The notes: generated by a model not told the origin, from the letters alone. Positions 1 to 64,000 are shown, counted from the stretch's first letter. The stretch is 64,000 bases of DNA from a virus (IMGVR_UViG_3300020183_000033:1-64000); one strand, 5' to 3'. A program made the numbers and translations.

Positions 1-522
1 ACAGGAGCTACTGGTATTCAAGGTATTCAAGGTGAATTCGGTGCTACTGGATTTACAGGAGCTACTGGTATTCAAGGTATTCAAGGCGAGTTCGGTGCTA
101 CTGGATTTACAGGAGCCACTGGTTTAGATGGTAATAATGGTAGCATCGGATCTACTGGGTTTACAGGTTCTACAGGAATAGGAACTCCAGGTGCTACTGG
201 CCCAGAAGGTTTTACAGGAGCTACTGGTACTGCAAGTTCAGCTGCTTACACATACTATACAGCTAGCTTTACTGCTTCATCTAATGATTATTATTGGTTG
301 GGTGCCACTGGTATTACAGTTACACTCCCTGCTTTACCAGCCAAAAATGATTTCGTTGGGGTTGCTAATGGTTCCACTGGTCCATTAAATAATTGCGTTA
401 TTGGAAGAAATAGTCAAAGAATTATGGGATTAGCTGAGGATTTAATAATCAATCAAACACATTTTGCATTTAAATTAGTTTATCATTTCGGTGCAACTGG
501 TTCGTGGAATTTAGGCGTCTAG
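1..522 (+). CDS. Collagen-like tail fibre/adhesin, C-terminal part (5' truncated by window)
   Basis: Frame 1 is open from base 1: G-X-Y repeats ([18 protein letters not shown]), then a T4-like fibre C-terminal domain (VTLPALP...[15 protein letters not shown]), stop TAG at 520-522. Confidence 0.8.
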
Positions 523-750
523 AATTGGAATAAATAGAAGCATGATATGGCAATAAATTTTCCAATGGAAAATAGTTTATTATGTTGACAGGAGCGGAGC
601 AAGAGTCAATAATAACACTACTCGTGCTGGTGGTATTGTTTCCGTAGGATATGTTCGTTTTATCTACAATCACGAAAAAAACTTATGCTTTAATCATATA
701 CTAAATATCTTTGTATTTGAGCTTGAAAGGTTTATAATAATAATAATAAG

Positions 751-1896
751 ATGCGTTTTCATATTCTTGGGCTCCCCCATACTGTAACTAACTCCGAATA
801 TACAGGCTGTGCTTATACACAAAAGGTATTAAAATTCGGTAAAATGATGAAGGCTCGTGGTCATGAGATTATTCACTACGGTCACGAAGATTCCAATCTG
901 ATCTGCGACGAACACGTCACAGTAACTACAAATAAAGACTTACAAATTGCCTACGGTAATTATGACTGGCGTAAGAACTTCTTTAAGTTCGATATGAACG
1001 ATCACGCTTACCAAACCTTTTATACTAACACAATCCGAGAAATCCAGAAGAGAAAACAGAAAAACGACTTCCTACTTCCGTTCTGGGGTTGGGGGCACAA
1101 ACCAGTCTGTGACGCCCATCAAGACACAATTGTTGTTGAACCAGGTATCGGCTACGCCACAGGTCAGTTTGCTCAGTGGCGCATCTTTGAATCCTACGCT
1201 ATCCGTTCGGCTGTAGGCGGTCACGAGGCTGTTGGGACGTGTAAAGAGAACTGGTATCACGTGGTTATCCCCAACTACTTTGATCCAGCAGAGTTCGAGT
1301 TCTCTCAGGAAAAAGAAGACTACTTCTTGTTTATGGGTAGAATCTATCCAGGAAAGGGCATCGATGTTGTTTGGCAGGTTTGTGAAAAGCTTGGGTTAAA
1401 ATTAAAAATAGCTGGTCAAGGTGACTTAACAGAGTTCGGTTACAGAGAAATTCCAGGTCAAATCGAGAAGATCGGTTATCTTAACTCAACCGATCGTAAG
1501 AAAGTTCTATCAAAGGCTAAAGGTTTCTGGCTTCCTTCAATGTTTAATGAGCCATTTGGTGGTGCATCTATTGAAGCTTTATTCGCTGGTTGCCCTATTA
1601 TCACTACCGACTGGGGTTCACACGCAGAGAACAATCTTCACGGTGTTACAGGCTACCGTTGTCGAACGTTTGAGCAGTTCTCGTGGGCCGCAAAGAACAT
1701 CGACAAAATTAACCCGAAGGATTGTCACGACTGGGCGACAAAAAACTTTACGCTCGACCGCGTTGGCGACATGTACGAAGAATACTTTCAGATGGTTTTG
1801 GACGTATATACTGGAAAGGGTTGGTATCAGGAACACCCTGAACGCACTAACCTCGATTGGCTAAAACGCCACTACCCCGAGGGGATTCTAAAATAA
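751..1896 (+). CDS. Glycosyltransferase, GT-B fold (GT4-like)
   Basis: FMGRIYPGKG and PSMFNEPFGGASIEALFAGCPIIT (E-x7-E) motifs. Confidence 0.85.
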   Translation: MRFHILGLPHTVTNSEYTGCAYTQKVLKFGKMMKARGHEIIHYGHEDSNLICDEHVTVTTNKDLQIAYGNYDWRKNFFKFDMNDHAYQTFYTNTIREIQKRKQKNDFLLPFWGWGHKPVCDAHQDTIVVEPGIGYATGQFAQWRIFESYAIRSAVGGHEAVGTCKENWYHVVIPNYFDPAEFEFSQEKEDYFLFMGRIYPGKGIDVVWQVCEKLGLKLKIAGQGDLTEFGYREIPGQIEKIGYLNSTDRKKVLSKAKGFWLPSMFNEPFGGASIEALFAGCPIITTDWGSHAENNLHGVTGYRCRTFEQFSWAAKNIDKINPKDCHDWATKNFTLDRVGDMYEEYFQMVLDVYTGKGWYQEHPERTNLDWLKRHYPEGILK

Positions 1897-1908
1897 GAAT
1901 ACAAACTT

Positions 1909-2481
1909 ATGAATATTATAGAATTCCGTTACGTTAACAATTCTGATAAGTTTGATGATTCTTATCCTCACTGGTCCAGGAAGTATGAATACCCGACTGT
2001 GATATCAGAAATTAAAAGGAGGTTACCAGAGTTAAGTTTTTCTCCTAAGATCCACAATTCTTCATGGGGTTTTGATATTGAACACCACACAAAGTTTAAG
2101 AATAATTTGGAAAGAGAGTTCTTTCCTCATAATGTTACCAATAGTGACATTGTTTTAAGTGGCGCACCTAATACCTGTTACCACGATATTACTCAGCCGC
2201 CGAACGAAAACTTTAAAGAACAATTTGATATCGTTCTTAATATTTCTGCTTTAGAAGAGATAGCAGGAAACCACGACGACTACCTTGATAATCTTTATGC
2301 GCAGGTCAGACCAGGAGGTTATTTGATCTGCACCTTTGACTATCCAGGCTTGAGGTTAAGTAAAGAACGTATGAGTCTGTTGGTTCCTCCGATTAACACA
2401 AACAAAATTGGTATTGACTTTGACTTCTGGTTTGGTAGAGCCGAGTTAAACGTACTTTTATTCATTGCAAAGAAAATATGA
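1909..2481 (+). CDS. SAM-dependent methyltransferase-like protein
   Basis: FDIVLNISALEEI and VRPGGYLICTFD resemble class I MTase motifs. Confidence 0.55.
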   Translation: MNIIEFRYVNNSDKFDDSYPHWSRKYEYPTVISEIKRRLPELSFSPKIHNSSWGFDIEHHTKFKNNLEREFFPHNVTNSDIVLSGAPNTCYHDITQPPNENFKEQFDIVLNISALEEIAGNHDDYLDNLYAQVRPGGYLICTFDYPGLRLSKERMSLLVPPINTNKIGIDFDFWFGRAELNVLLFIAKKI

Positions 2482-3059
2482 ACATCCAGAATTTCTTAAA
2501 AACAAATAATATTAATGGGTTTCATAATAACGGCGGGACTGATAAGAACACTGAACACTCCTACTGCGATATCTATCAGAGTTTCTTTAATAGGTTTATT
2601 CCTGCGGATTTTCCTTCTAACATCTTAGAGATAGGCACATATAAAGGAGGGTGGGCATACACAATGCACCAACTTCTGCCTAACTCTATGATCTACACAA
2701 TAGACATCGAAGATAACTTTGATAAAATGCACGCTTCTAAAATGGCGGAACGGTTTGTTCCTAAACTCGCTGACGCTTATAATAAAGAAGTTGTATCTTC
2801 CTTTGGTGATATTAAATTTGATCTTATTATCGAAGACGGTCCTCATACCTTTGAAACACAGAAGTGGGCTATAAAGAACTACGTGGATCTTCTTAAAGAA
2901 GAAGGATTGATGTTGATCGAAGACGTCAGAAAAGAAGAAGTTAATGAACTGTTAGAAGCAGTTCGCGCTGGTTACAATACGAGAGAGTTCGACCTTAGAA
3001 ATAACAAAGGGAGGTGGGACGACATTATCATTGCTATCTCGAAAAGAGAACTTGGATGA
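2478..3059 (+). CDS. Class I SAM-dependent methyltransferase (sugar O-methyltransferase-like)
   Basis: ILEIGTYKGG, IDI, FDLIIEDGPH, LLKEEGLMLIED. Confidence 0.8.
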   Translation: MNIQNFLKTNNINGFHNNGGTDKNTEHSYCDIYQSFFNRFIPADFPSNILEIGTYKGGWAYTMHQLLPNSMIYTIDIEDNFDKMHASKMAERFVPKLADAYNKEVVSSFGDIKFDLIIEDGPHTFETQKWAIKNYVDLLKEEGLMLIEDVRKEEVNELLEAVRAGYNTREFDLRNNKGRWDDIIIAISKRELG

Positions 3060-3661
3060 AACTCGCTTACTGTTTAAACGTTTACGAAAACGAAAAAAGT
3101 TTAAGAAAAAACATTCAGATCATAAATGATAGTTTTAATAATCCACCGATATTTGTTGCTTCTAATGGAATAATAGTAAAAGACCTTCCTCCAAACGTTC
3201 AGTTTAAGCATTGGGGAGCTAATCAAGGTTGGCAGTTGGGTGCTTTAAATTCTACTTTGCAGGCTCTTAAAATGGCAGCAGAGAGTTTAGTGGACCCAGA
3301 GAATTATAATTTGATTTTTTGTCACGATGATGTATATCCTTGTGGTTTGTATAAGATAAATCATCTGCTCTCTTTATTATCTCAATACGACTTAATTGTT
3401 AGAAAACATACAGGTAGGTGGACTAATAATGATCCTCTTTGCCCTTATTATATGCTAGAAGATTTTATGCTTTCTGGCAGAGTTCTAAATAAGTTCAGAG
3501 ATATTCCTGTTGTTCGTTGGTTAAATTATTCCGCCGAAGAAACGTTTGGTGGTATCTTATATGAGATGAAATTACATACAATGGAGATTTGTTTCTCAAC
3601 AGGTTCTATTGCTCTCGCTGAAAATGAAATGGGGTTTTATCATGAAAATTATAAGTCCTGA
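3056..3661 (+). CDS. Putative glycosyltransferase (GT-A-like)
   Basis: ATG 3056 overlaps upstream stop; N-terminal beta strand, HDDVY DxD-like motif; cluster context. Confidence 0.5.
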   Translation: MKLAYCLNVYENEKSLRKNIQIINDSFNNPPIFVASNGIIVKDLPPNVQFKHWGANQGWQLGALNSTLQALKMAAESLVDPENYNLIFCHDDVYPCGLYKINHLLSLLSQYDLIVRKHTGRWTNNDPLCPYYMLEDFMLSGRVLNKFRDIPVVRWLNYSAEETFGGILYEMKLHTMEICFSTGSIALAENEMGFYHENYKS

Positions 3662-4184
3662 TCCTAATTACACAGGCTGGGAAATAGCACCCGAGTGTTT
3701 AGTTAAGATACAAGAGATAATCAAAGAAAAACAATTCAAGAAACTTGATATAGTAGAATTTGGTTCTGGTAAGTCGACCGAGACAATTTCTAGATTTAAA
3801 CAAGAAAATAATATTCCAGGTGTAATTGATTCCTTTGATGCTGATCTAACTTATGCACATCCATTAGCAAAGATTAGACAGATTAAATCCTACGACGGAA
3901 GACCAATTCAATTTGGAAACGATTATTCTTTCTACGACCTTGAAGAAGGTGATTTAACTTCTTTGGAATACAATCTTGTTGTATTAGACGGTCATCACGG
4001 CCACGGTAGAAGTGTTGCTTGGTCGTACTTAAAAGGAAGATTAGCGAACGGATGTATTGTTCTGATAGATGACTTCGATCATTATCCTTTTGAACAAGAT
4101 TTCTTAAAAGTTTTTCCAGGATCAATTTTATTAGATAAACATCACGAGTACGATAAGAGGTGGTTAATTTATGAAGTTGTTTAA
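3642..4184 (+). CDS. SAM-dependent methyltransferase-like protein
   Basis: IVEFGSGKST, LVVLDG, LANGCIVLIDD. Confidence 0.7.
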   Translation: MKIISPDPNYTGWEIAPECLVKIQEIIKEKQFKKLDIVEFGSGKSTETISRFKQENNIPGVIDSFDADLTYAHPLAKIRQIKSYDGRPIQFGNDYSFYDLEEGDLTSLEYNLVVLDGHHGHGRSVAWSYLKGRLANGCIVLIDDFDHYPFEQDFLKVFPGSILLDKHHEYDKRWLIYEVV

Positions 4185-4878
4185 TGAAGAGATTATAAAA
4201 TTCTATGAGATGTTAAAGAGCGATAAGAAGTTTTCTATCGCTCGTTATGGCGACGGCGAGATGATCGCGATGCGAGGAGAAACAATCTCTTCTGGTTACG
4301 GTGAATGGAATACCAACGGAGAAGATCCGCGTTATTCGATTGCCAGAGAATATCTAGAAACCTCTTTTAAGTTTAAAGATCCAGGGTATTATGTTGGTAT
4401 TGTCTGCCCTTGTTGCCAAGGAATGGATAACTTTAACAAGATGAAACAAGAGTCAGGACAAGAAGACTCTCAGTTGACTTATGCTAATATTTTTGTAAAC
4501 TCGAACTACGAATTCTTTGTCCAGAACTTTATTCCTCTGTTTACAAATAAGCAGGTAGTCTTAGTTGCGAACAAAACTTCACAAGTTCAGAACTTACCTT
4601 TTTCTGGTGGGTTCATTCCTGTGGAGTACGACGCATGGGTGAAAAACTTGGATCTAGTTGATATTTTAGAACGATCTAATACAACGGATAAGCTGTATCT
4701 TTTCGCTTGTGGCCCTTTAGGAAAGATCCTCGCACAGCGCCTATGGGCTGTTAATAAGAACAATACTTACTTGGATATTGGTTCCACTCTGCACCCTTGG
4801 TTGCGATCGGATATAAATATAAGGGGTTACTACACAACAGACCCTTTCTGGAAAACTAAAATTTGTAATTGGGGTTGA
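4171..4878 (+). CDS. GT-D fold (DUF1792-like) glycosyltransferase
   Basis: SIARYGDGE and LFACGPLGK...YLDIGS motifs typical of GT-D. Confidence 0.7.
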   Translation: MKLFNEEIIKFYEMLKSDKKFSIARYGDGEMIAMRGETISSGYGEWNTNGEDPRYSIAREYLETSFKFKDPGYYVGIVCPCCQGMDNFNKMKQESGQEDSQLTYANIFVNSNYEFFVQNFIPLFTNKQVVLVANKTSQVQNLPFSGGFIPVEYDAWVKNLDLVDILERSNTTDKLYLFACGPLGKILAQRLWAVNKNNTYLDIGSTLHPWLRSDINIRGYYTTDPFWKTKICNWG

Positions 4879-4880
4879 TA

Positions 4881-5624
4881 ATGAACGACATCACAGTAGT
4901 ATTGAATGGATACCGAAGGCCGCAGAATCTACAGAAACAAGTAGATGCTGTCTTAAACCAAACCGTAAAACCAACTGATATTTTTTACTGGCAGAACTCG
5001 ATGCCTGGAGTTGAATACGACATTCAAACAGCAAACTCCAACTGTGTCTCTGCCTTTTCCTCAGTAAACTTTGGCGTTTGGGCGAGATTTGCCTTTGCCT
5101 TAAACGCAAGAACAAACTGGGTTTGTGTTTTTGATGACGATACAATCCCAGGAACTAAGTGGTTCGAGAACTGCCTAGAAACTTACAAAACCAACCCAGG
5201 TTTACTCGGAACGATCGGTGTGATCTTTAACCACGCTGACTATGGTGCAGAACGCAGAGTAGGATGGGATAATCCAAACGAAACAGTAGAAAAGGTTGAC
5301 ATCGTTGGTCACAGCTGGTTCTTCCACCGCGATATGTTGTCGGTTCTTTGGAGAGAACTTCCTCCTATTGATCATGCCTATCACGTTGGAGAAGACATTC
5401 ACTTCTCTCACATGATCCAGAAGTATACACCCTATGCTACTTGGGTCCCGCCTCATCCTGTTTCTGATAAGGAAATGTGGGGATCTCTAGAAGGTTGGAG
5501 ATTAGGTGGTGATGCTGTAGCAACTGCAGGTAACGGAGGTATTCCAGCAATGGCTAAGTACCTTCGTAGAGCATATGACAATGGCTTTCAATTTGTACTA
5601 GGTGATAAGGTTCAAAAATACTAA
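4881..5624 (+). CDS. Glycosyltransferase, GT-A fold (GT2-like)
   Basis: ITVVLNGYRRP, VFDDD, GEDIHFS. Confidence 0.8.
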   Translation: MNDITVVLNGYRRPQNLQKQVDAVLNQTVKPTDIFYWQNSMPGVEYDIQTANSNCVSAFSSVNFGVWARFAFALNARTNWVCVFDDDTIPGTKWFENCLETYKTNPGLLGTIGVIFNHADYGAERRVGWDNPNETVEKVDIVGHSWFFHRDMLSVLWRELPPIDHAYHVGEDIHFSHMIQKYTPYATWVPPHPVSDKEMWGSLEGWRLGGDAVATAGNGGIPAMAKYLRRAYDNGFQFVLGDKVQKY

Positions 5625-6526
5625 TGAAAAAAGTTCTATTCTACACCCAAAACCGCTGGGCATACGGCAGCATACATCATGGGCTTTGTAAAGAACTATA
5701 CAAGCACGGTATTCTAGCTAATCTTTTAGACTGGCGTTTAGAAATAACTCCTCAGGAATGGCAACTCTTGAATGAGTCCTATGACTTATTTGTTACTAAT
5801 CCTGAAGCAGTTTTAGCTCTGGCTAACTGCGGAATCCCGTTAAAAAAGATAGCCACTGTTGCGCACGGTCAGTGGGATATGCTCTTGGCTCAAAAAGAAT
5901 CAAATAATCTGGACTTCTATCCTCATCTGTATAAGTTCGGCGTTGTTTCAAACATTCTAAAACAGAAGTCAGAAGAGTTTAATATCTCAGTTAGAACACC
6001 TGATGTAGTGAAGTTTGGTGTTCACTTTGATATGTTTTATCGCAAGCCTTCAGATAGACTACAAAATATTGGCTACGGTGGAGCTAGAACTACTCAGAAT
6101 TTTTTTGGTATAGAAATTAAACGAGCACACCTTGTTTCTTCCGTGATTCAACAAACCCCGCTAAAAACAGTTGATCACAACTTCTATAACTGGTTATGCA
6201 TGCCCGCATACTATGCAAAATTAGACGCGCTAGCTGTTTCTTCTATCGAAGAATCTGCTGGTTTACCTTCTATGGAAGCGGCTGCGGCTGGTCGTTTAGT
6301 TCTTTCTACTCCTGTCGGGTACTTTGAAGAACACGGACCTAAAGGCGGTGGTGTTGTACTTCCGTTACCAGAAGAAGAATACTGTAAATCATTGTACGAG
6401 AATCTAGCTCACTTCTATAATAACCCAGAAGAATATAAAAAGAAGTGTATCCAGATTCAAGACTATGCCAGAGAACATTATGACTGGTCTAAGCATATTG
6501 AAGGTTGGGTCAACTTCTTGTCATGA
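5624..6526 (+). CDS. Glycosyltransferase, GT-B fold (GT4-like)
   Basis: SSIEESAGLPSMEAAAAGRLVLSTPVG and C-terminal YDW motif. Confidence 0.8.
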   Translation: MKKVLFYTQNRWAYGSIHHGLCKELYKHGILANLLDWRLEITPQEWQLLNESYDLFVTNPEAVLALANCGIPLKKIATVAHGQWDMLLAQKESNNLDFYPHLYKFGVVSNILKQKSEEFNISVRTPDVVKFGVHFDMFYRKPSDRLQNIGYGGARTTQNFFGIEIKRAHLVSSVIQQTPLKTVDHNFYNWLCMPAYYAKLDALAVSSIEESAGLPSMEAAAAGRLVLSTPVGYFEEHGPKGGGVVLPLPEEEYCKSLYENLAHFYNNPEEYKKKCIQIQDYAREHYDWSKHIEGWVNFLS

Positions 6527-6679
6527 AACTAGCTTTTGTATTTTTGAAAAAATTACAGAGATTATCAAGATTGTGCCTCTTATTCTGAAGTCACAAATAA
6601 TACAAATATTTCTTTTACAGAAAACTTTTCTTTTACGATAAGAATATTAGTAATATTAGTCGCAGCATAAATATTAAAT

Positions 6680-7057
6680 ATGAGCGACCAGAAATTAACA
6701 CAAGTGTTTGATTTAACTCCAACACAACCGTCAGAGATTGTTCTTACACCTGTCGCTGATAATAACGAAGAAGATATTAAAAAAGCCAGAGAAGTTCATC
6801 ATGATCTTTTAAATAAATCAAAGGACGCTCTGGATAACCTCTTGGATTTCGCTAAAGCATCAGAATCACCGAGGGCATACGAGGTAGTATCTAACCTTAT
6901 AAAGACTACATCGGAAGTGGCGAAGACCTTAGTTGAGTTGAACAATTCGAAGAAAGAAGAGCCTAAGACGCAGAACAACACTCAGAACAATATATTTGTG
7001 GGTTCTACTGCTGAGCTTCAACAGCTGATAAAAAATGGCAAACTTGATAGAGAATAA
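6680..7057 (+). CDS. gp16: Terminase small subunit
   Basis: SESPRAYEV and NNIFVGSTAEL motifs; directly upstream of gp17. Confidence 0.9.
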   Translation: MSDQKLTQVFDLTPTQPSEIVLTPVADNNEEDIKKAREVHHDLLNKSKDALDNLLDFAKASESPRAYEVVSNLIKTTSEVAKTLVELNNSKKEEPKTQNNTQNNIFVGSTAELQQLIKNGKLDRE

Positions 7058-8612
7058 AAAGCCATATTACTTAAATCCTCTAATTAAGAAAACTGATTTA
7101 CCAGAGAACTACACAGAGGATCAAGTAAAAGAATATCTGCGTTGTTCCCAAGACCCTGTATACTTCATTGAAAAATACGTCAAGATCAATTCACTCGACG
7201 AAGGCTTTATTCCTTTTAAGTTACGCGGATATCAGAAAAGTTTGATTGAGGCTTTCCACAGAGAAAGAAGAGTAATCCTTCTATCACCTAGACAGTCAGG
7301 TAAAACAATTACTTCTGCGGCCTATGTGCTATGGTATGTATTTTTCAACCCAGACAAAACCGTAGCTATCTTAGCAAACAAGGCTCCTATTGCCAGAGAA
7401 ATCCTAGCAAGAATTGTTGCTGCTTACGAGACTATCCCGTTTTTCTTACAACCAGGTGCTAAGGTATTAAATAAAGGTTCTATTGAGTTGGGGAACAAAT
7501 CAAGAATTATTGCTTCGGCCACATCCTCAACAGCAATCAGAGGTTATTCAATCAACCTTCTTCTGTTAGACGAATTCGCCTTCGTTGAAAACGCTGAAGA
7601 ATTCTTTAAAAGTACGTTTCCGACTATCTCTTCAGGTAAGGAAACGAAGATTGTTATCTCATCAACTCCGAATGGTTTAAATCTATTTTACAAACTCTTC
7701 ACAGAAGCACAAGCGAAGAAGAACGAGTTCTATCCATTTAATATTGAATGGCATCAAGTTCCAGGTAGAGATGAGAAGTGGAAAAAAGAACAAGAAGAAA
7801 TCTTAGGAGAACACGGATTCAGGCAGGAATACGGTAACGAGTTCTTGGGTTCTTCCAACACACTTATTTCTGCAACAGGACTGAGAGAATTAGTAGCAGC
7901 ACCTGTTATAAAACCAGATCAGAAATCTACGCAAGTTCATCCACCGTCTCACGATAGAGCCTATGCTTGTATGGTAGACGTAGCTGGAGGAAATCTTGGC
8001 GATTATTCGGCAATAACTGTCGTCGATATTACAGACAATAAATACAAAGTAGCGTACACGTGGAAGTGTAATCAAACTAGACCATATGATCTCCCACAAA
8101 AAATTGTAGAGATTTGTAATCGTTACAACAAGGCTTATTTGATTATCGAGAGAAACGCTATGGGTTCAGGTGTAGCGGACCTTTGTTGGAATGATTATGA
8201 ATACGACAACATAGCTTCTACGTCGATTGACGGAAAGAAACAGGTCGTCTCATCAGGATTCTCGAGGTCATCTTTGCTTGGTGTGGAAATGACGAAGACG
8301 GTAAAAAAGATTGGTTGTACAGTTCTAAAAGGATTAATCGAAGAAAAGAAACTCACGGATTTGACTGAAGAGCAGATCTTAGAGCTTTCAAATTTTATTG
8401 CTAAGAACGGGTCGTTTATGGCTTCCAATGGAAACAACGACGATCTTACTATTAATTTGGTTATGTTTGGTTGGTTAACAACCCAGATGTATTTCAAGGA
8501 GTTAATCGGGATACCTGGAGGATTGGTTATAGAACCAGATAGTCCTCCTTCCTTAGTTGGTATAAATGGTCTCGACGAAGCTTCAGAAGACGTGACTTGG
8601 CTGCTTTCTTGA
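7035..8612 (+). CDS. gp17: Terminase large subunit
   Basis: PRQSGKT Walker A, LLLDEFAF Walker B, STPNG, nuclease acidic residues. Confidence 0.95.
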   Translation: MANLIENKKPYYLNPLIKKTDLPENYTEDQVKEYLRCSQDPVYFIEKYVKINSLDEGFIPFKLRGYQKSLIEAFHRERRVILLSPRQSGKTITSAAYVLWYVFFNPDKTVAILANKAPIAREILARIVAAYETIPFFLQPGAKVLNKGSIELGNKSRIIASATSSTAIRGYSINLLLLDEFAFVENAEEFFKSTFPTISSGKETKIVISSTPNGLNLFYKLFTEAQAKKNEFYPFNIEWHQVPGRDEKWKKEQEEILGEHGFRQEYGNEFLGSSNTLISATGLRELVAAPVIKPDQKSTQVHPPSHDRAYACMVDVAGGNLGDYSAITVVDITDNKYKVAYTWKCNQTRPYDLPQKIVEICNRYNKAYLIIERNAMGSGVADLCWNDYEYDNIASTSIDGKKQVVSSGFSRSSLLGVEMTKTVKKIGCTVLKGLIEEKKLTDLTEEQILELSNFIAKNGSFMASNGNNDDLTINLVMFGWLTTQMYFKELIGIPGGLVIEPDSPPSLVGINGLDEASEDVTWLLS

Positions 8613-8624
8613 AAATAGCAATTT

Positions 8625-8632
8625 TATAAATA
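8625..8632 (+). promoter_or_regulatory. T4-type late promoter TATAAATA
   Basis: Exact gp55 consensus upstream of gp18; same motif at 10403, 13863, 15315, 21565, 50800 and (minus strand) 32016-32023. Confidence 0.85.
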
Positions 8633-8677
8633 ATGGTTGTATATTAAATCTTTACTATTCATCTAAGGAGAAAAAAC

Positions 8678-10369
8678 ATGGCATTTCAAGTAAGCCCAGG
8701 AGTAAACATAAGCGAGATCGACCTAACAACGGTCGTCCCTGCCGTTGCAACTTCAGTCGGTGCAATCGCTGGACCATTTCAATGGGGACCAGTAAAAGAA
8801 ATTAAGACAATCGCTAATGAAGTCGAACTGGTTGAAATGTTTGGTAAGCCAAACAACGACACGGCCAATAACTTCTTTTCAGCTGCAAACTTCCTCTCAT
8901 ACAGCGGCAATCTAAAGGTTGTCAGAGTTGTAGGCTCTGGTGCATTAAATGCATCAACAGGTGCAACAGGCTTCCTAGTAGAAAACGAAACAGACTATGA
9001 ACAGAATCATTATTCTGGTATTTCAGGAACAACTTGGATTGCCAGGTGTCCTGGTGCACTCGGAAACTCCTTGAAAGTATCTATTGCTGATGCCGCAACA
9101 TACAGCACCTGGACCTACAAGAATAATTTTCAAACAGCACCTGGGACATCAAATTACGCTGCCAAGACTAACTCCTATGCCAATGACGAAATCCATATTA
9201 TAGTTATTGACGAAGACGGTCAGTTTACTGGAACAGCTGGAACAATTTTAGAAAAATATGCTTTCGTTTCAAAGGCATCAGATGCTAAAACCGAGACAGG
9301 CGAAGGCAACTACTATAAAGATGTAATTAACAAGAAGTCACAGTATATCTGGTGGGGCAATCATACAGCCGCCGTTAGTGCAACTGGTACTGCTTGGGGT
9401 TCAGTAATTCCTGGGGCCACTGGTTTTAAGGGTGCAACTGGTCCTATCGAAGAATCTCTTAATATCGGTGTAGATGCTAATTCACCTACTTCTGGTGATA
9501 TTACAAATGGTTACGATCTGTTCCTATCAGAATCAGTTGACGCAAATTTAATTATTGCTGCAGATAATGGAGCTACAACTGTTAAACACCTTGTTCAGAA
9601 CATCGCTGAAGTTAAGAAAGATTGTGTTGTATTCTTCTCTCCGCTCAAGGCTGATGTAGTAGACAATGTTGGTTCTGAAGCAGCTGATCTCGTAACCTAT
9701 TCACAAAGTACCGTAAATGTCAACTCTTCATACGCTTTCATGGACGGTAACTGGAAGTATCAGTATGACAAGTACAACGACGTTTATCGTTGGATTCCAA
9801 GCAACGGCGATGTAGCTGGTCTCTGTGCTCGCACTGATCAAACAAATGATCCTTGGTTCTCGCCAGCTGGTTATAACCGTGGTGTAATCAAGAACGTTAC
9901 AAGGATTGCTTGGGACGCTACAAAGGCAGAACGCGACACGATCTATCAAGCTGGTGTCAATCCGATTATCTCTCAGCCAGGAGTTGGAACTGTTCTATTT
10001 GGTGATAAAACAGCTCTGGCTAAACCTTCTGCTTTTGACAGAATCAATGTTCGTAGATTGTTCATTGTTCTTGAAAAGGCGATTGCAACTGCTGCTAAGT
10101 TCTCTCTCTTCGAACTAAACGACGAATTTACACGTGCTCAGTTCGTTGGTCTAGTTGAACCTTTTCTACGAGATGTAAAGGGCAGACGCGGTATTATTGA
10201 CTTTAAGGTTGTTTGTGACGAAACAAACAATACTGGGCAGGTCATTGATACCAACTCGTTTGTTGGTGATATCTATATCAAGCCAGCGCGCTCGATCAAT
10301 TTTATCCAGCTAAACTTTATCGCTGTTAGAACAGGCGTTGAATTTAGTGAAATCGTTGGAAAGTTTTAA
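8678..10369 (+). CDS. gp18: Tail sheath protein
   Basis: SPGV..EIDLT start, PWFSPAG, FDRINVRRLF, KPARSINFI. Confidence 0.95.
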   Translation: MAFQVSPGVNISEIDLTTVVPAVATSVGAIAGPFQWGPVKEIKTIANEVELVEMFGKPNNDTANNFFSAANFLSYSGNLKVVRVVGSGALNASTGATGFLVENETDYEQNHYSGISGTTWIARCPGALGNSLKVSIADAATYSTWTYKNNFQTAPGTSNYAAKTNSYANDEIHIIVIDEDGQFTGTAGTILEKYAFVSKASDAKTETGEGNYYKDVINKKSQYIWWGNHTAAVSATGTAWGSVIPGATGFKGATGPIEESLNIGVDANSPTSGDITNGYDLFLSESVDANLIIAADNGATTVKHLVQNIAEVKKDCVVFFSPLKADVVDNVGSEAADLVTYSQSTVNVNSSYAFMDGNWKYQYDKYNDVYRWIPSNGDVAGLCARTDQTNDPWFSPAGYNRGVIKNVTRIAWDATKAERDTIYQAGVNPIISQPGVGTVLFGDKTALAKPSAFDRINVRRLFIVLEKAIATAAKFSLFELNDEFTRAQFVGLVEPFLRDVKGRRGIIDFKVVCDETNNTGQVIDTNSFVGDIYIKPARSINFIQLNFIAVRTGVEFSEIVGKF

Positions 10370-10402
10370 GGTTCGGGGGAGTTTTTACTCCCCCACAACC
10401 TT
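10370..10402 (+). terminator. Hairpin after gp18 (terminator-like)
   Basis: GGGGGAGT-TTTT-ACTCCCCC inverted repeat. Confidence 0.6.
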
Positions 10403-10434
10403 TATAAATATCTAAGAGATAAGAGGAAACAACA

Positions 10435-10959
10435 ATGGCATTTAATCTACAAAACTTTAAAGGAGCTCTAATCGGAGAAGGCGCAAGACCAACTCTGTTT
10501 GAAGCGTTTATCAACTTTCCAGACGGCGGTTTAGCAGATCGTAACTTCTCGTTTACCTGCCGCGCCGCTCAGCTACCTGGTAAGACAATTGGTGTGATCG
10601 AAGTACCATACTTTGGTCGTAAGGTTAAGGTTGCTGGCGACCAGACATTCGCTGAATGGACAGTCACTGTAATCAACGACGAATCGTTTATTACAAGAAA
10701 TGCATTTGAGAGATGGATGAGTAGTATCAACCAACACGCTGGAAACATCAGAACAAATCCTGATTATACAGCTAATGCTGATGTAACACAATTCGCTAAA
10801 GACGGAATACCGATTAAGATTTATAGATTTATTGGTATGTTCCCAACTGACCTGGCAGCAATTGATGTGGCTTGGGATACAAACGATGCCCTTGAAGAGT
10901 ATACCGTTACATTACAATATCAGTGGTGGGAAACAATAGATACAACAGACAGATCTTAG
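10435..10959 (+). CDS. gp19: Tail tube protein
   Basis: GARPTLF, LPGKTIGVIEVPYFGR..AGD.TF.EW. Confidence 0.92.
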   Translation: MAFNLQNFKGALIGEGARPTLFEAFINFPDGGLADRNFSFTCRAAQLPGKTIGVIEVPYFGRKVKVAGDQTFAEWTVTVINDESFITRNAFERWMSSINQHAGNIRTNPDYTANADVTQFAKDGIPIKIYRFIGMFPTDLAAIDVAWDTNDALEEYTVTLQYQWWETIDTTDRS

Positions 10960-10976
10960 TTTGATAGGACAAATTC

Positions 10977-12497
10977 ATGGCCTTTGATTTCTTTGGTTTT
11001 AGTATAGTTAAGAAAGAAGTACCACAGGAGGAGACACCGTCAATAAACAATGTTGTTCCTCCTGTGGACACGGAAGGTTCAATTGTTTCGAGCGGCGGTT
11101 ATTTCGGAACACATTACAACCTTGAGTTTTCTTCAACTAACGAAAACCTACTCATCAATAAATATCGCGAAATCTCCCTGCAGCCTGAAGTAGAATCAGC
11201 TGTAGACGAAATCGTTAACGAAGCTATTGCCGCAGTTGACGACGAAGCTCCAGTTGAAGTTAAACTCGATCAAGTAAAGTATTCAGACGAGATCAAGGGT
11301 TTGATTAGAGAAGAATTTGAAAATGTTCTTTCTCTTTTAAACTTTAGAGAAAACGCTTATGAAATCTTCAAGCGTTGGTATGTAGATGGTAGAATTCAGT
11401 ATTATATTGCTATTGATACGAAGAGTCCTGAAAAGGGTATTCAAGAGTTGTCCTATATGGACCCAAGAAAGCTCAAGAAGATCAAGGAAGTTCATCGTAA
11501 GAGAAACAAGAGAGGCGTTGAGATCATTGACAATGTAGAAGAGTTTTATATCTACAACGATCAACAATCTCTTAAGATTCCTAATGACTCGATCGCTTCT
11601 GTTACCTCTGGGTTGGTTGATGATAAGAATAATATTGTAGTTCTTTCTTATCTACATAAGGCTATTAAGCCATTGAACCAGCTTAGAATGCTTGAAGATT
11701 CAACTGTTATCTATAGGCTATCGCGTGCACCTGAACGAAGAATTTTCTATGTTGACGTAGGTAATCTTCCAAAGGTAAAGGCCGAACAATATCTAAACGA
11801 AATCATGGGTAAGTATCGTAACAAGATTGTTTACGATGCCGAAACTGGTGAAATCAGGGATGACAAGAAGACTCTTTCGATGCAAGACGACTTCTGGATT
11901 CCTCGTCGAGAAGGTGGTAAGGGAACAGAAATCACTACCCTTCCATCAGGACAAAACCTTGGCGAACTAGATGATATTAAATACTTCCAGCGCAAGTTGT
12001 ACAGATGTTTAAACGTGCCTGTTGGGAGAATTGAAGACAACTCTACGTTTAACACAGGTAGAGCAACTGAGATCAACCGTGAAGAAATTAAATTCTTCAA
12101 GTTTATTCAGAGACTTAGAAATAGATTTTCAGCACTGTTCCATGATCTGCTCAAAAAACAGTTGATCCTGAAGAGAGTAATTACACCAGAAGACTGGGAC
12201 TCAGAATTAAGCACCAGAATCTTCTACGATTTTAAACAGGACTCTCACTTCTTGGAATATTCAGAAGCTGAAATCATGACAAAAAGAATTGAACTTGCTC
12301 AGTCAGCAGTACAGTTGGGCGAAGATTATTTTTCAGTTGATTATATCAAGAAGCATATTCTGAAGATGACTGAAGTTCAGATCGACAAGATAGATACAGA
12401 CAAGGATTTAGAAGCTTTAGAAGATGAAGGCGACGCGGGAGAAACTCCTACTGAACCTTCTGCTGAAACAGAATTTGAAGTTGAGCAACAAGCTTAA
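10977..12497 (+). CDS. gp20: Portal vertex protein
   Basis: WYVDGR, YRLSRAPERRIFYVDVGNLP, DFWIPRREGGKGTEI. Confidence 0.95.
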   Translation: MAFDFFGFSIVKKEVPQEETPSINNVVPPVDTEGSIVSSGGYFGTHYNLEFSSTNENLLINKYREISLQPEVESAVDEIVNEAIAAVDDEAPVEVKLDQVKYSDEIKGLIREEFENVLSLLNFRENAYEIFKRWYVDGRIQYYIAIDTKSPEKGIQELSYMDPRKLKKIKEVHRKRNKRGVEIIDNVEEFYIYNDQQSLKIPNDSIASVTSGLVDDKNNIVVLSYLHKAIKPLNQLRMLEDSTVIYRLSRAPERRIFYVDVGNLPKVKAEQYLNEIMGKYRNKIVYDAETGEIRDDKKTLSMQDDFWIPRREGGKGTEITTLPSGQNLGELDDIKYFQRKLYRCLNVPVGRIEDNSTFNTGRATEINREEIKFFKFIQRLRNRFSALFHDLLKKQLILKRVITPEDWDSELSTRIFYDFKQDSHFLEYSEAEIMTKRIELAQSAVQLGEDYFSVDYIKKHILKMTEVQIDKIDTDKDLEALEDEGDAGETPTEPSAETEFEVEQQA

Positions 12498-12516
12498 ATA
12501 CTCTATTGAGGAATAT

Positions 12517-12669
12517 ATGAATAAAAAAGAGGAAGCACTAAAAGGTATTATTGAAAACGCCAGGGACAACAAACCTGCTAACATTGGTCCTCTAGTGGAT
12601 AAGTTGATGGCTGAAAAAGTCAAAGAAATTATTGTACAAAAGCAAAAAGAAATTTCAAAACAGCTTTAA
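12517..12669 (+). CDS. Small prohead core protein (gp67-like position)
   Basis: ATG with GAGG RBS, 50 aa, syntenic position after the portal gene. Confidence 0.5.
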   Translation: MNKKEEALKGIIENARDNKPANIGPLVDKLMAEKVKEIIVQKQKEISKQL

Positions 12670-12678
12670 GGAAAAGAC

Positions 12679-13197
12679 ATGGCAACCATACAACCACTCA
12701 AAGAAGATCAGAACAGATCGGTTCTGTTAGTTACTGGAACTGGATCGGAAACAGGTACAATTGTTGTTAATGGTGCTGCATTAACAGGTGCAATTAACGG
12801 TGCAACAGGCCCCCTGCCTTTTTACAATTTTCAAGTAGAATCAATTAATTGGTCGTTCCCTTATGACAAACCAGGTTATTTATCATGGCAAGGAGCGACT
12901 GGTTTTTTTGTGATGAACGGCACTGGCCAGGTTAGACTAAAGAGAGATTTTTCTTCAACAGCATATAACTACGTCCAGAGTCCATACTATGGTGCAACAG
13001 GCGTTGCTGGTAAGACTGCTTCGTATTACACCAGCACTGGTACAACCTGGGCTGGCGCTACTGGATTTGCAACAACTTCAGGTAACATTGTTCTCAACTA
13101 TGCTGGAACAGACGGATATTCATTTGTTATCACGGTTCTCAAGAATACCGATACCTATGACAGATACTTCTCGGTGGAACCAGTACTAAGCTTGTAA
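12679..13197 (+). CDS. Putative virion protein with four GATG motifs
   Basis: G/T-rich, beta-rich ORF in the head operon. Confidence 0.55.
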   Translation: MATIQPLKEDQNRSVLLVTGTGSETGTIVVNGAALTGAINGATGPLPFYNFQVESINWSFPYDKPGYLSWQGATGFFVMNGTGQVRLKRDFSSTAYNYVQSPYYGATGVAGKTASYYTSTGTTWAGATGFATTSGNIVLNYAGTDGYSFVITVLKNTDTYDRYFSVEPVLSL

Positions 13198-13207
13198 AGA
13201 GGAATAA

Positions 13208-13858
13208 ATGAAACTCCTAAAAGAAGTCACAGAAAAAGTTAAAGTTAAAGTCTTGGCCGAAGGTGTCGAAGCCAATAAGAAGTATTTTATTGAAGGCATC
13301 TTTATTCAAGGTGACGTCGCTAACCGCAACAACCGCAAGTATCCTATAAATACTCTTAAAGAAGAGATTGATAGATATACAAGAGAATACATCAACCAGA
13401 ATAGAGCTTATGGTGAGTTAGGTCACCCTGACACACCAACAATTCAGCTAGACCGTGTTTGTCATATGATTCGTTCTTTAACACAGGACGGAAAGAACTT
13501 TATTGGTAAAGCTGAAATTCTATCAACTCCTAATGGAAATATTGTAAAGGCACTTATTGATGCTGGAGCTACATTAGGCGTGTCATCTAGAGGGGTTGGT
13601 TCACTAAAACAAGAAGGCACAGTTAACATTGTTCAACCTGATTTTAGATTGATGACTGCCGCAGACATCGTAGCTGATCCTTCTGCTCCTGAAGCCTTTG
13701 TTTCTGCTGTTATGGAAGAAAAAGAGTGGATGTGGAACAACGGTATCTTGGTAGAAAAGTCAGTATCAGAGTACAAGAACAGAATCAAGAAGTCATCTAA
13801 GAAAAGTCTTGCAGAAGAAAAGATCAAGATCTTCGAAGATTTTCTGTCGAAACTTTAA
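13208..13858 (+). CDS. gp21: Prohead protease
   Basis: YGELGHP, GVSSRGVGSL, DIVADPSAP. Confidence 0.95.
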   Translation: MKLLKEVTEKVKVKVLAEGVEANKKYFIEGIFIQGDVANRNNRKYPINTLKEEIDRYTREYINQNRAYGELGHPDTPTIQLDRVCHMIRSLTQDGKNFIGKAEILSTPNGNIVKALIDAGATLGVSSRGVGSLKQEGTVNIVQPDFRLMTAADIVADPSAPEAFVSAVMEEKEWMWNNGILVEKSVSEYKNRIKKSSKKSLAEEKIKIFEDFLSKL

Positions 13859-13896
13859 TTTATATAAATACTATTAATTAAATTAGGAGATCTCAC

Positions 13897-15309
13897 ATGG
13901 CCCACGATAAATTAGCTTTCGAGAACATCTTTGAAGGCAACGACATCAACCCAGAAATGAAGGAAAAGATCACTTCACTTCTAAACGATGTTGTTGAACG
14001 CAAGGTAGAGGCTCGTCTAGCTGAAGAAGCAGAACACGAAGAAGACGAAGACGAAGACGAAAAGAAGGTTGACGAAGCTGGTTATCCTGTAAAGGAAGAC
14101 GAAGATGAAGAATCTGAAGAAGAACCAGTAGAAGAAGCCGAGTCCGAAGATTCCGAAGACGAAAAAGAAGTAGAAGAAGCCGCCGACGAAGACGAAGAAG
14201 AGCCAGTCGAAGAAGCTGAAGACGAAAAAGAAGAAGAGCCAGTCGAAGAAGCTGAAGACGAAAAAGAAGAAGAGCCAGTCGAAGAAGCTGAAGAAGAACA
14301 CGAACACGAAGACGAAAAAGAAGAAGAGCCAGTCGAAGAAGCTATGTCCGACTCCCAGATGAAGAAGCGCGACGAAATCGTCAAAGCTATGATGAAGGGC
14401 AAAGAAGGTATGAAGAAGCGTTACGGCTCTCGTTGGCAAGAAGTAATGTTTGCAACTGCTACAAAGCAAGCTATGGACGAATCAAGCTATGATCTAGAAG
14501 AAGATGCCGCATCTGAAATGGTAGGTAAGCTAGCTGACATTATCCAGAACGTAAACATCAAGCGCGTTGGTTCTGCTGATGAAAAGGCTTTCGGTAAGTC
14601 TATGAGCAAGTTCAAGACTGCCTTCGGTGCCGCATTCCGAGATCTAGCAAATAACAAGATGGCTGCTCCTGCAGTCGAATTTCTATCAAATCTAATAAAT
14701 ACTATCGCTACTGACTCAACATTGTCTGCTAGAATTGCTGGCGATATTCGCAAGACAGTAAAGCAAGAGATAGAAGAACAATATTCTCAGCAGATTGATA
14801 AGTACCTAACTTATGTTGCTGAACAATGGGCTGAGGAAAACAAGTTGGCACTTGAAAATGGGATCAAGGTACAACTTGCTGAATCGTTCCTAAAGAAGTT
14901 TGACGAACTTTATTCACAATTCAACTTTAAGGCTGTGCCTGAAAGAGACATGGTAGTTGAGATGACCCAAAAGGTTGTTGATGCTGAACTCAGACTTAAT
15001 GAACAAATTGAAAAAAACGCCAATCTTCTAAACAAGATGAACAAGCAAAAGAAGGAAAACCTAATTAACGAAGCGACGAAGGGACTAACTGCAACCCAAG
15101 TAGAAAAGTTCAAGAAACTCGTTGAGAGCGTGACCTTTGAAAATGCTTCTTCTTTTGAACAAAAGTTACAAACGATTAAAGAAACTGCGTTCACCAAAGA
15201 AGTACTAAAGGGCGATACCATGTTAGAAGAATCAATTGCTCCACAGCAACCTTCTAACGAAAGAATCACTAAGTACGTGGATGCGATTTCGAAAAATCTC
15301 AAGTTTTAA
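13897..15309 (+). CDS. gp22: Prohead core scaffolding protein with acidic repeat insertion
   Basis: IDKYLTYVAEQWAEENKLALENGIK motif; lies between gp21 and gp23. Confidence 0.88.
   Translation: MAHDKLAFENIFEGNDINPEMKEKITSLLNDVVERKVEARLAEEAEHEEDEDEDEKKVDEAGYPVKEDEDEESEEEPVEEAESEDSEDEKEVEEAADEDEEEPVEEAEDEKEEEPVEEAEDEKEEEPVEEAEEEHEHEDEKEEEPVEEAMSDSQMKKRDEIVKAMMKGKEGMKKRYGSRWQEVMFATATKQAMDESSYDLEEDAASEMVGKLADIIQNVNIKRVGSADEKAFGKSMSKFKTAFGAAFRDLANNKMAAPAVEFLSNLINTIATDSTLSARIAGDIRKTVKQEIEEQYSQQIDKYLTYVAEQWAEENKLALENGIKVQLAESFLKKFDELYSQFNFKAVPERDMVVEMTQKVVDAELRLNEQIEKNANLLNKMNKQKKENLINEATKGLTATQVEKFKKLVESVTFENASSFEQKLQTIKETAFTKEVLKGDTMLEESIAPQQPSNERITKYVDAISKNLKF
14120..14343 (+). repeat. In-frame ~33-bp tandem repeats (EDEKEEEPVEEA) in gp22
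   Basis: GAAGACGAAAAAGAAGAAGAGCCAGTCGAAGAAGCT repeated. Confidence 0.9.
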
Positions 15310-15361
15310 TTTTTTATAAATAAAAGTATAATTCTTTTTTCAAGGAGAAACAAACACCAAA

Positions 15362-16639
15362 ATGTCACAACATTTAATCGAAAAGTGGAAGGAAGTTCTA
15401 GACCATCCTGGTCTGGCTCCTATCTCAGACAACCATAAGAAGGCAGTAACAGCTATCCTTCTAGAAAACCAGGAAATCGACGCAGTCCAGCAAAGCCGCA
15501 TTCTTTCAGAAGTCAATGATGCTTCTGCTGTTCTCGGTGTAGCTGCTTCTGGCGGTTCCTTCGACCCAATCCTCATTGCTCTAGTTCGTCGCGCTATGCC
15601 TCAGCTAATGGCTTATGATGTCTGTGGTGTTCAGCCAATGAGCATGCCAACAGGCCTTATTTTCGCCATGAAGGCACGCTACGGTTCTGGTACAACCTCG
15701 AACGGCGAAGCCCTCTACGTCAATCCAAACATTGGCGCCACTGGCTTCTTCGGCGACGCAAATACAGCATACTCTGGTACAGGCACCTCACAAGGAACTG
15801 ATCCATTTGATGCTGCTTATGCAACAGGTACTGGTCTCTCGACAGCTTCTGGCGAAAGTGTAACACCCGCTGAATTGGGTTTCACAATCGAGAAGGTTAC
15901 AGTAACAGCCAAGACCCGCGCTCTCAAGTCCGAATACTCAATCGAACTTGCTCAGGATCTCAAGGCTGTTCACGGTCTCGATGCTGAATCAGAACTTTCA
16001 AACATTCTTTCTGCTGAAATTATGTTTGAAATCAACCGTGAAATCATGCGTACCATGTATGCTATCGCTAAGACTGGTGCTCAAAAGGGTACAACAACTG
16101 CTGGTCAATTTGACCTTGATACCGATTCTGATGGCCGTTGGTCAGTAGAACGCTTTAAGGGTCTTATGTTCCAAGCAGACCGCGATGCTAACTTTATTGC
16201 CCGTGACACACGTCGCGGCAAGGGTAACTTTATCGTAGTTTCTTCAGACGTTGCTTCTGCTCTTGCAATGGCTGGCAAGCTCGATTACGCTCCTGCTCTT
16301 TCAACCGACCTCAACGTCGACGAAGCTCAGGATACTTTCTGCGGTGTTCTTAACGGCAAGTATCGTGTCTATGTTGATCCATACTTCGCTTCCACCACAA
16401 ACGACCTCATGATGGTTGGTTATAAGGGCAAGTCCCCATATGACGCAGGTATGTTCTTCTGTCCATATGTACCACTCCAGCAGGTTCGTGCAGTTGATCC
16501 TAACACCTTCCAGCCAAAGATTGGTTTCAAGACCCGCTATGGTCTAGTTGGCAATCCTTACTTCGGTTCTTCCGCTGGTGGTTTGGATGCAGGTACAAAC
16601 GGTTACTATCGTAAGATTGTTGTTAAGAATCTTATGTAA
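15362..16639 (+). CDS. gp23: Major capsid protein
   Basis: LVRRAMP, GVQPM, ELAQDLKAVHGLDA, FQPKIGFKTRYG. Confidence 0.97.
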   Translation: MSQHLIEKWKEVLDHPGLAPISDNHKKAVTAILLENQEIDAVQQSRILSEVNDASAVLGVAASGGSFDPILIALVRRAMPQLMAYDVCGVQPMSMPTGLIFAMKARYGSGTTSNGEALYVNPNIGATGFFGDANTAYSGTGTSQGTDPFDAAYATGTGLSTASGESVTPAELGFTIEKVTVTAKTRALKSEYSIELAQDLKAVHGLDAESELSNILSAEIMFEINREIMRTMYAIAKTGAQKGTTTAGQFDLDTDSDGRWSVERFKGLMFQADRDANFIARDTRRGKGNFIVVSSDVASALAMAGKLDYAPALSTDLNVDEAQDTFCGVLNGKYRVYVDPYFASTTNDLMMVGYKGKSPYDAGMFFCPYVPLQQVRAVDPNTFQPKIGFKTRYGLVGNPYFGSSAGGLDAGTNGYYRKIVVKNLM

Positions 16640-16664
16640 ACCTTTCCTCAGGGGAAAGAAAATC

Positions 16665-16692
16665 GGGGAGCCATTTGGCTCCCCTTTTTTTA
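16665..16692 (+). terminator. Intrinsic terminator after gp23
   Basis: GGGGAGCC-ATTT-GGCTCCCC followed by a T run. Confidence 0.85.
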
Positions 16693-17232
16693 TTACCTCA
16701 ACCCTAGTGCTGTTCTTCCTGGTGTCTTGTGATCCTTATGCATAAAAGTTTTATATCGGTGACAATTCGCGCAAAGAGTTTGAATATTTTCGTCTGAGTT
16801 ATTAGAAGGGTTTCCGTCAACGTGATCTACTTCTAGCATGATGTCGTGTGCAATTTTAGCCGTGCAAACATACCCAAGCCTTCCGTCTTTGTTCTCGCAA
16901 AATGACTTCTTACCTTGTCTTTTAATCTTGCTCTGCCTAAAGTATTCATTCAATGAAATTCCTCTTTTTGCAGCTACTTTTTCGTTGCACAATCTTTTGT
17001 ATTCTTTCAAAGTGAGTCCTTGACTCTTAGCCGTTTTAACTTCGGTGCAACGGTTGCACAACTTATGAAAATACTTTTTTCCATTGCCCGTCATCGAAAT
17101 CTTGCACATTTTGTCACAACCAGCAGTCGTGCAGATTGGTCTATTGATTTCTTTGTTCATATCCAGTAGCTCCAGTAAACCCAGTGGCTCCAGTAAACCC
17201 AGTAGATCCATCGAATTGATTTCTTTGTTCAT
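16693..17232 (-). CDS. HNH endonuclease
   Basis: LEVDHVDGNPSNN...NIQTLCANCH. Confidence 0.85.
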   Translation of the reverse strand: MNKEINSMDLLGLLEPLGLLELLDMNKEINRPICTTAGCDKMCKISMTGNGKKYFHKLCNRCTEVKTAKSQGLTLKEYKRLCNEKVAAKRGISLNEYFRQSKIKRQGKKSFCENKDGRLGYVCTAKIAHDIMLEVDHVDGNPSNNSDENIQTLCANCHRYKTFMHKDHKTPGRTALGLR

Positions 17233-17234
17233 AT
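17143..17234. repeat. 20-bp direct repeat flanking a 52-bp insert
   Basis: ATTGATTTCTTTGTTCATAT at 17143-17162 and 17215-17234. Confidence 0.9.
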
Positions 17235-17248
17235 GAATAGGTTCCTTA

Positions 17249-17458
17249 TTACAGGAGGCTCATCTCAATTCTTTCCTTGTTCATCATGATCTTCCAGCGT
17301 TTGATCCAATGCGGAAGCGAACGAACCATACCATTCTGAAGTGCTTCTAAATTAAACAACACTCGCGAAGCCCAGTAGAACGAGGAATAGCCTGTTCGTA
17401 CAACCATAATACCGTGTACAACTGCAAAGCAAATAGAAATCTCGGTTAGTGTATTCAT
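17249..17458 (-). CDS. Hypothetical small protein
   Basis: ORF with AAGGAAAG RBS in the minus-strand run. Confidence 0.5.
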   Translation of the reverse strand: MNTLTEISICFAVVHGIMVVRTGYSSFYWASRVLFNLEALQNGMVRSLPHWIKRWKIMMNKERIEMSLL

Positions 17459-17484
17459 AATATCTTTCCTTTTTAGTATAACCC

Positions 17485-18486
17485 TTATCGGACCTTAAAG
17501 CAGGTGACTTCAGCAACGTCACGGAAGTCTTCGTCTGAGTCGGCGAAGAGTATGATCTTTGCCAGTTTACCAACCATACGCAGCGACAGTTCGCGCAGCC
17601 GAGTATAGTTTTCTTCGATAAAGTTCATCAGATCCGAGGTCTGGGTTTCAGACAAGCCAAGCGTGTAAGCCATGTCGGTGTTCTGAAGAACGTCCTTGAT
17701 GCGAAGCAGGTATTCGCGAGAAGAACCCATGTTGAGGTCGATGTAGAACGAACGAGAGATAAGAGCAGAAAAGTGCGGAGCCAGTTTGTTGCCCTGGTTA
17801 ATCATCTGTTCGAAGTTCAGGTTGGTGATGAATACGATCGAACCACGATACTCAAAAGAGTTCGGAATCTCTTCGCCGCATTCGTCTTCGAAACGCTTTT
17901 CCGATCGCCATGCCAGAACTCTTTTCTTCGAAGAATCAAGAGCAGCCTTCAACAAATTTAAGGAAACTTCGTCCTGGAAAGCAGAGTCGCAATCGTCGAG
18001 CAGGATGACCTGGTTTTCTTCGCGGTTTTCCCAGAGAAGTTTATAAAGGCCAGTCGCCTTCATAAAGCCACGAACGGCAGTGTACTGAATCTTTTCTTCG
18101 GATTCAGAAGATTCCAACAGACCTTCAATCGTATAGGTTTTACCAATACCAGCAGGACCAGAGACGATCATTGAGCGAACGTTGCCAGCGACAACGCCAT
18201 CAGCCATACGGTTCAGGGTACGGAACTTGCGACGTTGAGAAGTCAGCAATTCTTCGTCGGTCACGACAGGCTTGGAAACGGCAACAGCAGCAGTCACAGT
18301 AGTACCACCATTCTTGGTAAATTGAGAAATATCATAAAGGCCACGGTCAATTTTGTTGACGGTCAAAAAGCCAGGGTTCACACCATACTTTTCCCAGACT
18401 TCCATGAGATTCTTGCGAGTCACCTTGTCGCCGAACTTTTCACCGAGTTCGTTAATCATTTGCTGGCGGATTTCGTTAACCTTCAT
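17485..18486 (-). CDS. AAA+ ATPase with N-terminal putative DNA-binding domain
   Basis: GPAGIGKT Walker A, LLDDCD Walker B; probable start ATG 18486 below an early promoter. Confidence 0.8.
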   Translation of the reverse strand: MKVNEIRQQMINELGEKFGDKVTRKNLMEVWEKYGVNPGFLTVNKIDRGLYDISQFTKNGGTTVTAAVAVSKPVVTDEELLTSQRRKFRTLNRMADGVVAGNVRSMIVSGPAGIGKTYTIEGLLESSESEEKIQYTAVRGFMKATGLYKLLWENREENQVILLDDCDSAFQDEVSLNLLKAALDSSKKRVLAWRSEKRFEDECGEEIPNSFEYRGSIVFITNLNFEQMINQGNKLAPHFSALISRSFYIDLNMGSSREYLLRIKDVLQNTDMAYTLGLSETQTSDLMNFIEENYTRLRELSLRMVGKLAKIILFADSDEDFRDVAEVTCFKVR

Positions 18487-18499
18487 AACAATACTATCA

Positions 18500-18772
18500 T
18501 AGCACGAAAGTGCGACGAACACAAGGACTTTATTCCCTTTAGAATCAGTGACTTGACTGCAACTCGTTGATTCTAAAGGGAAAGATTTTTTAGACTTTTT
18601 TAGCCTTTCTCGCGTGCACGTATGCATGCATATAATAGGGTGAAAACCAAAACTTTTTTTATCATTTGTTTTCAATGGTTTACGCACAAGTCGTTGATTC
18701 TAAAGGGAATAAAGTTCTTGTGTTTTTTGGAAGTCTATGCTATGATAGTTCTATAAGGTTGATTGAAACAAT
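18500..18772. promoter_or_regulatory. Divergent early promoter module with two palindromic IHF-like elements
   Basis: CCCTTTAGAATCA-N20-TGATTCTAAAGGG (18535-18580), a second copy ending 18707, TTGTGT-17-TATGAT rightward promoter and a mirror leftward promoter. Confidence 0.75.
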
Positions 18773-19147
18773 ATGAAAAACGTTTCTCTACCCACTGTCA
18801 CGAAAAACGATTGCTATGGTCGTCCTATGATGTCGATAAATGTAGAAAAAGTGTATAATCGTGGTCTGGCTGATCGACGTCTTGAGCGATTGCTTTCTGG
18901 AAGTGCAGACGCGAATTTCAGGTTTCAAGATCTTCGCGGATTCTTGCTGCGCTTCGGCTTTGGAGAGAGAATTAAGGGGAGTCATCACATCTTTAAAATT
19001 GATGGCGTTGGTGAGATTTTGAACCTTCAACCGAGGGGAACCACGGCGAAGCCTTACCAGGTGAACCAGGTTCGAAATTCTTTTTGTAGGATCTTTAATT
19101 TAGATGTTGGCTGGAATTGGTATTCAGTTAATAAAACTACCTGCTAA
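18773..19147 (+). CDS. HicA-like mRNA interferase (no adjacent HicB)
   Basis: DANFRFQDL..LL.FGF.ERIKGSHHIF...ILNLQP...AKPYQV. Confidence 0.75.
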   Translation: MKNVSLPTVTKNDCYGRPMMSINVEKVYNRGLADRRLERLLSGSADANFRFQDLRGFLLRFGFGERIKGSHHIFKIDGVGEILNLQPRGTTAKPYQVNQVRNSFCRIFNLDVGWNWYSVNKTTC

Positions 19148-19210
19148 ACCATTGATTTTAAAGTAAATAAAGTTCTTGTGTTTTTCGGAAGGATACGGTA
19201 GAATAATATT

Positions 19211-19312
19211 ATGAAAGAAGGAATCAACTCCTCTCGCTTTGAAGAACTCACCAGTTTTCTGGCGTTTCTCTTCTTCTTGTTTGTGATGTATCTGTGGTTA
19301 GCGCTACTCTAA
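19211..19312 (+). CDS. Small membrane peptide
   Basis: MKEGINSSRFEELTSFLAFLFFLFVMYLWLALL directly after an early promoter. Confidence 0.45.
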   Translation: MKEGINSSRFEELTSFLAFLFFLFVMYLWLALL

Positions 19313-19458
19313 TGTTGCGCTTCCGTACACGATTTGAAACTTCCCTTGCTGAGATCTCTCTTTTACTTAAAGAGGGATGGGAAATCTACGACTCAGACGA
19401 AGACGGCTACTGGCTGTTTCTCGAAACTTAATCTTTTTTGTAAGAGGTGATTTAAAAT

Positions 19459-19737
19459 ATGGCACGCACAAAGATTGACCGTATGGTCGCACTGAAGAAT
19501 TTCGTTTTTTCCTTAAAGGAAAGGTATCCAAGAGATTACTTCTACCCATACGACCGCGCTACAATCGAAAATATTGCTGAAACAAATCCTATTGGCCTGA
19601 CGATGTTCGCTCACGCAAAGCAAGGCTACGGAAAGATGACTCGGCTGAGTCGTGGGATGTATGTGATCCCTGCTGACTGGGAAAATGGTAATGCTCCCTG
19701 GGAAGTGAAAACGAACACAATTACCGCTACTGCATGA
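19459..19737 (+). CDS. Hypothetical protein (winged-helix-like, RLSRGMY motif)
   Basis: GAGGTG RBS; motif shared with N-termini of two ATPases in this window. Confidence 0.55.
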   Translation: MARTKIDRMVALKNFVFSLKERYPRDYFYPYDRATIENIAETNPIGLTMFAHAKQGYGKMTRLSRGMYVIPADWENGNAPWEVKTNTITATA

Positions 19738-20123
19738 ACAAACGCACAAAAAAGATCTTCCGAGATTTGACTTCGGTGGCAGCGGCTACTCCAAAGGTAG
19801 CAAACCATAGATTGGCTGCTGCTATCGTTTCCAAGGGAAAAATTATTTCCATCGGAAGTTCTTCTTACAAATCGTCGCCGTTTCAGAAGAAGTATGCTGC
19901 TGATGAGCACAAGATCTTCTTGCACGCAGAGATCTCTGCCATCAAAAAAGCTCTTCGATCTCTGACGGTTGACGAACTAAAGGCGACTTCACTCTATGTG
20001 TGCAGAGTGAAGTCGCGGGGTTGGGGAAACTCCAAGCCTTGTATTGGTTGTCAGCGAGCAATTGTTGAGTTCGGTATTAAGAACGTTTGGTACACTACAG
20101 AGTCAGGCCTAAAATGTTTATAA
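19734..20123 (+). CDS. Zinc-dependent nucleotide deaminase (CMP/dCMP family)
   Basis: HAE and SKPCIGC motifs. Confidence 0.85.
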   Translation: MNKRTKKIFRDLTSVAAATPKVANHRLAAAIVSKGKIISIGSSSYKSSPFQKKYAADEHKIFLHAEISAIKKALRSLTVDELKATSLYVCRVKSRGWGNSKPCIGCQRAIVEFGIKNVWYTTESGLKCL

Positions 20124-20136
20124 AGGATAAGGATAA

Positions 20137-20475
20137 ATGACAACAGAAGAATTGAAAGAATTAGTTATAACCTCATCGTTCTTTAATAGTTTCAATGATC
20201 CAAATTTTGCTCAGAACTGGTACGCTGCCTTTTGCAACAACGAGTACAAATTAAACGACAATTCTCTTTATAGTTGTAGCTGGCGAAGTTCTGGTGAGAC
20301 AGTAGCAGATATCAGGAAGCTTCATGGGTATGAAGAGGACTACCTTTATTGGTATTGTTCAGGTATAGTTTCAACCTATAGGTCGGAAAACCCTAAGACT
20401 AAATATGTAAGCGAGGGTGAAATTACCCCAGAGATCTTTAAATGTTTAAAAGAGATTGGGTTACAACCAATTTAA
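20137..20475 (+). CDS. Hypothetical phage protein
   Basis: AAGGA RBS; SCSWRSSG..VAD, DYLYWYCSG. Confidence 0.6.
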   Translation: MTTEELKELVITSSFFNSFNDPNFAQNWYAAFCNNEYKLNDNSLYSCSWRSSGETVADIRKLHGYEEDYLYWYCSGIVSTYRSENPKTKYVSEGEITPEIFKCLKEIGLQPI

Positions 20476-20485
20476 AAAGATATAC

Positions 20486-20555
20486 GGGAATATGGCTCTA
20501 GATTGCTGGCTTGTTATACCAGAGGTCATGGATTCTATTCCCGTTATTTCCACCA
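20486..20555 (+). ncRNA. Degenerate tRNA-like element with G3.U70 acceptor stem and CCA
   Basis: GGGAATA/TATTTCC-ACCA acceptor, AGGTC variable loop, imperfect T arm, truncated D arm. Confidence 0.45.
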
Positions 20556-20656
20556 GGATCTGGAAAGTTCGGAATTCTTGCAGAGTCCCTGGCTTCCGAG
20601 TAGAATACGGAGTAATGGGACTCGTTGACGTTGCTAACAAGGTTTTCTGTGTCTAT

Positions 20657-20717
20657 GATGCGTTGGGCACAGACACTCCCAAAGAAGAGATAAAAGGGAC
20701 TCCACAACGCATCACCA
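20657..20717 (+). ncRNA. Stem-closed RNA ending in ACCA (tRNA-like, non-canonical)
   Basis: GATGCGTTG...CAACGCATC-ACCA within the tRNA cluster. Confidence 0.4.
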
Positions 20718-20725
20718 ATTTTCGT

Positions 20726-20814
20726 GGGTGTCAGGCAGATACGGTTAGCTGCGGCAGTCTGTAAAACTGTTCGTCCTTGCGGCGTTTCGTGTTCGAATCA
20801 CGAGGCACCCACCA
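20726..20814 (+). tRNA. tRNA-Tyr(GTA)
   Basis: GGGTGTC/GGCACCC-ACCA, anticodon loop CTGTAAA, long variable arm, TTCGAAT. Confidence 0.9.
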
Positions 20815-20817
20815 TTT

Positions 20818-20894
20818 GTCCTCGTAGCTCAGTTGGATGGAGCATTTGCCTTCTAAGCAAAGGGTCGCAGGTTCGAGTCCTGCCGAGGACACCA
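20818..20894 (+). tRNA. tRNA-Arg(TCT)
   Basis: GTCCTCG/CGAGGAC-ACCA, loop CTTCTAA. Confidence 0.93.
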
Positions 20895-20911
20895 AAAGGT
20901 TAAATTTCTAT

Positions 20912-20986
20912 GTCGATTTGGTGTAATTGGCAACACACAAGAATTTGACTCTTGTATTCTTGGTTCAAACCCAGGAAGCGGTGCCA
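20912..20986 (+). tRNA. tRNA-Gln(TTG), weak acceptor stem
   Basis: CAAGA-ATTTGAC-TCTTG anticodon arm, CTTGG-TTCAAAC-CCAGG T arm, GCCA end; acceptor has a mismatch and GU pairs. Confidence 0.75.
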
Positions 20987-20997
20987 GGATTTTTATT

Positions 20998-21558
20998 ATG
21001 AAAAACATTTACTTGGATACAGAAACTTGCGGCCTTGATGTTAAGCGTCACGCCATTATTCAACTCTCTGGTCTTATTGAAATCGACGGCGAGGTCGTCG
21101 AAGAATTCGACTACAAGATCAAACCATTCCCAGGCGCATTGATCTCTAAATCTTCCATGGCAATAAACGGCTATACAATAGAAGATCTAAAGTCGTTTAC
21201 AGACCACGAAATCGTTTACAAAGACTTTGTTGGGATGCTTGCTAAGTATGTAGACAAGTATAACCGAGAAGACAAGTTTCACCTCATCGGATATAATTGC
21301 AAGTTTGACGAGGAATTCCTACGTGAGTTCTTTGTGATGAACTCAGACGAATACTTCTCTTCGTGGTTTTGGTGGCCTTCGTTAGACGTTGCTGTTATGG
21401 CAGCAATTCTTACTAAAGAAGTTAGACACAAGTTCGAGAACTACAAACTAGAAACAGTCGCGAAACACTTTGGTATTCAATTCGAAGGTTCGGCGCACAA
21501 TTCCTTGGCCGACGTGAAGGCCACTAGAGATCTTTATAAAGTGTTATCTGGAGAATAG
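20998..21558 (+). CDS. DEDDh 3'-5' exonuclease (DnaQ-like)
   Basis: YLDTETCG, GYNCKFD, AHNSLAD. Confidence 0.9.
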   Translation: MKNIYLDTETCGLDVKRHAIIQLSGLIEIDGEVVEEFDYKIKPFPGALISKSSMAINGYTIEDLKSFTDHEIVYKDFVGMLAKYVDKYNREDKFHLIGYNCKFDEEFLREFFVMNSDEYFSSWFWWPSLDVAVMAAILTKEVRHKFENYKLETVAKHFGIQFEGSAHNSLADVKATRDLYKVLSGE

Positions 21559-21581
21559 CTATTATATAAATAATTGTTTAA

Positions 21582-22010
21582 ATGTCATCATTCACCAAGA
21601 AATTTGATAACCCTCTTATTGTAAAAGACACAGGCGATGGCAGGAAATGGGAGATCGCAGAGTCTTTTTCCTACCATGTCGGTTCACTTGAATCGGACGA
21701 AGTCATCACTGTTCCTGTTGGTTTTGTCACAGACTTCGCAACCATTCCTCGCCCCATCTGGGCAATCTTTCCTCCTACTGGTAAATACACCAAAGCCGCA
21801 GTTATCCACGACTATTTAACGTCAAACAAAGGCAAGATTCCGTACAAGGGTTCTGACGGCAATCTGTATTATCGCTATTACACCAAGACACAAGTAGACA
21901 AGATTTTCCGTGAAGCCATGGGTGTGCTGAAAGTGAATCCCGTTGTCAAAGGCATTATCTGGGCTGCTGTTTCAGCGTTTGGAAACAGACGCGGATACCT
22001 AAATAGTTAA
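21582..22010 (+). CDS. DUF1353-family protein
   Basis: VPVGFVTDFATIP, AAVIHDYL, DKIF; late promoter upstream. Confidence 0.8.
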   Translation: MSSFTKKFDNPLIVKDTGDGRKWEIAESFSYHVGSLESDEVITVPVGFVTDFATIPRPIWAIFPPTGKYTKAAVIHDYLTSNKGKIPYKGSDGNLYYRYYTKTQVDKIFREAMGVLKVNPVVKGIIWAAVSAFGNRRGYLNS

Positions 22011-22019
22011 GAGGGATAT

Positions 22020-22172
22020 ATGGCAAAAGTTTCTATCACTGGCAAACCGCTTACATCAGAAAAGCAAAAACAAATCGTTCGAGAAATAGAGAAGTGTCTT
22101 TCTGACTCTTTGTTGAAGAATCAGGAAGTGACTGAAGTAAACATAAAAATCAAAACCAACAAGGAGAAGTAA
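22020..22172 (+). CDS. Hypothetical small protein
   Basis: GAGGG RBS, MAKVSITGKP..., fills the gap in the operon. Confidence 0.5.
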   Translation: MAKVSITGKPLTSEKQKQIVREIEKCLSDSLLKNQEVTEVNIKIKTNKEK

Positions 22173-22175
22173 AAA

Positions 22176-22487
22176 ATGAACACAGTAAAAAGAACCAAAG
22201 AACTCTTAGACGAGCAAACAAACACACCTAAGAAAGGCGAAGTAGTACAAGAAGCATTTCCTGTCAAAGAATTTAAAATCGAAGACTTAGCCAAGGTCGC
22301 TTGGAAGAAACTTTCCGCATCAGACTCTGAGACCTTCGCTGGTGTTGAATCCGATAATGCTAGAATTGCAGAGATAAAAGATTACATTGTTCTCGTAGAC
22401 GGTAACCGTTTGACGATTGTTATGGAAGACGGTTCTGAACTTCTGTACGATTTTGATGAGATCAAACCAGTCAAATTAGGCGTATAA
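22176..22487 (+). CDS. Hypothetical protein
   Basis: AAGGAG RBS; ORF in late operon. Confidence 0.6.
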   Translation: MNTVKRTKELLDEQTNTPKKGEVVQEAFPVKEFKIEDLAKVAWKKLSASDSETFAGVESDNARIAEIKDYIVLVDGNRLTIVMEDGSELLYDFDEIKPVKLGV

Positions 22488-22494
22488 AATACTT

Positions 22495-23502
22495 ATGCTA
22501 TCATTCAATCAATTCCTACTATCCGAAGGTGGTGCTGGCGGTCACGTCATGCACCCTTTCGACATTGCTAATTCTGGTAAAGAGCTATTGGCTCTGTTTG
22601 ACGAAGGCATTGCCGACATCAAAAAAGGCGAAGCAGGTAAGACTGGTTCTGGTTGGGTGAAGCTTGATGGCGTTAATATGTCGGTTCGAGTTGTAGATAA
22701 TCAATTCGTTCTAGACCGTGGCTCTGCAAAAGAGTTAGATCTAAAAGGTATGCGCCCAGAGGATTTCGAGTTAAGAGGTTTACAACCTGGTTATATCGAA
22801 AAGGCTAAGAAATTATTCAAGATCCTGGACGCTTCCTTTGATTCTACAAAGTCCGAGTTGGCCGCTTTTGGCGTTCTAAAAGACCCGAACGTTATTATGA
22901 ATATCGAGTTCGTGGAAGGTCAGACAAACGTTATTAAGTACGAAATTGAAAACTTTATCGCTATCCATGGATTGAGAAAGTCTAGCTATAATCCAGAAAC
23001 AAAGAAGCGTACGATCTCAGATATACCTTATAGCGTAGACGCTTTGAACAAATACGTTGCTGCTCTAGAAAAGACAGCAAAGAAGTTTGGTTTCGAAGCA
23101 CTCGGTAATCCCTCGGTTCAAGAAAAAACTGCTATCAATATCAACCCAGTTCTTTCAAAGCAAATTAAACTAAACGGAACAACAAAGACTTTAAAAGATT
23201 GGTTACTTGGTATTGAAGAAATTCCTCATAAGAACGGTAGGGCTGTTATCTTCACCAAGAACGACTATCTGAATATTGAGAACAGCAAGAAAACTGATCT
23301 TTCCGAAGATCAGATCCGCGACTATATCCTATACAAAGCAACAATTGATATCGGCGATGCAATCCTTAAGAGTTTAACTAGCAAGCTTGGTGATCTTGAA
23401 GGCCAAGAAGGTCTTATGATGAAGCGAAAAAACGGCGACATCTATAAACTCACAGGGAAGTTTATCTTAAAAGGAATGGAATCTTCTTTCAGGAAACCCT
23501 AA
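22495..23502 (+). CDS. Putative capsid-internal protein with ligase-like KxDG motif
   Basis: N-terminus MLSFNQFLLSE (capsid-targeting-like); VKLDG, EGLMM, YKL. Confidence 0.55.
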   Translation: MLSFNQFLLSEGGAGGHVMHPFDIANSGKELLALFDEGIADIKKGEAGKTGSGWVKLDGVNMSVRVVDNQFVLDRGSAKELDLKGMRPEDFELRGLQPGYIEKAKKLFKILDASFDSTKSELAAFGVLKDPNVIMNIEFVEGQTNVIKYEIENFIAIHGLRKSSYNPETKKRTISDIPYSVDALNKYVAALEKTAKKFGFEALGNPSVQEKTAININPVLSKQIKLNGTTKTLKDWLLGIEEIPHKNGRAVIFTKNDYLNIENSKKTDLSEDQIRDYILYKATIDIGDAILKSLTSKLGDLEGQEGLMMKRKNGDIYKLTGKFILKGMESSFRKP

Positions 23503-25139
23503 TGGCAAAAACAATTGGCATAATTTTCGGTAGATTTAACCCGCCTCACAAAGGTCATAAGGCTGCGTGGGAGATGGCTTCAAAGTGTACATACTGGTAT
23601 GTTGGAACAAACAAATCAACTCATGGACCAAAGGATCCACTTCCTTATGAAGTCAAGATCGAAGCCATGAAAGCGATCTGGCCAGGTATCAAAGACCATA
23701 TTATGCCAGAGACTAGTTGGTTGACAATGGCAGCTGCTCTTTTCAAGAAGCACGGTGACCTGCCTCTGTTGTGTTTTACTGATGAAGATTGGGTTGTAAA
23801 GACACTAAAAGAGTACAACGGCAAAGAAGACGCGAAGGGTAACTATTATAACTTCAGCGTTATCAAGCAAGAGAAACCACCTCGCCTTTCTTCGGCTACA
23901 GCTTTAAGAAAGGCTGTTAAAGAAGACGATAAAGAAGCCTTTGCCGATGCCGCTGGAGTTGATGCCGACACGCCTATCACAATAAAAGGTAAGAAGGTTC
24001 CTTTCTTTGATCTCGTTAAAAAGCATCTTGCACAGTATACAAAAGAAGAAGTTATGGGCGAAGAAATTGTGAAGACCAAGAAGGGTGACGTCGATAAGAT
24101 AAAGGCTGTTTTTGATGATGTTCTAACAGAAGGCGATATCAATTGGTTTTTTGAAGAAGATCTTCCTAAAAAATACAAAAGCGGATTATCAGACTCTACT
24201 GCAAAAAAGAGAAAATATTTCTGGAAGAAACTTGGTAAGTATCCGTTTTCAAAGAGCGATTATGATAAGGCTGACAAGGTTCCTGGCGACTCAAAGAAAA
24301 CGAAACCATCGAAGTATACAACTGCATATAAAGAGAAATTCGGTGAAGAAATAATTGAAGAATCTCCTGTTGACAAGGCACTAAAGAACAAATCCGAAAA
24401 GTCTGGTATCCCTGTTGGTATTCTAAGAAAAGTATACAATCGTGGTCTGGCCGCGTGGGTTACAGGTCATAGACCTGGGGCATCTCAGGCTGCTTGGGGT
24501 ATGGCTAGAGTAAATTCTTTTATTCTAAAAGGAAAAACCTGGAAAACCACCGACGCCGACTTAGCTAAAAAGGTAAGAAAAGAAGAAGTATCAGAACATA
24601 TTGTAAAAACCAAAAAAGGTTATGTTCTTTACTCCAAGTCAAAACCAAAGAGAAAGCTTGGCGGACCTTATTCATCAAAAGAACAAGCTATTAAAAAAGA
24701 ACGACAGGTTCAGTATTTTAAACATATGGGCGAATCAAAACAAAAAACATTTACAGAATTAACAGAAGACATTAATACCGCAAATAAAGAAATGCACGAA
24801 GTTCCTACTAAGGTTAAAGAAACAGCAAAGCAAGGTATTGATCTTGTTAAAGAATACAAACGCGGCGCTACTCCTGCTGCGGTTCAGATAGCAAGAGATC
24901 TTATTACAAAGAAAGAATTATCTCTTAGCAAGATAAAAGCAATAAAAGCTTACTTCTTCCGCAATAAGACACAAGTTCAAAAAGGCGAGTCAGGTCATAG
25001 ACCCTCATCGAATACAATCCCTTCTGATGAATGGATCTCTTGGCAGTTGTACGGTGGTAACGCTGGAAGAGATTGGGCGGAAAAAATCCTCAATCCTAAA
25101 AAAGATACTCAAATAAATACAGATAAGGAAAATCAATAA
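23502..25139 (+). CDS. HxGH nucleotidyltransferase (cytidyltransferase-like) fused to basic modules
   Basis: FGRFNPPHKGH, LSSATALR; C-terminal modules include VYNRGLAAW..GHRPG and ISWQLYGG. Confidence 0.75.
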   Translation: MAKTIGIIFGRFNPPHKGHKAAWEMASKCTYWYVGTNKSTHGPKDPLPYEVKIEAMKAIWPGIKDHIMPETSWLTMAAALFKKHGDLPLLCFTDEDWVVKTLKEYNGKEDAKGNYYNFSVIKQEKPPRLSSATALRKAVKEDDKEAFADAAGVDADTPITIKGKKVPFFDLVKKHLAQYTKEEVMGEEIVKTKKGDVDKIKAVFDDVLTEGDINWFFEEDLPKKYKSGLSDSTAKKRKYFWKKLGKYPFSKSDYDKADKVPGDSKKTKPSKYTTAYKEKFGEEIIEESPVDKALKNKSEKSGIPVGILRKVYNRGLAAWVTGHRPGASQAAWGMARVNSFILKGKTWKTTDADLAKKVRKEEVSEHIVKTKKGYVLYSKSKPKRKLGGPYSSKEQAIKKERQVQYFKHMGESKQKTFTELTEDINTANKEMHEVPTKVKETAKQGIDLVKEYKRGATPAAVQIARDLITKKELSLSKIKAIKAYFFRNKTQVQKGESGHRPSSNTIPSDEWISWQLYGGNAGRDWAEKILNPKKDTQINTDKENQ

Positions 25140-26134
25140 TGAAGACCTTCCAAACACTCTTCGAAGAAATCAATCAAGCAACAGCTGAAGAAAAAGAATT
25201 AACTGTTGACGACGCAGGGCTAATCAAATCCGTGACCTCTAAGCTACAGAAGATCGTTTCAGATTTTTCTGAGATGTCTCCTGAAGAAGCAGTCGAACAA
25301 ATTCAATCAGCAGTTTCAGAATTTAACCTGACCTTTGATGTCGACAAGGCTCTGTCTGCTATGCAGTCGGACGAACCTGTTAAACTAAAACTCACCCTCG
25401 CCGACAATGAAGACGATCCATTTACTATTAGTGCTGAAGACGAAGACGGCGAAGAGATTCCAGGTGATATGGTGCTTTGTGTCCACAAGGACGGCGAAGG
25501 TATCTATGCAAAGATTCATGTCTACTTTGACGACGAAGAACCAGAAGTTCTAGACGATATCAAGTTTAACATTCCCGACGAAGAAGAATCAGAAGAAGAA
25601 AAGAACGACGAAGCTGGTTATCCTGCATTGGAGAATGAAGCCGAGTCAGAAATCGAAAAAGAAAAGCCTGTTGAAAAAGATGATGATGAAGAAGAAACAG
25701 AACCTTCCGCTGAAGAAAACGATTCTAAAGTAACACGTAAAGGTGCTATTAAAGTTTATGAAGAATACACTGGCGGCACAAAGTACATTGTTGTTCACCT
25801 TAAACAAAACAAGTTAAAGGCAGATATCTTTAATCACAAGCTAGACGCATACAACCAAGGACTAAATATCGTAGGTGATATTATCGAAATTACACGAGGA
25901 GATGTTCAGGACACCGAATCGCGTATGAAAGAATTAGCTAAAGTAAAACGCCAAAAGCTAGCTGATGTAAAGAAGAAGATGGCAGCAAAGATGGAAGCTA
26001 AGAAGGTAATCTCAGATGCGAATGCAGCCGAGAATAAAACAGAATCTTTACCAGTAGCGAATACTGAGATCGTTAAAAAGCTAAAAGAGAAAAAGGGCAA
26101 GGATCTACCTGAGCCTGGAACACATCAAGTCTAG
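25139..26134 (+). CDS. Acidic putative prohead/internal protein
   Basis: MKTFQTLFEE capsid-targeting-like N-terminus; acidic tracts; DEAGYP shared with gp22. Confidence 0.55.
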   Translation: MKTFQTLFEEINQATAEEKELTVDDAGLIKSVTSKLQKIVSDFSEMSPEEAVEQIQSAVSEFNLTFDVDKALSAMQSDEPVKLKLTLADNEDDPFTISAEDEDGEEIPGDMVLCVHKDGEGIYAKIHVYFDDEEPEVLDDIKFNIPDEEESEEEKNDEAGYPALENEAESEIEKEKPVEKDDDEEETEPSAEENDSKVTRKGAIKVYEEYTGGTKYIVVHLKQNKLKADIFNHKLDAYNQGLNIVGDIIEITRGDVQDTESRMKELAKVKRQKLADVKKKMAAKMEAKKVISDANAAENKTESLPVANTEIVKKLKEKKGKDLPEPGTHQV

Positions 26135-26135
26135 C

Positions 26136-26522
26136 TTGAATATCAATATCACATCAGATAACGCACTTCTCTACGCAGCCAGGGTTTATGACAATCCAGG
26201 CTGCGTAACTTTTCAGGAGTTCGAAGAGGACTACGCAAGGGTTAAGTTCATCAAAGTGCTTCTATCGAAATACCTAAATAATAAGAAAGTCAATATCCAG
26301 ATGGTGCTGAATCATATCATCTGTCTGAATAACGTCTTTCCAGGCTGGGTCGCTAAGATTTTGTTGGCAGAAGTAGACAAGAATTATTGGAATCTCTTAG
26401 CCACTTTTTTGATTTATCTTAAGTTAATGCCGATTGACGATTTCTGGATTAATGGGAAAAGAATTAACGTAGAGGTATTCGAATTAGATGGAGAACTCTT
26501 AGATCGACTGAGGGAGCTATAA
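26136..26522 (+). CDS. Conserved T4-like phage protein
   Basis: YAARVYDNP.C...EFEED...LNHIICLNNVF motif recognised from T4-like phages. Confidence 0.65.
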   Translation: MNINITSDNALLYAARVYDNPGCVTFQEFEEDYARVKFIKVLLSKYLNNKKVNIQMVLNHIICLNNVFPGWVAKILLAEVDKNYWNLLATFLIYLKLMPIDDFWINGKRINVEVFELDGELLDRLREL

Positions 26523-26695
26523 TGCCAAAGAGATATAAAGTAACACGTATCAAAAGAGACATCTCAGAAGTCACTACTGCTTCTGTTGCTGCAACAGGCT
26601 CTGATCCTAACCCAGCAATATCGATTGAAAAGTTAAAGACAGCTCGCAAGAAAAATTATGAGCCTATGCCAGTTCTTAAGAGAAAAGGAAGCTAA
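26522..26695 (+). CDS. Hypothetical small protein
   Basis: GGGAG RBS, ATG overlapping upstream stop. Confidence 0.5.
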   Translation: MPKRYKVTRIKRDISEVTTASVAATGSDPNPAISIEKLKTARKKNYEPMPVLKRKGS

Positions 26696-26697
26696 CC

Positions 26698-27039
26698 GTG
26701 GAGATTACATCTTTACAAAAAGACGTTCAAGACGTCAGGGTTCAAGTTGAGTTAATTAAAAAGGACATCTCACAGTTCGGTAGTGTGATGGAAAAGTTGG
26801 ACAAAACAAATGACAAGATTCAAGACCTCATTGACAACATACACAAAATTGTGAACCTACACGACACACAATTAACACTTTCCAAAAGAGACACAGAAGA
26901 CATCCAGAACGAGATCGAAGCAATCAAAGAAAAGATCTCTAAGCTAGAGAAGTTTGAATGGGCATTTATCGGTATTATCGGGTTTCTCTCGTTTATTCTG
27001 AATATCAATAACATCATGCTTTTTTTTTCAAGTAAATAG
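26698..27039 (+). CDS. Coiled-coil protein with C-terminal transmembrane helix
   Basis: Heptad repeats followed by a hydrophobic tail. Confidence 0.6.
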   Translation: MEITSLQKDVQDVRVQVELIKKDISQFGSVMEKLDKTNDKIQDLIDNIHKIVNLHDTQLTLSKRDTEDIQNEIEAIKEKISKLEKFEWAFIGIIGFLSFILNINNIMLFFSSK

Positions 27040-27087
27040 TTTATTTTAGAACCATAATATAGTATAATATTATATTGAGGTACCTGT

Positions 27088-27633
27088 TTGGCGAAAAATT
27101 ATATCAATAACTCAGAGTTTCTAGTTCTATTAGCAAACTATCAGAAAGTAAAACGAGCAGCTCTGAAGAAAGGAAAGGATGTTCCTCCGATCCCTAATGA
27201 AATCGGAACGTGTATCTTAGAGATCGCGCGCGGCCTAGCACGTAGACCTAACTTCTCTGCGTACACGTTTAAAGAAGATATGATATCGGATGGTATTGAG
27301 AACTGCTTTCAGTACATTGATAACTTCAATCCAGAGATATCCAGTAACCCTTTTTCGTACTTTACCCAGATTGTTTATTATGCATTCCTGCGACGCATCT
27401 ACACCGAATCTAAGCAATCCTATGTTAAGTTTAAATCTTTTCAGAACCACGATTTATTCACAAATCACAAGCACGAAACAAAAAAGCACGTCAATCTAAT
27501 TAACACAATTATCAACGATAAAACACAGGATATTATTACCAAGTTCGAAGAAAAGATGTTGGCAAAAGCAACGAACAAAAAAGTTTTAAAAGACGACGAT
27601 GAAATTATAAACCTCGAATTATTCATGGAGTAA
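27088..27633 (+). CDS. gp55: Late transcription sigma factor
   Basis: NYINN.EFL, EDMISDGIENC, NPFSYFTQI.YYAFLRRI. Confidence 0.95.
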   Translation: MAKNYINNSEFLVLLANYQKVKRAALKKGKDVPPIPNEIGTCILEIARGLARRPNFSAYTFKEDMISDGIENCFQYIDNFNPEISSNPFSYFTQIVYYAFLRRIYTESKQSYVKFKSFQNHDLFTNHKHETKKHVNLINTIINDKTQDIITKFEEKMLAKATNKKVLKDDDEIINLELFME

Positions 27634-27634
27634 C

Positions 27635-28693
27635 ATGCTCAAAGCTCTAATTACTGACACTCACTTCGGTGCCAGAGGCGATAACCCTCTTTTCTATGAC
27701 TACTTTGACAAGTTCCTAGACAACGTATTCTTCCCCACCATCAAAAAGAAAAAGATCAAGAAGATTATTCATCTCGGTGACGTAAACGATCGTCGCAAGT
27801 ACATGAACTATCAGACTCTTGCATGGGCTGATACCTTCTTTAAACGTTGTGCTGATCTAGGATTGGAAGTGGATGTTATCGCTGGAAACCACGATACGTA
27901 CTACAAGTCCACGAACTCTGTTAACTCTCCTGACCTACTCTTCTCAAAGTACAAGAACGTGAAGATCTACTCAGAACCAGTCGAGATTGACAACGTTCTT
28001 TATGTGCCTTGGATCAACCCAGAGAACAAAGAGAAGACCCTACAGATCATCAGAGACACTGGGTGTGAAGTAGTTATGGGTCACCTTGAACTCACTGGTT
28101 ATACGATGTTTAAAGGCTCTGTGTGTCATGATGGAATGAACGCAGACGTGTTCCATAAGTTTGAGTCGGTGTACTCAGGCCATTTCCATACAAAGAATTC
28201 TTCTGGAAACGTACACTACTTGGGTTGCCCCTGGGATCTAATCTTTACTGATACAGACGACGTAAAAGGTTTTCATTTATGGGACGATGAAACGGACGCT
28301 CTGACGTTTGTTGAGAACCCATACAAGATGTATTGGAAGTTGTACTACGATGATACAACAGCGTCGGACATAGATGACCTCTTGCTTTCTGACGCAGGAT
28401 ATAGTAAAATAAAGGGTACGTTTGTCAAGGTTTACGTCAAGGGTAAGAACAATCCTGTATTCTTTGATCGTTATATTCAGAAGATCAATACTTCTGAACC
28501 AGCCAACCTTTCTATTGTAGAAGATTACATTCCTGATAACAAGGAAGAAGACGCGATCTGCATCACGGAAGATACCTTGTCTATCCTCAAGAATTCAATC
28601 AAGGATTACTCTGATCTTCTACCATCAAAGGACAAGGAAGTACAGATAGAAAAGCTTCTATCAGATCTATATATCGAGGCATTGAAAGTTTAA
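27635..28693 (+). CDS. gp47: Recombination endonuclease subunit (Mre11/SbcD-like)
   Basis: DTHFG, GD, GNHD, GHFH metallophosphoesterase motifs. Confidence 0.95.
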   Translation: MLKALITDTHFGARGDNPLFYDYFDKFLDNVFFPTIKKKKIKKIIHLGDVNDRRKYMNYQTLAWADTFFKRCADLGLEVDVIAGNHDTYYKSTNSVNSPDLLFSKYKNVKIYSEPVEIDNVLYVPWINPENKEKTLQIIRDTGCEVVMGHLELTGYTMFKGSVCHDGMNADVFHKFESVYSGHFHTKNSSGNVHYLGCPWDLIFTDTDDVKGFHLWDDETDALTFVENPYKMYWKLYYDDTTASDIDDLLLSDAGYSKIKGTFVKVYVKGKNNPVFFDRYIQKINTSEPANLSIVEDYIPDNKEEDAICITEDTLSILKNSIKDYSDLLPSKDKEVQIEKLLSDLYIEALKV

Positions 28694-28694
28694 G

Positions 28695-30410
28695 ATGATC
28701 ACATTTGAAGAACTAAAATGGTGCAATTTCCTCTCTACTGGAAACAAGTTTAACACCATCAACCTAAACGACAAGAAGACAAATCTTATCGTCGGAACGA
28801 ACGGAATGGGTAAGTCGACGATCCTCGATGCCATTACGTTTGTTCTGTTTAACAAGCCTTTCCGAAAGATCAATCTTCCTCAGCTGGTGAATACAGTAAA
28901 TAACCGAGACTGTATTGTAGAGATCTCGTTTAGTACTGGAGCGAACTCTTATCGAATCGTTCGTGGCCTAAAGCCAAAGGTCTTTGAAATCTGGGAGAAC
29001 GACAAGATGCTGCAACAAGACGCAGCTATTCGAGACTATCAGGAATACCTTGAAAACCATATCCTGAAGATGAACTACAAGGCATTTACCCAGATCGTTG
29101 TGATCGGTAACGCAACGTATCAGCCGTTTATGAAGTTGTCTCCACACGATCGTAGAAACATCGTAGAGACGTTTCTTGATATCGACATCTTCACCAAGAT
29201 GAACTCGATCCTGAAGTCAAAGATCACTGAGACAAAGGAAAGAATCAACGACGTTTCCTATAAGTACGACCTCTCTCATGAGAAGATCAAGATGGCTCAG
29301 ACTATCCTTTCTAGCTCTGAAGAATCCATTCAGAAAAAGATCTCAGACAACAACTCCGAGATCGAAAGGAAAGAGGTGGCGATCGCTGTAAAGAACAAGC
29401 AGATCTCTGACCTGAACGACGAGATTACTTCTATTGTATTCAATCAGGAACAGACGAACAAGGTACAGGAAAAAATCAATAAACTAAACGAATACCTGAC
29501 TACGTTTAAGACAAAGAAGAAAACAACCGAGAAGGAGATTCAGTTCCTTGAGGCAAATGATTCTTGTGGTACATGTAAGCAGGTGATTGATCCTGAGTTC
29601 AAGGAAAAGAACCTGACGGAAAAACGGGAAACGGCTACAAAGCTTGAAGGAGTTATTAAGCAAGCTCAGGACGAGATCACGAAGACAAATAATACTCTGA
29701 ACTCATACCTCGAGAACCTCGAAGAAATCAAGTCCAGAAAGTCTCAGATCGATCGAGTAAAGATTGATCTAGGTTATCTACAGAAGGATATTGATCGTAT
29801 TGTAAACGAGAATGCTGCTCTTCTAAAGGAAAAGAAAGACAACCTAGAAAAGAACAAAGAAGAGTATCAGGTGCTTTTGGACGAGAACAAATCACTCTCG
29901 GATGCACGCGATAATCTACTATCCGAGCAACATCTGCATTCGATTGCTGCCGTTCTCTTAAAGGACGATGGTATCAAGACAAAGATCATCAAGTATTATC
30001 TGCCGTTGATGAACAAGTTGATCAACAAGTATCTACATCACCTGGACTTCTATATCAACTATACGTTGGACGAGAACTTCGAGGAAAAGGTAAAGACTCC
30101 TTCGCGGGATTCCTTTACATACAACTCCTTCTCGGAAGGCGAGAAGCTACGAGTTGACTTAGCTATTCTGTTCGCTTGGCGGGAAATAGCTAAGTCTAAG
30201 AACTCAACAAATACCAATCTATTGTTGCTGGACGAAGTGTTTGATTCATCCCTTGACAACTCAGGGATCGACGACTTCCTTCGTATCCTTGATGTTCTGA
30301 CAGAAGACACCAACGTGTTCGTGATCTCTCATAAGGGTGACTCACTGTTCGACAAGTTCACGAATGTAATTCGGTTCGAGAAGGTAAACGGTTTCTCTAA
30401 GATTATGTGA
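28695..30410 (+). CDS. gp46: Recombination ATPase subunit (Rad50/SbcC-like)
   Basis: GTNGMGKS, CGTC hook, FSEGE signature, LLDEVFDSSLD. Confidence 0.95.
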   Translation: MITFEELKWCNFLSTGNKFNTINLNDKKTNLIVGTNGMGKSTILDAITFVLFNKPFRKINLPQLVNTVNNRDCIVEISFSTGANSYRIVRGLKPKVFEIWENDKMLQQDAAIRDYQEYLENHILKMNYKAFTQIVVIGNATYQPFMKLSPHDRRNIVETFLDIDIFTKMNSILKSKITETKERINDVSYKYDLSHEKIKMAQTILSSSEESIQKKISDNNSEIERKEVAIAVKNKQISDLNDEITSIVFNQEQTNKVQEKINKLNEYLTTFKTKKKTTEKEIQFLEANDSCGTCKQVIDPEFKEKNLTEKRETATKLEGVIKQAQDEITKTNNTLNSYLENLEEIKSRKSQIDRVKIDLGYLQKDIDRIVNENAALLKEKKDNLEKNKEEYQVLLDENKSLSDARDNLLSEQHLHSIAAVLLKDDGIKTKIIKYYLPLMNKLINKYLHHLDFYINYTLDENFEEKVKTPSRDSFTYNSFSEGEKLRVDLAILFAWREIAKSKNSTNTNLLLLDEVFDSSLDNSGIDDFLRILDVLTEDTNVFVISHKGDSLFDKFTNVIRFEKVNGFSKIM

Positions 30411-30651
30411 GGAACTTCTCTAGGCTACCGTCGTCAATCGGACCCTTCTGGACTACCTTGCCGTTGACCATGGAATACCATTCCTTCCCAGATAAATCAA
30501 TCAAAACTTGATCTGATTCGTCTTCTTTATTTGTGTAAGTAACATGGCCGTCGGCTCCTACAGCTGGACGGCCATAGCCATGATTTGCCATCAAAGCATC
30601 TAGTTCTTTTCTGTTGGCTTGCTCGTTAATAAAGTTGTTAAATGAGTACAT
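30403..30651 (-). CDS. Small putative capsid-internal protein
   Basis: MYSFNNFINE capsid-targeting-like N-terminus. Confidence 0.55.
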   Translation of the reverse strand: MYSFNNFINEQANRKELDALMANHGYGRPAVGADGHVTYTNKEDESDQVLIDLSGKEWYSMVNGKVVQKGPIDDGSLEKFLT

Positions 30652-30663
30652 AGTTCCTTTTCC

Positions 30664-31686
30664 TTATAGAATCTGACTAAGCATAATAGACATCGTATTT
30701 CCTCTAGTCCTCACGTAAGGTTCCTTCTTGAAGAAGTATTCTCCCCTTTTATTCCAATCCATTACAATAAAGTCTCCGTCTTCCACTTCATCCAAAGACA
30801 AGGCATTGGATATTGGTTGCACCAATTCTTTTTCTAGAACCCTCTTTAAGTTTCTAGCGCCATATTCAACCGAATAACCTGCGTCCACAATCTTTTCTTT
30901 GGCTAATTTGGTTACACCGAGGAACACCTTTTTCATTTCGCAATGGAAAAGTCTTTCTTGAATTTCCATCAGTTCGAGATCGAAAATTCTCTCCACGTCT
31001 TTTCGTACCAGCTGTTTAAACACAACGATCTTATCAATACGATTGATAAATTCAGGAAGAAAAATTTTCTTAATTTCCTTTATTATAACTGTTTCGCGTT
31101 CTGTTGCAGAAAGAATCTTCTTAGTAAATCCAATAGTATTTTCTTCTGTCTCGATTTTTCTAACGCCAATGTTGCAGGTCATAAAAATAAAGCAGTTTAC
31201 AAACGAAACATCAACGTTTGAGTTCGTGGTTACAGTAGCCGTGTCTAAAATTCCAAGAAGCATATTAAACATAGAAGGAGAAGCCTTTTCGATTTCGTCA
31301 AAAAGGATTACATTTGGCTTTCCTTTGATCTGAATACGCTCCTTAGATAGCAAAGGTTTTGTGTCTCCGTGACCCACGTATCCTGGGGGGGCGCCTAGAA
31401 GCTTCGACAATTCATGGTGTTGCTGCAATTCACCGCAATTTATCACAACAGGATCGACATCAAAGTAGTTTCCGATTTCTTGAACAATTTTTGTCTTTCC
31501 TGTTCCTGTCGGGCCAGCGAAAAGGAAATTAAACAAAGGCTTTTTGGGGTTGTTTAATCCCACGAAGTAACGCTGAGATCCATTACAGATCTCTTTGATT
31601 GCTTCGTCCTGCGAAATCACTTTTGACTTTAGGTACTCAGATAAACGCCTGGCTTCGCCATTAAGATTTTTGCAGTCAAGTACCAT
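30664..31686 (-). CDS. Single-ring Clp/Hsp100 ATPase (ClpA/B D2-only)
   Basis: GPTGTGKT, GAPPGYVG pore loop, LFDEIEK, PEFINRID, YGARNLKR; IGF tripeptide; RBS CAGGAGG before ATG 31686. Confidence 0.88.
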   Translation of the reverse strand: MVLDCKNLNGEARRLSEYLKSKVISQDEAIKEICNGSQRYFVGLNNPKKPLFNFLFAGPTGTGKTKIVQEIGNYFDVDPVVINCGELQQHHELSKLLGAPPGYVGHGDTKPLLSKERIQIKGKPNVILFDEIEKASPSMFNMLLGILDTATVTTNSNVDVSFVNCFIFMTCNIGVRKIETEENTIGFTKKILSATERETVIIKEIKKIFLPEFINRIDKIVVFKQLVRKDVERIFDLELMEIQERLFHCEMKKVFLGVTKLAKEKIVDAGYSVEYGARNLKRVLEKELVQPISNALSLDEVEDGDFIVMDWNKRGEYFFKKEPYVRTRGNTMSIMLSQIL

Positions 31687-31722
31687 CAAGAAACAGCCTC
31701 CTGACGTATTTATGGGCAAAGC

Positions 31723-31748
31723 AAAAGGCTCTCCGAAGCGAGCCTTTT
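31723..31748 (-). terminator. Terminator hairpin after tmRNA
   Basis: AAAAGGCTC-GCTTCGGA-GAGCCTTTT. Confidence 0.75.
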
Positions 31749-31749
31749 G

Positions 31750-32010
31750 GATTCTTTCTGTTTCCGAGTGAATCGTACTCAGCTTTAGCTACCGCTCAGG
31801 CAGCATATGCATAGGCAACGTTATTGTTGGCCTTTATGTGTTTCCGCTGTTATACAGTAGTCGGCTACTGGAAATCTCCTCTCCTCTATTCCCGCCAATC
31901 GAAACTTGACACCCCCCACAAATTTCCACTCCAGAACTAGCGAATGAAAATTTGGAGGTGGTGGCATTGCAGCCACGTCTTGACAGTAGTCGAATCGGAT
32001 CAACGATTCC
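31750..32010 (-). ncRNA. ssrA: Circularly permuted (two-piece) tmRNA, tag ANNNVAYAYAA
   Basis: Minus strand order: T arm + CACCTCC-A (31960-31953), hairpin spacer, GGGGGTG...TTTCGA (from 31916), tag ORF 31831-31796; G3.U70 pair; outer ends approximate. Confidence 0.85.
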
Positions 32011-32042
32011 AATTCTATTTATAATCCGAAAATTTCAAATTA

Positions 32043-32249
32043 CTAAATAGTAGCAGGAGTAGAAAGTGTACCACCATAATAACTCCTGCGATTAAAACCA
32101 ACTTCCTTGGTAGATTCTATCCAAGCAGCATAGCCTTCTTCTAAGAGGGATTTCGCCGCTGAGACTACGGTTTTATTATACTCATCATAATAATGAGGTA
32201 CACTACCAGTGGCAACATGTACTGGAATATCAATTGGTTTCTTAGGCAT
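32043..32249 (-). CDS. Hypothetical protein
   Basis: ORF translationally coupled to the upstream gene. Confidence 0.5.
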   Translation of the reverse strand: MPKKPIDIPVHVATGSVPHYYDEYNKTVVSAAKSLLEEGYAAWIESTKEVGFNRRSYYGGTLSTPATI

Positions 32250-32904
32250 TCACGATTCCTTTCAGGACCATCCATTCTTTCACGAATTTCAAAATTAGAC
32301 CATACTCTTCAATTTGTTCAGGAGAGTAGGCGTTATCAATACCAATCTGATTATAGTTAGATAACCAGTCATCAATGTGAAATTTTTGACCCCCAATAAC
32401 AACGTTTCCTTCTTGGTCAGTGACACTGATATGGTGAACAGTTCCTGTTAGGAATAGGGGAGTAGTTTTCCATTCGCCTCCTGACAACACACCAACAACT
32501 TTTGTGTTGCCATAAACCATTGCGTCACCGAAGACCATTGCGTTGCCATAGACACATGCGTTGTCAAAGACCCTTGCGGTGCCAGAGACCCATGCGTTGC
32601 CAGAGACACATGCGTTGCCATAGACACATGCGTTGTCAGAGACCCTTGCGGTGCCAGAGACCCATGCGTTGCCATAGACACATGCGGTGTCAGAGACCCT
32701 TGCGGTGCCATAGACACATGCGGTGTCAGAGACCCTTGCGGTGCCAGAGACCCTTGCGTTGTCATAGATCAACGCATTTGGCCCCACGAAAGCTGTGTCG
32801 TCTACAGTAGCGGTGTTCTTGACCCAACCTCCACCATTAGAGTGTTGATGCCAAGTTTCTTCTGTGGCATCGGGAAATAGCAATTGTAATTCTTGTAGTG
32901 TCAT
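32242..32904 (-). CDS. Hexapeptide-repeat (left-handed beta-helix-like) protein
   Basis: About 14 repeats of [GD][NT]AxV[SYF]; 18-bp DNA repeats at ~32520-32765. Confidence 0.75.
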   Translation of the reverse strand: MTLQELQLLFPDATEETWHQHSNGGGWVKNTATVDDTAFVGPNALIYDNARVSGTARVSDTACVYGTARVSDTACVYGNAWVSGTARVSDNACVYGNACVSGNAWVSGTARVFDNACVYGNAMVFGDAMVYGNTKVVGVLSGGEWKTTPLFLTGTVHHISVTDQEGNVVIGGQKFHIDDWLSNYNQIGIDNAYSPEQIEEYGLILKFVKEWMVLKGIVNA

Positions 32905-33147
32905 TTTGTAATCTTTATTAATTCAGAACTCAACCGTCGAAACTCTTCAGGGTTCTTATCTGTCATGGCTTGGTAGATCTTCTCTAGTATGTCTGAAACT
33001 TTCAGGTAATCAGCATACTCTTCTTGAGACATCCAGTTGAATGGTACGGTCATGGTTAATCTCTTTCAATATTGAATTCTTTTTTAGACAGCACTGCCAT
33101 TTCATAGAACGCATCAGAACGCATCTGATTGAATTCTTTTTCTTTCA

Positions 33148-33609
33148 TCAGAAGATGACCTGAATCCAGTCTTCTTGGGGTTGCGGTGTTTGTTGTTTCA
33201 TCGGCCTAACGACGAGTCTTACTATCGATATGTCTAAGTCAGATTTATATTGATTAACAGTAAAATTCTTTGTTGCAATAAAGTACTCGCCTCCTTTGAC
33301 CTCTCTAGGAGTCTCGCTGACCAGTTCCCATTGATTATCCAGATTTGATTTGATCTCTTCCAAAGTCTTCCCATAGATTTCAAACACTGGATCTTTCTTC
33401 CCTAGCAGGACTAGACGGGGAGCATCATACTGACTCATCTGCAACGCAGATTTCAATTCTTCACCCGCCAAAGTGACAAATGTCTCATCCCGTTTCGGGG
33501 GACGGAATTCGCAGTGATAATTTGGAATATAATACTCTTGAATTTTCTTGAGTACTTCTCCTTCATAAACTTGTTCAATTTTGATATCTTGGGTGTAGAT
33601 GAGGTTCAT
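33148..33609 (-). CDS. Hypothetical protein
   Basis: AAGGA RBS, 153 aa ORF. Confidence 0.6.
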   Translation of the reverse strand: MNLIYTQDIKIEQVYEGEVLKKIQEYYIPNYHCEFRPPKRDETFVTLAGEELKSALQMSQYDAPRLVLLGKKDPVFEIYGKTLEEIKSNLDNQWELVSETPREVKGGEYFIATKNFTVNQYKSDLDISIVRLVVRPMKQQTPQPQEDWIQVIF

Positions 33610-33639
33610 GATATATTTCCTTAGTCGTTGTGGTGTGGG

Positions 33640-34359
33640 TTAGGAACGAAGCCATTCCGTTTGTAGAACCGCAGATGACCCGCGGGTCATCTGCCTTAAA
33701 GGCACGCCATTCGCTCTGAGGATCTTGACCACATTTGAACCACGCCATTGGCAACCGAACCTCGTTAGGATTCCTTCCCTGTTCAACTCTGTAGCGATAC
33801 GGTTGGCGGTGTACTTCGGCTTCTTAATGTCTGTCAGGATTCGCTTGAGAATCTCTTCTTCCCCGTCTTTTTCGCCGTAGGTCTTTCTTCCTTCGCACTT
33901 CCCTTTTTTGACCCTTTGCCGCACCCTGGCTCCTCGCAGCTTAAGAACCAGCATTTCCTTTTCGTATTGATGGAAAGCTCCGAGAACAGTCCTCATCATC
34001 TTTCTAGATGGATCATCAGAAGCGAGATCGGGTTCTTGAACGGAGATGACCTGTATGCCTCTGGTTTTGAAATCCCGAAGAATGGATTCCTGAACGAACT
34101 GATCCCTAGCCAGTCGGCTGAGATTCTCTACAAGAACCGTTTTCGTTCCATTGGCTAAGAGAGCCTCCAGCAATTGAGTGAAGACGGGTCGTTGAAGGGG
34201 AAAGGTCGTTCCGCTAACAACTTCCTCGTAGATTGTTCCTAAACGGAGCTTGTTGGTTTTTGCGTAGTCCTGGATGGCTTTCCTCTGCCTTTCAAAGCCA
34301 TCGCCGCCTTCTTGCCCCTTTGAGCTCACTCTGAGGTATCCAAACGCCTTTTCGTTCAT
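33640..34359 (-). CDS. Serine recombinase (resolvase/invertase family)
   Basis: GYLRVSS catalytic motif, VSG, RP.F, ENLSRLARD; C-terminal DNA-binding region. Confidence 0.9.
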   Translation of the reverse strand: MNEKAFGYLRVSSKGQEGGDGFERQRKAIQDYAKTNKLRLGTIYEEVVSGTTFPLQRPVFTQLLEALLANGTKTVLVENLSRLARDQFVQESILRDFKTRGIQVISVQEPDLASDDPSRKMMRTVLGAFHQYEKEMLVLKLRGARVRQRVKKGKCEGRKTYGEKDGEEEILKRILTDIKKPKYTANRIATELNREGILTRFGCQWRGSNVVKILRANGVPLRQMTRGSSAVLQTEWLRS

Positions 34360-34520
34360 AGAGCAACTGTACTCTTAACCTCGCCAAAAGTAAACGCATC
34401 CCGCGAAGCCTGGACCTGCTGGCCTTGGGTTTTTGCGGCAACAAAGCCAACAGGCATCGTCAGTAGACCAGAACCATAAAAAGTCAATGCAGGGGCGTCA
34501 GGGTTAAAGTGGGTTTTCAT
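34356..34520 (-). CDS. Small hypothetical early protein
   Basis: MKTHFNPDAP...; leader GTTCTATAAGGTTGATTGA identical to that of ORF 18773. Confidence 0.5.
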   Translation of the reverse strand: MKTHFNPDAPALTFYGSGLLTMPVGFVAAKTQGQQVQASRDAFTFGEVKSTVAL

Positions 34521-34647
34521 ATCAATCAACCTTATAGAACTAGTATAGCGCGAAGTCGCAAAAAAGGCTAGAACTTTGTTCGCTTTAAAATCAACAACTT
34601 TTAGCTAAGTCTTTGATTCTAAAGAAAATCTTTTTTTCTCGTGCGCG
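34521..34647 (-). promoter_or_regulatory. Early promoter with palindromic IHF-like element
   Basis: CTTTAAAATCA-N20-TGATTCTAAAG (34583-34624), TATACT -10 on the minus strand. Confidence 0.7.
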
Positions 34648-35850
34648 TTACAGTTCCAATTCTTGGTCGTAGGCGGCAAGTTCGGCGAGGACGGCCCGTC
34701 GTGCGGCTTCCGCGCGACGTTTATAGGCCAAACTTAAGCTTGCCGACGATTTCGAATCAATAAACGAAATTATCGTTTCGTTTTTCTGACGCATGATCCA
34801 TTCTTGAGCCGAGACAGCCTTCCAACGACGAGCGTAGAAAAACGATTTCCAAGGAGTGTTTGCGTACAACGACTCAATAGAAAGAGCGAACTCTTTACGA
34901 TCTTCCGTGAATGGAAGAGCCGTAAAAGAAGACTCCAACTCTGCTGCGAACGATTTTATACTCGATTCAATTTCTGTCAATCGAGAATGTAGATAGGGTA
35001 AATACGTTAAAACTTCAGTTAACTCGCCAGCGCGAATTATGTCAATTAAACTGTGGTCTAGGTTCGCGCGAGTCACAAGTGCATGAACGGCAACGTACTG
35101 GGGCGATTTCACTTTGATACGATTGAAATTGTTGTCAACCAATACGTATCCCTCAGAAGAATCAGGGGAGAGCGTTTTCGCTGCGTGTAAAATTTCTTCA
35201 ATGTTGTTTAACGAATAGCGACGAACCAACGCGAGGTTAGCTACCGTATCAATCGACAATTCCTGTAACGTCACGTTGTTTCGAACGCCAATCAAAGTAA
35301 GCGAACCATTGTTGCCGCTCTGGTTCGTGACGATCTGATTAAACTGAGAAGTCAATTCAAACATGTAGGTAAATTTTGGATTACACGATTTAAAAAAGTA
35401 GCCGTTGTCTCCAAAGACCTTCCAGAATAAAGCTCTGAACGTGAACTCATTTACTCCGACGTTTCCTCCAGCATCAGGAGAACCTTTTGTTGCCACCCAC
35501 CAGTTGCCGTCATAATGGTACATTATCATCAAAGACCCATCGAGTTTTTCCGCCACCTGAAAGTCATTCCAGTTAAACTGCTTCTCTCCTTCTGGGTATT
35601 CAGTGTAGTTAAAAAATCGGTTAAAGGGATACGCAACAACAGCCCAATCATTTGCGGAGTCAAGAATGACGCCGCGAGACTCAACAACAACAGGGTGAAA
35701 CCGATTGTTGTAACAATTGATTTGGTTGTAGGTGAACTGAACAAGATTTGTAAATTCTGGGTGAACCGTTGTATCAATTCCAAGTTGTCGAACTGCTTCG
35801 ATGCCTTTATCGCGAAGTAAAGCTTGAAGTTTAAGCGTTGGTGATAACAT
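34648..35850 (-). CDS. rnlA: RNA ligase 1 (T4 RnlA-like)
   Basis: ESRGVIL, PFNRFFN, EKLDGSL, FEL, EGYV, KVKS. Confidence 0.88.
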   Translation of the reverse strand: MLSPTLKLQALLRDKGIEAVRQLGIDTTVHPEFTNLVQFTYNQINCYNNRFHPVVVESRGVILDSANDWAVVAYPFNRFFNYTEYPEGEKQFNWNDFQVAEKLDGSLMIMYHYDGNWWVATKGSPDAGGNVGVNEFTFRALFWKVFGDNGYFFKSCNPKFTYMFELTSQFNQIVTNQSGNNGSLTLIGVRNNVTLQELSIDTVANLALVRRYSLNNIEEILHAAKTLSPDSSEGYVLVDNNFNRIKVKSPQYVAVHALVTRANLDHSLIDIIRAGELTEVLTYLPYLHSRLTEIESSIKSFAAELESSFTALPFTEDRKEFALSIESLYANTPWKSFFYARRWKAVSAQEWIMRQKNETIISFIDSKSSASLSLAYKRRAEAARRAVLAELAAYDQELEL

Positions 35851-35864
35851 TTCGCTTCCTTTAA

Positions 35865-36749
35865 TTAAAACTCGAAATCTAGAATGCCACAGTTAAACAC
35901 AGGAAGTTTAAGCACGTTCCAGCACTCTCTAATCACCTGAGGGCGATCTTCAAATACAGCAATAACGTTGTACTTCCCTTCGACGTTCTTTTTGTAGAGA
36001 TTTGTTTTAACAAGAGAATCCCGACGAGTATCACCTACAGTTCGCATGTGTAGCTCGAAATTTGTCAGGTTGCATTTATCGTGCAACCACTGGAAAGTAT
36101 CGTCGTAACAGGCAGTGCTACGGCCAGAAAACACAAAGAGTTTCGTGAAAGGATTTATTGCTAACATTCCTTTAACAGCCATAAGCACATGTCTACGAAC
36201 TGAGTCCTGGCCAACTAAAGACTCATCAAATGGGCTACGATTTCCCGAGTCTGCCAGAGTTCCATCGATATCAACAATTAAACAATCGGTTAGGTGATTC
36301 GGCTCGTAACTCGGGAGGGTACAGTTCTTTGCCATGTATTTGTTATACACATCCGAAATGACTTTTTGCCCAACACGCTTATGTTCTGGACGATTTTTGT
36401 CTCGCTTAACACACTCCCAATAGGACACATAGGTAAAGTCAACAAACTCAACCTCGTAACCCAGATCATCCAATAACTCCAACAGCTTCTGCAACGTCTT
36501 TGGATTTAAATGAGTGTTGTCAACAATAATGTTAAATCCGTTTTTCGCGCAATTTATGATCTGGCAAGTGCGTTCTTTGTGAACCCAATCCTGGATCTCT
36601 GGCGACCAATCGCGATGTCCTACAGTAGAATAAATTCTATCGCGGATCGCGTCGTCGTTGATAATGACTGCTTCCTTTTCCACTTGGTTTTTTTCAGCCC
36701 AGGTGGACTTACCAGAAGCTGGTAGCCCCTTTAAAACATAAGCTTTCAT
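35865..36749 (-). CDS. pseT: Polynucleotide 5'-kinase/3'-phosphatase
   Basis: GLPASGKS kinase plus DIDGT, SGR and EDR HAD phosphatase motifs. Confidence 0.92.
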   Translation of the reverse strand: MKAYVLKGLPASGKSTWAEKNQVEKEAVIINDDAIRDRIYSTVGHRDWSPEIQDWVHKERTCQIINCAKNGFNIIVDNTHLNPKTLQKLLELLDDLGYEVEFVDFTYVSYWECVKRDKNRPEHKRVGQKVISDVYNKYMAKNCTLPSYEPNHLTDCLIVDIDGTLADSGNRSPFDESLVGQDSVRRHVLMAVKGMLAINPFTKLFVFSGRSTACYDDTFQWLHDKCNLTNFELHMRTVGDTRRDSLVKTNLYKKNVEGKYNVIAVFEDRPQVIRECWNVLKLPVFNCGILDFEF

Positions 36750-36818
36750 ACAACTATATTATAACGCGACTAAAAGAAAAATACAAGAACTTTATTTACT
36801 TTAGAATCAATGACTCAA

Positions 36819-37400
36819 TCAACTAAATCCAGTAGCATCTGGTACAGTTAAAGGTTTAAATTTAACGAACCTACCAACGTTCCTCGTGTGAAGTGCACGC
36901 TCCACAATCTGTTTGCAGACATCTTCAAATAAGATCGGGGTGTAGTCGATTTTTTCTACACAAACATTTAAATAGCGAGTATCTTCTAAACTGTTTGTGT
37001 GGGTGTGTCCGTGAATGTTACAACCGAAGTGATATAGATTGGCTTCATGTACAGGAATGTGAGTCAGTAGAAAACCATTTATTAAATGAGAGCCACGAAT
37101 ATCGCGGAAGTATGGAGTGTAATCAGATAACTCGAAAATATCACGATTACCTCTGATAAGAACCTTATCGCCGTTTAATCGACTCAAAATCCGCAAAGAA
37201 TTTCTAGAAATCGCCACATCCCCTAAGTGATACACCTTGTCGTTTGGCCGCACGGTTTCGTTCCAGCGATCGACCATGAACTCGTCCATTTCTTCACCAG
37301 AAGAAAATGGACGCGCAGGAGAACCGTCTTGTAATTTAAATTTCGTACAAAGATTCTCATGACCGAAATGTGTATCACTTATTAACCAAACTGATGGCAC
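36819..37400 (-). CDS. Calcineurin-like metallophosphoesterase
   Basis: SDTHFGH, HLGD, GNRD (His replaced by Arg), HGHTH. Confidence 0.85.
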   Translation of the reverse strand: MPSVWLISDTHFGHENLCTKFKLQDGSPARPFSSGEEMDEFMVDRWNETVRPNDKVYHLGDVAISRNSLRILSRLNGDKVLIRGNRDIFELSDYTPYFRDIRGSHLINGFLLTHIPVHEANLYHFGCNIHGHTHTNSLEDTRYLNVCVEKIDYTPILFEDVCKQIVERALHTRNVGRFVKFKPLTVPDATGFS

Positions 37401-37491
37401 AAGTACTCCTCGAACAACAGACTTCTATAAAAGCTTACTGTATATTCATCATTACTATAACAAGAATCACGTAGCTTTTAGGTATAACATG

Positions 37492-37686
37492 TTAATCACT
37501 GCAACCTTTAATTATAAATTCTTTGAAATGATTGTATTTATTTAAACGAGTATTTTCGCTTTTAGGGATTATATCCACAAATTTAGCTGTCTGAGGACAA
37601 ACCGCAAGGAAATTTTCGACTTGTTCTTTTGTCATAACATTTTTCTCGTGAAACCAGTTTGGTTCGTCGTACGGTAAATTCGCCAT
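37492..37686 (-). CDS. Hypothetical small protein
   Basis: GAGG RBS. Confidence 0.5.
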   Translation of the reverse strand: MANLPYDEPNWFHEKNVMTKEQVENFLAVCPQTAKFVDIIPKSENTRLNKYNHFKEFIIKGCSD

Positions 37687-37707
37687 TGTTAACTAAACCT
37701 CTGTTGG

Positions 37708-38778
37708 TTAAACAAATTTGTGTAGACCTTGACTATTAACAGTTTTTGTTTTAGTAATCTCAACAGCGTATCCTTCAGAATTCTTGAAAATTAGTTGACC
37801 TCCTCTAAATGAACCTGTTATTAAATCTTTATTAGAAAATGACACCATGTATTCAGAATTACCTGACGGTAAAGAAAAATCATATTTCTCAATTTGAATT
37901 GGATCCATGTAATATTTATAATAATCAGTTCCAGTATCTATAAAATTTCCATCTTTGTAAAATTTGAGATTATACTCTGCTAAGTTGTCACAGTTCTGTG
38001 GTTTGACGTTTAGAATATCAATCAACTCAAGCGGAGACTCGTTATAACGATTAACTTCCTCTACAATACCCTGTAACATATCGAAATTAAATTCAGAATA
38101 CATGCTTGTGGTAGCGATTAGTTCATCAAGATGACGTTTATACTTAAGTTTGTCAACACAATATTCTCGAATAAAATTTTCATCAAGTCCATTATATTTT
38201 TTCATGTAGAAGATTCTACTGGGGCGATTCAGCATTTGTGGACTGATTCTACTAGAGTCGTTAGATGTCATCAGGATGAGTTTCTTGGAGGAGAACAATC
38301 CATCCAAAAGAGTCAGTAAGGTATTCTGTGACCTGTCGTTACTTGACAACCTGAAAACTTTTTCAAATTCGTCGAAAAATAAAACACAGGGTTGTTGAAT
38401 ACTTTGAAGGAACATAACGAACTCAGTGTCATCATACTCATCATTAATAAGGATAACAGGACAACCAGCCGCCATTGCATTTACACAAACTTTCTTTGCC
38501 AGAATGGTTTTTCCTGAACCCTTCTCCCCTGTCAACAATACACCAGTCGGCTGAAGACGTTGATTAAATGTGTTCAGAATGCGGTCAGCAAACTTATTGA
38601 CATCGCCATATAACTTCTCTGGAATATTAAAGGATTCAATTTCTTCTAGAAAGAATCTCGCAACCTGAGCATCATATTTTAAAACGAAAACTTTGGGAGG
38701 AAGTTTTTCCTCGATGACATAGTTCGCTCTGTTCTGAAGAAAATATCTGCTACCACTTTTTTGATAAAAGGTTTCCAT
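37708..38778 (-). CDS. AAA+ ATPase
   Basis: GEKGSGKT, FFDEFEK, LLTLLDG, NRPSRI. Confidence 0.88.
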   Translation of the reverse strand: METFYQKSGSRYFLQNRANYVIEEKLPPKVFVLKYDAQVARFFLEEIESFNIPEKLYGDVNKFADRILNTFNQRLQPTGVLLTGEKGSGKTILAKKVCVNAMAAGCPVILINDEYDDTEFVMFLQSIQQPCVLFFDEFEKVFRLSSNDRSQNTLLTLLDGLFSSKKLILMTSNDSSRISPQMLNRPSRIFYMKKYNGLDENFIREYCVDKLKYKRHLDELIATTSMYSEFNFDMLQGIVEEVNRYNESPLELIDILNVKPQNCDNLAEYNLKFYKDGNFIDTGTDYYKYYMDPIQIEKYDFSLPSGNSEYMVSFSNKDLITGSFRGGQLIFKNSEGYAVEITKTKTVNSQGLHKFV

Positions 38779-38823
38779 TATTTTTTTTCCTTACTTTTAA
38801 ATTTCGTAGAAAAGAAAACAGTC

Positions 38824-40992
38824 TTACTTAACTATCTTTTCAATAAATGAGTTGATCATCGTCCGCTTCTGTTTTTTGTTATTGTTAACCCAAGAAAATG
38901 TATTTTTTAAATCTTCCATGTCGGTCACCTGGATCTTACCGATATCCTTCACCTTCTTGAAGGCGTCAGTCCCGATAATGTACATTTCATCAAACTCCAT
39001 GACAGCCTTCTTTTCGACCCTGTAATTGCCGCTCATGTAAGGATCAATAAAGAAGTTCACAAACGATACACCCTTCAAACGCTTCTTCATCAGGTTCAAG
39101 AACGCAGCAGGAACCAGCAGAGAACAGTTGTTTTGGATAACAGTTCCCTTGTACTTCTCATCAAGATACGAAGACGAAACCCTTGACTTCGTTTTGGGGT
39201 CCACAAGAACGGAGTGAGTAATATTACTACCGTAACTATAGTAGTTGCTCATCGAGTACTTATCGCAAGAGTGAGTGTCGCCACCATCAGTCAAGAACAC
39301 AACATTAACAATCTCCGCGCGAGTGTTACGACGGAAGCGATTCACAACAGCTTCCAAGGTATTGATAGCCATTACCAGCGGAGTGCCTCCGAGAGGAAAC
39401 CAATCAATCCGCTTCCACTTCGGAGAGAGAAACAAATCAAACATGTCAACGAACTGCTTGTTCGTCATGTTGCTCGAGAAAAGTTCGATCAAAGCAAACT
39501 CATATTCGGTAGTACTTTCTGGCTTTTCTTTGAACTGAACGAACTCTTTGGCACCTTTCTTGATAGTTCTTTGATGCAAGTAACCAATCGCATGATGGTT
39601 ATCAGTGAATCCGTATACAGAAGCAGGAATCCCACAATTACGGCAGAACGACAAAACTTCCATCAACTGAGTTAGCGTCTCACGGAAGTACTTATTCATC
39701 GAACCAGACATATCCAGGTAGAAAACGATCCCGTGATTTTTACCTTTCTGACGGACCTGAGTCGTGAGGAAAACGTTTTCATCAAATTTGTAATTAGGAA
39801 GTGCGTTCATATTAAGGCGGCCAGTCTTGAACTGAAGTGTGTTTTTGTACTCAGTCGCCTTCTTCTTCATATCGAACATCTTCGTGTAGTAAGCGATAGA
39901 AGCTGCGTGATCCTTGCTGAATTTCTTGTAGGAAGCAGCAATCGAACTCAAGTCCATTGGTTCTTCTTCGCCTTGAACTTCGGTGACTCTGTTGCAACCA
40001 TAGTATTTATCAAACACGTGTGTCTTAAGGTACGTGCGGAGCTCTTCGTTGGTGATTAAGATGTTCTCAATAATCGGCTCAGGCAGTTCATAGTAAGTGT
40101 TCTTGACTTGAGCTTCTGTCTTCGATTCAAGAAACTTTTTCATCTTTTCTTCGACTTTGTTCGTGTACTTGCTCTCGAACGAACTTGCCTTGCCTTTTTC
40201 CTTTAAAGGTTCAGGTGAAGCTTCGCCGACTGGTTCTGATTTATTTGAATCAGTGGCGGACTCAGATTCTTCTTCTGATCCTTCGCCTTCAGAAGACTTG
40301 CCGTTGCTGCCAGTCTTTTGTTTTTTTTGTTGGTCTTCAGAACCACCAGAATCCTTTTGCTGACTCTTGCGTGTTTCCGACTCTTCTTGCATCTGGCCTT
40401 CAGGTGAAGACATCATCTGCTGGTCGCTGTTGAACTCTTCTTCACACAGACCGTAGATCTCGTTTGTCAACGCCACGACGTCTTCGAAGGTTTCGCAATT
40501 TTCAACTTTATTCACCAACTGCCAAAACTGATCGTCGGTTTCAAACGGAATCTTGCCTGGAATCTTGAAGTGGAAATTGATCTTGTCAATCAGCGTCATC
40601 TGGCTGGGATCAAAACCTTTTGTGAAAATACCACGTTCAAAGAGTTCCTCGTAACCAAAGTAGAAAACTTTGCGCATACCAGGATACTTTTTCTTTACTG
40701 CGCGTTCGATGCGTGGGTCTTCAATCACGTTCATGACGGTCTTGAAAACATTCTTGTTTCCGTTGAAGGATTCAATTGCGGAGACCCACGCATCAGAAGG
40801 AGTATAAAGAGCGTGACCGATTTCGTGGCCGATAAGCATCTCAGTTTCCATTTCACTGAGATCTTTCCAGGTCGGCAGGACTAGGGTGCGGTTTTCTGTA
40901 TCGAAATAAGCAGTAGGAACGTTTTGCTGCTGTATGTCGATATCTTCGGTTGCCATTAACTTCGCTAGCAACTCAGTGCGTTCATCAAGCAT
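38824..40992 (-). CDS. Metallopeptidase-vWA protein (CobT-like partner of the MoxR ATPase)
   Basis: HEIGH zincin motif, NVIEDPRIE, acidic linker, DMSGS MIDAS, GGTPL, LTDG. Confidence 0.85.
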   Translation of the reverse strand: MLDERTELLAKLMATEDIDIQQQNVPTAYFDTENRTLVLPTWKDLSEMETEMLIGHEIGHALYTPSDAWVSAIESFNGNKNVFKTVMNVIEDPRIERAVKKKYPGMRKVFYFGYEELFERGIFTKGFDPSQMTLIDKINFHFKIPGKIPFETDDQFWQLVNKVENCETFEDVVALTNEIYGLCEEEFNSDQQMMSSPEGQMQEESETRKSQQKDSGGSEDQQKKQKTGSNGKSSEGEGSEEESESATDSNKSEPVGEASPEPLKEKGKASSFESKYTNKVEEKMKKFLESKTEAQVKNTYYELPEPIIENILITNEELRTYLKTHVFDKYYGCNRVTEVQGEEEPMDLSSIAASYKKFSKDHAASIAYYTKMFDMKKKATEYKNTLQFKTGRLNMNALPNYKFDENVFLTTQVRQKGKNHGIVFYLDMSGSMNKYFRETLTQLMEVLSFCRNCGIPASVYGFTDNHHAIGYLHQRTIKKGAKEFVQFKEKPESTTEYEFALIELFSSNMTNKQFVDMFDLFLSPKWKRIDWFPLGGTPLVMAINTLEAVVNRFRRNTRAEIVNVVFLTDGGDTHSCDKYSMSNYYSYGSNITHSVLVDPKTKSRVSSSYLDEKYKGTVIQNNCSLLVPAAFLNLMKKRLKGVSFVNFFIDPYMSGNYRVEKKAVMEFDEMYIIGTDAFKKVKDIGKIQVTDMEDLKNTFSWVNNNKKQKRTMINSFIEKIVK

Positions 40993-41235
40993 ACAACTAT
41001 GATAATACGGCCATCGAAAAAAGTAAAGAACTATATTCCCTTTAGAATCAGTAGTTTACCTGCAACTCGTTCATTCTAAAGGGAATGTAGTTTTTTCGTT
41101 CACCTTATAATATGCATGCATGCGCGCGAGAGAAAAAAAGATCTCCTTTAGAATCAGTGACTTAGCTGCAAGTCGTTGATTCTAAAGGGAATATAGTTCT
41201 TTACTTTAATGGTTCGTCCGTGTTATGATATATGT
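40993..41235. promoter_or_regulatory. Divergent early promoter module with two palindromic IHF-like elements
   Basis: Palindromes at 41038-41083 and 41145-41189, central ATATGCATGCATGCGCGCGAG, TATGAT -10. Confidence 0.75.
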
Positions 41236-41490
41236 ATGAAGTTTGATAAAACGAAGTTTACGTATCACGGCGGATACCTGATGTACGGAACGCAGTTTGT
41301 GGCGCGATTCAAATATCGTGGCCCTGTGACAATGGCTCGCTTCAAGGCTGTATTGCTGAAGTATTACAGCACAGAAAACTACTTCGCTCGCTTGAGTGCT
41401 GGCGCGACTCCGCTGGGAATTTTGACAGAAGACGGCCACCTGAATTACACTAAAGGAAAATTGGTCCTCGACGGAAAGGTTTTGAACTAA
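41236..41490 (+). CDS. Small early protein
   Basis: MKFDKTKFTYHGGYLMY...VARFKY; directly after the early promoter. Confidence 0.7.
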   Translation: MKFDKTKFTYHGGYLMYGTQFVARFKYRGPVTMARFKAVLLKYYSTENYFARLSAGATPLGILTEDGHLNYTKGKLVLDGKVLN

Positions 41491-41573
41491 AACCGCAAGC
41501 TGTTGAAAACAGGGCGAATATAGTTCTTTACTTTTCGCCTTCTCCGTTTTAGAATTGATATATTAAGGAAATT

Positions 41574-42776
41574 ATGAACCCCAAACTGACTGAATTTATT
41601 GACGCGCTCCGCGCTGCCTTCCCTGACGCTGAAACTGTTTATCGTCCTGCAGTAGACCAAGTTTTCGAAGCAACTCGTAACGCAAAGGGACGCACCCTTT
41701 TTTGCACAACTCCTGAGTTCAAGTTGTCTCGTGGAATTTATCGTATTCCTAAGGTGGGAGAAGTCATTTCTCAGTCTGTAGCTGCTGCTCCTGTTCCTGT
41801 TCCCGTCGCCCAGGCTAGTTCCGCTAACGCAGAAATGGTTATGGCTCTTAAACAGCCGATCGAGTTCCCGAATCGTTCTCTGATTCCTTCTGTTGACAAG
41901 GACTTCGTTCCTTTTGGTGATTTCCGTCTAATCTTAAATTTCTTGAAGTCGGATATGTTTTACCCGATTTTTATTTCAGGCGAGTCAGGTAACGGTAAAA
42001 CCAAGATGGTTTACGAGGCTTGCGCGAAGGCTAGACGCGAGTTAATTCGCGCTAACATTACCGAGACCACAGACGAAGACGATCTGATTGGCGGATTCCG
42101 TTTGGTTAACGGAGAAACAGTCTGGCAGGACGGTCCTGCGTTGGAAGCGATGAAGCGTGGCGCTGTATTGCTGCTTGACGAAGTCAACCTTGGTTCACCA
42201 AAGATCATGTGCCTTCAGCCGATCTTGGAAGGCAACCCGATTTTCGTCAAGAAAATCTCAAAGCTTGTTCAACCTGCTCCTGGCTTCACGGTAATCGCTA
42301 CTGCCAACACAAAAGGCAAAGGCTCAGACGATGGTCGCTACATCGGTTCGAACATTTTGAGCGAAGCGTTCCTTGACCGTTTTGCTGTCACAATCGAACA
42401 CGATTACCCAACAAAGGTTGCTGAGTTAAAGATCCTCGAGAACGTTCTCCAGCGCGAATCGATTCTTAACAAAGACACACAAGACTTCGCTGCTAAGCTT
42501 GTTGAATGGGCTGGTGTTGTTCGCGCTACCTTCAAGGAAGGCGCCATTGATGAAGTCATCACCACTCGTCGTTTGATTCACATCCTGAACTTCTATGCCT
42601 TCGGCAAGCAGAACAAGATGGCCGCGATTGAATATTGCACTTCCCGCTTCGACGAAGAAACCAAAGCCTCTATCCGTTCCCTTTATCAGAAGGTTGATGA
42701 CACTATTGTTCTGAGTCAAGAACAGCAGGGTGATCAGTCGGTTGATGAAGACGAGCTTCTCCTTTCTAATCTTTAA
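41574..42776 (+). CDS. MoxR/CobS-like AAA+ ATPase
   Basis: GESGNGKT, TDEDDLIGG, LLLDE, ATANTKGKG, AFLDRF. Confidence 0.9.
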   Translation: MNPKLTEFIDALRAAFPDAETVYRPAVDQVFEATRNAKGRTLFCTTPEFKLSRGIYRIPKVGEVISQSVAAAPVPVPVAQASSANAEMVMALKQPIEFPNRSLIPSVDKDFVPFGDFRLILNFLKSDMFYPIFISGESGNGKTKMVYEACAKARRELIRANITETTDEDDLIGGFRLVNGETVWQDGPALEAMKRGAVLLLDEVNLGSPKIMCLQPILEGNPIFVKKISKLVQPAPGFTVIATANTKGKGSDDGRYIGSNILSEAFLDRFAVTIEHDYPTKVAELKILENVLQRESILNKDTQDFAAKLVEWAGVVRATFKEGAIDEVITTRRLIHILNFYAFGKQNKMAAIEYCTSRFDEETKASIRSLYQKVDDTIVLSQEQQGDQSVDEDELLLSNL

Positions 42777-42794
42777 TAGATGTTGTTTCCATTC

Positions 42795-42823
42795 AGGCTG
42801 GGCTTCGGTCCAGCCTTTTTTTG
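42795..42823 (+). terminator. Intrinsic terminator
   Basis: AGGCTGGGC-TTCG-GTCCAGCCT plus T run. Confidence 0.85.
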
Positions 42824-42851
42824 TTGATAAATACGTTGAGAGGTTATCTAT

Positions 42852-43136
42852 ATGCCACGTTATGATTACTATTGTTCCAATGAAAAATGTGGGACAACCT
42901 TCGAACTGTTTCTTCCTATGTCAAGGGTAGACGAACCAACACAAAAGCCTTGTCCTTCTTGCAACTACAAAACAATTTTAAGAAAAACTGCTGCCCCGTT
43001 AATTGGCGATCCTGTTCGTATGGGCGTCACCAAGCCGCCAGCAGATTTCAGCAAATACGTTCTTGGCAAGATCAAACAAAAACACCCCAATCATTCTATG
43101 GGCAACACAAAAATAAATCACGCTAGAGATATCTAA
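42852..43136 (+). CDS. FmdB-like zinc ribbon protein
   Basis: MPRYDYYC...CG..FE...CPSC. Confidence 0.8.
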   Translation: MPRYDYYCSNEKCGTTFELFLPMSRVDEPTQKPCPSCNYKTILRKTAAPLIGDPVRMGVTKPPADFSKYVLGKIKQKHPNHSMGNTKINHARDI

Positions 43137-43141
43137 AACAT

Positions 43142-43870
43142 ATGGCAAGCAAGACATCGAAACCAAGAAAATCAGTTGAACCTAAAATTGATTCGTCGTT
43201 TACTCTTAAGAATATTCAACCAATCAACGAATGTCAGAAAGACGTTATTGAGTCATTTCAACAAGGTCAGAATATGGTTTTAATGGGAACAGCAGGAACT
43301 GGAAAAACGTTCCTCTCGTTATTTCTTGCACTTAACGACATCATAAAAGGAAAGGGCGAACGTCCTAACAAGATTATGATTATCCGTTCAATTGTTGCTT
43401 CGCGCGACATCGGGTTTCTACCTGGAACGGTTAAAGAAAAAATGGCTGTTTACGAAGAACCATACAAAGGCGTATTCGCTGAACTGTTTGGCAGAGGCGA
43501 CGCTTATGAAGTTCTTAAGAGCAAAGGATTTGTGGAGTTTTGCTCCACTTCCTATCTAAGAGGCACAACGATTAATAACACGTATGTGATTCTTGACGAA
43601 TTCCAGAACTGCACTTTCGCTGAGCTCGATACGGTAATATCTCGACTCGGAATTGGGTCGCTTTTAATCTTTTGTGGTGACATTGAACAGACTGACCTTA
43701 ACAAGAAGTGTAATGATGTAACAGGGTTACCTGACTTTGTTCGTATTATCGAGGAAATGGAATCCTTTGATATTATCGAGTTCGGAGTAGAAGACATTGT
43801 ACGTAGCGGTTTGGTAAAGGAATACATCTTAGCTAAACGAAAGTTAGATCTAAATTTTAGAGACGAATAG
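43142..43870 (+). CDS. phoH: PhoH-family ATPase
   Basis: GTAGTGKT, GFLPG, LRGTT, DEFQN, GDIEQTDL, DIVRSGLV. Confidence 0.92.
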   Translation: MASKTSKPRKSVEPKIDSSFTLKNIQPINECQKDVIESFQQGQNMVLMGTAGTGKTFLSLFLALNDIIKGKGERPNKIMIIRSIVASRDIGFLPGTVKEKMAVYEEPYKGVFAELFGRGDAYEVLKSKGFVEFCSTSYLRGTTINNTYVILDEFQNCTFAELDTVISRLGIGSLLIFCGDIEQTDLNKKCNDVTGLPDFVRIIEEMESFDIIEFGVEDIVRSGLVKEYILAKRKLDLNFRDE

Positions 43871-44554
43871 GTGAAGAAATTTATTCATAAGGGATTAGAG
43901 ATCCCTGTGCTAGAAACTTTTTATAAGGAAGGGCATAGATACTATGTCACGCCAACGGGCAACTCTTATCCTTCTGTTTCTACAGTCATGGGATCTCTTT
44001 CCAAAGATTCAATTGAACAATGGCGTAAGCGAGTCGGCGAAGAAGAAGCCGATAAGATCTCGAACTACGCCACTACCTTTGGAACGAACATCCATAAGAT
44101 CATTGAAGATTATATAGACAATAAAGAAGGCTATATAAACTTCGCGAGACCTCAAGAGAAATGGGTCTTCAATGCAGCAGAACCAATTATAGACGAGTGT
44201 ATTGACAACGTATTCTGTCAGGAAGCTTGCCTGTATTCTGATGTACTACAACTCGCTGGAAGAACAGATTGTATCGCCGAGTTCAATGGTATACCTTCTG
44301 TTATCGACTTCAAGACAGCACGCAAGATGAAGAAGGAAGAACACATTGAGTCATATTTCCTTCAGGCAACTTGCTACTCTTTGATGTTCGAAGAGATTAC
44401 TTCTATCAGAGTCCCGCAAATTGTTATCCTTATGATGACATATGATGCGGAAGTTAAAGTTTTCATCAAGTCTAGAAAAGATTATTATAAGCGTTTGAAA
44501 GAGGTTCTAAATGAGTTTAGAGGAAATCAAAGAAGCGATTGCAGCGGATCTTAA
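43871..44554 (+). CDS. PD-(D/E)XK exonuclease
   Basis: YPSVSTV, GT.IH, AGRTDC, IDFKT. Confidence 0.85.
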   Translation: MKKFIHKGLEIPVLETFYKEGHRYYVTPTGNSYPSVSTVMGSLSKDSIEQWRKRVGEEEADKISNYATTFGTNIHKIIEDYIDNKEGYINFARPQEKWVFNAAEPIIDECIDNVFCQEACLYSDVLQLAGRTDCIAEFNGIPSVIDFKTARKMKKEEHIESYFLQATCYSLMFEEITSIRVPQIVILMMTYDAEVKVFIKSRKDYYKRLKEVLNEFRGNQRSDCSGS

Positions 44555-44936
44555 GATTGACAGGTTTAACCTTGTTGATGAGACATCCAGAACTCCTCAG
44601 TTGTTTTCTAAGTACCTTTCCATCTATACAGATGAGAAGCTGAAGTTAAGAATGTTGAAGCGGAAGTCGTTTCAAATGTACGCTGACCGCAGAGAGTTCT
44701 ACATGGGTCAGAAACCAGATGATAAATATGTTGAGGAACCTTGGGACAAAAAGGTATTGCGCCAAGACGTTGACATTTACCTTGACGCAGACTCAAAACT
44801 CCAAGACCTAATGGATAAGATTTCTTATCAGGAAACAATTGTAGAGATGCTAGAACGCACTCTCAAGGAAATTTCTGGAAGAAACTACCAAATCAAGAAC
44901 ATGGTAGATATAATCAGGTTTGAATCAGGCGCATGA
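44511..44936 (+). CDS. uvsY: Recombination mediator
   Basis: DLKID, YLDAD, RNYQIKN...FESG. Confidence 0.88.
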   Translation: MSLEEIKEAIAADLKIDRFNLVDETSRTPQLFSKYLSIYTDEKLKLRMLKRKSFQMYADRREFYMGQKPDDKYVEEPWDKKVLRQDVDIYLDADSKLQDLMDKISYQETIVEMLERTLKEISGRNYQIKNMVDIIRFESGA

Positions 44937-46413
44937 CATCTCGGTAATTAGAGTTAACTCTGTATGGTCCAGGGTCGAGGCCGATCCTGGCATCATAAAA
45001 GAATTATCTGACTCCTTTACATTTGATGTCCCCTCGGCTAAATTTATGCCGTCGTTCAGGAAGAGATACTGGGACGGCAAGATTCGCCTTATTAAAGCAG
45101 GAACGAATAAAGTCTATTCTGGTTTGCTACACTCTATCGAGGAGTGGGCCAAGGAACGCGACTATACCTTCGGAACTGATTTAGAGTTTAACACCAAACC
45201 AATTCCACTTTCCTTCAACAAATGGTATTCTTCTGGGAATAGAATCGAACCCAGAGAGTACCAAGCCAAAGCAATCTACAATGCTCAGAAGTACAAGCGT
45301 GCGATCTTCCTTTCCCCTACTGCCTCAGGCAAATCCCTAATCATCTATACGATTGCTAGAAACCTTCTTTCCAAGGTCGAAGGCAAAATCCTTATTCTTG
45401 TTCCCACTACATCTCTTGTAGAGCAGTTGTACGCTGACTTCCAAGACTACGCAAACGGTGAATGGAATGTTGTTGCCAACTGCACGAGGATCTACTCTGG
45501 AATGGAGAGAGAAGACAAGCGTATTGTTATCTCGACTTGGCAATCCCTATACGATCAACCAGCAAAATACTTTGATCCATTTGATGCAGTGATCGGCGAC
45601 GAGTGCCATCTGTACAAGTCAAAAGAGATCTCTGGACTCTTGGAAAAAATGTCAAACGCTGAATACAGATACGGTTTTACAGGAACTCTAGACGGCTCAC
45701 AAACAAACAAGCTAATCCTTGAAGGCCTCTTTGGAAAAGTTGTTCAAGTAGCTTCTACTTCGCAGTTGGTAAAGGACAAACACTTGTCTCAGTTCAAGAT
45801 TAACTGTATTTTGATTGATTATTCAAAAGAAGAAAAGGCTAAAAACAAAAACAACAACTACGAAGAAGAGATCCAGTATATTATCGGTGGTAAGCTTAGG
45901 AACATGTTTATCGCTGATCTAGCGAAGTCCACAAAAGGTAACACTCTGGTCCTTTTCTCTAGAGTAGAAACCCATGGCAAGATTATCTTTGATCTGATCA
46001 AGGAATCAACTGACCGCGATATCTACTTTATATACGGCGGAACAGAAACTTCTATCCGAGAAGACGTCAGAAAAAAAGTAGAAAACGCCGAGAACGCAAT
46101 CATTGTTGCATCAACTCAGGTCTTTTCAACGGGCATAAATATAAAGTCGTTAGCCAATATTATATTTGCGTACCCTTCAAAATCGAGAGTACGCACTCTA
46201 CAGTCAATAGGAAGAGTTCTAAGATTATCGGATAAAAAGGAAATGTCTATTGTTTATGACATCTCAGATGATCTTACCTGGAAGAATAAAAAGAATTACA
46301 CTCTAAATCATTTCCTTGAGCGTTTAAAAATCTACACGTCGGAGGAATTTAACTACTCTATTAAGAAAGTAAATCTAAAAAACATCTATGTCGAAAATCA
46401 ACTCAAACTTTGA
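44920..46413 (+). CDS. uvsW: SF2 DNA helicase
   Basis: PREYQ, SPTASGKS, DECH, QSIGRVLR; start codon uncertain (TTG). Confidence 0.93.
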   Translation: MNQAHDISVIRVNSVWSRVEADPGIIKELSDSFTFDVPSAKFMPSFRKRYWDGKIRLIKAGTNKVYSGLLHSIEEWAKERDYTFGTDLEFNTKPIPLSFNKWYSSGNRIEPREYQAKAIYNAQKYKRAIFLSPTASGKSLIIYTIARNLLSKVEGKILILVPTTSLVEQLYADFQDYANGEWNVVANCTRIYSGMEREDKRIVISTWQSLYDQPAKYFDPFDAVIGDECHLYKSKEISGLLEKMSNAEYRYGFTGTLDGSQTNKLILEGLFGKVVQVASTSQLVKDKHLSQFKINCILIDYSKEEKAKNKNNNYEEEIQYIIGGKLRNMFIADLAKSTKGNTLVLFSRVETHGKIIFDLIKESTDRDIYFIYGGTETSIREDVRKKVENAENAIIVASTQVFSTGINIKSLANIIFAYPSKSRVRTLQSIGRVLRLSDKKEMSIVYDISDDLTWKNKKNYTLNHFLERLKIYTSEEFNYSIKKVNLKNIYVENQLKL

Positions 46414-46679
46414 AAAACGCATTCCAACTTCTGTTGATGAAGCTATGGAAGAATTAGATCGAAGGATCAGACTTGCTTCATTAGGAGAGTTATCAACCAG
46501 ACTTAATATAAGAGTTATCGTTAAGGGAGTTCTTGAAGACTTAGTTACTGGATTGGCTAATAAGTAACTAAATATATTATTTTCGTAGAACATACTTATT
46601 GTAACTTTTTTTTATTCCTAAGTAAAGCGATTAGATAAAAAAAACCTCTTTACTTTTACATCCAATCAAGGTATACTAA

Positions 46680-46943
46680 ATGAGTAGAATAAAAAAGAAA
46701 GACCTTTATATGATGATTGGAATAACCCCTGAGCAGTTGGTGCAAGATATCTCAGATATCGTTTATCGGAATAAGATGAATTATATCGATGCCACGGTAT
46801 TCTATTGTGAGAAGAACAACCTTGACGTCGAGTCAGTAGGAAAGATCGTTCCTTCCTCTCTTAAGTCTAAGATTGAAGAATCCGCTCGTGTCAATAGAAT
46901 GTTAAAAAGAAAATACAACGACATCTCTACTCTTCCTATTTAA
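46680..46943 (+). CDS. gp33: Late transcription coactivator
   Basis: YIDA..YCEKNNLDVE...LKSKIE..A, C-terminal LPI. Confidence 0.85.
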   Translation: MSRIKKKDLYMMIGITPEQLVQDISDIVYRNKMNYIDATVFYCEKNNLDVESVGKIVPSSLKSKIEESARVNRMLKRKYNDISTLPI

Positions 46944-46945
46944 GT

Positions 46946-47575
46946 ATGAACCTTTCTGAGAGATCATTTAATTATTACCGATATTTCATTGCCATCAAAC
47001 TTCATTTTAAAAACAAGAACTACGATTTCTTTAAGTCTGCTGGAAAGACAACCACTTCTGTATCAGCATTTCAAGGAAGAAACGACAGGTACTTTTTCGA
47101 GAAAATGGCAAAGGTTTTTAACACTGACAAGTTCTTAGACAAGTGCTTAACTGAAGTAAAAAAGAACAGAAACTTCTCTAGTCGAGATTTGTTTAGTCCT
47201 GATAACGAATCTCGATACCTGAAAAGAAAGGGCTACTTAGAATCTTTTCGAAGTTCGTTTGATAGAGAAATTTCTGATGTTGTAAATCATTGTCTTAAAA
47301 ACAAAATCTCAATAAAGGAACTAGTAGAAGGAACTGATGAACAGAGACCGCATATCTATCTTTTATTACACAGAAATGTAATCTCAGAAGAAACATATCT
47401 ATGTTTTGATCGTGTGTTTGATGTGTCTGTACATTTGGCGAAATTTTCAATGGATCCGCTATTAAGCGACACAGAATTCTTTCTAAAGAAATACTATCCG
47501 TTTGTGGCAAAGTATTTTCCAAGAGATTCTGAGCTTAAAACTATTTTATCCAAAACGCTTGACATTTTGAGCTGA
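46946..47575 (+). CDS. gp59: Helicase loader
   Basis: AIKLHF...YDFFK, RNDRYFFEK, KKYYPF. Confidence 0.85.
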   Translation: MNLSERSFNYYRYFIAIKLHFKNKNYDFFKSAGKTTTSVSAFQGRNDRYFFEKMAKVFNTDKFLDKCLTEVKKNRNFSSRDLFSPDNESRYLKRKGYLESFRSSFDREISDVVNHCLKNKISIKELVEGTDEQRPHIYLLLHRNVISEETYLCFDRVFDVSVHLAKFSMDPLLSDTEFFLKKYYPFVAKYFPRDSELKTILSKTLDILS

Positions 47576-47587
47576 ATATATTATAAT
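47559..47587 (+). promoter_or_regulatory. Consensus sigma70 promoter
   Basis: TTGACA-17-TATAAT upstream of the gp32 operon. Confidence 0.8.
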
Positions 47588-47604
47588 AAGTAAAGAGGTG
47601 ATTA

Positions 47605-47955
47605 ATGGCTGATCGTAATCATGACGAAGATGATGACCTAGATGAATTTAAAGACGACGATGAGCTATTGGGAGATGATCCATCAGAGGATGGCTTAACT
47701 ACTATAAGCCTGAGTCCTGAAGACATCGACAATATCTTTGAGTCTGTATATCGTGGCGTAGAATTATTGCACTCGGTAATGGCGAACTTATATAAGAACC
47801 ATCAGCAAAGGGTGGTTGATTATGATGTTTTGAAAACAACGCTTGATACCAAGAACGATGAGTTAAAGAAGTACAAAGACAAACTACTAGAAATTTACTC
47901 GCAACAGGCACCTAAGCCGACAAAGAGAAAAGGAAATAAAACAAATGAACTTTAA
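47605..47955 (+). CDS. Acidic hypothetical protein
   Basis: GAGGTG RBS. Confidence 0.65.
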   Translation: MADRNHDEDDDLDEFKDDDELLGDDPSEDGLTTISLSPEDIDNIFESVYRGVELLHSVMANLYKNHQQRVVDYDVLKTTLDTKNDELKKYKDKLLEIYSQQAPKPTKRKGNKTNEL

Positions 47956-48856
47956 AGATCTAAAGAACAAAAGCAATTCAAGTATCAACAACTTGATTAA
48001 CGAACTAGAAAAAACGAAGTCTTCTAGCTCTAAGTATATCGACGAACGTTATTGGTCTGTTCCGATAGACGAAAAGACTGGTAACGGTACAGCCCTGATT
48101 CGTTTCCTTCCTGTATCAAACGGCGACAAGGTTCCATGGGTAATTTTCTATTCTCACGGTTTCCAGGGTCCAGGCGGATGGTATATCGAGAATTCTCTTA
48201 CTACTATCGGTCAACCTGATCCTGTTTCTGAAATGAACTCAGAACTCTGGGCAACTGGTATCGACGCCAATAAGGAGATCGTACGCAAGCGTAAACGCAA
48301 GCAGCACTTTATCTCCAACATTCTTGTGCTTTCTGATCCAAAGAACCCACAGAATGAAGGTAAGGTTTTCCTGTTCAAGTATGGTAAGAAACTGTTCTCG
48401 AAGATTCAGGAAAAGCTGCAGCCAGAGTTTGCTGACGAACAGCCAACTGATGTGTTTGATTACTGGAAGGGTGCTAACTTCCGTCTAAAGATCAAGAAGG
48501 TTGAAGGTTATCCTAACTATGATTCTTCTATGTTCGAGGCTCCTTCGGCTCTGTTTGACGGTGACGAAGCAAAGCTAGAAAAACTTTGGAACTCTCAGTT
48601 TTCTCTTTCCGAGGAAGTCGGACCATCTAAGTTCAAGAATTACGATGAGCTAAAGACTCGTATGAATAAGGTGCTTGGTAATAAACCAGCAGCGGCTTCT
48701 CAGACAATGGCTGAAGCTGCACCGCCTTCGTTCAAGATCAAAGAAGCACCACCAGCAAAGGCTGCGACTTCTTCTGAAGAAGACTTGCCTTGGAAGGAAT
48801 CTTCTGACGACGAAGATGAAGCACTCGCTTACTTCAAGAACATGAGCGACGAGTAA
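47945..48856 (+). CDS. gp32: Single-stranded DNA-binding protein
   Basis: DERYW, IRFLP, WYIENS, NEGKVFLFKYGKK, acidic tail. Confidence 0.95.
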   Translation: MNFKDLKNKSNSSINNLINELEKTKSSSSKYIDERYWSVPIDEKTGNGTALIRFLPVSNGDKVPWVIFYSHGFQGPGGWYIENSLTTIGQPDPVSEMNSELWATGIDANKEIVRKRKRKQHFISNILVLSDPKNPQNEGKVFLFKYGKKLFSKIQEKLQPEFADEQPTDVFDYWKGANFRLKIKKVEGYPNYDSSMFEAPSALFDGDEAKLEKLWNSQFSLSEEVGPSKFKNYDELKTRMNKVLGNKPAAASQTMAEAAPPSFKIKEAPPAKAATSSEEDLPWKESSDDEDEALAYFKNMSDE

Positions 48857-48872
48857 TTAACAGGGAAAATAA

Positions 48873-49058
48873 ATGGACTACAGTTTCTTATTCGGGAAAA
48901 CTGTTCAGGAAGCGTGTCAGTATTTAAAAGATATTGGCATTCCCTTCCGCGTTTCTTCAGACAACAACATGCCGACGCTTATAACTTCTGATTATAATGT
49001 GTCTCGTGTTAACCTACAAGTAAAAAATGGTGTTGTACAAAAGATATATATAGGCTAA
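48873..49058 (+). CDS. Small protein resembling I78/potato-I protease inhibitor fold
   Basis: GKTVQEA...ITSDYNVSRVNLQV.NGVV. Confidence 0.5.
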   Translation: MDYSFLFGKTVQEACQYLKDIGIPFRVSSDNNMPTLITSDYNVSRVNLQVKNGVVQKIYIG

Positions 49059-49078
49059 AAAAATTATAAAAAGCCTTG

Positions 49079-49218
49079 CCTTTTAGAATCAATGAGTTAC
49101 AGCTAAGTCACTGATTCTAAAAGGAAATAAAGTTCTTGTGTTCTTCACGCTGCGCGCGAGGAATACTAAAAAAAAGTCAAAAAAAATTCTTTGACTTTGG
49201 GCGTTAGTACGGTATACT
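49079..49218 (+). promoter_or_regulatory. Palindromic IHF-like element and early promoter
   Basis: CCTTTTAGAATCA-N20-TGATTCTAAAAGG; TTGACT-16-TATACT. Confidence 0.75.
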
Positions 49219-49277
49219 AATAAAGTAGTAGTTGATAAGCTACTATGAGTAGTTTAATTTGATAGGAGAAAAAAATT

Positions 49278-49487
49278 ATGTCAAATCTGTCGCAGAATGA
49301 AAAGATTACTTCTGTTCTAGAAAGGGGAGGTTCGCTTACTGCTGCGCAGGCGCGTTCCCGCTTCGGCGTACGGAATCTTCGTGCTCGTATCTATGACCTC
49401 CGTGAAGAAGGTCTTGATATTCGTACCACTATGAAGGCAACTCGTACTTCTAGTAAGCCAGTCGCTTTCTATTCACTAGAAGCTTAA
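49278..49487 (+). CDS. Small winged-helix DNA-binding protein
   Basis: LTAAQARSRFGVRNLRARIYDLREEG. Confidence 0.8.
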   Translation: MSNLSQNEKITSVLERGGSLTAAQARSRFGVRNLRARIYDLREEGLDIRTTMKATRTSSKPVAFYSLEA

Positions 49488-49550
49488 CTTTGTTCATACC
49501 ATGAAGCCCGAGAGCACCCAAGTGCTCTTGGGCCACCTTTTTGAGGTAAT

Positions 49551-49823
49551 ATGTTTTCTTATAATGAAGATAAACAGTTAGAAAAAATCAAGAAGTATAT
49601 TGAGACAACCTATGGTCAACATTATGTCTCGACTGTAGACGGCAAACCTGTGCAGGTTCAAGATCTCTTAATTGCATCAGGCCATGCTGAATCGTTTTAT
49701 GTTGGTAATGCAGCGAAGTATTTACTTCGATATGGTAAAAAGGAAGGTCAGAACGAGAAAGATCTGTTAAAGGCAGCGCATTATATTACGTTGCTCTTAA
49801 ACTTAAATCATCCCGTGAAGTGA
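49551..49823 (+). CDS. DUF3310-like protein
   Basis: TYGQHY, GNAAKYLLRYGKK, DLLKAAHY. Confidence 0.75.
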   Translation: MFSYNEDKQLEKIKKYIETTYGQHYVSTVDGKPVQVQDLLIASGHAESFYVGNAAKYLLRYGKKEGQNEKDLLKAAHYITLLLNLNHPVK

Positions 49824-49824
49824 T

Positions 49825-50154
49825 ATGCAAAAATTTAATGGCCCTGTTGAATTTAGAAATCATATTGTTCTTTCTTTAATGAAGGGTCCGTGTTATGCAA
49901 TCTTTCAGAAGAAAGATGGAACAGTAAGACACATGGTGTGTACCTTACATAACCAGTTGATTCCTCAGAACACAGAAGAAGATCCAACTGTAAGTAAGAC
50001 TTATAAACAAAGATCAGATAAAAGCATTTCCGTTTATGATCTTGAGAAGTGTCAATGGCGTTCTTTTGTTGTTGAAAATATAAAGTTTTTCAAAGAACTA
50101 AATAAATTTGACGAAACAACTAAGAGTACCTTAAAGGAGAAATATAATGTTTAA
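49825..50154 (+). CDS. SH3-like (WYL_2-type) phage protein
   Basis: FQKKDGTVRHMVCT...VYDLEKCQWRSF. Confidence 0.75.
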   Translation: MQKFNGPVEFRNHIVLSLMKGPCYAIFQKKDGTVRHMVCTLHNQLIPQNTEEDPTVSKTYKQRSDKSISVYDLEKCQWRSFVVENIKFFKELNKFDETTKSTLKEKYNV

Positions 50155-50548
50155 ACTAATTGTTGTATTCTTGATTTTTTCTGCTATTTCTTTTGGTCAA
50201 ACTTATTGGCCTTCTGGTTCTGAACATTTATATTACAGAAATTATTATTATAATAATTTCTATAGAAACTATTATCGGAACCTAAATTATCGTTATTACA
50301 ACAACTTGCCTGGGATCTCAGGAGCAGCTACTACTGCTATTGGCATTGGCGCTGGTTTGGCTGGTTATATTATCGGTTCTAAAACTGCACCGAAGAAACA
50401 AGATGCACCAGTTTATCAACAAGATGCATCGGTTTATCAAAATATCGAATGCAAAGAATTTCCAGTAAAGGTTAAGGTCGAAGGAAAAGAAGTTGACGCC
50501 AAGATTCAAAAGTGCCGTGTCGGTGATGGACCTTGGCAGATTCCTTAA
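50147..50548 (+). CDS. Exported/membrane protein, Tyr/Asn-rich
   Basis: Signal peptide, YYRNYYYNNFYRNYY tract, Gly-zipper-like helix. Confidence 0.6.
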   Translation: MFKLIVVFLIFSAISFGQTYWPSGSEHLYYRNYYYNNFYRNYYRNLNYRYYNNLPGISGAATTAIGIGAGLAGYIIGSKTAPKKQDAPVYQQDASVYQNIECKEFPVKVKVEGKEVDAKIQKCRVGDGPWQIP

Positions 50549-50581
50549 ATCTAAAAGAAAGCGAATTTAAACGAGAACAGT

Positions 50582-50857
50582 ATGGTTCTAAATTCTGAAA
50601 ATTTCACCAGCGAGACTTCTTCAGGAGAATCGCTGGTTGTTTTTTCTTCCTCCAACTCTGCGAAATTAGCACCAGTTCTCGCCAAACTTTCTTTCCATCC
50701 CAGAGTCTTTACTCTTGATATTGAGACAAATCGAGATTTGGCGGCTAACTACAATATCAGAATTACACCGATTGTATATCATTTTAAAGAAGGCAACATT
50801 ATAAATACCTATAAGATCAACCAACTAGAAGAACTCATATGTACACTAAAATATTAG
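50582..50857 (+). CDS. Thioredoxin-fold protein lacking CxxC
   Basis: LNSENF, LAP.L, LA..YNI...P...FKEG. Confidence 0.6.
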   Translation: MVLNSENFTSETSSGESLVVFSSSNSAKLAPVLAKLSFHPRVFTLDIETNRDLAANYNIRITPIVYHFKEGNIINTYKINQLEELICTLKY

Positions 50858-51549
50858 AAGGCGTAAAGGTAATATGCCTCTGTGCTTTTGTTTGGATTAT
50901 TTATGACATTTCTTTAACTGTTAAACATACCAGTCAAGAATTAGTTTTAATCGCCAAGGAAACAAAAAACGAAACCCTCCAAGAAGTAACTTCTATCCGA
51001 AAAGATACCTTTTCTTTTCTTGATAGAACAACAAACAAAATAGAAAACAGGTTATCTTCCGTAGAAGCAAAAACGTTTAATCGCTTAGACTCTATAGAAG
51101 ATAACCTTTTCGCAGAAGTTCGTCTCGCGCGCAAGGACTTAAATTCTCAGTTAACTGTCACTAATAATACAGTCAAGAACCTCGCGGAAGAATATTCTAC
51201 CTTACCAAAGGAGATAAGGTTAATCGCTTCTAGATTAGAAGAACAAACTAATTGCGAGATAAACGAATTGTGCTGGCAAAATATGACAACTGATTTATTG
51301 ATCGACACAAGAAACGTTGTCAGAGATGGTTCCAAAACTTTCAGAATAATAAATAATTCTGTACCGAAGTTGGTAGAAGATTCAACAAAAGTTTCTTCTG
51401 CCGTTGCAACTAACCTTCCTATTGTGACCAAAAATGTCGCTGAGACTTCTGATCACATTAGGAGAATTACTAAACCGAGATGGTATGACAAGTTCATTAC
51501 CTATGGCCTGAGCGGTGCCTTATTATACGTGACCGCTTCAAAACCTTAA
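50839..51549 (+). CDS. Membrane-anchored coiled-coil protein (possible lysis accessory)
   Basis: N-terminal TM, coiled coil, hydrophobic C-terminus; late promoter at 50800. Confidence 0.55.
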   Translation: MYTKILEGVKVICLCAFVWIIYDISLTVKHTSQELVLIAKETKNETLQEVTSIRKDTFSFLDRTTNKIENRLSSVEAKTFNRLDSIEDNLFAEVRLARKDLNSQLTVTNNTVKNLAEEYSTLPKEIRLIASRLEEQTNCEINELCWQNMTTDLLIDTRNVVRDGSKTFRIINNSVPKLVEDSTKVSSAVATNLPIVTKNVAETSDHIRRITKPRWYDKFITYGLSGALLYVTASKP

Positions 51550-51558
51550 GGAGACATC

Positions 51559-51903
51559 ATGAAAATAATCGATTTTTTCAAGAAGTTATTTAGTTCTTAT
51601 ACAAGCAAGAAGATCGGTTCCGTTCTATCTATTCTAGATAAGGTCGGTCCTCTTGTGGAGAAGGCATATCCTATTGTTAAGCGCATTGCAGAACTCACGC
51701 CTAACAAGACAGATGATCAGATTCTAGCAGTATACAAACAATACGGTGTGGAAAATTACTTCAAAACAGGAGCAGATCGAGCAATTCTTCTGCGCGATCT
51801 AGCAAAGGTTGTTCTTATTCAAGTAGAAAATATTAACCCTGTTGCCGAATACATTTTAAACCTAGCTGTCGAATTGGCTTACGCTAAATTTAAAGAAAAG
51901 TAG
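51559..51903 (+). CDS. Hypothetical protein
   Basis: AAGGAG RBS. Confidence 0.65.
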   Translation: MKIIDFFKKLFSSYTSKKIGSVLSILDKVGPLVEKAYPIVKRIAELTPNKTDDQILAVYKQYGVENYFKTGADRAILLRDLAKVVLIQVENINPVAEYILNLAVELAYAKFKEK

Positions 51904-51910
51904 ATAATCC

Positions 51911-52189
51911 GTGGAACAAAACTTAAAAACATTTTGCAATAGTAAGTGGGAGATCTTCGTTAGAAGTATAGCGAGTGAAGGTGGCAATATTATTGTTTTG
52001 TTGTTTTTGATTCTTGTTCTTGGAATTTTTGTTTTATTGAAATTTGATGGTGCCACTGAGCAGCTGTACTTTGTACTCGGTGCATTAGTTGGTGTATTAA
52101 AAGGAAGGATAGCCTCTAATCCTAATCAAATAGATATTAAAACAGAAAAAACTATTTCTTTACTTGAGGATAATTCTAAGGTAGAATAG
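51911..52189 (+). CDS. Two-TM small membrane protein (holin-like)
   Basis: Two hydrophobic helices, charged C-terminus. Confidence 0.5.
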   Translation: MEQNLKTFCNSKWEIFVRSIASEGGNIIVLLFLILVLGIFVLLKFDGATEQLYFVLGALVGVLKGRIASNPNQIDIKTEKTISLLEDNSKVE

Positions 52190-52214
52190 TTATATAAGAG
52201 AAGGTTATTACTTG

Positions 52215-52413
52215 ATGATAAATTTGAAATATTACAAGCTGAATTTAGAAGTGCGCGATCCTTTTTTCGCAACTTCTAATTCAGCTTGTTTTGATTTATG
52301 CGTACATCTTACCGAATACACTCCCGTAAAAGTTTATGATGCAAAAAGTAGTTAGTGATAAACCAACAACAAAGACTGATTATATCGGCGGCTTCGGTTT
52401 AACAGGGAAGTGA
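52215..52413 (+). pseudogene. dut: dUTPase remnant with internal deletion
   Basis: ATSNSACFDL (motif I) stops early; another frame encodes KTDYIGGFGLTGK (motif V); motifs II-IV absent. Confidence 0.7.
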
Positions 52414-52416
52414 TAC

Positions 52417-52830
52417 ATGACAGAAAAGCAGCGGTTTGAATCTTTTAAGAAATGGGTAATAGAAGACGATATCACCGTAGAAGTTGATTCAACTTATTAC
52501 GAGTTCGCCAAGACTCCCGTAGAAGACAGAATCATCAATGGTCAAGCTGGTTCTGATGGATATATTATTTTGTACAAAGATTCAAAAGAAAAAAATTATA
52601 ATATGTTGACCTCTCTTCTTATTCACGAATACGGACATGTCGTTGAGTGGAGGGATAAAGGTAGAGATAACCATAGTGAAAAACAAGCGTGGAAAACTGG
52701 TATTGAAAATGTACCAGAAGAATATTGGCCTCCCACGCTAAAAGAAGATTGCAAACTTTGCCTTGGTTCTTATGGATACAAGAGGTTTAATTGGTTAGAT
52801 AGGCTCGTGACACCTTTGGCGACGTCTTAA
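52417..52830 (+). CDS. HExxH metallopeptidase-like protein
   Basis: LIHEYGH...E..AW. Confidence 0.7.
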   Translation: MTEKQRFESFKKWVIEDDITVEVDSTYYEFAKTPVEDRIINGQAGSDGYIILYKDSKEKNYNMLTSLLIHEYGHVVEWRDKGRDNHSEKQAWKTGIENVPEEYWPPTLKEDCKLCLGSYGYKRFNWLDRLVTPLATS

Positions 52831-52897
52831 ATTCCCTAAATAGTATTATGGTCCTGAATGATGTATTTGAGAATTGCTAATACTCAAGGAGAATTAA

Positions 52898-53989
52898 ATG
52901 CCTACTCACGGTAATAAAGATATTGTAACTTTTGCAAGTAAATACGATATCACCACAGGCGGAGTAATCACCCGTCAAACTGGCACGGATAGCTTTTTCA
53001 CAAAGGCAACTCTGGCTGGAGACTCAATTAATTACGCTGGTCAAGAATATGTAATCAAGTCAGTTGACTCAGCAACACAAGTAACTGTTCGCCTCGCAGA
53101 ATTCGGCGGCACAATTACTGGTGCAACAGGTGCTACTGTTTTCGTTCAGCAGAAACCAAAGCACGTAAAGTTTATCACAGATCCATCTTCAATCACTGGT
53201 CGTAAAGACGTTTACGGTGTTTCAACTGGAGCGACTGGCACTTTCTCACCAACAGAACAACAAGTATCTAGAACCTACAACAATCACCCACAACACGCTG
53301 GTTGGGTAAGAAACATCAATGGTTATGGCGGAATTGATTCTGTTGCAATCACAAATAGTGGTTCTGGTTATCGCGGAGTTGCTCCAACTGTTTCTTTCTC
53401 TACAACAAGAGGCGCAACAGGTGTTCTAGCAGCTTCTGGTACAGCTGTATTGTCTAACAACAACTCAGTATCAAGCGTAACCTTTAGCAGCAACGGATTG
53501 TATACAACAAGCCCAGCAGATTGGGTTGGTGGTGCAACTGGTCTGGTAAATCCAGTATCAGTTTCATTTACTGCTCCTGCAAATCTTGTTTATAACAATT
53601 CTACTAATGTTAACACTACTTCTAAGACAATCACATTCTCGACACCAACCTTTCTACAGAACGGCGATCCAGTAGTTTATGGTGGCGCTTCTGGCGCAAC
53701 TGGTGTGACTGGTCTAACAGTAGGAACAACTTACTTCGTAAGATCCACTGGCGCAACTGGTATTCAGTTGTTTACAACTGCTATTGGTGCACAAACTGGC
53801 GCAACTGCTGCTCTAGTTGCTATTACATCTGACGGTGCACCTGGTTTCGGTGTGTTTCTCCAAGGTGTAACTGCTACAGGTTCGCCTTTGATGGGTGGTC
53901 GCTTCGGACGTCAGTTAAACGAAACCTTGGTAGCGTTCAAGAACATTACCAATGATGCTGCTGACGACGCTGCTTTCCCTGATACCTAA
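52898..53989 (+). CDS. Putative virion structural protein, Gly/Thr-rich, six GATG motifs
   Basis: HAGWV, ITNSGSGY...PTVSF, LQNGDPVVY, ETLVA motifs seen in T4-like structural proteins. Confidence 0.7.
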   Translation: MPTHGNKDIVTFASKYDITTGGVITRQTGTDSFFTKATLAGDSINYAGQEYVIKSVDSATQVTVRLAEFGGTITGATGATVFVQQKPKHVKFITDPSSITGRKDVYGVSTGATGTFSPTEQQVSRTYNNHPQHAGWVRNINGYGGIDSVAITNSGSGYRGVAPTVSFSTTRGATGVLAASGTAVLSNNNSVSSVTFSSNGLYTTSPADWVGGATGLVNPVSVSFTAPANLVYNNSTNVNTTSKTITFSTPTFLQNGDPVVYGGASGATGVTGLTVGTTYFVRSTGATGIQLFTTAIGAQTGATAALVAITSDGAPGFGVFLQGVTATGSPLMGGRFGRQLNETLVAFKNITNDAADDAAFPDT

Positions 53990-53997
53990 TTTAAAAC

Positions 53998-54025
53998 AGA
54001 GGGACTCTTCGGAGTCCCTCTTTAA
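53998..54025 (+). terminator. Intrinsic terminator
   Basis: AGAGGGACTC-TTCG-GAGTCCCTCT. Confidence 0.85.
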
Positions 54026-54031
54026 TTTATT

Positions 54032-54802
54032 TTGAAACGGAATGGAACCTTGAGAATCAAATCCCTATGGATGTCCGACCTGCATTTAGGAGCAAAAGCC
54101 TGTAACGCAGATTTGATAATAAACGTCTTAAAACATTTCGATATGGATTACATCATACTAAACGGAGATGTAATCGACTTTTGGCAATTGTCTATTTCAA
54201 GTAATTGGTCCGACAAGCACACCGAAGTTATTAGGGCCTTGTTTAAAAAGGCGAAACAAGGTGTGAAAATAATAATCACCATTGGAAACCACGACGAAGT
54301 ATTAAGAGAATACGCTCCACTTCATTTCGGAAGTACAATAACAATAACAGATCGATACACCTATAAATCTATCTCACACGGCGAGATACTTTTTGTTCAC
54401 GGAGACATATTCGACTTCGTTATCAGATCTCATAAATGGTTGGCTAGAATAGGATCTGTTTTATATGACGGTTTAGTTTACGTCAATCACTACTACAATA
54501 AATTAAGAAAAATGTTCGGACTTGATTATTGGTCGTTATCTAAGTATCTAAAAGAACAGACCAAGAAAAAAATTGGAATACTATCAAAGTTCGATAGTTT
54601 CGTTGTAGATTATGCAAAGAAAAAGGGTTTTGCAACTGTTTCCGCAGGTCATATTCACATACCAGAATACAAGACAATAGATGATATCCTGTATATCAAC
54701 ACAGGGGATATGTGCGAGACAGGTTCTTTTGTTATAGAACATATGAGTGGAAAAATTAATTTAGTGAAAAATTTCAATAAATTTGTGAAAAGACACGAAT
54801 AG
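54032..54802 (+). CDS. LpxH-like metallophosphoesterase (UDP-2,3-diacylglucosamine hydrolase family)
   Basis: SDLHLG, GDVID, GNHD, HGD.FD, GHIH, NTGD. Confidence 0.8.
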   Translation: MKRNGTLRIKSLWMSDLHLGAKACNADLIINVLKHFDMDYIILNGDVIDFWQLSISSNWSDKHTEVIRALFKKAKQGVKIIITIGNHDEVLREYAPLHFGSTITITDRYTYKSISHGEILFVHGDIFDFVIRSHKWLARIGSVLYDGLVYVNHYYNKLRKMFGLDYWSLSKYLKEQTKKKIGILSKFDSFVVDYAKKKGFATVSAGHIHIPEYKTIDDILYINTGDMCETGSFVIEHMSGKINLVKNFNKFVKRHE

Positions 54803-54874
54803 TTATATAATAAATATAGGTGAAGATGCCTTCGGGGTCTTCTACTTAAATCTCGCTTAAATGGAGAAAATAAA

Positions 54875-55387
54875 ATGACTGCAACAAAGACATACACACT
54901 TACTTCTGGTTCGAATACCGCTGTTGGTAATACGACTGGAACATACCTCTCAGGTGGAAGTTCAACGGATTGGGATACAAACATCTGGAATTACTTCCCG
55001 ATTTATTCAAACCAACTGGCTGCTTATTGGAATGAGCAAGCCAAGACTTCTGGCACCTTTCCTCCTTACAATCTATTAAAGAACAGTGACAATTCAGAAT
55101 TCGTTCTTTCTTTAGCAGTAGCTGGTTTCTCACCTGATGAATTAGATGTTACCGTAAAGGATAGCAAATTGATCATCACTGGTAATGTAGAATCCAAGGA
55201 TTTACCTGAAGGTTTTAGTTATGCTCATAAGGGTATTGCCGAACGTTCCTTCACTAAAGCGTTTACTCTTCACGAGTACGTCGAGGTAAAGGAAGTGACC
55301 TTTAAGAACGGAATGCTAGAAGTTAAGTTACAACTAGTGCTTCCTGAAAACAAAAGGCCAAAGAAGTTCCAAATCACTTCTAAATAA
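54875..55387 (+). CDS. Small heat shock protein Hsp20
   Basis: FPPYNL, AVAGF, HKGIAERSF, NGML. Confidence 0.92.
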   Translation: MTATKTYTLTSGSNTAVGNTTGTYLSGGSSTDWDTNIWNYFPIYSNQLAAYWNEQAKTSGTFPPYNLLKNSDNSEFVLSLAVAGFSPDELDVTVKDSKLIITGNVESKDLPEGFSYAHKGIAERSFTKAFTLHEYVEVKEVTFKNGMLEVKLQLVLPENKRPKKFQITSK

Positions 55388-55397
55388 TCATATGTGA

Positions 55398-55428
55398 ATC
55401 GAGGGAGGTTCTTCCTCCCTCGAATTTT
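55398..55428 (+). terminator. Intrinsic terminator
   Basis: TCGAGGGAGG-TTCTT-CCTCCCTCGA. Confidence 0.75.
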
Positions 55429-55443
55429 TAAAAAGGACAAATT

Positions 55444-56082
55444 ATGATCAAAGACAAAATTGAAGAAGTGCTGTATGATATCAAAGACGCGTACAGGAAT
55501 ATCAAATACTTCTTCCGATATCGTTTCACCGATAAGTATCACATTGTAGATACCAAACTCAAACCAGGTTATTATGACATTGATATGAGAATGCTACATG
55601 CAAATTTCTCGCTGCTTGTAGATTATGTGGAAGTTGAACTTGCTCACCTTCATACTTGTTGCGTCCAAGATGAATATGAAAAGTTGACATGGTGGCAGAA
55701 AAAGTTCGGAGTTCGTTCTGCTGATCTTGGATTGCGTTATTTGGATTTTAAACTAGACAAGAATGATGACCACTACTCTAGATCAAAAGCTAAAGAATGC
55801 AAACTCATTAAGGATCTGTATCACTGGTGGACTGTAACTCGTCCTAGCAGAAAAGATGCGTATGAAAAATATTACGAATTATCAAAACGAGTCGATATGA
55901 AAACTCTCCGAACTGATTATTTTTTAGATACTCAGAAAGTAGAAGACGCAGAACAAAGTTCTATTTTAAATGAGTTAAGAGAAACTCTGGATCATTGTCA
56001 TGAGATCGACCAACAATACGAAAAGGAAGACGAGAAGAATCTGATAGCTTTAATCAAAATCAGAGGATCTCTCTGGACATAG
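55444..56082 (+). CDS. Hypothetical phage protein
   Basis: PGYYDID.RMLHANF, LYHWW, LIKIRGSLWT. Confidence 0.7.
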   Translation: MIKDKIEEVLYDIKDAYRNIKYFFRYRFTDKYHIVDTKLKPGYYDIDMRMLHANFSLLVDYVEVELAHLHTCCVQDEYEKLTWWQKKFGVRSADLGLRYLDFKLDKNDDHYSRSKAKECKLIKDLYHWWTVTRPSRKDAYEKYYELSKRVDMKTLRTDYFLDTQKVEDAEQSSILNELRETLDHCHEIDQQYEKEDEKNLIALIKIRGSLWT

Positions 56083-56084
56083 AT

Positions 56085-56702
56085 ATGGATAACAAATTAC
56101 AACCCATCCTGGACGCATTTGTTGCTTGTGGAATAACTGATAAGTTTCTTCAAAAGGCAATCATTGCCAACATGAAGAAAGAATGCGGTCTGGTTCCAAA
56201 AGAAGAAAACCTCAATTACTCAAAGACTGGCAACCCAAGGATTCGTTCTATCTTTGGTTCAAGAGTAGCTAGTCTAACAGATGAAGAATTAAACGCAGCA
56301 AAGGCAAATCCAGAAGTATTCGCTGAGTTGATCTATGGTTCTGGTAATTCTATTGGTAAGTCCATGGGCAACACCGAACCTGGTGATGGTTGGAAGTATC
56401 GTGGTCGCGGATATATTCAGCTAACAGGAAAGAACAATTACAAATACTTTGGTGACCTATCTGGGTTTGATATCGTTGAGAACCCAGACTGGCTCGTAAA
56501 CAATCCTTCTTTGTCTGCTATGGTTTCTGTAAATTTTGTCAAGTACGGCCTAAAGAACAATCTTACATTTACAGATCAAAAGTCAGCGAACAAAGCAGTT
56601 ACACAAATAATTGGTGGCAGAGGTTTAAATCTAAACACAGGTTATGGTGCTGAATTGTTGGCCAAAGTAAATCAATATTCAGAAGAAATAATTCTAGCTT
56701 AA
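56085..56702 (+). CDS. GH19-family endolysin
   Basis: EENLNYS, GNTEPGDGWKYRGRGYIQLTGKNNY. Confidence 0.9.
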   Translation: MDNKLQPILDAFVACGITDKFLQKAIIANMKKECGLVPKEENLNYSKTGNPRIRSIFGSRVASLTDEELNAAKANPEVFAELIYGSGNSIGKSMGNTEPGDGWKYRGRGYIQLTGKNNYKYFGDLSGFDIVENPDWLVNNPSLSAMVSVNFVKYGLKNNLTFTDQKSANKAVTQIIGGRGLNLNTGYGAELLAKVNQYSEEIILA

Positions 56703-56729
56703 CAATCAACTTCATACTATAATATAATA

Positions 56730-59252
56730 GTGAACCATTATACCAATGTACAGGCTTGGGGTAACAAGCTATTCGTTCGTAAAGTAGAAAATGGAAGTCG
56801 GTTCAATGAAGAAGTAACTGACTTCCATCCTCCCATCTGGGTTCCTGCCAAATCTAAGACTTCCAATACTAAATTTAAAAATCTATCTGGTTATCCCGTA
56901 GAACAGTTCGACGCAGGTTCGATCAAAGAAACAAAAGAGTTTATCGAGTCAAACAAAGGCGTTGATAACTTCTCGGTCTACGGCGACATCCAACCTCCTT
57001 ACCAATACATTTCGCAGAACTATCCGTCTGATATTCATTGGGATCTCTCTAATATCGTGATCGCATATCTTGATATCGAGACGGAGTGTGAGAACGGCTT
57101 TCCTGATATCGCATCCGCTTCTGAAGTAGTCAACGCCATCGCGATTAAGTTCACGAACCAATCTAAACAGATTGTATTTGGATGCGGTGAATATAATCGT
57201 ATGAACACAGGAAACTTTGATTACGTAAAGTGTTCTTCGGAACATGAGTTACTAGAGAAGTTCATGAAAGTATGGCGCGACAACTGCCCAGATATTATTA
57301 CAGGCTGGAACGTTAAGTTCTTCGATATCCCTTACCTCACGAACCGCATCACGAAACTGTTCGGTGACACAAAGGCTTCTTATCTTTCACCTTGGCGTAT
57401 TCTAAAACCACGCGAAATTGAGATCATGGGAAGAACACAATCTACTTATGAAATCTTCGGCATCTCAGTTCTTGATTACATTGACCTGTACAAGAAATTC
57501 ACCTACACAAATCAAGAGAGCTACAAGCTAGATCACATTGCTTCGGTTGAGCTTGGTGTAAAGAAGATTGATTATTCTGAATACGGTTCGCTTCATCTTC
57601 TTTACAAGAATGACTGGGAAAAGTTTATTGATTACAACGCTCATGACATTACTCTTGTAGAAGCGTTAGAAGATAAGATGAAGTTGATCGAGCTTGCGAT
57701 CACCATGGCTTATGACGCCAAGGTAAACTTTGATGACGTGTTCGGTCAGGTTCGTATGTGGGACGTTATCATCTACAACCATCTACTCAAGAAGGGTTAT
57801 GTTATTCCTTCTCGCAAAGAGTCAAAAAAGACTTCGATTGAAGGTGCGTTCGTTAAAGACCCGATGGTAGGTTTCCATAACTGGGTCGTGTCATTTGATT
57901 TAACATCTCTATATCCGATGTTAATTCAGCAGTACAATATCTCGCCTGAGTGTTTAGTAGAAAATAGTTTTAAAAACTTGGATATCAACAAACTAGTTGA
58001 GAAGAAGCTAGATACTTCTTGGGCTAAAAATCAAAACGTTTGTGTTACAGCAAACGGTCATATGTTTGATCGTACTGCGAGAGGATTTTTACCTGAGTTG
58101 ATGGCATGGATGTTCGATCAACGTAAGGAATATAAAAAGAAGCAACTCTTTGTTGAAAAAGAATTAGAAGCTAAGAAACACGAGCTAAACGCAGTTGAAC
58201 TAAAGAAATACACAAACGAGATTTCAAAATACAAAAATCTGCAGATGGCGAAAAAGATTGCTTTAAACTCTGCGTATGGTGCTATGGGTAATCAATACTT
58301 CAGGTTTTTCGATTCAAGGTTGGCAGAAGCGATCACTGTTTCAGGACAGTTGTCAATTCGCTGGATTGAGAGGAAGTTAAATGAGTATTTCAATAAGTTG
58401 CTTGGCAGTAATCGCGATTACATTATTGCTGTTGATACAGATTCAGTCTATATTGACTTCGATCCGATCGTCACTAAATTTGTTAAAAACAAAAATAAGG
58501 AACAAACAATTAACCTGATCGATAAGATCTGCGAAGATCAAATCGGTCCTTACATTGACAAGTCATATGCTGAGCTTGCTGAGTATATGAATGCGTTTGA
58601 TAACAAGATGTCGATGAAAAGAGAATCAATCGCGGATCGTGGTATCTGGACTGCAAAAAAGCGTTACATTCTTCACGTTCATGACTCAGAAGGTGTTCGT
58701 TATTCTGAACCAAAGTTAAAGATCATGGGTATTGAAGCAGTGCGTTCTTCTACACCTGGGTCTTGTCGTTCTAAGATCAAAGACGCGCTAAAGATTATTA
58801 TGACAAAAGAAGAAGACGATTTGATTCAGTTCGTGTCTGCCTTTAAACAATCTTTCTTTAAAATGAAACCAGAAGAAATTTCTTTTCCAAGAACTGTTAA
58901 TGGGTTAGCGAACTATCGCGACAGAACTAACATTTACAAGAAGGCAACACCAATCCATGTTCGAGGATCCCTAATTTACAACCATCTTCTTAATAAGCTT
59001 GATCTGACCAATACATACTCTACCATTAACGAAGGCGAGAAGATTAAATTTATTTACCTTAAGAAGCCTAATGTTATTCAAGAAGACATTATTTCGTTTT
59101 CTTCTAATTTGCCTAAAGAGTTTATGTTAAACGAATCAATTGATTACGAGAAGCAATTTGAGAAAACATTTCTAGATCCTCTAACATTGATTTTGGGAGT
59201 TATAGGTTGGAACCATAAAAAGATATCAACGCTTGACTCTTTTTTCGTTTAA
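56730..59252 (+). CDS. gp43: Family B DNA polymerase
   Basis: DIET exonuclease motif, SFDLTSLYP, KIALNSAYG, DTDS. Confidence 0.97.
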   Translation: MNHYTNVQAWGNKLFVRKVENGSRFNEEVTDFHPPIWVPAKSKTSNTKFKNLSGYPVEQFDAGSIKETKEFIESNKGVDNFSVYGDIQPPYQYISQNYPSDIHWDLSNIVIAYLDIETECENGFPDIASASEVVNAIAIKFTNQSKQIVFGCGEYNRMNTGNFDYVKCSSEHELLEKFMKVWRDNCPDIITGWNVKFFDIPYLTNRITKLFGDTKASYLSPWRILKPREIEIMGRTQSTYEIFGISVLDYIDLYKKFTYTNQESYKLDHIASVELGVKKIDYSEYGSLHLLYKNDWEKFIDYNAHDITLVEALEDKMKLIELAITMAYDAKVNFDDVFGQVRMWDVIIYNHLLKKGYVIPSRKESKKTSIEGAFVKDPMVGFHNWVVSFDLTSLYPMLIQQYNISPECLVENSFKNLDINKLVEKKLDTSWAKNQNVCVTANGHMFDRTARGFLPELMAWMFDQRKEYKKKQLFVEKELEAKKHELNAVELKKYTNEISKYKNLQMAKKIALNSAYGAMGNQYFRFFDSRLAEAITVSGQLSIRWIERKLNEYFNKLLGSNRDYIIAVDTDSVYIDFDPIVTKFVKNKNKEQTINLIDKICEDQIGPYIDKSYAELAEYMNAFDNKMSMKRESIADRGIWTAKKRYILHVHDSEGVRYSEPKLKIMGIEAVRSSTPGSCRSKIKDALKIIMTKEEDDLIQFVSAFKQSFFKMKPEEISFPRTVNGLANYRDRTNIYKKATPIHVRGSLIYNHLLNKLDLTNTYSTINEGEKIKFIYLKKPNVIQEDIISFSSNLPKEFMLNESIDYEKQFEKTFLDPLTLILGVIGWNHKKISTLDSFFV

Positions 59253-59269
59253 TACAAGGAACTATTCAA

Positions 59270-59893
59270 TTGAAAGAAACAGAAGTATTACCGTCTCGAT
59301 ATAAGATCGCCAAATATTGGTTCAATCTAAAAAAGAACAACAACCCAATATACATAAAGTCAACAACCGATCTAGGAGAGCCGCAATGCTTTGCTTGCGG
59401 CTTCTATAACCCTAGATGGGAAAGAAAAGTAATTGAAGAATGGGAACAGAAGAACAAAAAAGAGTTCTCTGGTTGGCATGAAGATGATCCTAAATTTGAA
59501 TCATGGATGGAAAAGATATGGAGCAACACCAAGTTAGAAAGAGCGCATATCATAGCTTCTTCCGTAGAAGGTGATTGTAGTGTTGACAATTTAGTTCTTC
59601 TTTGTTCTGGTTGTCACTTAAATGCGCCAATGACAAACAACCCACAATACATGTATGATTACATCAACAACAAACCATACTTTACTTCTAGTAATCTAGA
59701 ACAATTTCAGAAGGATTTAAATGCTTCGCCCTATGGCGAGTCCATCATAGAGAAATTGACAAAATTAAAAACAGAAGAAGAAGAGCAAGAAATAGTGAAT
59801 AAGTTTATCGAAAAATTCAATGAATTGCAAGTAGGAAATCATTTTAGTCATGTTAGTAATTTTAGTTTGATTTGCGCACTAAACGAGTTATAA
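59270..59893 (+). CDS. HNH endonuclease
   Basis: CFAC, ERAHII, NLVLLCSGCH. Confidence 0.8.
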   Translation: MKETEVLPSRYKIAKYWFNLKKNNNPIYIKSTTDLGEPQCFACGFYNPRWERKVIEEWEQKNKKEFSGWHEDDPKFESWMEKIWSNTKLERAHIIASSVEGDCSVDNLVLLCSGCHLNAPMTNNPQYMYDYINNKPYFTSSNLEQFQKDLNASPYGESIIEKLTKLKTEEEEQEIVNKFIEKFNELQVGNHFSHVSNFSLICALNEL

Positions 59894-59909
59894 TATAGTA
59901 AGAGGATCC

Positions 59910-60815
59910 ATGTCACTTTTAGATAAAATTTTAAAGAATTCAACAATCAAGACTACTTCTACTCTCGGTGAGTCAAAGGTATTCACTAAGCAGGAAGAAG
60001 TTTCTACTCCGATTCCTGCGATAAACGTAGCAGTTTCAGGAAAACTTGATGGTGGATTTGTACCAGGAATTACAGTATTCGCTGGACCTTCAAAGCACTT
60101 TAAAACAGCCTTTGCCCTTCTCTTGGGAAAGGCATTTATGGAAAAATACCCAGACTCTGTGATGCTTTTCTATGACAATGAGTTCGGTGCACCGCAGCAG
60201 TATTTTGATAATTTCGGGATTGATACCTCGCGCGTAGCTCATACACCGATTACCAATATTGAAGAGTTAAAGTTTGATATCGCAAAGCAGTTAAACGACC
60301 TGTCCGAGAAGGAAAAGGTTATTATCGTTATTGACTCAGTTGGTAATCTTGCTTCAAAGAAAGAAGCACAAAACGCCTTAGAAGAGAACTCCGCTGCCGA
60401 TATGACTCGCGCAAAGGAGATGAAGTCTCTTTTCCGTATCGTGACTCCTCATATCAAGATGAAGAACATTCCTATGATTGTTATTAATCACACCTACAAG
60501 GAAATGGGTTTGTTCCCAAAAGATGTTGTTTCTGGTGGATGTGTTGTCGCTGGTACGATGATACAAACGCCAGAAGGATTGAAGGCAGTAGAAGAATTTA
60601 AAGTCGGTGATCGTGTAATTACTGTTGGTGGATCTAATCTTGTCACACATGTCTGGGACCCCACTACATTAGAAGAAGGAGAACCTGAGTGTTTCGAGAT
60701 CGAGTTCGAAGACGGTTACAAGGTAGTGTGTTCCGAACGTCATAAATTTTTGATTGATGGAGTTTGGGTGGAGGCCAAAGATCTCTTGATAGGTCAAGAA
60801 GCTTCTGTAGTATAG
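59910..60815 (+). CDS. uvsX: UvsX (RecA-like) N-fragment fused to split-intein N part
   Basis: AGPSKHFKT, IDSVGNL, MTRAK; after VVSGG the sequence CVVAGT...CSERHKF (intein blocks A/B, 60540-60812). Confidence 0.93.
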   Translation: MSLLDKILKNSTIKTTSTLGESKVFTKQEEVSTPIPAINVAVSGKLDGGFVPGITVFAGPSKHFKTAFALLLGKAFMEKYPDSVMLFYDNEFGAPQQYFDNFGIDTSRVAHTPITNIEELKFDIAKQLNDLSEKEKVIIVIDSVGNLASKKEAQNALEENSAADMTRAKEMKSLFRIVTPHIKMKNIPMIVINHTYKEMGLFPKDVVSGGCVVAGTMIQTPEGLKAVEEFKVGDRVITVGGSNLVTHVWDPTTLEEGEPECFEIEFEDGYKVVCSERHKFLIDGVWVEAKDLLIGQEASVV

Positions 60816-60876
60816 TATAGTCAAAAATCTGTTTTTTATATATCTATTATACTGTAGATAAAATAAGGAGCAGAAT

Positions 60877-61567
60877 ATGAACTATAAGAGAATATACGAA
60901 GAATTGATATTCAACGCAAAAAAATAGAGAAGTACAAGGTTATACAGAGAATCATCATATAATACCAAAGTGTATGGGCGGAGATGATTCTATGGATAAC
61001 CTTGTACGTTTAACAGCCAGAGAACATTATTTGGCGCATGAATTGTTATTTAAACATTATAAGACTACTAAATTGGCGCACGCTTGGTTTAGTATGTTGA
61101 GGCGTGATGCGAATCAAGAAAGGTTCTTTACTTCGAAACAATATGAAAAGGCTAGAATAGCACACTCAGAAGCCATGAAAGAAACCATGGGCGGTAGTAA
61201 TAATCGTTTTTTTGGTCGAAAACATACAGAAGAAACTAAAAGAAAAATCGGAGAAGCTAATTTAGGAGAAAAACGGAGCGCAGATCAAATTAAATTATGG
61301 GTCGAACGAGTCGCTAAAAAACCAAAAAGCATTGAGCATCGTGCTAAAATTAGTCGCCCTGGTTTTATCATGTTGAAGAATATAGAAACTGGCGAATGCA
61401 TTAGAGTTGACAAACAAGTTGCAATAGGCTATAATAGTAGTATATGGAAAAATCCAGCTTCAATAACACAAAAAAGAGAAGTTTGCGTTTATTGTGGTAA
61501 AGAATCGGTATCAGGAAATATAAAAAGGTGGCATAATGAAAATTGTAAACATAACCCCGATAGGTAA
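60877..61567 (+). CDS. Free-standing HNH homing endonuclease, frameshifted at an A7 run
   Basis: MNYKRIYEELIFNAK (RBS AAGGAG) joins NREVQGYTENHHIIPKCMGG...NLVRLTAREHYLAH only after a +1 shift; NUMOD3-like FFGRKHTEETKRKI. Confidence 0.8.
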
Positions 61568-62021
61568 GAAACAGGTATATGACTTATCAGTTGAAGCGGT
61601 CGAACATTACGTACTGGCTAATGGTGTAGTAACTCATAACACAGGTATCTATTACTCAGCTGACAACATCTATATCATTGGTCGTCAGCAGGATAAAGAC
61701 GGCAAGGAAGTTGTTGGATTTAACTTCATTATCAACGTAGAGAAGTCACGGTTCGTAAAAGAAAAGTCCAAGATCCCTGTTGAGTTCTCGTTGGAAGATG
61801 GCATCTCTAAGTATTCAGGTCTGCTTGATATGGCATTGGAATCTGGGTTTGTAACTAACCCAACTAAGGGATGGTATCAGTTCGGGGAGAACAAGTTCCG
61901 TGCTGATAACTTTGGTGAGCACGCAGAAGTTCTTCTCGCGTCTGATGAGTTCAAGCAATGGGTTATTGATAAATATTCACTGAATACCAGACTCTGGCAA
62001 GCAGAAGAGGAAGAAGAATAA
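61536..62021 (+). CDS. uvsX: Split-intein C part fused to UvsX C-fragment
   Basis: 35-aa MKIVNI...VYDLSV...YVLANGVVTHN, then TGIYYSADNIYIIGRQQ. Confidence 0.93.
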   Translation: MKIVNITPIGKKQVYDLSVEAVEHYVLANGVVTHNTGIYYSADNIYIIGRQQDKDGKEVVGFNFIINVEKSRFVKEKSKIPVEFSLEDGISKYSGLLDMALESGFVTNPTKGWYQFGENKFRADNFGEHAEVLLASDEFKQWVIDKYSLNTRLWQAEEEEE

Positions 62022-62392
62022 TGACAAAGAAGAAATCAGATAGCTATAATTTCGTGACGATGCCTGACCTAAAGTGCTCCTACTTTTTAGTAGAGAACAA
62101 GCAGAAGGGAAACGATGTCATCGCTCTTCTCCTTCGCCTTGAAGAAGGAAGACATAAAGGAATTATCGTCGAGATTTCTAAGTTTGAACTAGCTGAAAAT
62201 TCAAACAACTTGACTTTTAACTATGATGTAGTGTATAATCCATATGAGAAGATTCCAAACGTTAAAACAATTGAAACCTTTATCCGTAAAACTGTTGGTC
62301 GTATTATTACTAATGCACTTAGTTGTGTTCTTTTAAACGAGGGTTTTCCTGATGAAAATAGAATCTCTGATTCTGAAGTCGTTACTAGTTAA
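62021..62392 (+). CDS. Hypothetical protein (gp40-like position)
   Basis: Between uvsX and gp41; LTFNYDV. Confidence 0.55.
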   Translation: MTKKKSDSYNFVTMPDLKCSYFLVENKQKGNDVIALLLRLEEGRHKGIIVEISKFELAENSNNLTFNYDVVYNPYEKIPNVKTIETFIRKTVGRIITNALSCVLLNEGFPDENRISDSEVVTS

Positions 62393-63740
62393 CGAAAATT
62401 ATTGCCGTGCTGTATTACCATATCTAAAACCTGAGTATTTCACAGATTTTACTCAAAAAACGATCTTTAAAGCTATCAATGGATTCGTTAATAATTACAA
62501 CGAACAACCTACCATTGAAGCGTTGCGCGTTATTCTTTCTGAGTCTTCCCTAAAAGAAGAGGAGTCAGATTCTGCTCTAACTTCTCTTGATGATTATGTT
62601 GACGGAGAAGAAAACAATTTTAACTGGTTAATGGATAAAACTGAAGAGTTCTGTAAGGAACAGGCTATCCATAATGCTGTACTTGAGTCTATTCATATTA
62701 TTTCTGACAAAAAAGAGAAAAAAGATAAAGGTGTTATCCCTGAGCTATTGAAAGAAGCTCTCGCAATCTCTTTTGATCCTACCGTTGGTCACGATTTCAT
62801 GGAAGACTATGAAGCGCGATATGACTTCTATCATCGTAAAGAAGAACGTATTCCGTTTGATATCGAACAATTAAATCAGATCACAAAGGGTGGTCTGCCA
62901 CGCAAGACGCTCAACATTATCTTGGCGGGAACGGGAAGTGGAAAATCTCTTTCCATGTGTCACTTCGCTACAACAAATCTAACGCAGGGTAAGAACGTTT
63001 TGTACATCACGATGGAAATGGCAGAACAGAAGATCGCGGAACGTATTGACGCAAATATGTTGGATATCTCCCTAGAGAATCTGGCTCTTATTTCTAAGGA
63101 ACAATACACGAAGTTAATTACAAGCGCGAAGAAGCGCACGACAGGTAGGTTGATCGTGAAGGAATATCCGACTTCTTCTGCAAATGTAAATCACTTCCGT
63201 CATCTTCTGAATGAGTTGAACCTCAAGAAGAAGTTTGTTCCTGATATTATCTACATTGACTATTTGAATATCTGTTCTTCTTCTAGAATGAAGTTCTCAC
63301 CAAACGTGAACTCTTACACGATGATTAAATCTATTGCAGAAGAGATCCGTGGTCTAGCTGTTGAATTTGACGTTCCAATTATCAGTGCTACCCAGACGAA
63401 TAGAACAGGCTTTTCTTCTTCTGACGTTGAACTAACAGATACGTCTGAATCGTTTGGTTTGCCAGCAACGGCTGACTTTATGATTGCTCTTATCAACACA
63501 GAAGAGTTGGAAAAGATGTCTCAATTGTTAGTAAAGCAGCTAAAGAACAGATACAACGATGTATCCTCGAACAAGAAGTTCTGTGTTGGAATTGATCGTT
63601 CTAAGATGAGATTATATCAAGTTTCTGAAACCACAAGCGGATATGAAACATCTAATAATAGTGAGGACTTCTATACGGATGCGCCTGATTATGGTGGTCG
63701 GTCTACGTTAAAGGACAAGTTCAACAACTTTAAATTCTAG
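62352..63740 (+). CDS. gp41: Replicative helicase
   Basis: AGTGSGKS, IDYLNI, SATQTNR, SESFGLPATAD, QLKNRY. Confidence 0.96.
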   Translation: MKIESLILKSLLVNENYCRAVLPYLKPEYFTDFTQKTIFKAINGFVNNYNEQPTIEALRVILSESSLKEEESDSALTSLDDYVDGEENNFNWLMDKTEEFCKEQAIHNAVLESIHIISDKKEKKDKGVIPELLKEALAISFDPTVGHDFMEDYEARYDFYHRKEERIPFDIEQLNQITKGGLPRKTLNIILAGTGSGKSLSMCHFATTNLTQGKNVLYITMEMAEQKIAERIDANMLDISLENLALISKEQYTKLITSAKKRTTGRLIVKEYPTSSANVNHFRHLLNELNLKKKFVPDIIYIDYLNICSSSRMKFSPNVNSYTMIKSIAEEIRGLAVEFDVPIISATQTNRTGFSSSDVELTDTSESFGLPATADFMIALINTEELEKMSQLLVKQLKNRYNDVSSNKKFCVGIDRSKMRLYQVSETTSGYETSNNSEDFYTDAPDYGGRSTLKDKFNNFKF

Positions 63741-63749
63741 AGGATTGGT

Positions 63750-63986
63750 ATGAAAAGATTTAATGCATTTAGCATGCTAATTTGTACACTGTGTATTGGT
63801 GTAGTGTATTTGGTATCAACTGGTTTGGTTATTATTATTGGGACGATTTCTAATTTCTTTCTCTGGATAAACAGGAAGTTGGCGTTAACTCTTATCTGGG
63901 CTGAACGTGAATACCTTCGCGAAAAAGGCGTTGAGTACGACGAGGCGTATTACGAAAAAGCTATTGACTTTATCAAAAAGCTTTAG
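63750..63986 (+). CDS. Small membrane protein
   Basis: GAGG RBS, hydrophobic N-terminal half. Confidence 0.55.
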   Translation: MKRFNAFSMLICTLCIGVVYLVSTGLVIIIGTISNFFLWINRKLALTLIWAEREYLREKGVEYDEAYYEKAIDFIKKL

Positions 63987-64000
63987 AATAAAACTTGACA

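Follow-up and report, generated by a model that had tools for sequence, protein, structure and literature searches.

Outward-facing virion proteins of a marine T4-like phage share the tetrapeptide GATG, a candidate sequon for phage-encoded O-glycosylation

The tetrapeptide Gly-Ala-Thr-Gly (GATG) occurs 45 times in the proteins of a 90-kb contig of an uncultured marine T4-like phage, where 0.5-0.9 copies are expected, i.e., about 50-100 times more often than by chance. All 45 copies are confined to nine ORFs, encoding the fibre, the tail sheath, the major capsid protein, a small head-operon protein, gp7-like and gp8-like wedge proteins, a 2019-aa protein and a 363-aa protein. As a short linear motif that mostly precedes a hydrophobic residue, GATG is selectively kept on the outward-facing proteins of the clade. 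Its best reading, held with about even confidence from sequence, is that of an acceptor for threonine O-glycosylation by the phage's own glycosyltransferase (GT) cluster (751-6526). A literature search yielded no published description of a GATG tag. The contig is about 50 % complete, and the window analysed here comprises 64,000 nucleotides of it.

The expected number of copies amounts to 0.46 based on proteome composition and to 0.85 when summed over each protein's own composition, which excludes Gly/Thr composition, raised by the sequence-only reading as a possible explanation, as the source of the observed frequency. GATG is the most frequent tetrapeptide of the proteome, and each of its 11 anagrams occurs 0-3 times. 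Among the single-residue variants, GSTG (8), GFTG (5), GATA (4) and SATG (3) were detected, with all others, including GASG, occurring at most twice; since GSTG is the sole frequent variant and GASG was found just 2 times, the threonine is kept. All 45 forward DNA matches to GGNGCNACNGGN are in frame, none being found out of frame, and the two matches on the reverse strand are out of frame. The 45 copies are encoded by 30 distinct 12-mers with codon usage close to background; the missing Thr codons ACC and ACG reflect a general pre-Gly bias of this genome. As these 12-mers are diverse and invariably in frame, GATG is selected at the peptide level, in agreement with what the sequence-only reading had concluded from the varying codons. 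Eight of the 45 sites are located within runs of at least five G-X-Y triplets and 37 outside such collagen-like runs. At the latter, the residue following GATG (+1) is hydrophobic in 28 cases (background 0.40; p = 1e-5), and after GAT, the most frequent fibre triplets likewise start with G-F/L/I (GFT, GFI, GLT and GIQ); its presence in both site types fits a single recognition element. A hydrophobic +1 is also compatible with a turn-then-strand structural role, a point that counts against O-glycosylation.

The following features of the window carry GATG:
1-522, + strand, collagen-like fibre gene truncated by the contig start (3' fragment); G-X-Y repeats followed by a globular C-terminal part; 9 GATG and 3 GSTG
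8678-10369, + strand, tail sheath, T4 gp18 homologue; GATG at residues 95, 246 and 252
8960-8971, 9413-9424 and 9431-9442, + strand, GATG sites of the sheath (residues 95, 246 and 252, respectively)
12679-13197, + strand, 172-aa protein encoded between the genes for portal and prohead protease; four GATG at residues 41, 72, 105 and 126
15362-16639, + strand, major capsid protein, gp23-like; one GATG (NIGATGFF) at residues 125-128, nt 15734-15745
52898-53989, + strand, 363-aa protein; 6 GATG; outside the structural modules, adjoining an Hsp20 gene

These numbers reproduce exactly the per-protein counts given earlier (9, 3, 4, 1 and 6). The accompanying claim that GATG is absent from replication, metabolic and early proteins stands insofar as all other ORFs of the window have none; for replication and early proteins, the absence carries no weight, since well under one copy is expected there by chance. 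Beyond the window, the same contig encodes a gp7-like protein (78059-81094) with 10 GATG, a gp8-like protein with 2 and the 2019-aa protein with 7. The contig end also lies inside a fibre ORF (89028-89969; N-terminal part, 3 GATG), the frame of which does not directly join that of ORF 1-522. Conversely, the recognised inner and assembly proteins (tube, portal, protease, scaffold, gp5-, gp6-, gp27- and gp48-like proteins and hub; 3,692 aa) contain no GATG versus 24.9 expected from the non-collagen rate of the bearers. GATG is thus confined to outward-facing virion proteins.

In the fibre fragment, residues ~1-80 form a collagen-like stretch of G-X-Y repeats, rich in GAT, GST and GFT and also containing GIQ triplets; seven GATG are situated in these repeats and two (residues 101 and 164) in the non-collagen C-terminal part. 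ORF 1-522 is homologous to GATG-rich fibres of relatives, which comprise 34-322 triplets with a GAT share of 17-58 %. The 172-aa protein gave no match in family searches; its orthologue in relative L001 likewise has 172 aa and 4 GATG, and other sub-clades possess 139-aa homologues with 2 GATG, one of them at an aligned position. The 363-aa protein, a putative virion component, weakly matches part of a baseplate-wedge PHROG (E = 1e-6) and shares the module 'I-x-[IV]-[TS]-N-x-G-S-G-Y' with the gp7-like protein; its homologue in relative G001 has 4 GATG.

All three sheath sites fall between residues 94 and 260, a non-conserved region matching gp18 residues ~94-339 and equivalent to the outer domains of gp18, and form loops beside short strands in the AF2 model (pLDDT 75.7). 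Their positions vary among sub-clades, one of which has an 88-aa insert bearing 2 GATG. In the major capsid protein (57 % identical to that of HTVC008M), GATG aligns to T4 gp23 residues 149-152 and, by this alignment, falls within the region of the I-domain linker (aa 132-160; PMC9546572). Exposure of the capsid site is deduced from the T4 alignment because the capsid model has a pLDDT of just 41, a limitation that counts against the O-glycosylation reading. Sister sub-clades have the capsid GATG ~14 residues earlier (own-sequence numbering) in the same variable loop, and it is absent from the capsid protein of 18 other relatives. Within the clade, site numbers are maintained and positions turn over, including those in the sheath and the capsid. 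The anticipated location of GATG in variable loops or inserts of sheath and capsid that are absent or different in relatives was borne out by the alignments and the sheath model; the capsid GATG, predicted to be an insertion lacking in T4, proved to map to the linker region with no clear insertion.

The fibre is directly followed by the GT and methyltransferase cluster:
751-1896, + strand, GT1a, GT4-type glycosyltransferase (Glycos_transf_1), first gene after the fibre; PF00534, E = 4.5e-17
1909-2481, + strand, methyltransferase-like (weak; Pfam scan)
2478-3059, + strand, Methyltransf_24 (Pfam scan, above cut-off)
3014-3661, + strand, ORF without family; no Pfam or PHROG match, weak GT2 lead from Atlas alone
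3609-4184, + strand, methyltransferase-like (weak; Pfam scan)
4171-4878, + strand, GT-D-like; Pfam 24.4 bits versus cut-off 27
4812-4819, + strand, T4-late-type promoter box TATAAATA, exact match, 50 bp upstream of the GT2 start
4869-5624, + strand, GT2; Pfam 23.5 versus cut-off 23.3
5624-6526, + strand, GT1b; Glyco_trans_1_4, 27.0 versus cut-off 27

The cluster is located on the same strand between the fibre and the terminase/sheath genes, inside the late structural block. The TATAAATA box also precedes the sheath, tube, scaffold and capsid genes, suggesting late expression of the distal GT genes. Five GT-like and three methyltransferase-like genes had been proposed. Four of the former were recovered by Pfam (ORFs starting at 751, 4869 and 5624 at or above cut-off, that at 4171 below), ORF 3014 being without family, and of the latter, ORF 2478 scores above cut-off and the other two are weak. 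GT1a (PF00534, 62.5 bits versus cut-off 26.4) is a GT4-type GT-B enzyme sharing 79 % identity with its homologue in relative G002 and 62-63 % with those of the Synechococcus phages S-CAM7 and ACG-2014f. The nearest solved structures are 7FG9 and BGluT, and all PDB relatives are GT4-type. The GT-D-like protein matches the GT-D models PF08759 and PF22882 weakly (24.4 and 21.1 bits, both below cut-off 27), has no match among 50,697 phage records and retrieved no solved relative in a PDB sequence search. The only GT2 of the cluster (251 aa) has its PF00535 domain at residues 15-124. No TPR or other peptide-binding domain was detected by Pfam scan in any cluster protein, which counts against O-glycosylation. 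The gene content of the cluster middle (1909-4184) varies between relatives, while two or three of the distal genes (GT-D-like, GT2 and GT1b) recur together in most longer relative loci, with homologues in L001, G002 and many GT1a-anchored loci. GT1a or another GT of the cluster may initiate the glycan on the presumably modified Thr of GATG, the modification probably being a sugar, and the methyltransferases may methylate it.

The alternative that survives best, though we regard it as unlikely, is that GATG is a tag for something other than the GT cluster (Thr phosphorylation, hydroxylation-linked chemistry, cross-linking, an assembly or chaperone factor, or adhesive contact), with the cluster acting on the host envelope/LPS, a small molecule or DNA. 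The closest solved relatives of GT1a indeed act on small molecules (glucosylsucrose synthase and tetrahydrobiopterin glucosyltransferase), GTs in the host-recognition region of pelagimyophages have been read as LPS modifiers (PMC7029224), and phage DNA is also glycosylated by GT4-like enzymes (PMC13326640), all of which favour a different substrate; the first of these points also counts against O-glycosylation of GATG. Further enzymes may be missing from the half-complete contig, and of 120 GATG-collagen loci, 117 lack a GT1a homologue within the DNA fetched. Collagen-like ORFs rich in GATG are common across viral contigs, and GAT is a generic viral collagen triplet; together with the loci lacking GT1a, this too counts against O-glycosylation. 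Against such a decoupling, GT1a directly adjoins an ORF with GATG, whether collagen-like or not, in six or more gene arrangements, one of them that of cultured cyanophage S-CAM7. Four of the five long GT1a contigs without nearby GATG have GATG clusters elsewhere, which favours O-glycosylation. Also against a decoupling, the cluster belongs to the late structural block with its late-promoter box, and the contig is devoid of a thymidylate-synthase-like dCMP hydroxymethylase (no match to PF00303, dCMP hydroxymethylase/5hodCMP synthase type; a copy in the missing half is possible) and of a 2OG-FeII_Oxy_3 oxygenase. The suggested co-occurrence of GATG and the GT cluster applies to all three clade lineages with contigs reaching the region (GT1a, GT-D-like and GT2 homologues in the own contig, L001 and G002; GT1b in the own contig and L001), but has a single origin: the scattered-GATG form is restricted to one clade that comprises 9 of the 81 sheath sequences (that of this phage and those of 8 among the 80 relatives fetched; SH-aLRT 98 in a quick sheath tree), so that its link to the cluster represents one evolutionary event, which counts against the O-glycosylation reading.

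Somewhat less probable still is a purely structural role, in which GATG would form a Gly-flanked tight turn opening a β-strand, borrowed unmodified from the collagen-like fibre, spread and then retained in loops for good folding or flexibility. This would agree with the hydrophobic +1, with the position of the sheath sites near short strands, with the generic nature of the GAT triplet and with several sites residing in the recurrent small domain 'N-x-G-S-G-Y', at places taken by poly-Gly loops in other phages. It is opposed by the near-absolute specificity (GATG 45 versus GSTG 8; anagrams 0-3), by the occurrence in unrelated folds, by the lack of GATG in inner virion proteins of similar composition and by the turnover of positions at maintained numbers. 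Furthermore, GATG is at no more than background level in the orthologues from 72 related loci and from S-CAM7, HTVC008M, Melnitz and S-PRM1, and the fold therefore does not need it. That the enrichment is an artefact, due to a composition rich in Gly, Ala and Thr or to a copied DNA repeat, is rejected as practically inconceivable: the bearers are richer than average in these residues and 8 of 45 sites belong to G-X-Y runs, but own-protein composition predicts 0.85 versus 45 sites, 37 sites are non-collagen and the 30 12-mers are in frame, with 0 out-of-frame forward and 2 reverse matches.

The likely history of GATG starts from a pairing common among marine T4-like phages, that of a GAT-rich collagen-like fibre and the GT4-type GT1a encoded next to it; in this clade, the tetrapeptide would have spread by copying to surface loops and inserts in the sheath, the capsid and the small head-operon protein, and likewise into peripheral baseplate and large fibre-like proteins. 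The late-expressed GT cluster would add sugar to the Thr of GATG in the cytoplasm prior to assembly, placing sugar over the entire exterior. In its full form, which we advance tentatively and with slightly less than even confidence from comparative sequence data, G-A-T-G-(hydrophobic) may be a portable 4-5-residue sequon for phage cytoplasmic O-glycosylation that originated on collagen-like fibres and was later seeded into capsid, sheath and peripheral baseplate loops, yielding a variable, probably methylated exterior glycan coat with its composition set by the swappable cluster middle. A true GATG sequon would give phage virion glycosylation its first defined acceptor motif, and T4-like marine phages their first system of this kind. 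The many GTs in the host-recognition region of pelagic myoviruses, currently seen as LPS modifiers, would then need a new reading, and sugar-coated virion surfaces could be predicted from a simple sequence marker, which bears on how abundant ocean viruses adsorb, are grazed or aggregate, and on their stability and antigenicity. Being short and transferable, the tag might also be used with its enzyme for the site-directed glycosylation of proteins.

Mycobacteriophage-encoded GTs beside structural genes reportedly modify virion proteins to give a glycan-coated particle (Freeman et al. 2023, Cell Host Microbe), the siphovirus glycans being said to reside on C-terminal extensions of capsid and tail-tube subunits, with no defined tetrapeptide. 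In the present phage, GT genes likewise lie next to structural genes; unlike in the siphoviruses, the tube of this T4-like myovirus is free of GATG, and the candidate sites, with their strict 4-residue motif, lie in internal loops. Chlorovirus PBCV-1 employs virus-encoded enzymes to glycosylate its capsid protein Vp54, including methylated sugars. The putative system described here would resemble it in virus-encoded cytoplasmic machinery with methyltransferase, a major capsid protein as substrate and non-canonical sites, but PBCV-1 is a eukaryotic virus with N-linked glycans on Asn, and the enzymes are unrelated as far as tested. GT-D/DUF1792 enzymes extend O-glycans on surface proteins (serine-rich-repeat adhesin glycosylation), and ORF 4171-4878 is a candidate relative by its weak, below-cut-off matches to GT-D models.

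A precedent comes from Clostridioides difficile, where SgtA, which combines a GT-A catalytic domain with TPR repeats at its C-terminus, attaches O-GlcNAc to the threonines of G-P-T repeats in the collagen-like exosporium protein BclA3 (PMC7157674). As there, a collagen-like protein is accompanied by a GT gene (the fibre ends at 522 and GT1a starts at 751), the candidate acceptor would be the Y-position Thr of G-x-T triplets, and glycosylation of a surface-destined protein is proposed to be cytoplasmic. In contrast to SgtA, the conserved neighbour is a GT-B enzyme (GT4-type), the triplet is GAT instead of GPT, and single copies of the tetrapeptide are also found in the globular proteins of capsid, sheath and baseplate. 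An SgtA-type enzyme was sought in the cluster and rejected, the 251-aa GT2 and the other cluster ORFs having no TPR match.

A further counterpart is the module of S-CAM7 and ACG-2014f, for which no published function was found and which comprises an orthologous GT (62-63 % identical) and a GAT-rich collagen-like fibre. Different from the present phage, GATG is restricted to collagen-like genes in S-CAM7, whose sheath, capsid, gp7 and gp8 have 0 GATG despite GT1a and GATG fibres, which counts against O-glycosylation. The sequon idea is directly testable, since in this cultured phage the orthologous GT1a gene lies immediately behind two collagen-like ORFs, which contain 62 and 22 GATG.

Greedy ORF calling on the viral contig, a single sequence of 89,971 bp of which the window forms the first 64 kb, yielded 110 ORFs (28,898 aa). 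The commonest tetrapeptide of this proteome is Gly-Ala-Thr-Gly (GATG), which occurs 45 times, all inside nine ORFs; the expectation is 0.46 copies if the composition of the whole proteome is used and 0.85 if each protein is considered by itself. Anagrams are present 0–3 times each, the next single-residue variants are GSTG (8), GFTG (5), GATA (4) and SATG (3), and the remaining ones, including GASG, reach at most two copies each. Most sites (37 out of 45) fall outside runs of at least five G-X-Y triplets. DNA matches to GGNGCNACNGGN comprise 45 on the forward strand, all in frame, none forward out of frame and two on the opposite strand; moreover, GATG is encoded by 30 distinct 12-mers with codon use close to background. 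Selection therefore acts at the peptide level rather than on a DNA repeat, as the sequence-only reading had maintained, and its GATG counts for the window were reproduced exactly by the ORF calls. These figures exclude enrichment by Gly/Ala/Thr composition or DNA repeats. The absence of ACC and ACG Thr codons, considered as a possible DNA-level constraint, was traced to a general codon-context bias before Gly and rejected.

The contig is classed as linear in IMG/VR, with a completeness of ~50 % according to CheckV. Its major capsid protein shares 57 % identity with that of Pelagibacter phage HTVC008M and 54–56 % with those of Methylophilales phage Melnitz and T4-like cyanophages, and the contig is accordingly that of an uncultured marine T4-like myovirus. 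A plus-strand late block leads from baseplate genes (64–78 kb) via genes for gp7-like and gp8-like proteins and a 2019-aa protein to a collagen-like fibre at the contig end. It resumes in the window with a fibre fragment (1–522), an eight-gene cluster of glycosyltransferase (GT) and methyltransferase (MT) genes (751–6526) and the terminase, sheath, tube and portal genes, followed by a 172-aa ORF, protease, scaffold and capsid protein. Collagen-like fibre ORFs thus occupy both contig ends (1–522 in the window, 89028–89969 beyond it), the assembly having probably broken within the repetitive fibre gene. Joining both fragments into one ORF was rejected, since the frames mismatch (last full codon ending at 89969, first ORF in frame from base 1).

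GATG is borne by the fibre, the sheath, the capsid protein, the 172-aa head-operon protein (without match in PHROGs or protein Atlas), the gp7-like and gp8-like wedge proteins, the 2019-aa protein and a 363-aa protein. None was detected in 3,692 aa of recognised inner or assembly proteins (tube, portal, protease, scaffold, gp5-, gp6-, gp27- and gp48-like proteins, hub), against an expectation of ~25 calculated with the non-collagen rate of the bearers (Poisson P ~1e-11). The proposed absence from non-virion proteins holds as a zero count but is uninformative, the expectation for these proteins being far below one site. The three sheath sites are loops in the AF2 model (pLDDT 75.7) and locate in a non-conserved stretch (94–260) flanked by segments aligning to T4 gp18 residues 4–93 and 340–656. 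In gp18, the equivalent stretch forms the outer, protease-resistant domains (Aksyuk et al. 2009). The capsid site was placed by alignment to T4 gp23 (residues 149–152) instead of by its AF2 model, built from 17 sequences with a mean pLDDT of 41; it falls within the I-domain linker (aa 132–160), the segment connecting to the I domain that protrudes from the surface (PMC9546572). Overall, GATG is a real, extreme and peptide-selected motif of exposed virion proteins. The residue following it is hydrophobic at 28 of the 37 non-collagen sites (background 0.40; p = 1e-5), and the commonest fibre triplets after GAT start with G-F, G-L or G-I (GFT, GFI, GLT, GIQ).

The gene of the 363-aa protein (52898–53989) resides among early/middle-type genes (Hsp20, phosphoesterase) outside the structural modules, a neighbourhood also kept in G001, an 89-kb relative; no exact late-promoter box was found upstream of it. 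A small N-x-G-S-G-Y module is common to this protein and the gp7-like one.

Among 80 IMG/VR loci around sheath homologues, eight are GATG-rich and 72 contain no or one GATG. The eight loci and the window form one clade on the sheath tree (SH-aLRT 98, quick tree), within which GATG numbers are kept (sheath, 2–3; small head protein, 2–4; capsid protein, 1) and positions shifted. The capsid site differs by ~14 residues between sub-clades (own-sequence numbering) within one variable loop, and an 88-aa sheath insert of one sub-clade (L021, L023, L028, L035; e.g. L021:10001–11929) carries two GATG. This insert also harbours a T-N-x-G-S-G-Y-T-S-A-P module occurring likewise in the gp7-like protein and in ORF 52898–53989. 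In G001, all ten GATG locate within four proteins of the bearer kinds. Cultured HTVC008M, Melnitz and S-PRM1 have 3–5 DNA matches each, corresponding to background; in comparable loci of other phages, poly-Gly (GGGG) tetrapeptides dominate.

The GT/MT cluster comprises the following genes (plus strand):

751–1896, GT1a, GT4-type glycosyltransferase (strong Pfam match at cut-off)
from 2478, Methyltransf_24 (Pfam at cut-off)
from 3014, ORF without Pfam match (weak GT2 lead from protein Atlas, none in PHROGs)
4171–4878, GT-D-like protein (weak Pfam match)
4869–5624, GT2 (Pfam at cut-off)
5624–6526, GT1b (Pfam at cut-off)
within 751–6526, two further methyltransferases (weak Pfam matches)

Five GT-like and three MT-like genes had been proposed here; GT1a, GT2, GT1b and Methyltransf_24 are supported by Pfam at cut-off, the GT-D-like protein and two methyltransferases have weak matches, and ORF 3014 lacks Pfam backing. 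A late-promoter box, TATAAATA, is located within the cluster at 4812 and recurs identically upstream of the sheath, tube, scaffold and capsid genes. The GT-D-like protein has no match in 50,697 phage records or in PDB, and GT1b none in PDB by sequence. By Pfam, the cluster contains no TPR-bearing enzyme like SgtA, which attaches O-GlcNAc to Thr of collagen-like BclA3 in Clostridioides difficile.

Homologues of GT1a, the GT-D-like protein and GT2 are present in the window's contig, in locus L001 and in contig G002, and that of GT1b in the first two. As these are all three clade lineages whose contigs extend to the GT region, the anticipated co-occurrence of GATG with the cluster is observed in three out of three, all from one clade. 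In these data, scattered GATG arose once, so that its link with the cluster is a single event. Beyond the clade, Synechococcus phages S-CAM7 and ACG-2014f each have a gene with 62–63 % identity to GT1a. In cultured S-CAM7 (NC_031927.1, 12914–20410; L090), two collagen-like ORFs (gp014 and gp015) with 62 and 22 GATG lie directly before the orthologue (gp016), though sheath, capsid, gp7 and gp8 are devoid of the motif. The orthologue is followed by a hypothetical protein and a 2OG-Fe(II) oxygenase, which might be a collagen-type hydroxylase.

Among 80 GT1a loci, GATG is found nearby in 26 of the 27 closest (L094–L120, 71–85 % identical). A GATG ORF is the direct neighbour of GT1a in six or more gene arrangements, some of which involve short proteins (158–190 aa) that are largely or wholly non-collagen. 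Of five long GT1a contigs lacking GATG close by, four have 23–170 matches elsewhere. The cluster typically starts with GT1a, most longer loci have two or three of the GT-D-like, GT2 and GT1b genes distally, and the middle is variable, a layout resembling glycan-diversity islands. Gene content of the middle (window 1909–4184) varies even among close relatives (L094–L120, G002). Two GT1a-anchored loci carry other repeats in place of GATG in a nearby ORF (GTLT/NITS ~15–19 times in L165, RGPL/ATDT 22 times in L158), which either could stand in as repeat substrates or have no connection with GT1a.

Viral contigs unrelated to this phage (L176–L295), including giant-virus metagenome bins (GVMAG), commonly carry GATG-rich collagen-like ORFs, with up to 336 GATG in 8.6 kb of one contig (L189). 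A GATG-collagen pattern scan yielded at least 120 loci, giant-virus bins included; among the 120 listed, only three contain a homologue of GT1a within the DNA retrieved, and GAT triplets alone were therefore dropped as indicator of GT1a. Collagen-like proteins of viruses use GAT as a generic triplet.

The favoured reading, with roughly even prospects, is that Thr of GATG would be O-glycosylated by the adjacent late GT/MT cluster, in a system originating from the widespread fibre-plus-GT module. Counting against it are the single origin of scattered GATG, the generic nature of the GAT triplet, the GATG-free sheath, capsid, gp7 and gp8 of S-CAM7, the small-molecule relatives of GT1a and the lack of an SgtA-like enzyme in the cluster. 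From the suggested portable tag providing a methylated glycan coat, the peptide-selected motif, its exposed bearers and the co-occurring GTs persist, while Thr glycosylation itself stays a proposal that may equally prove right or wrong. Alternatively, GATG could tag for another factor and the cluster GTs act elsewhere, which is considered rather unlikely. In favour of this alternative, the nearest solved relatives of GT1a are cyanobacterial enzymes glycosylating small molecules (7FG9 glucosylsucrose synthase, tetrahydrobiopterin glucosyltransferase), and GT4-like enzymes can act on DNA (PMC13326640) or, as proposed for pelagimyophage GTs, on LPS (PMC7029224). Neither a dCMP-hydroxymethylase-like gene (PF00303) nor a PF13640 match was found on the contig, leaving DNA modification and hydroxylation unsupported, a weak negative given that the contig covers about half a genome. 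That GATG is an unmodified structural turn is judged improbable. Literature searches retrieved no published description of a GATG sequon, of cyanophage collagen with GTs or of cyanophage O-glycosylation.

At the end of the head operon, an HNH endonuclease ORF (16693–17232, minus strand) directly follows the major capsid gene and possibly represents a homing-endonuclease insertion; it is succeeded by a phrog_1250 ORF of 400 aa (17485–18687, minus strand).
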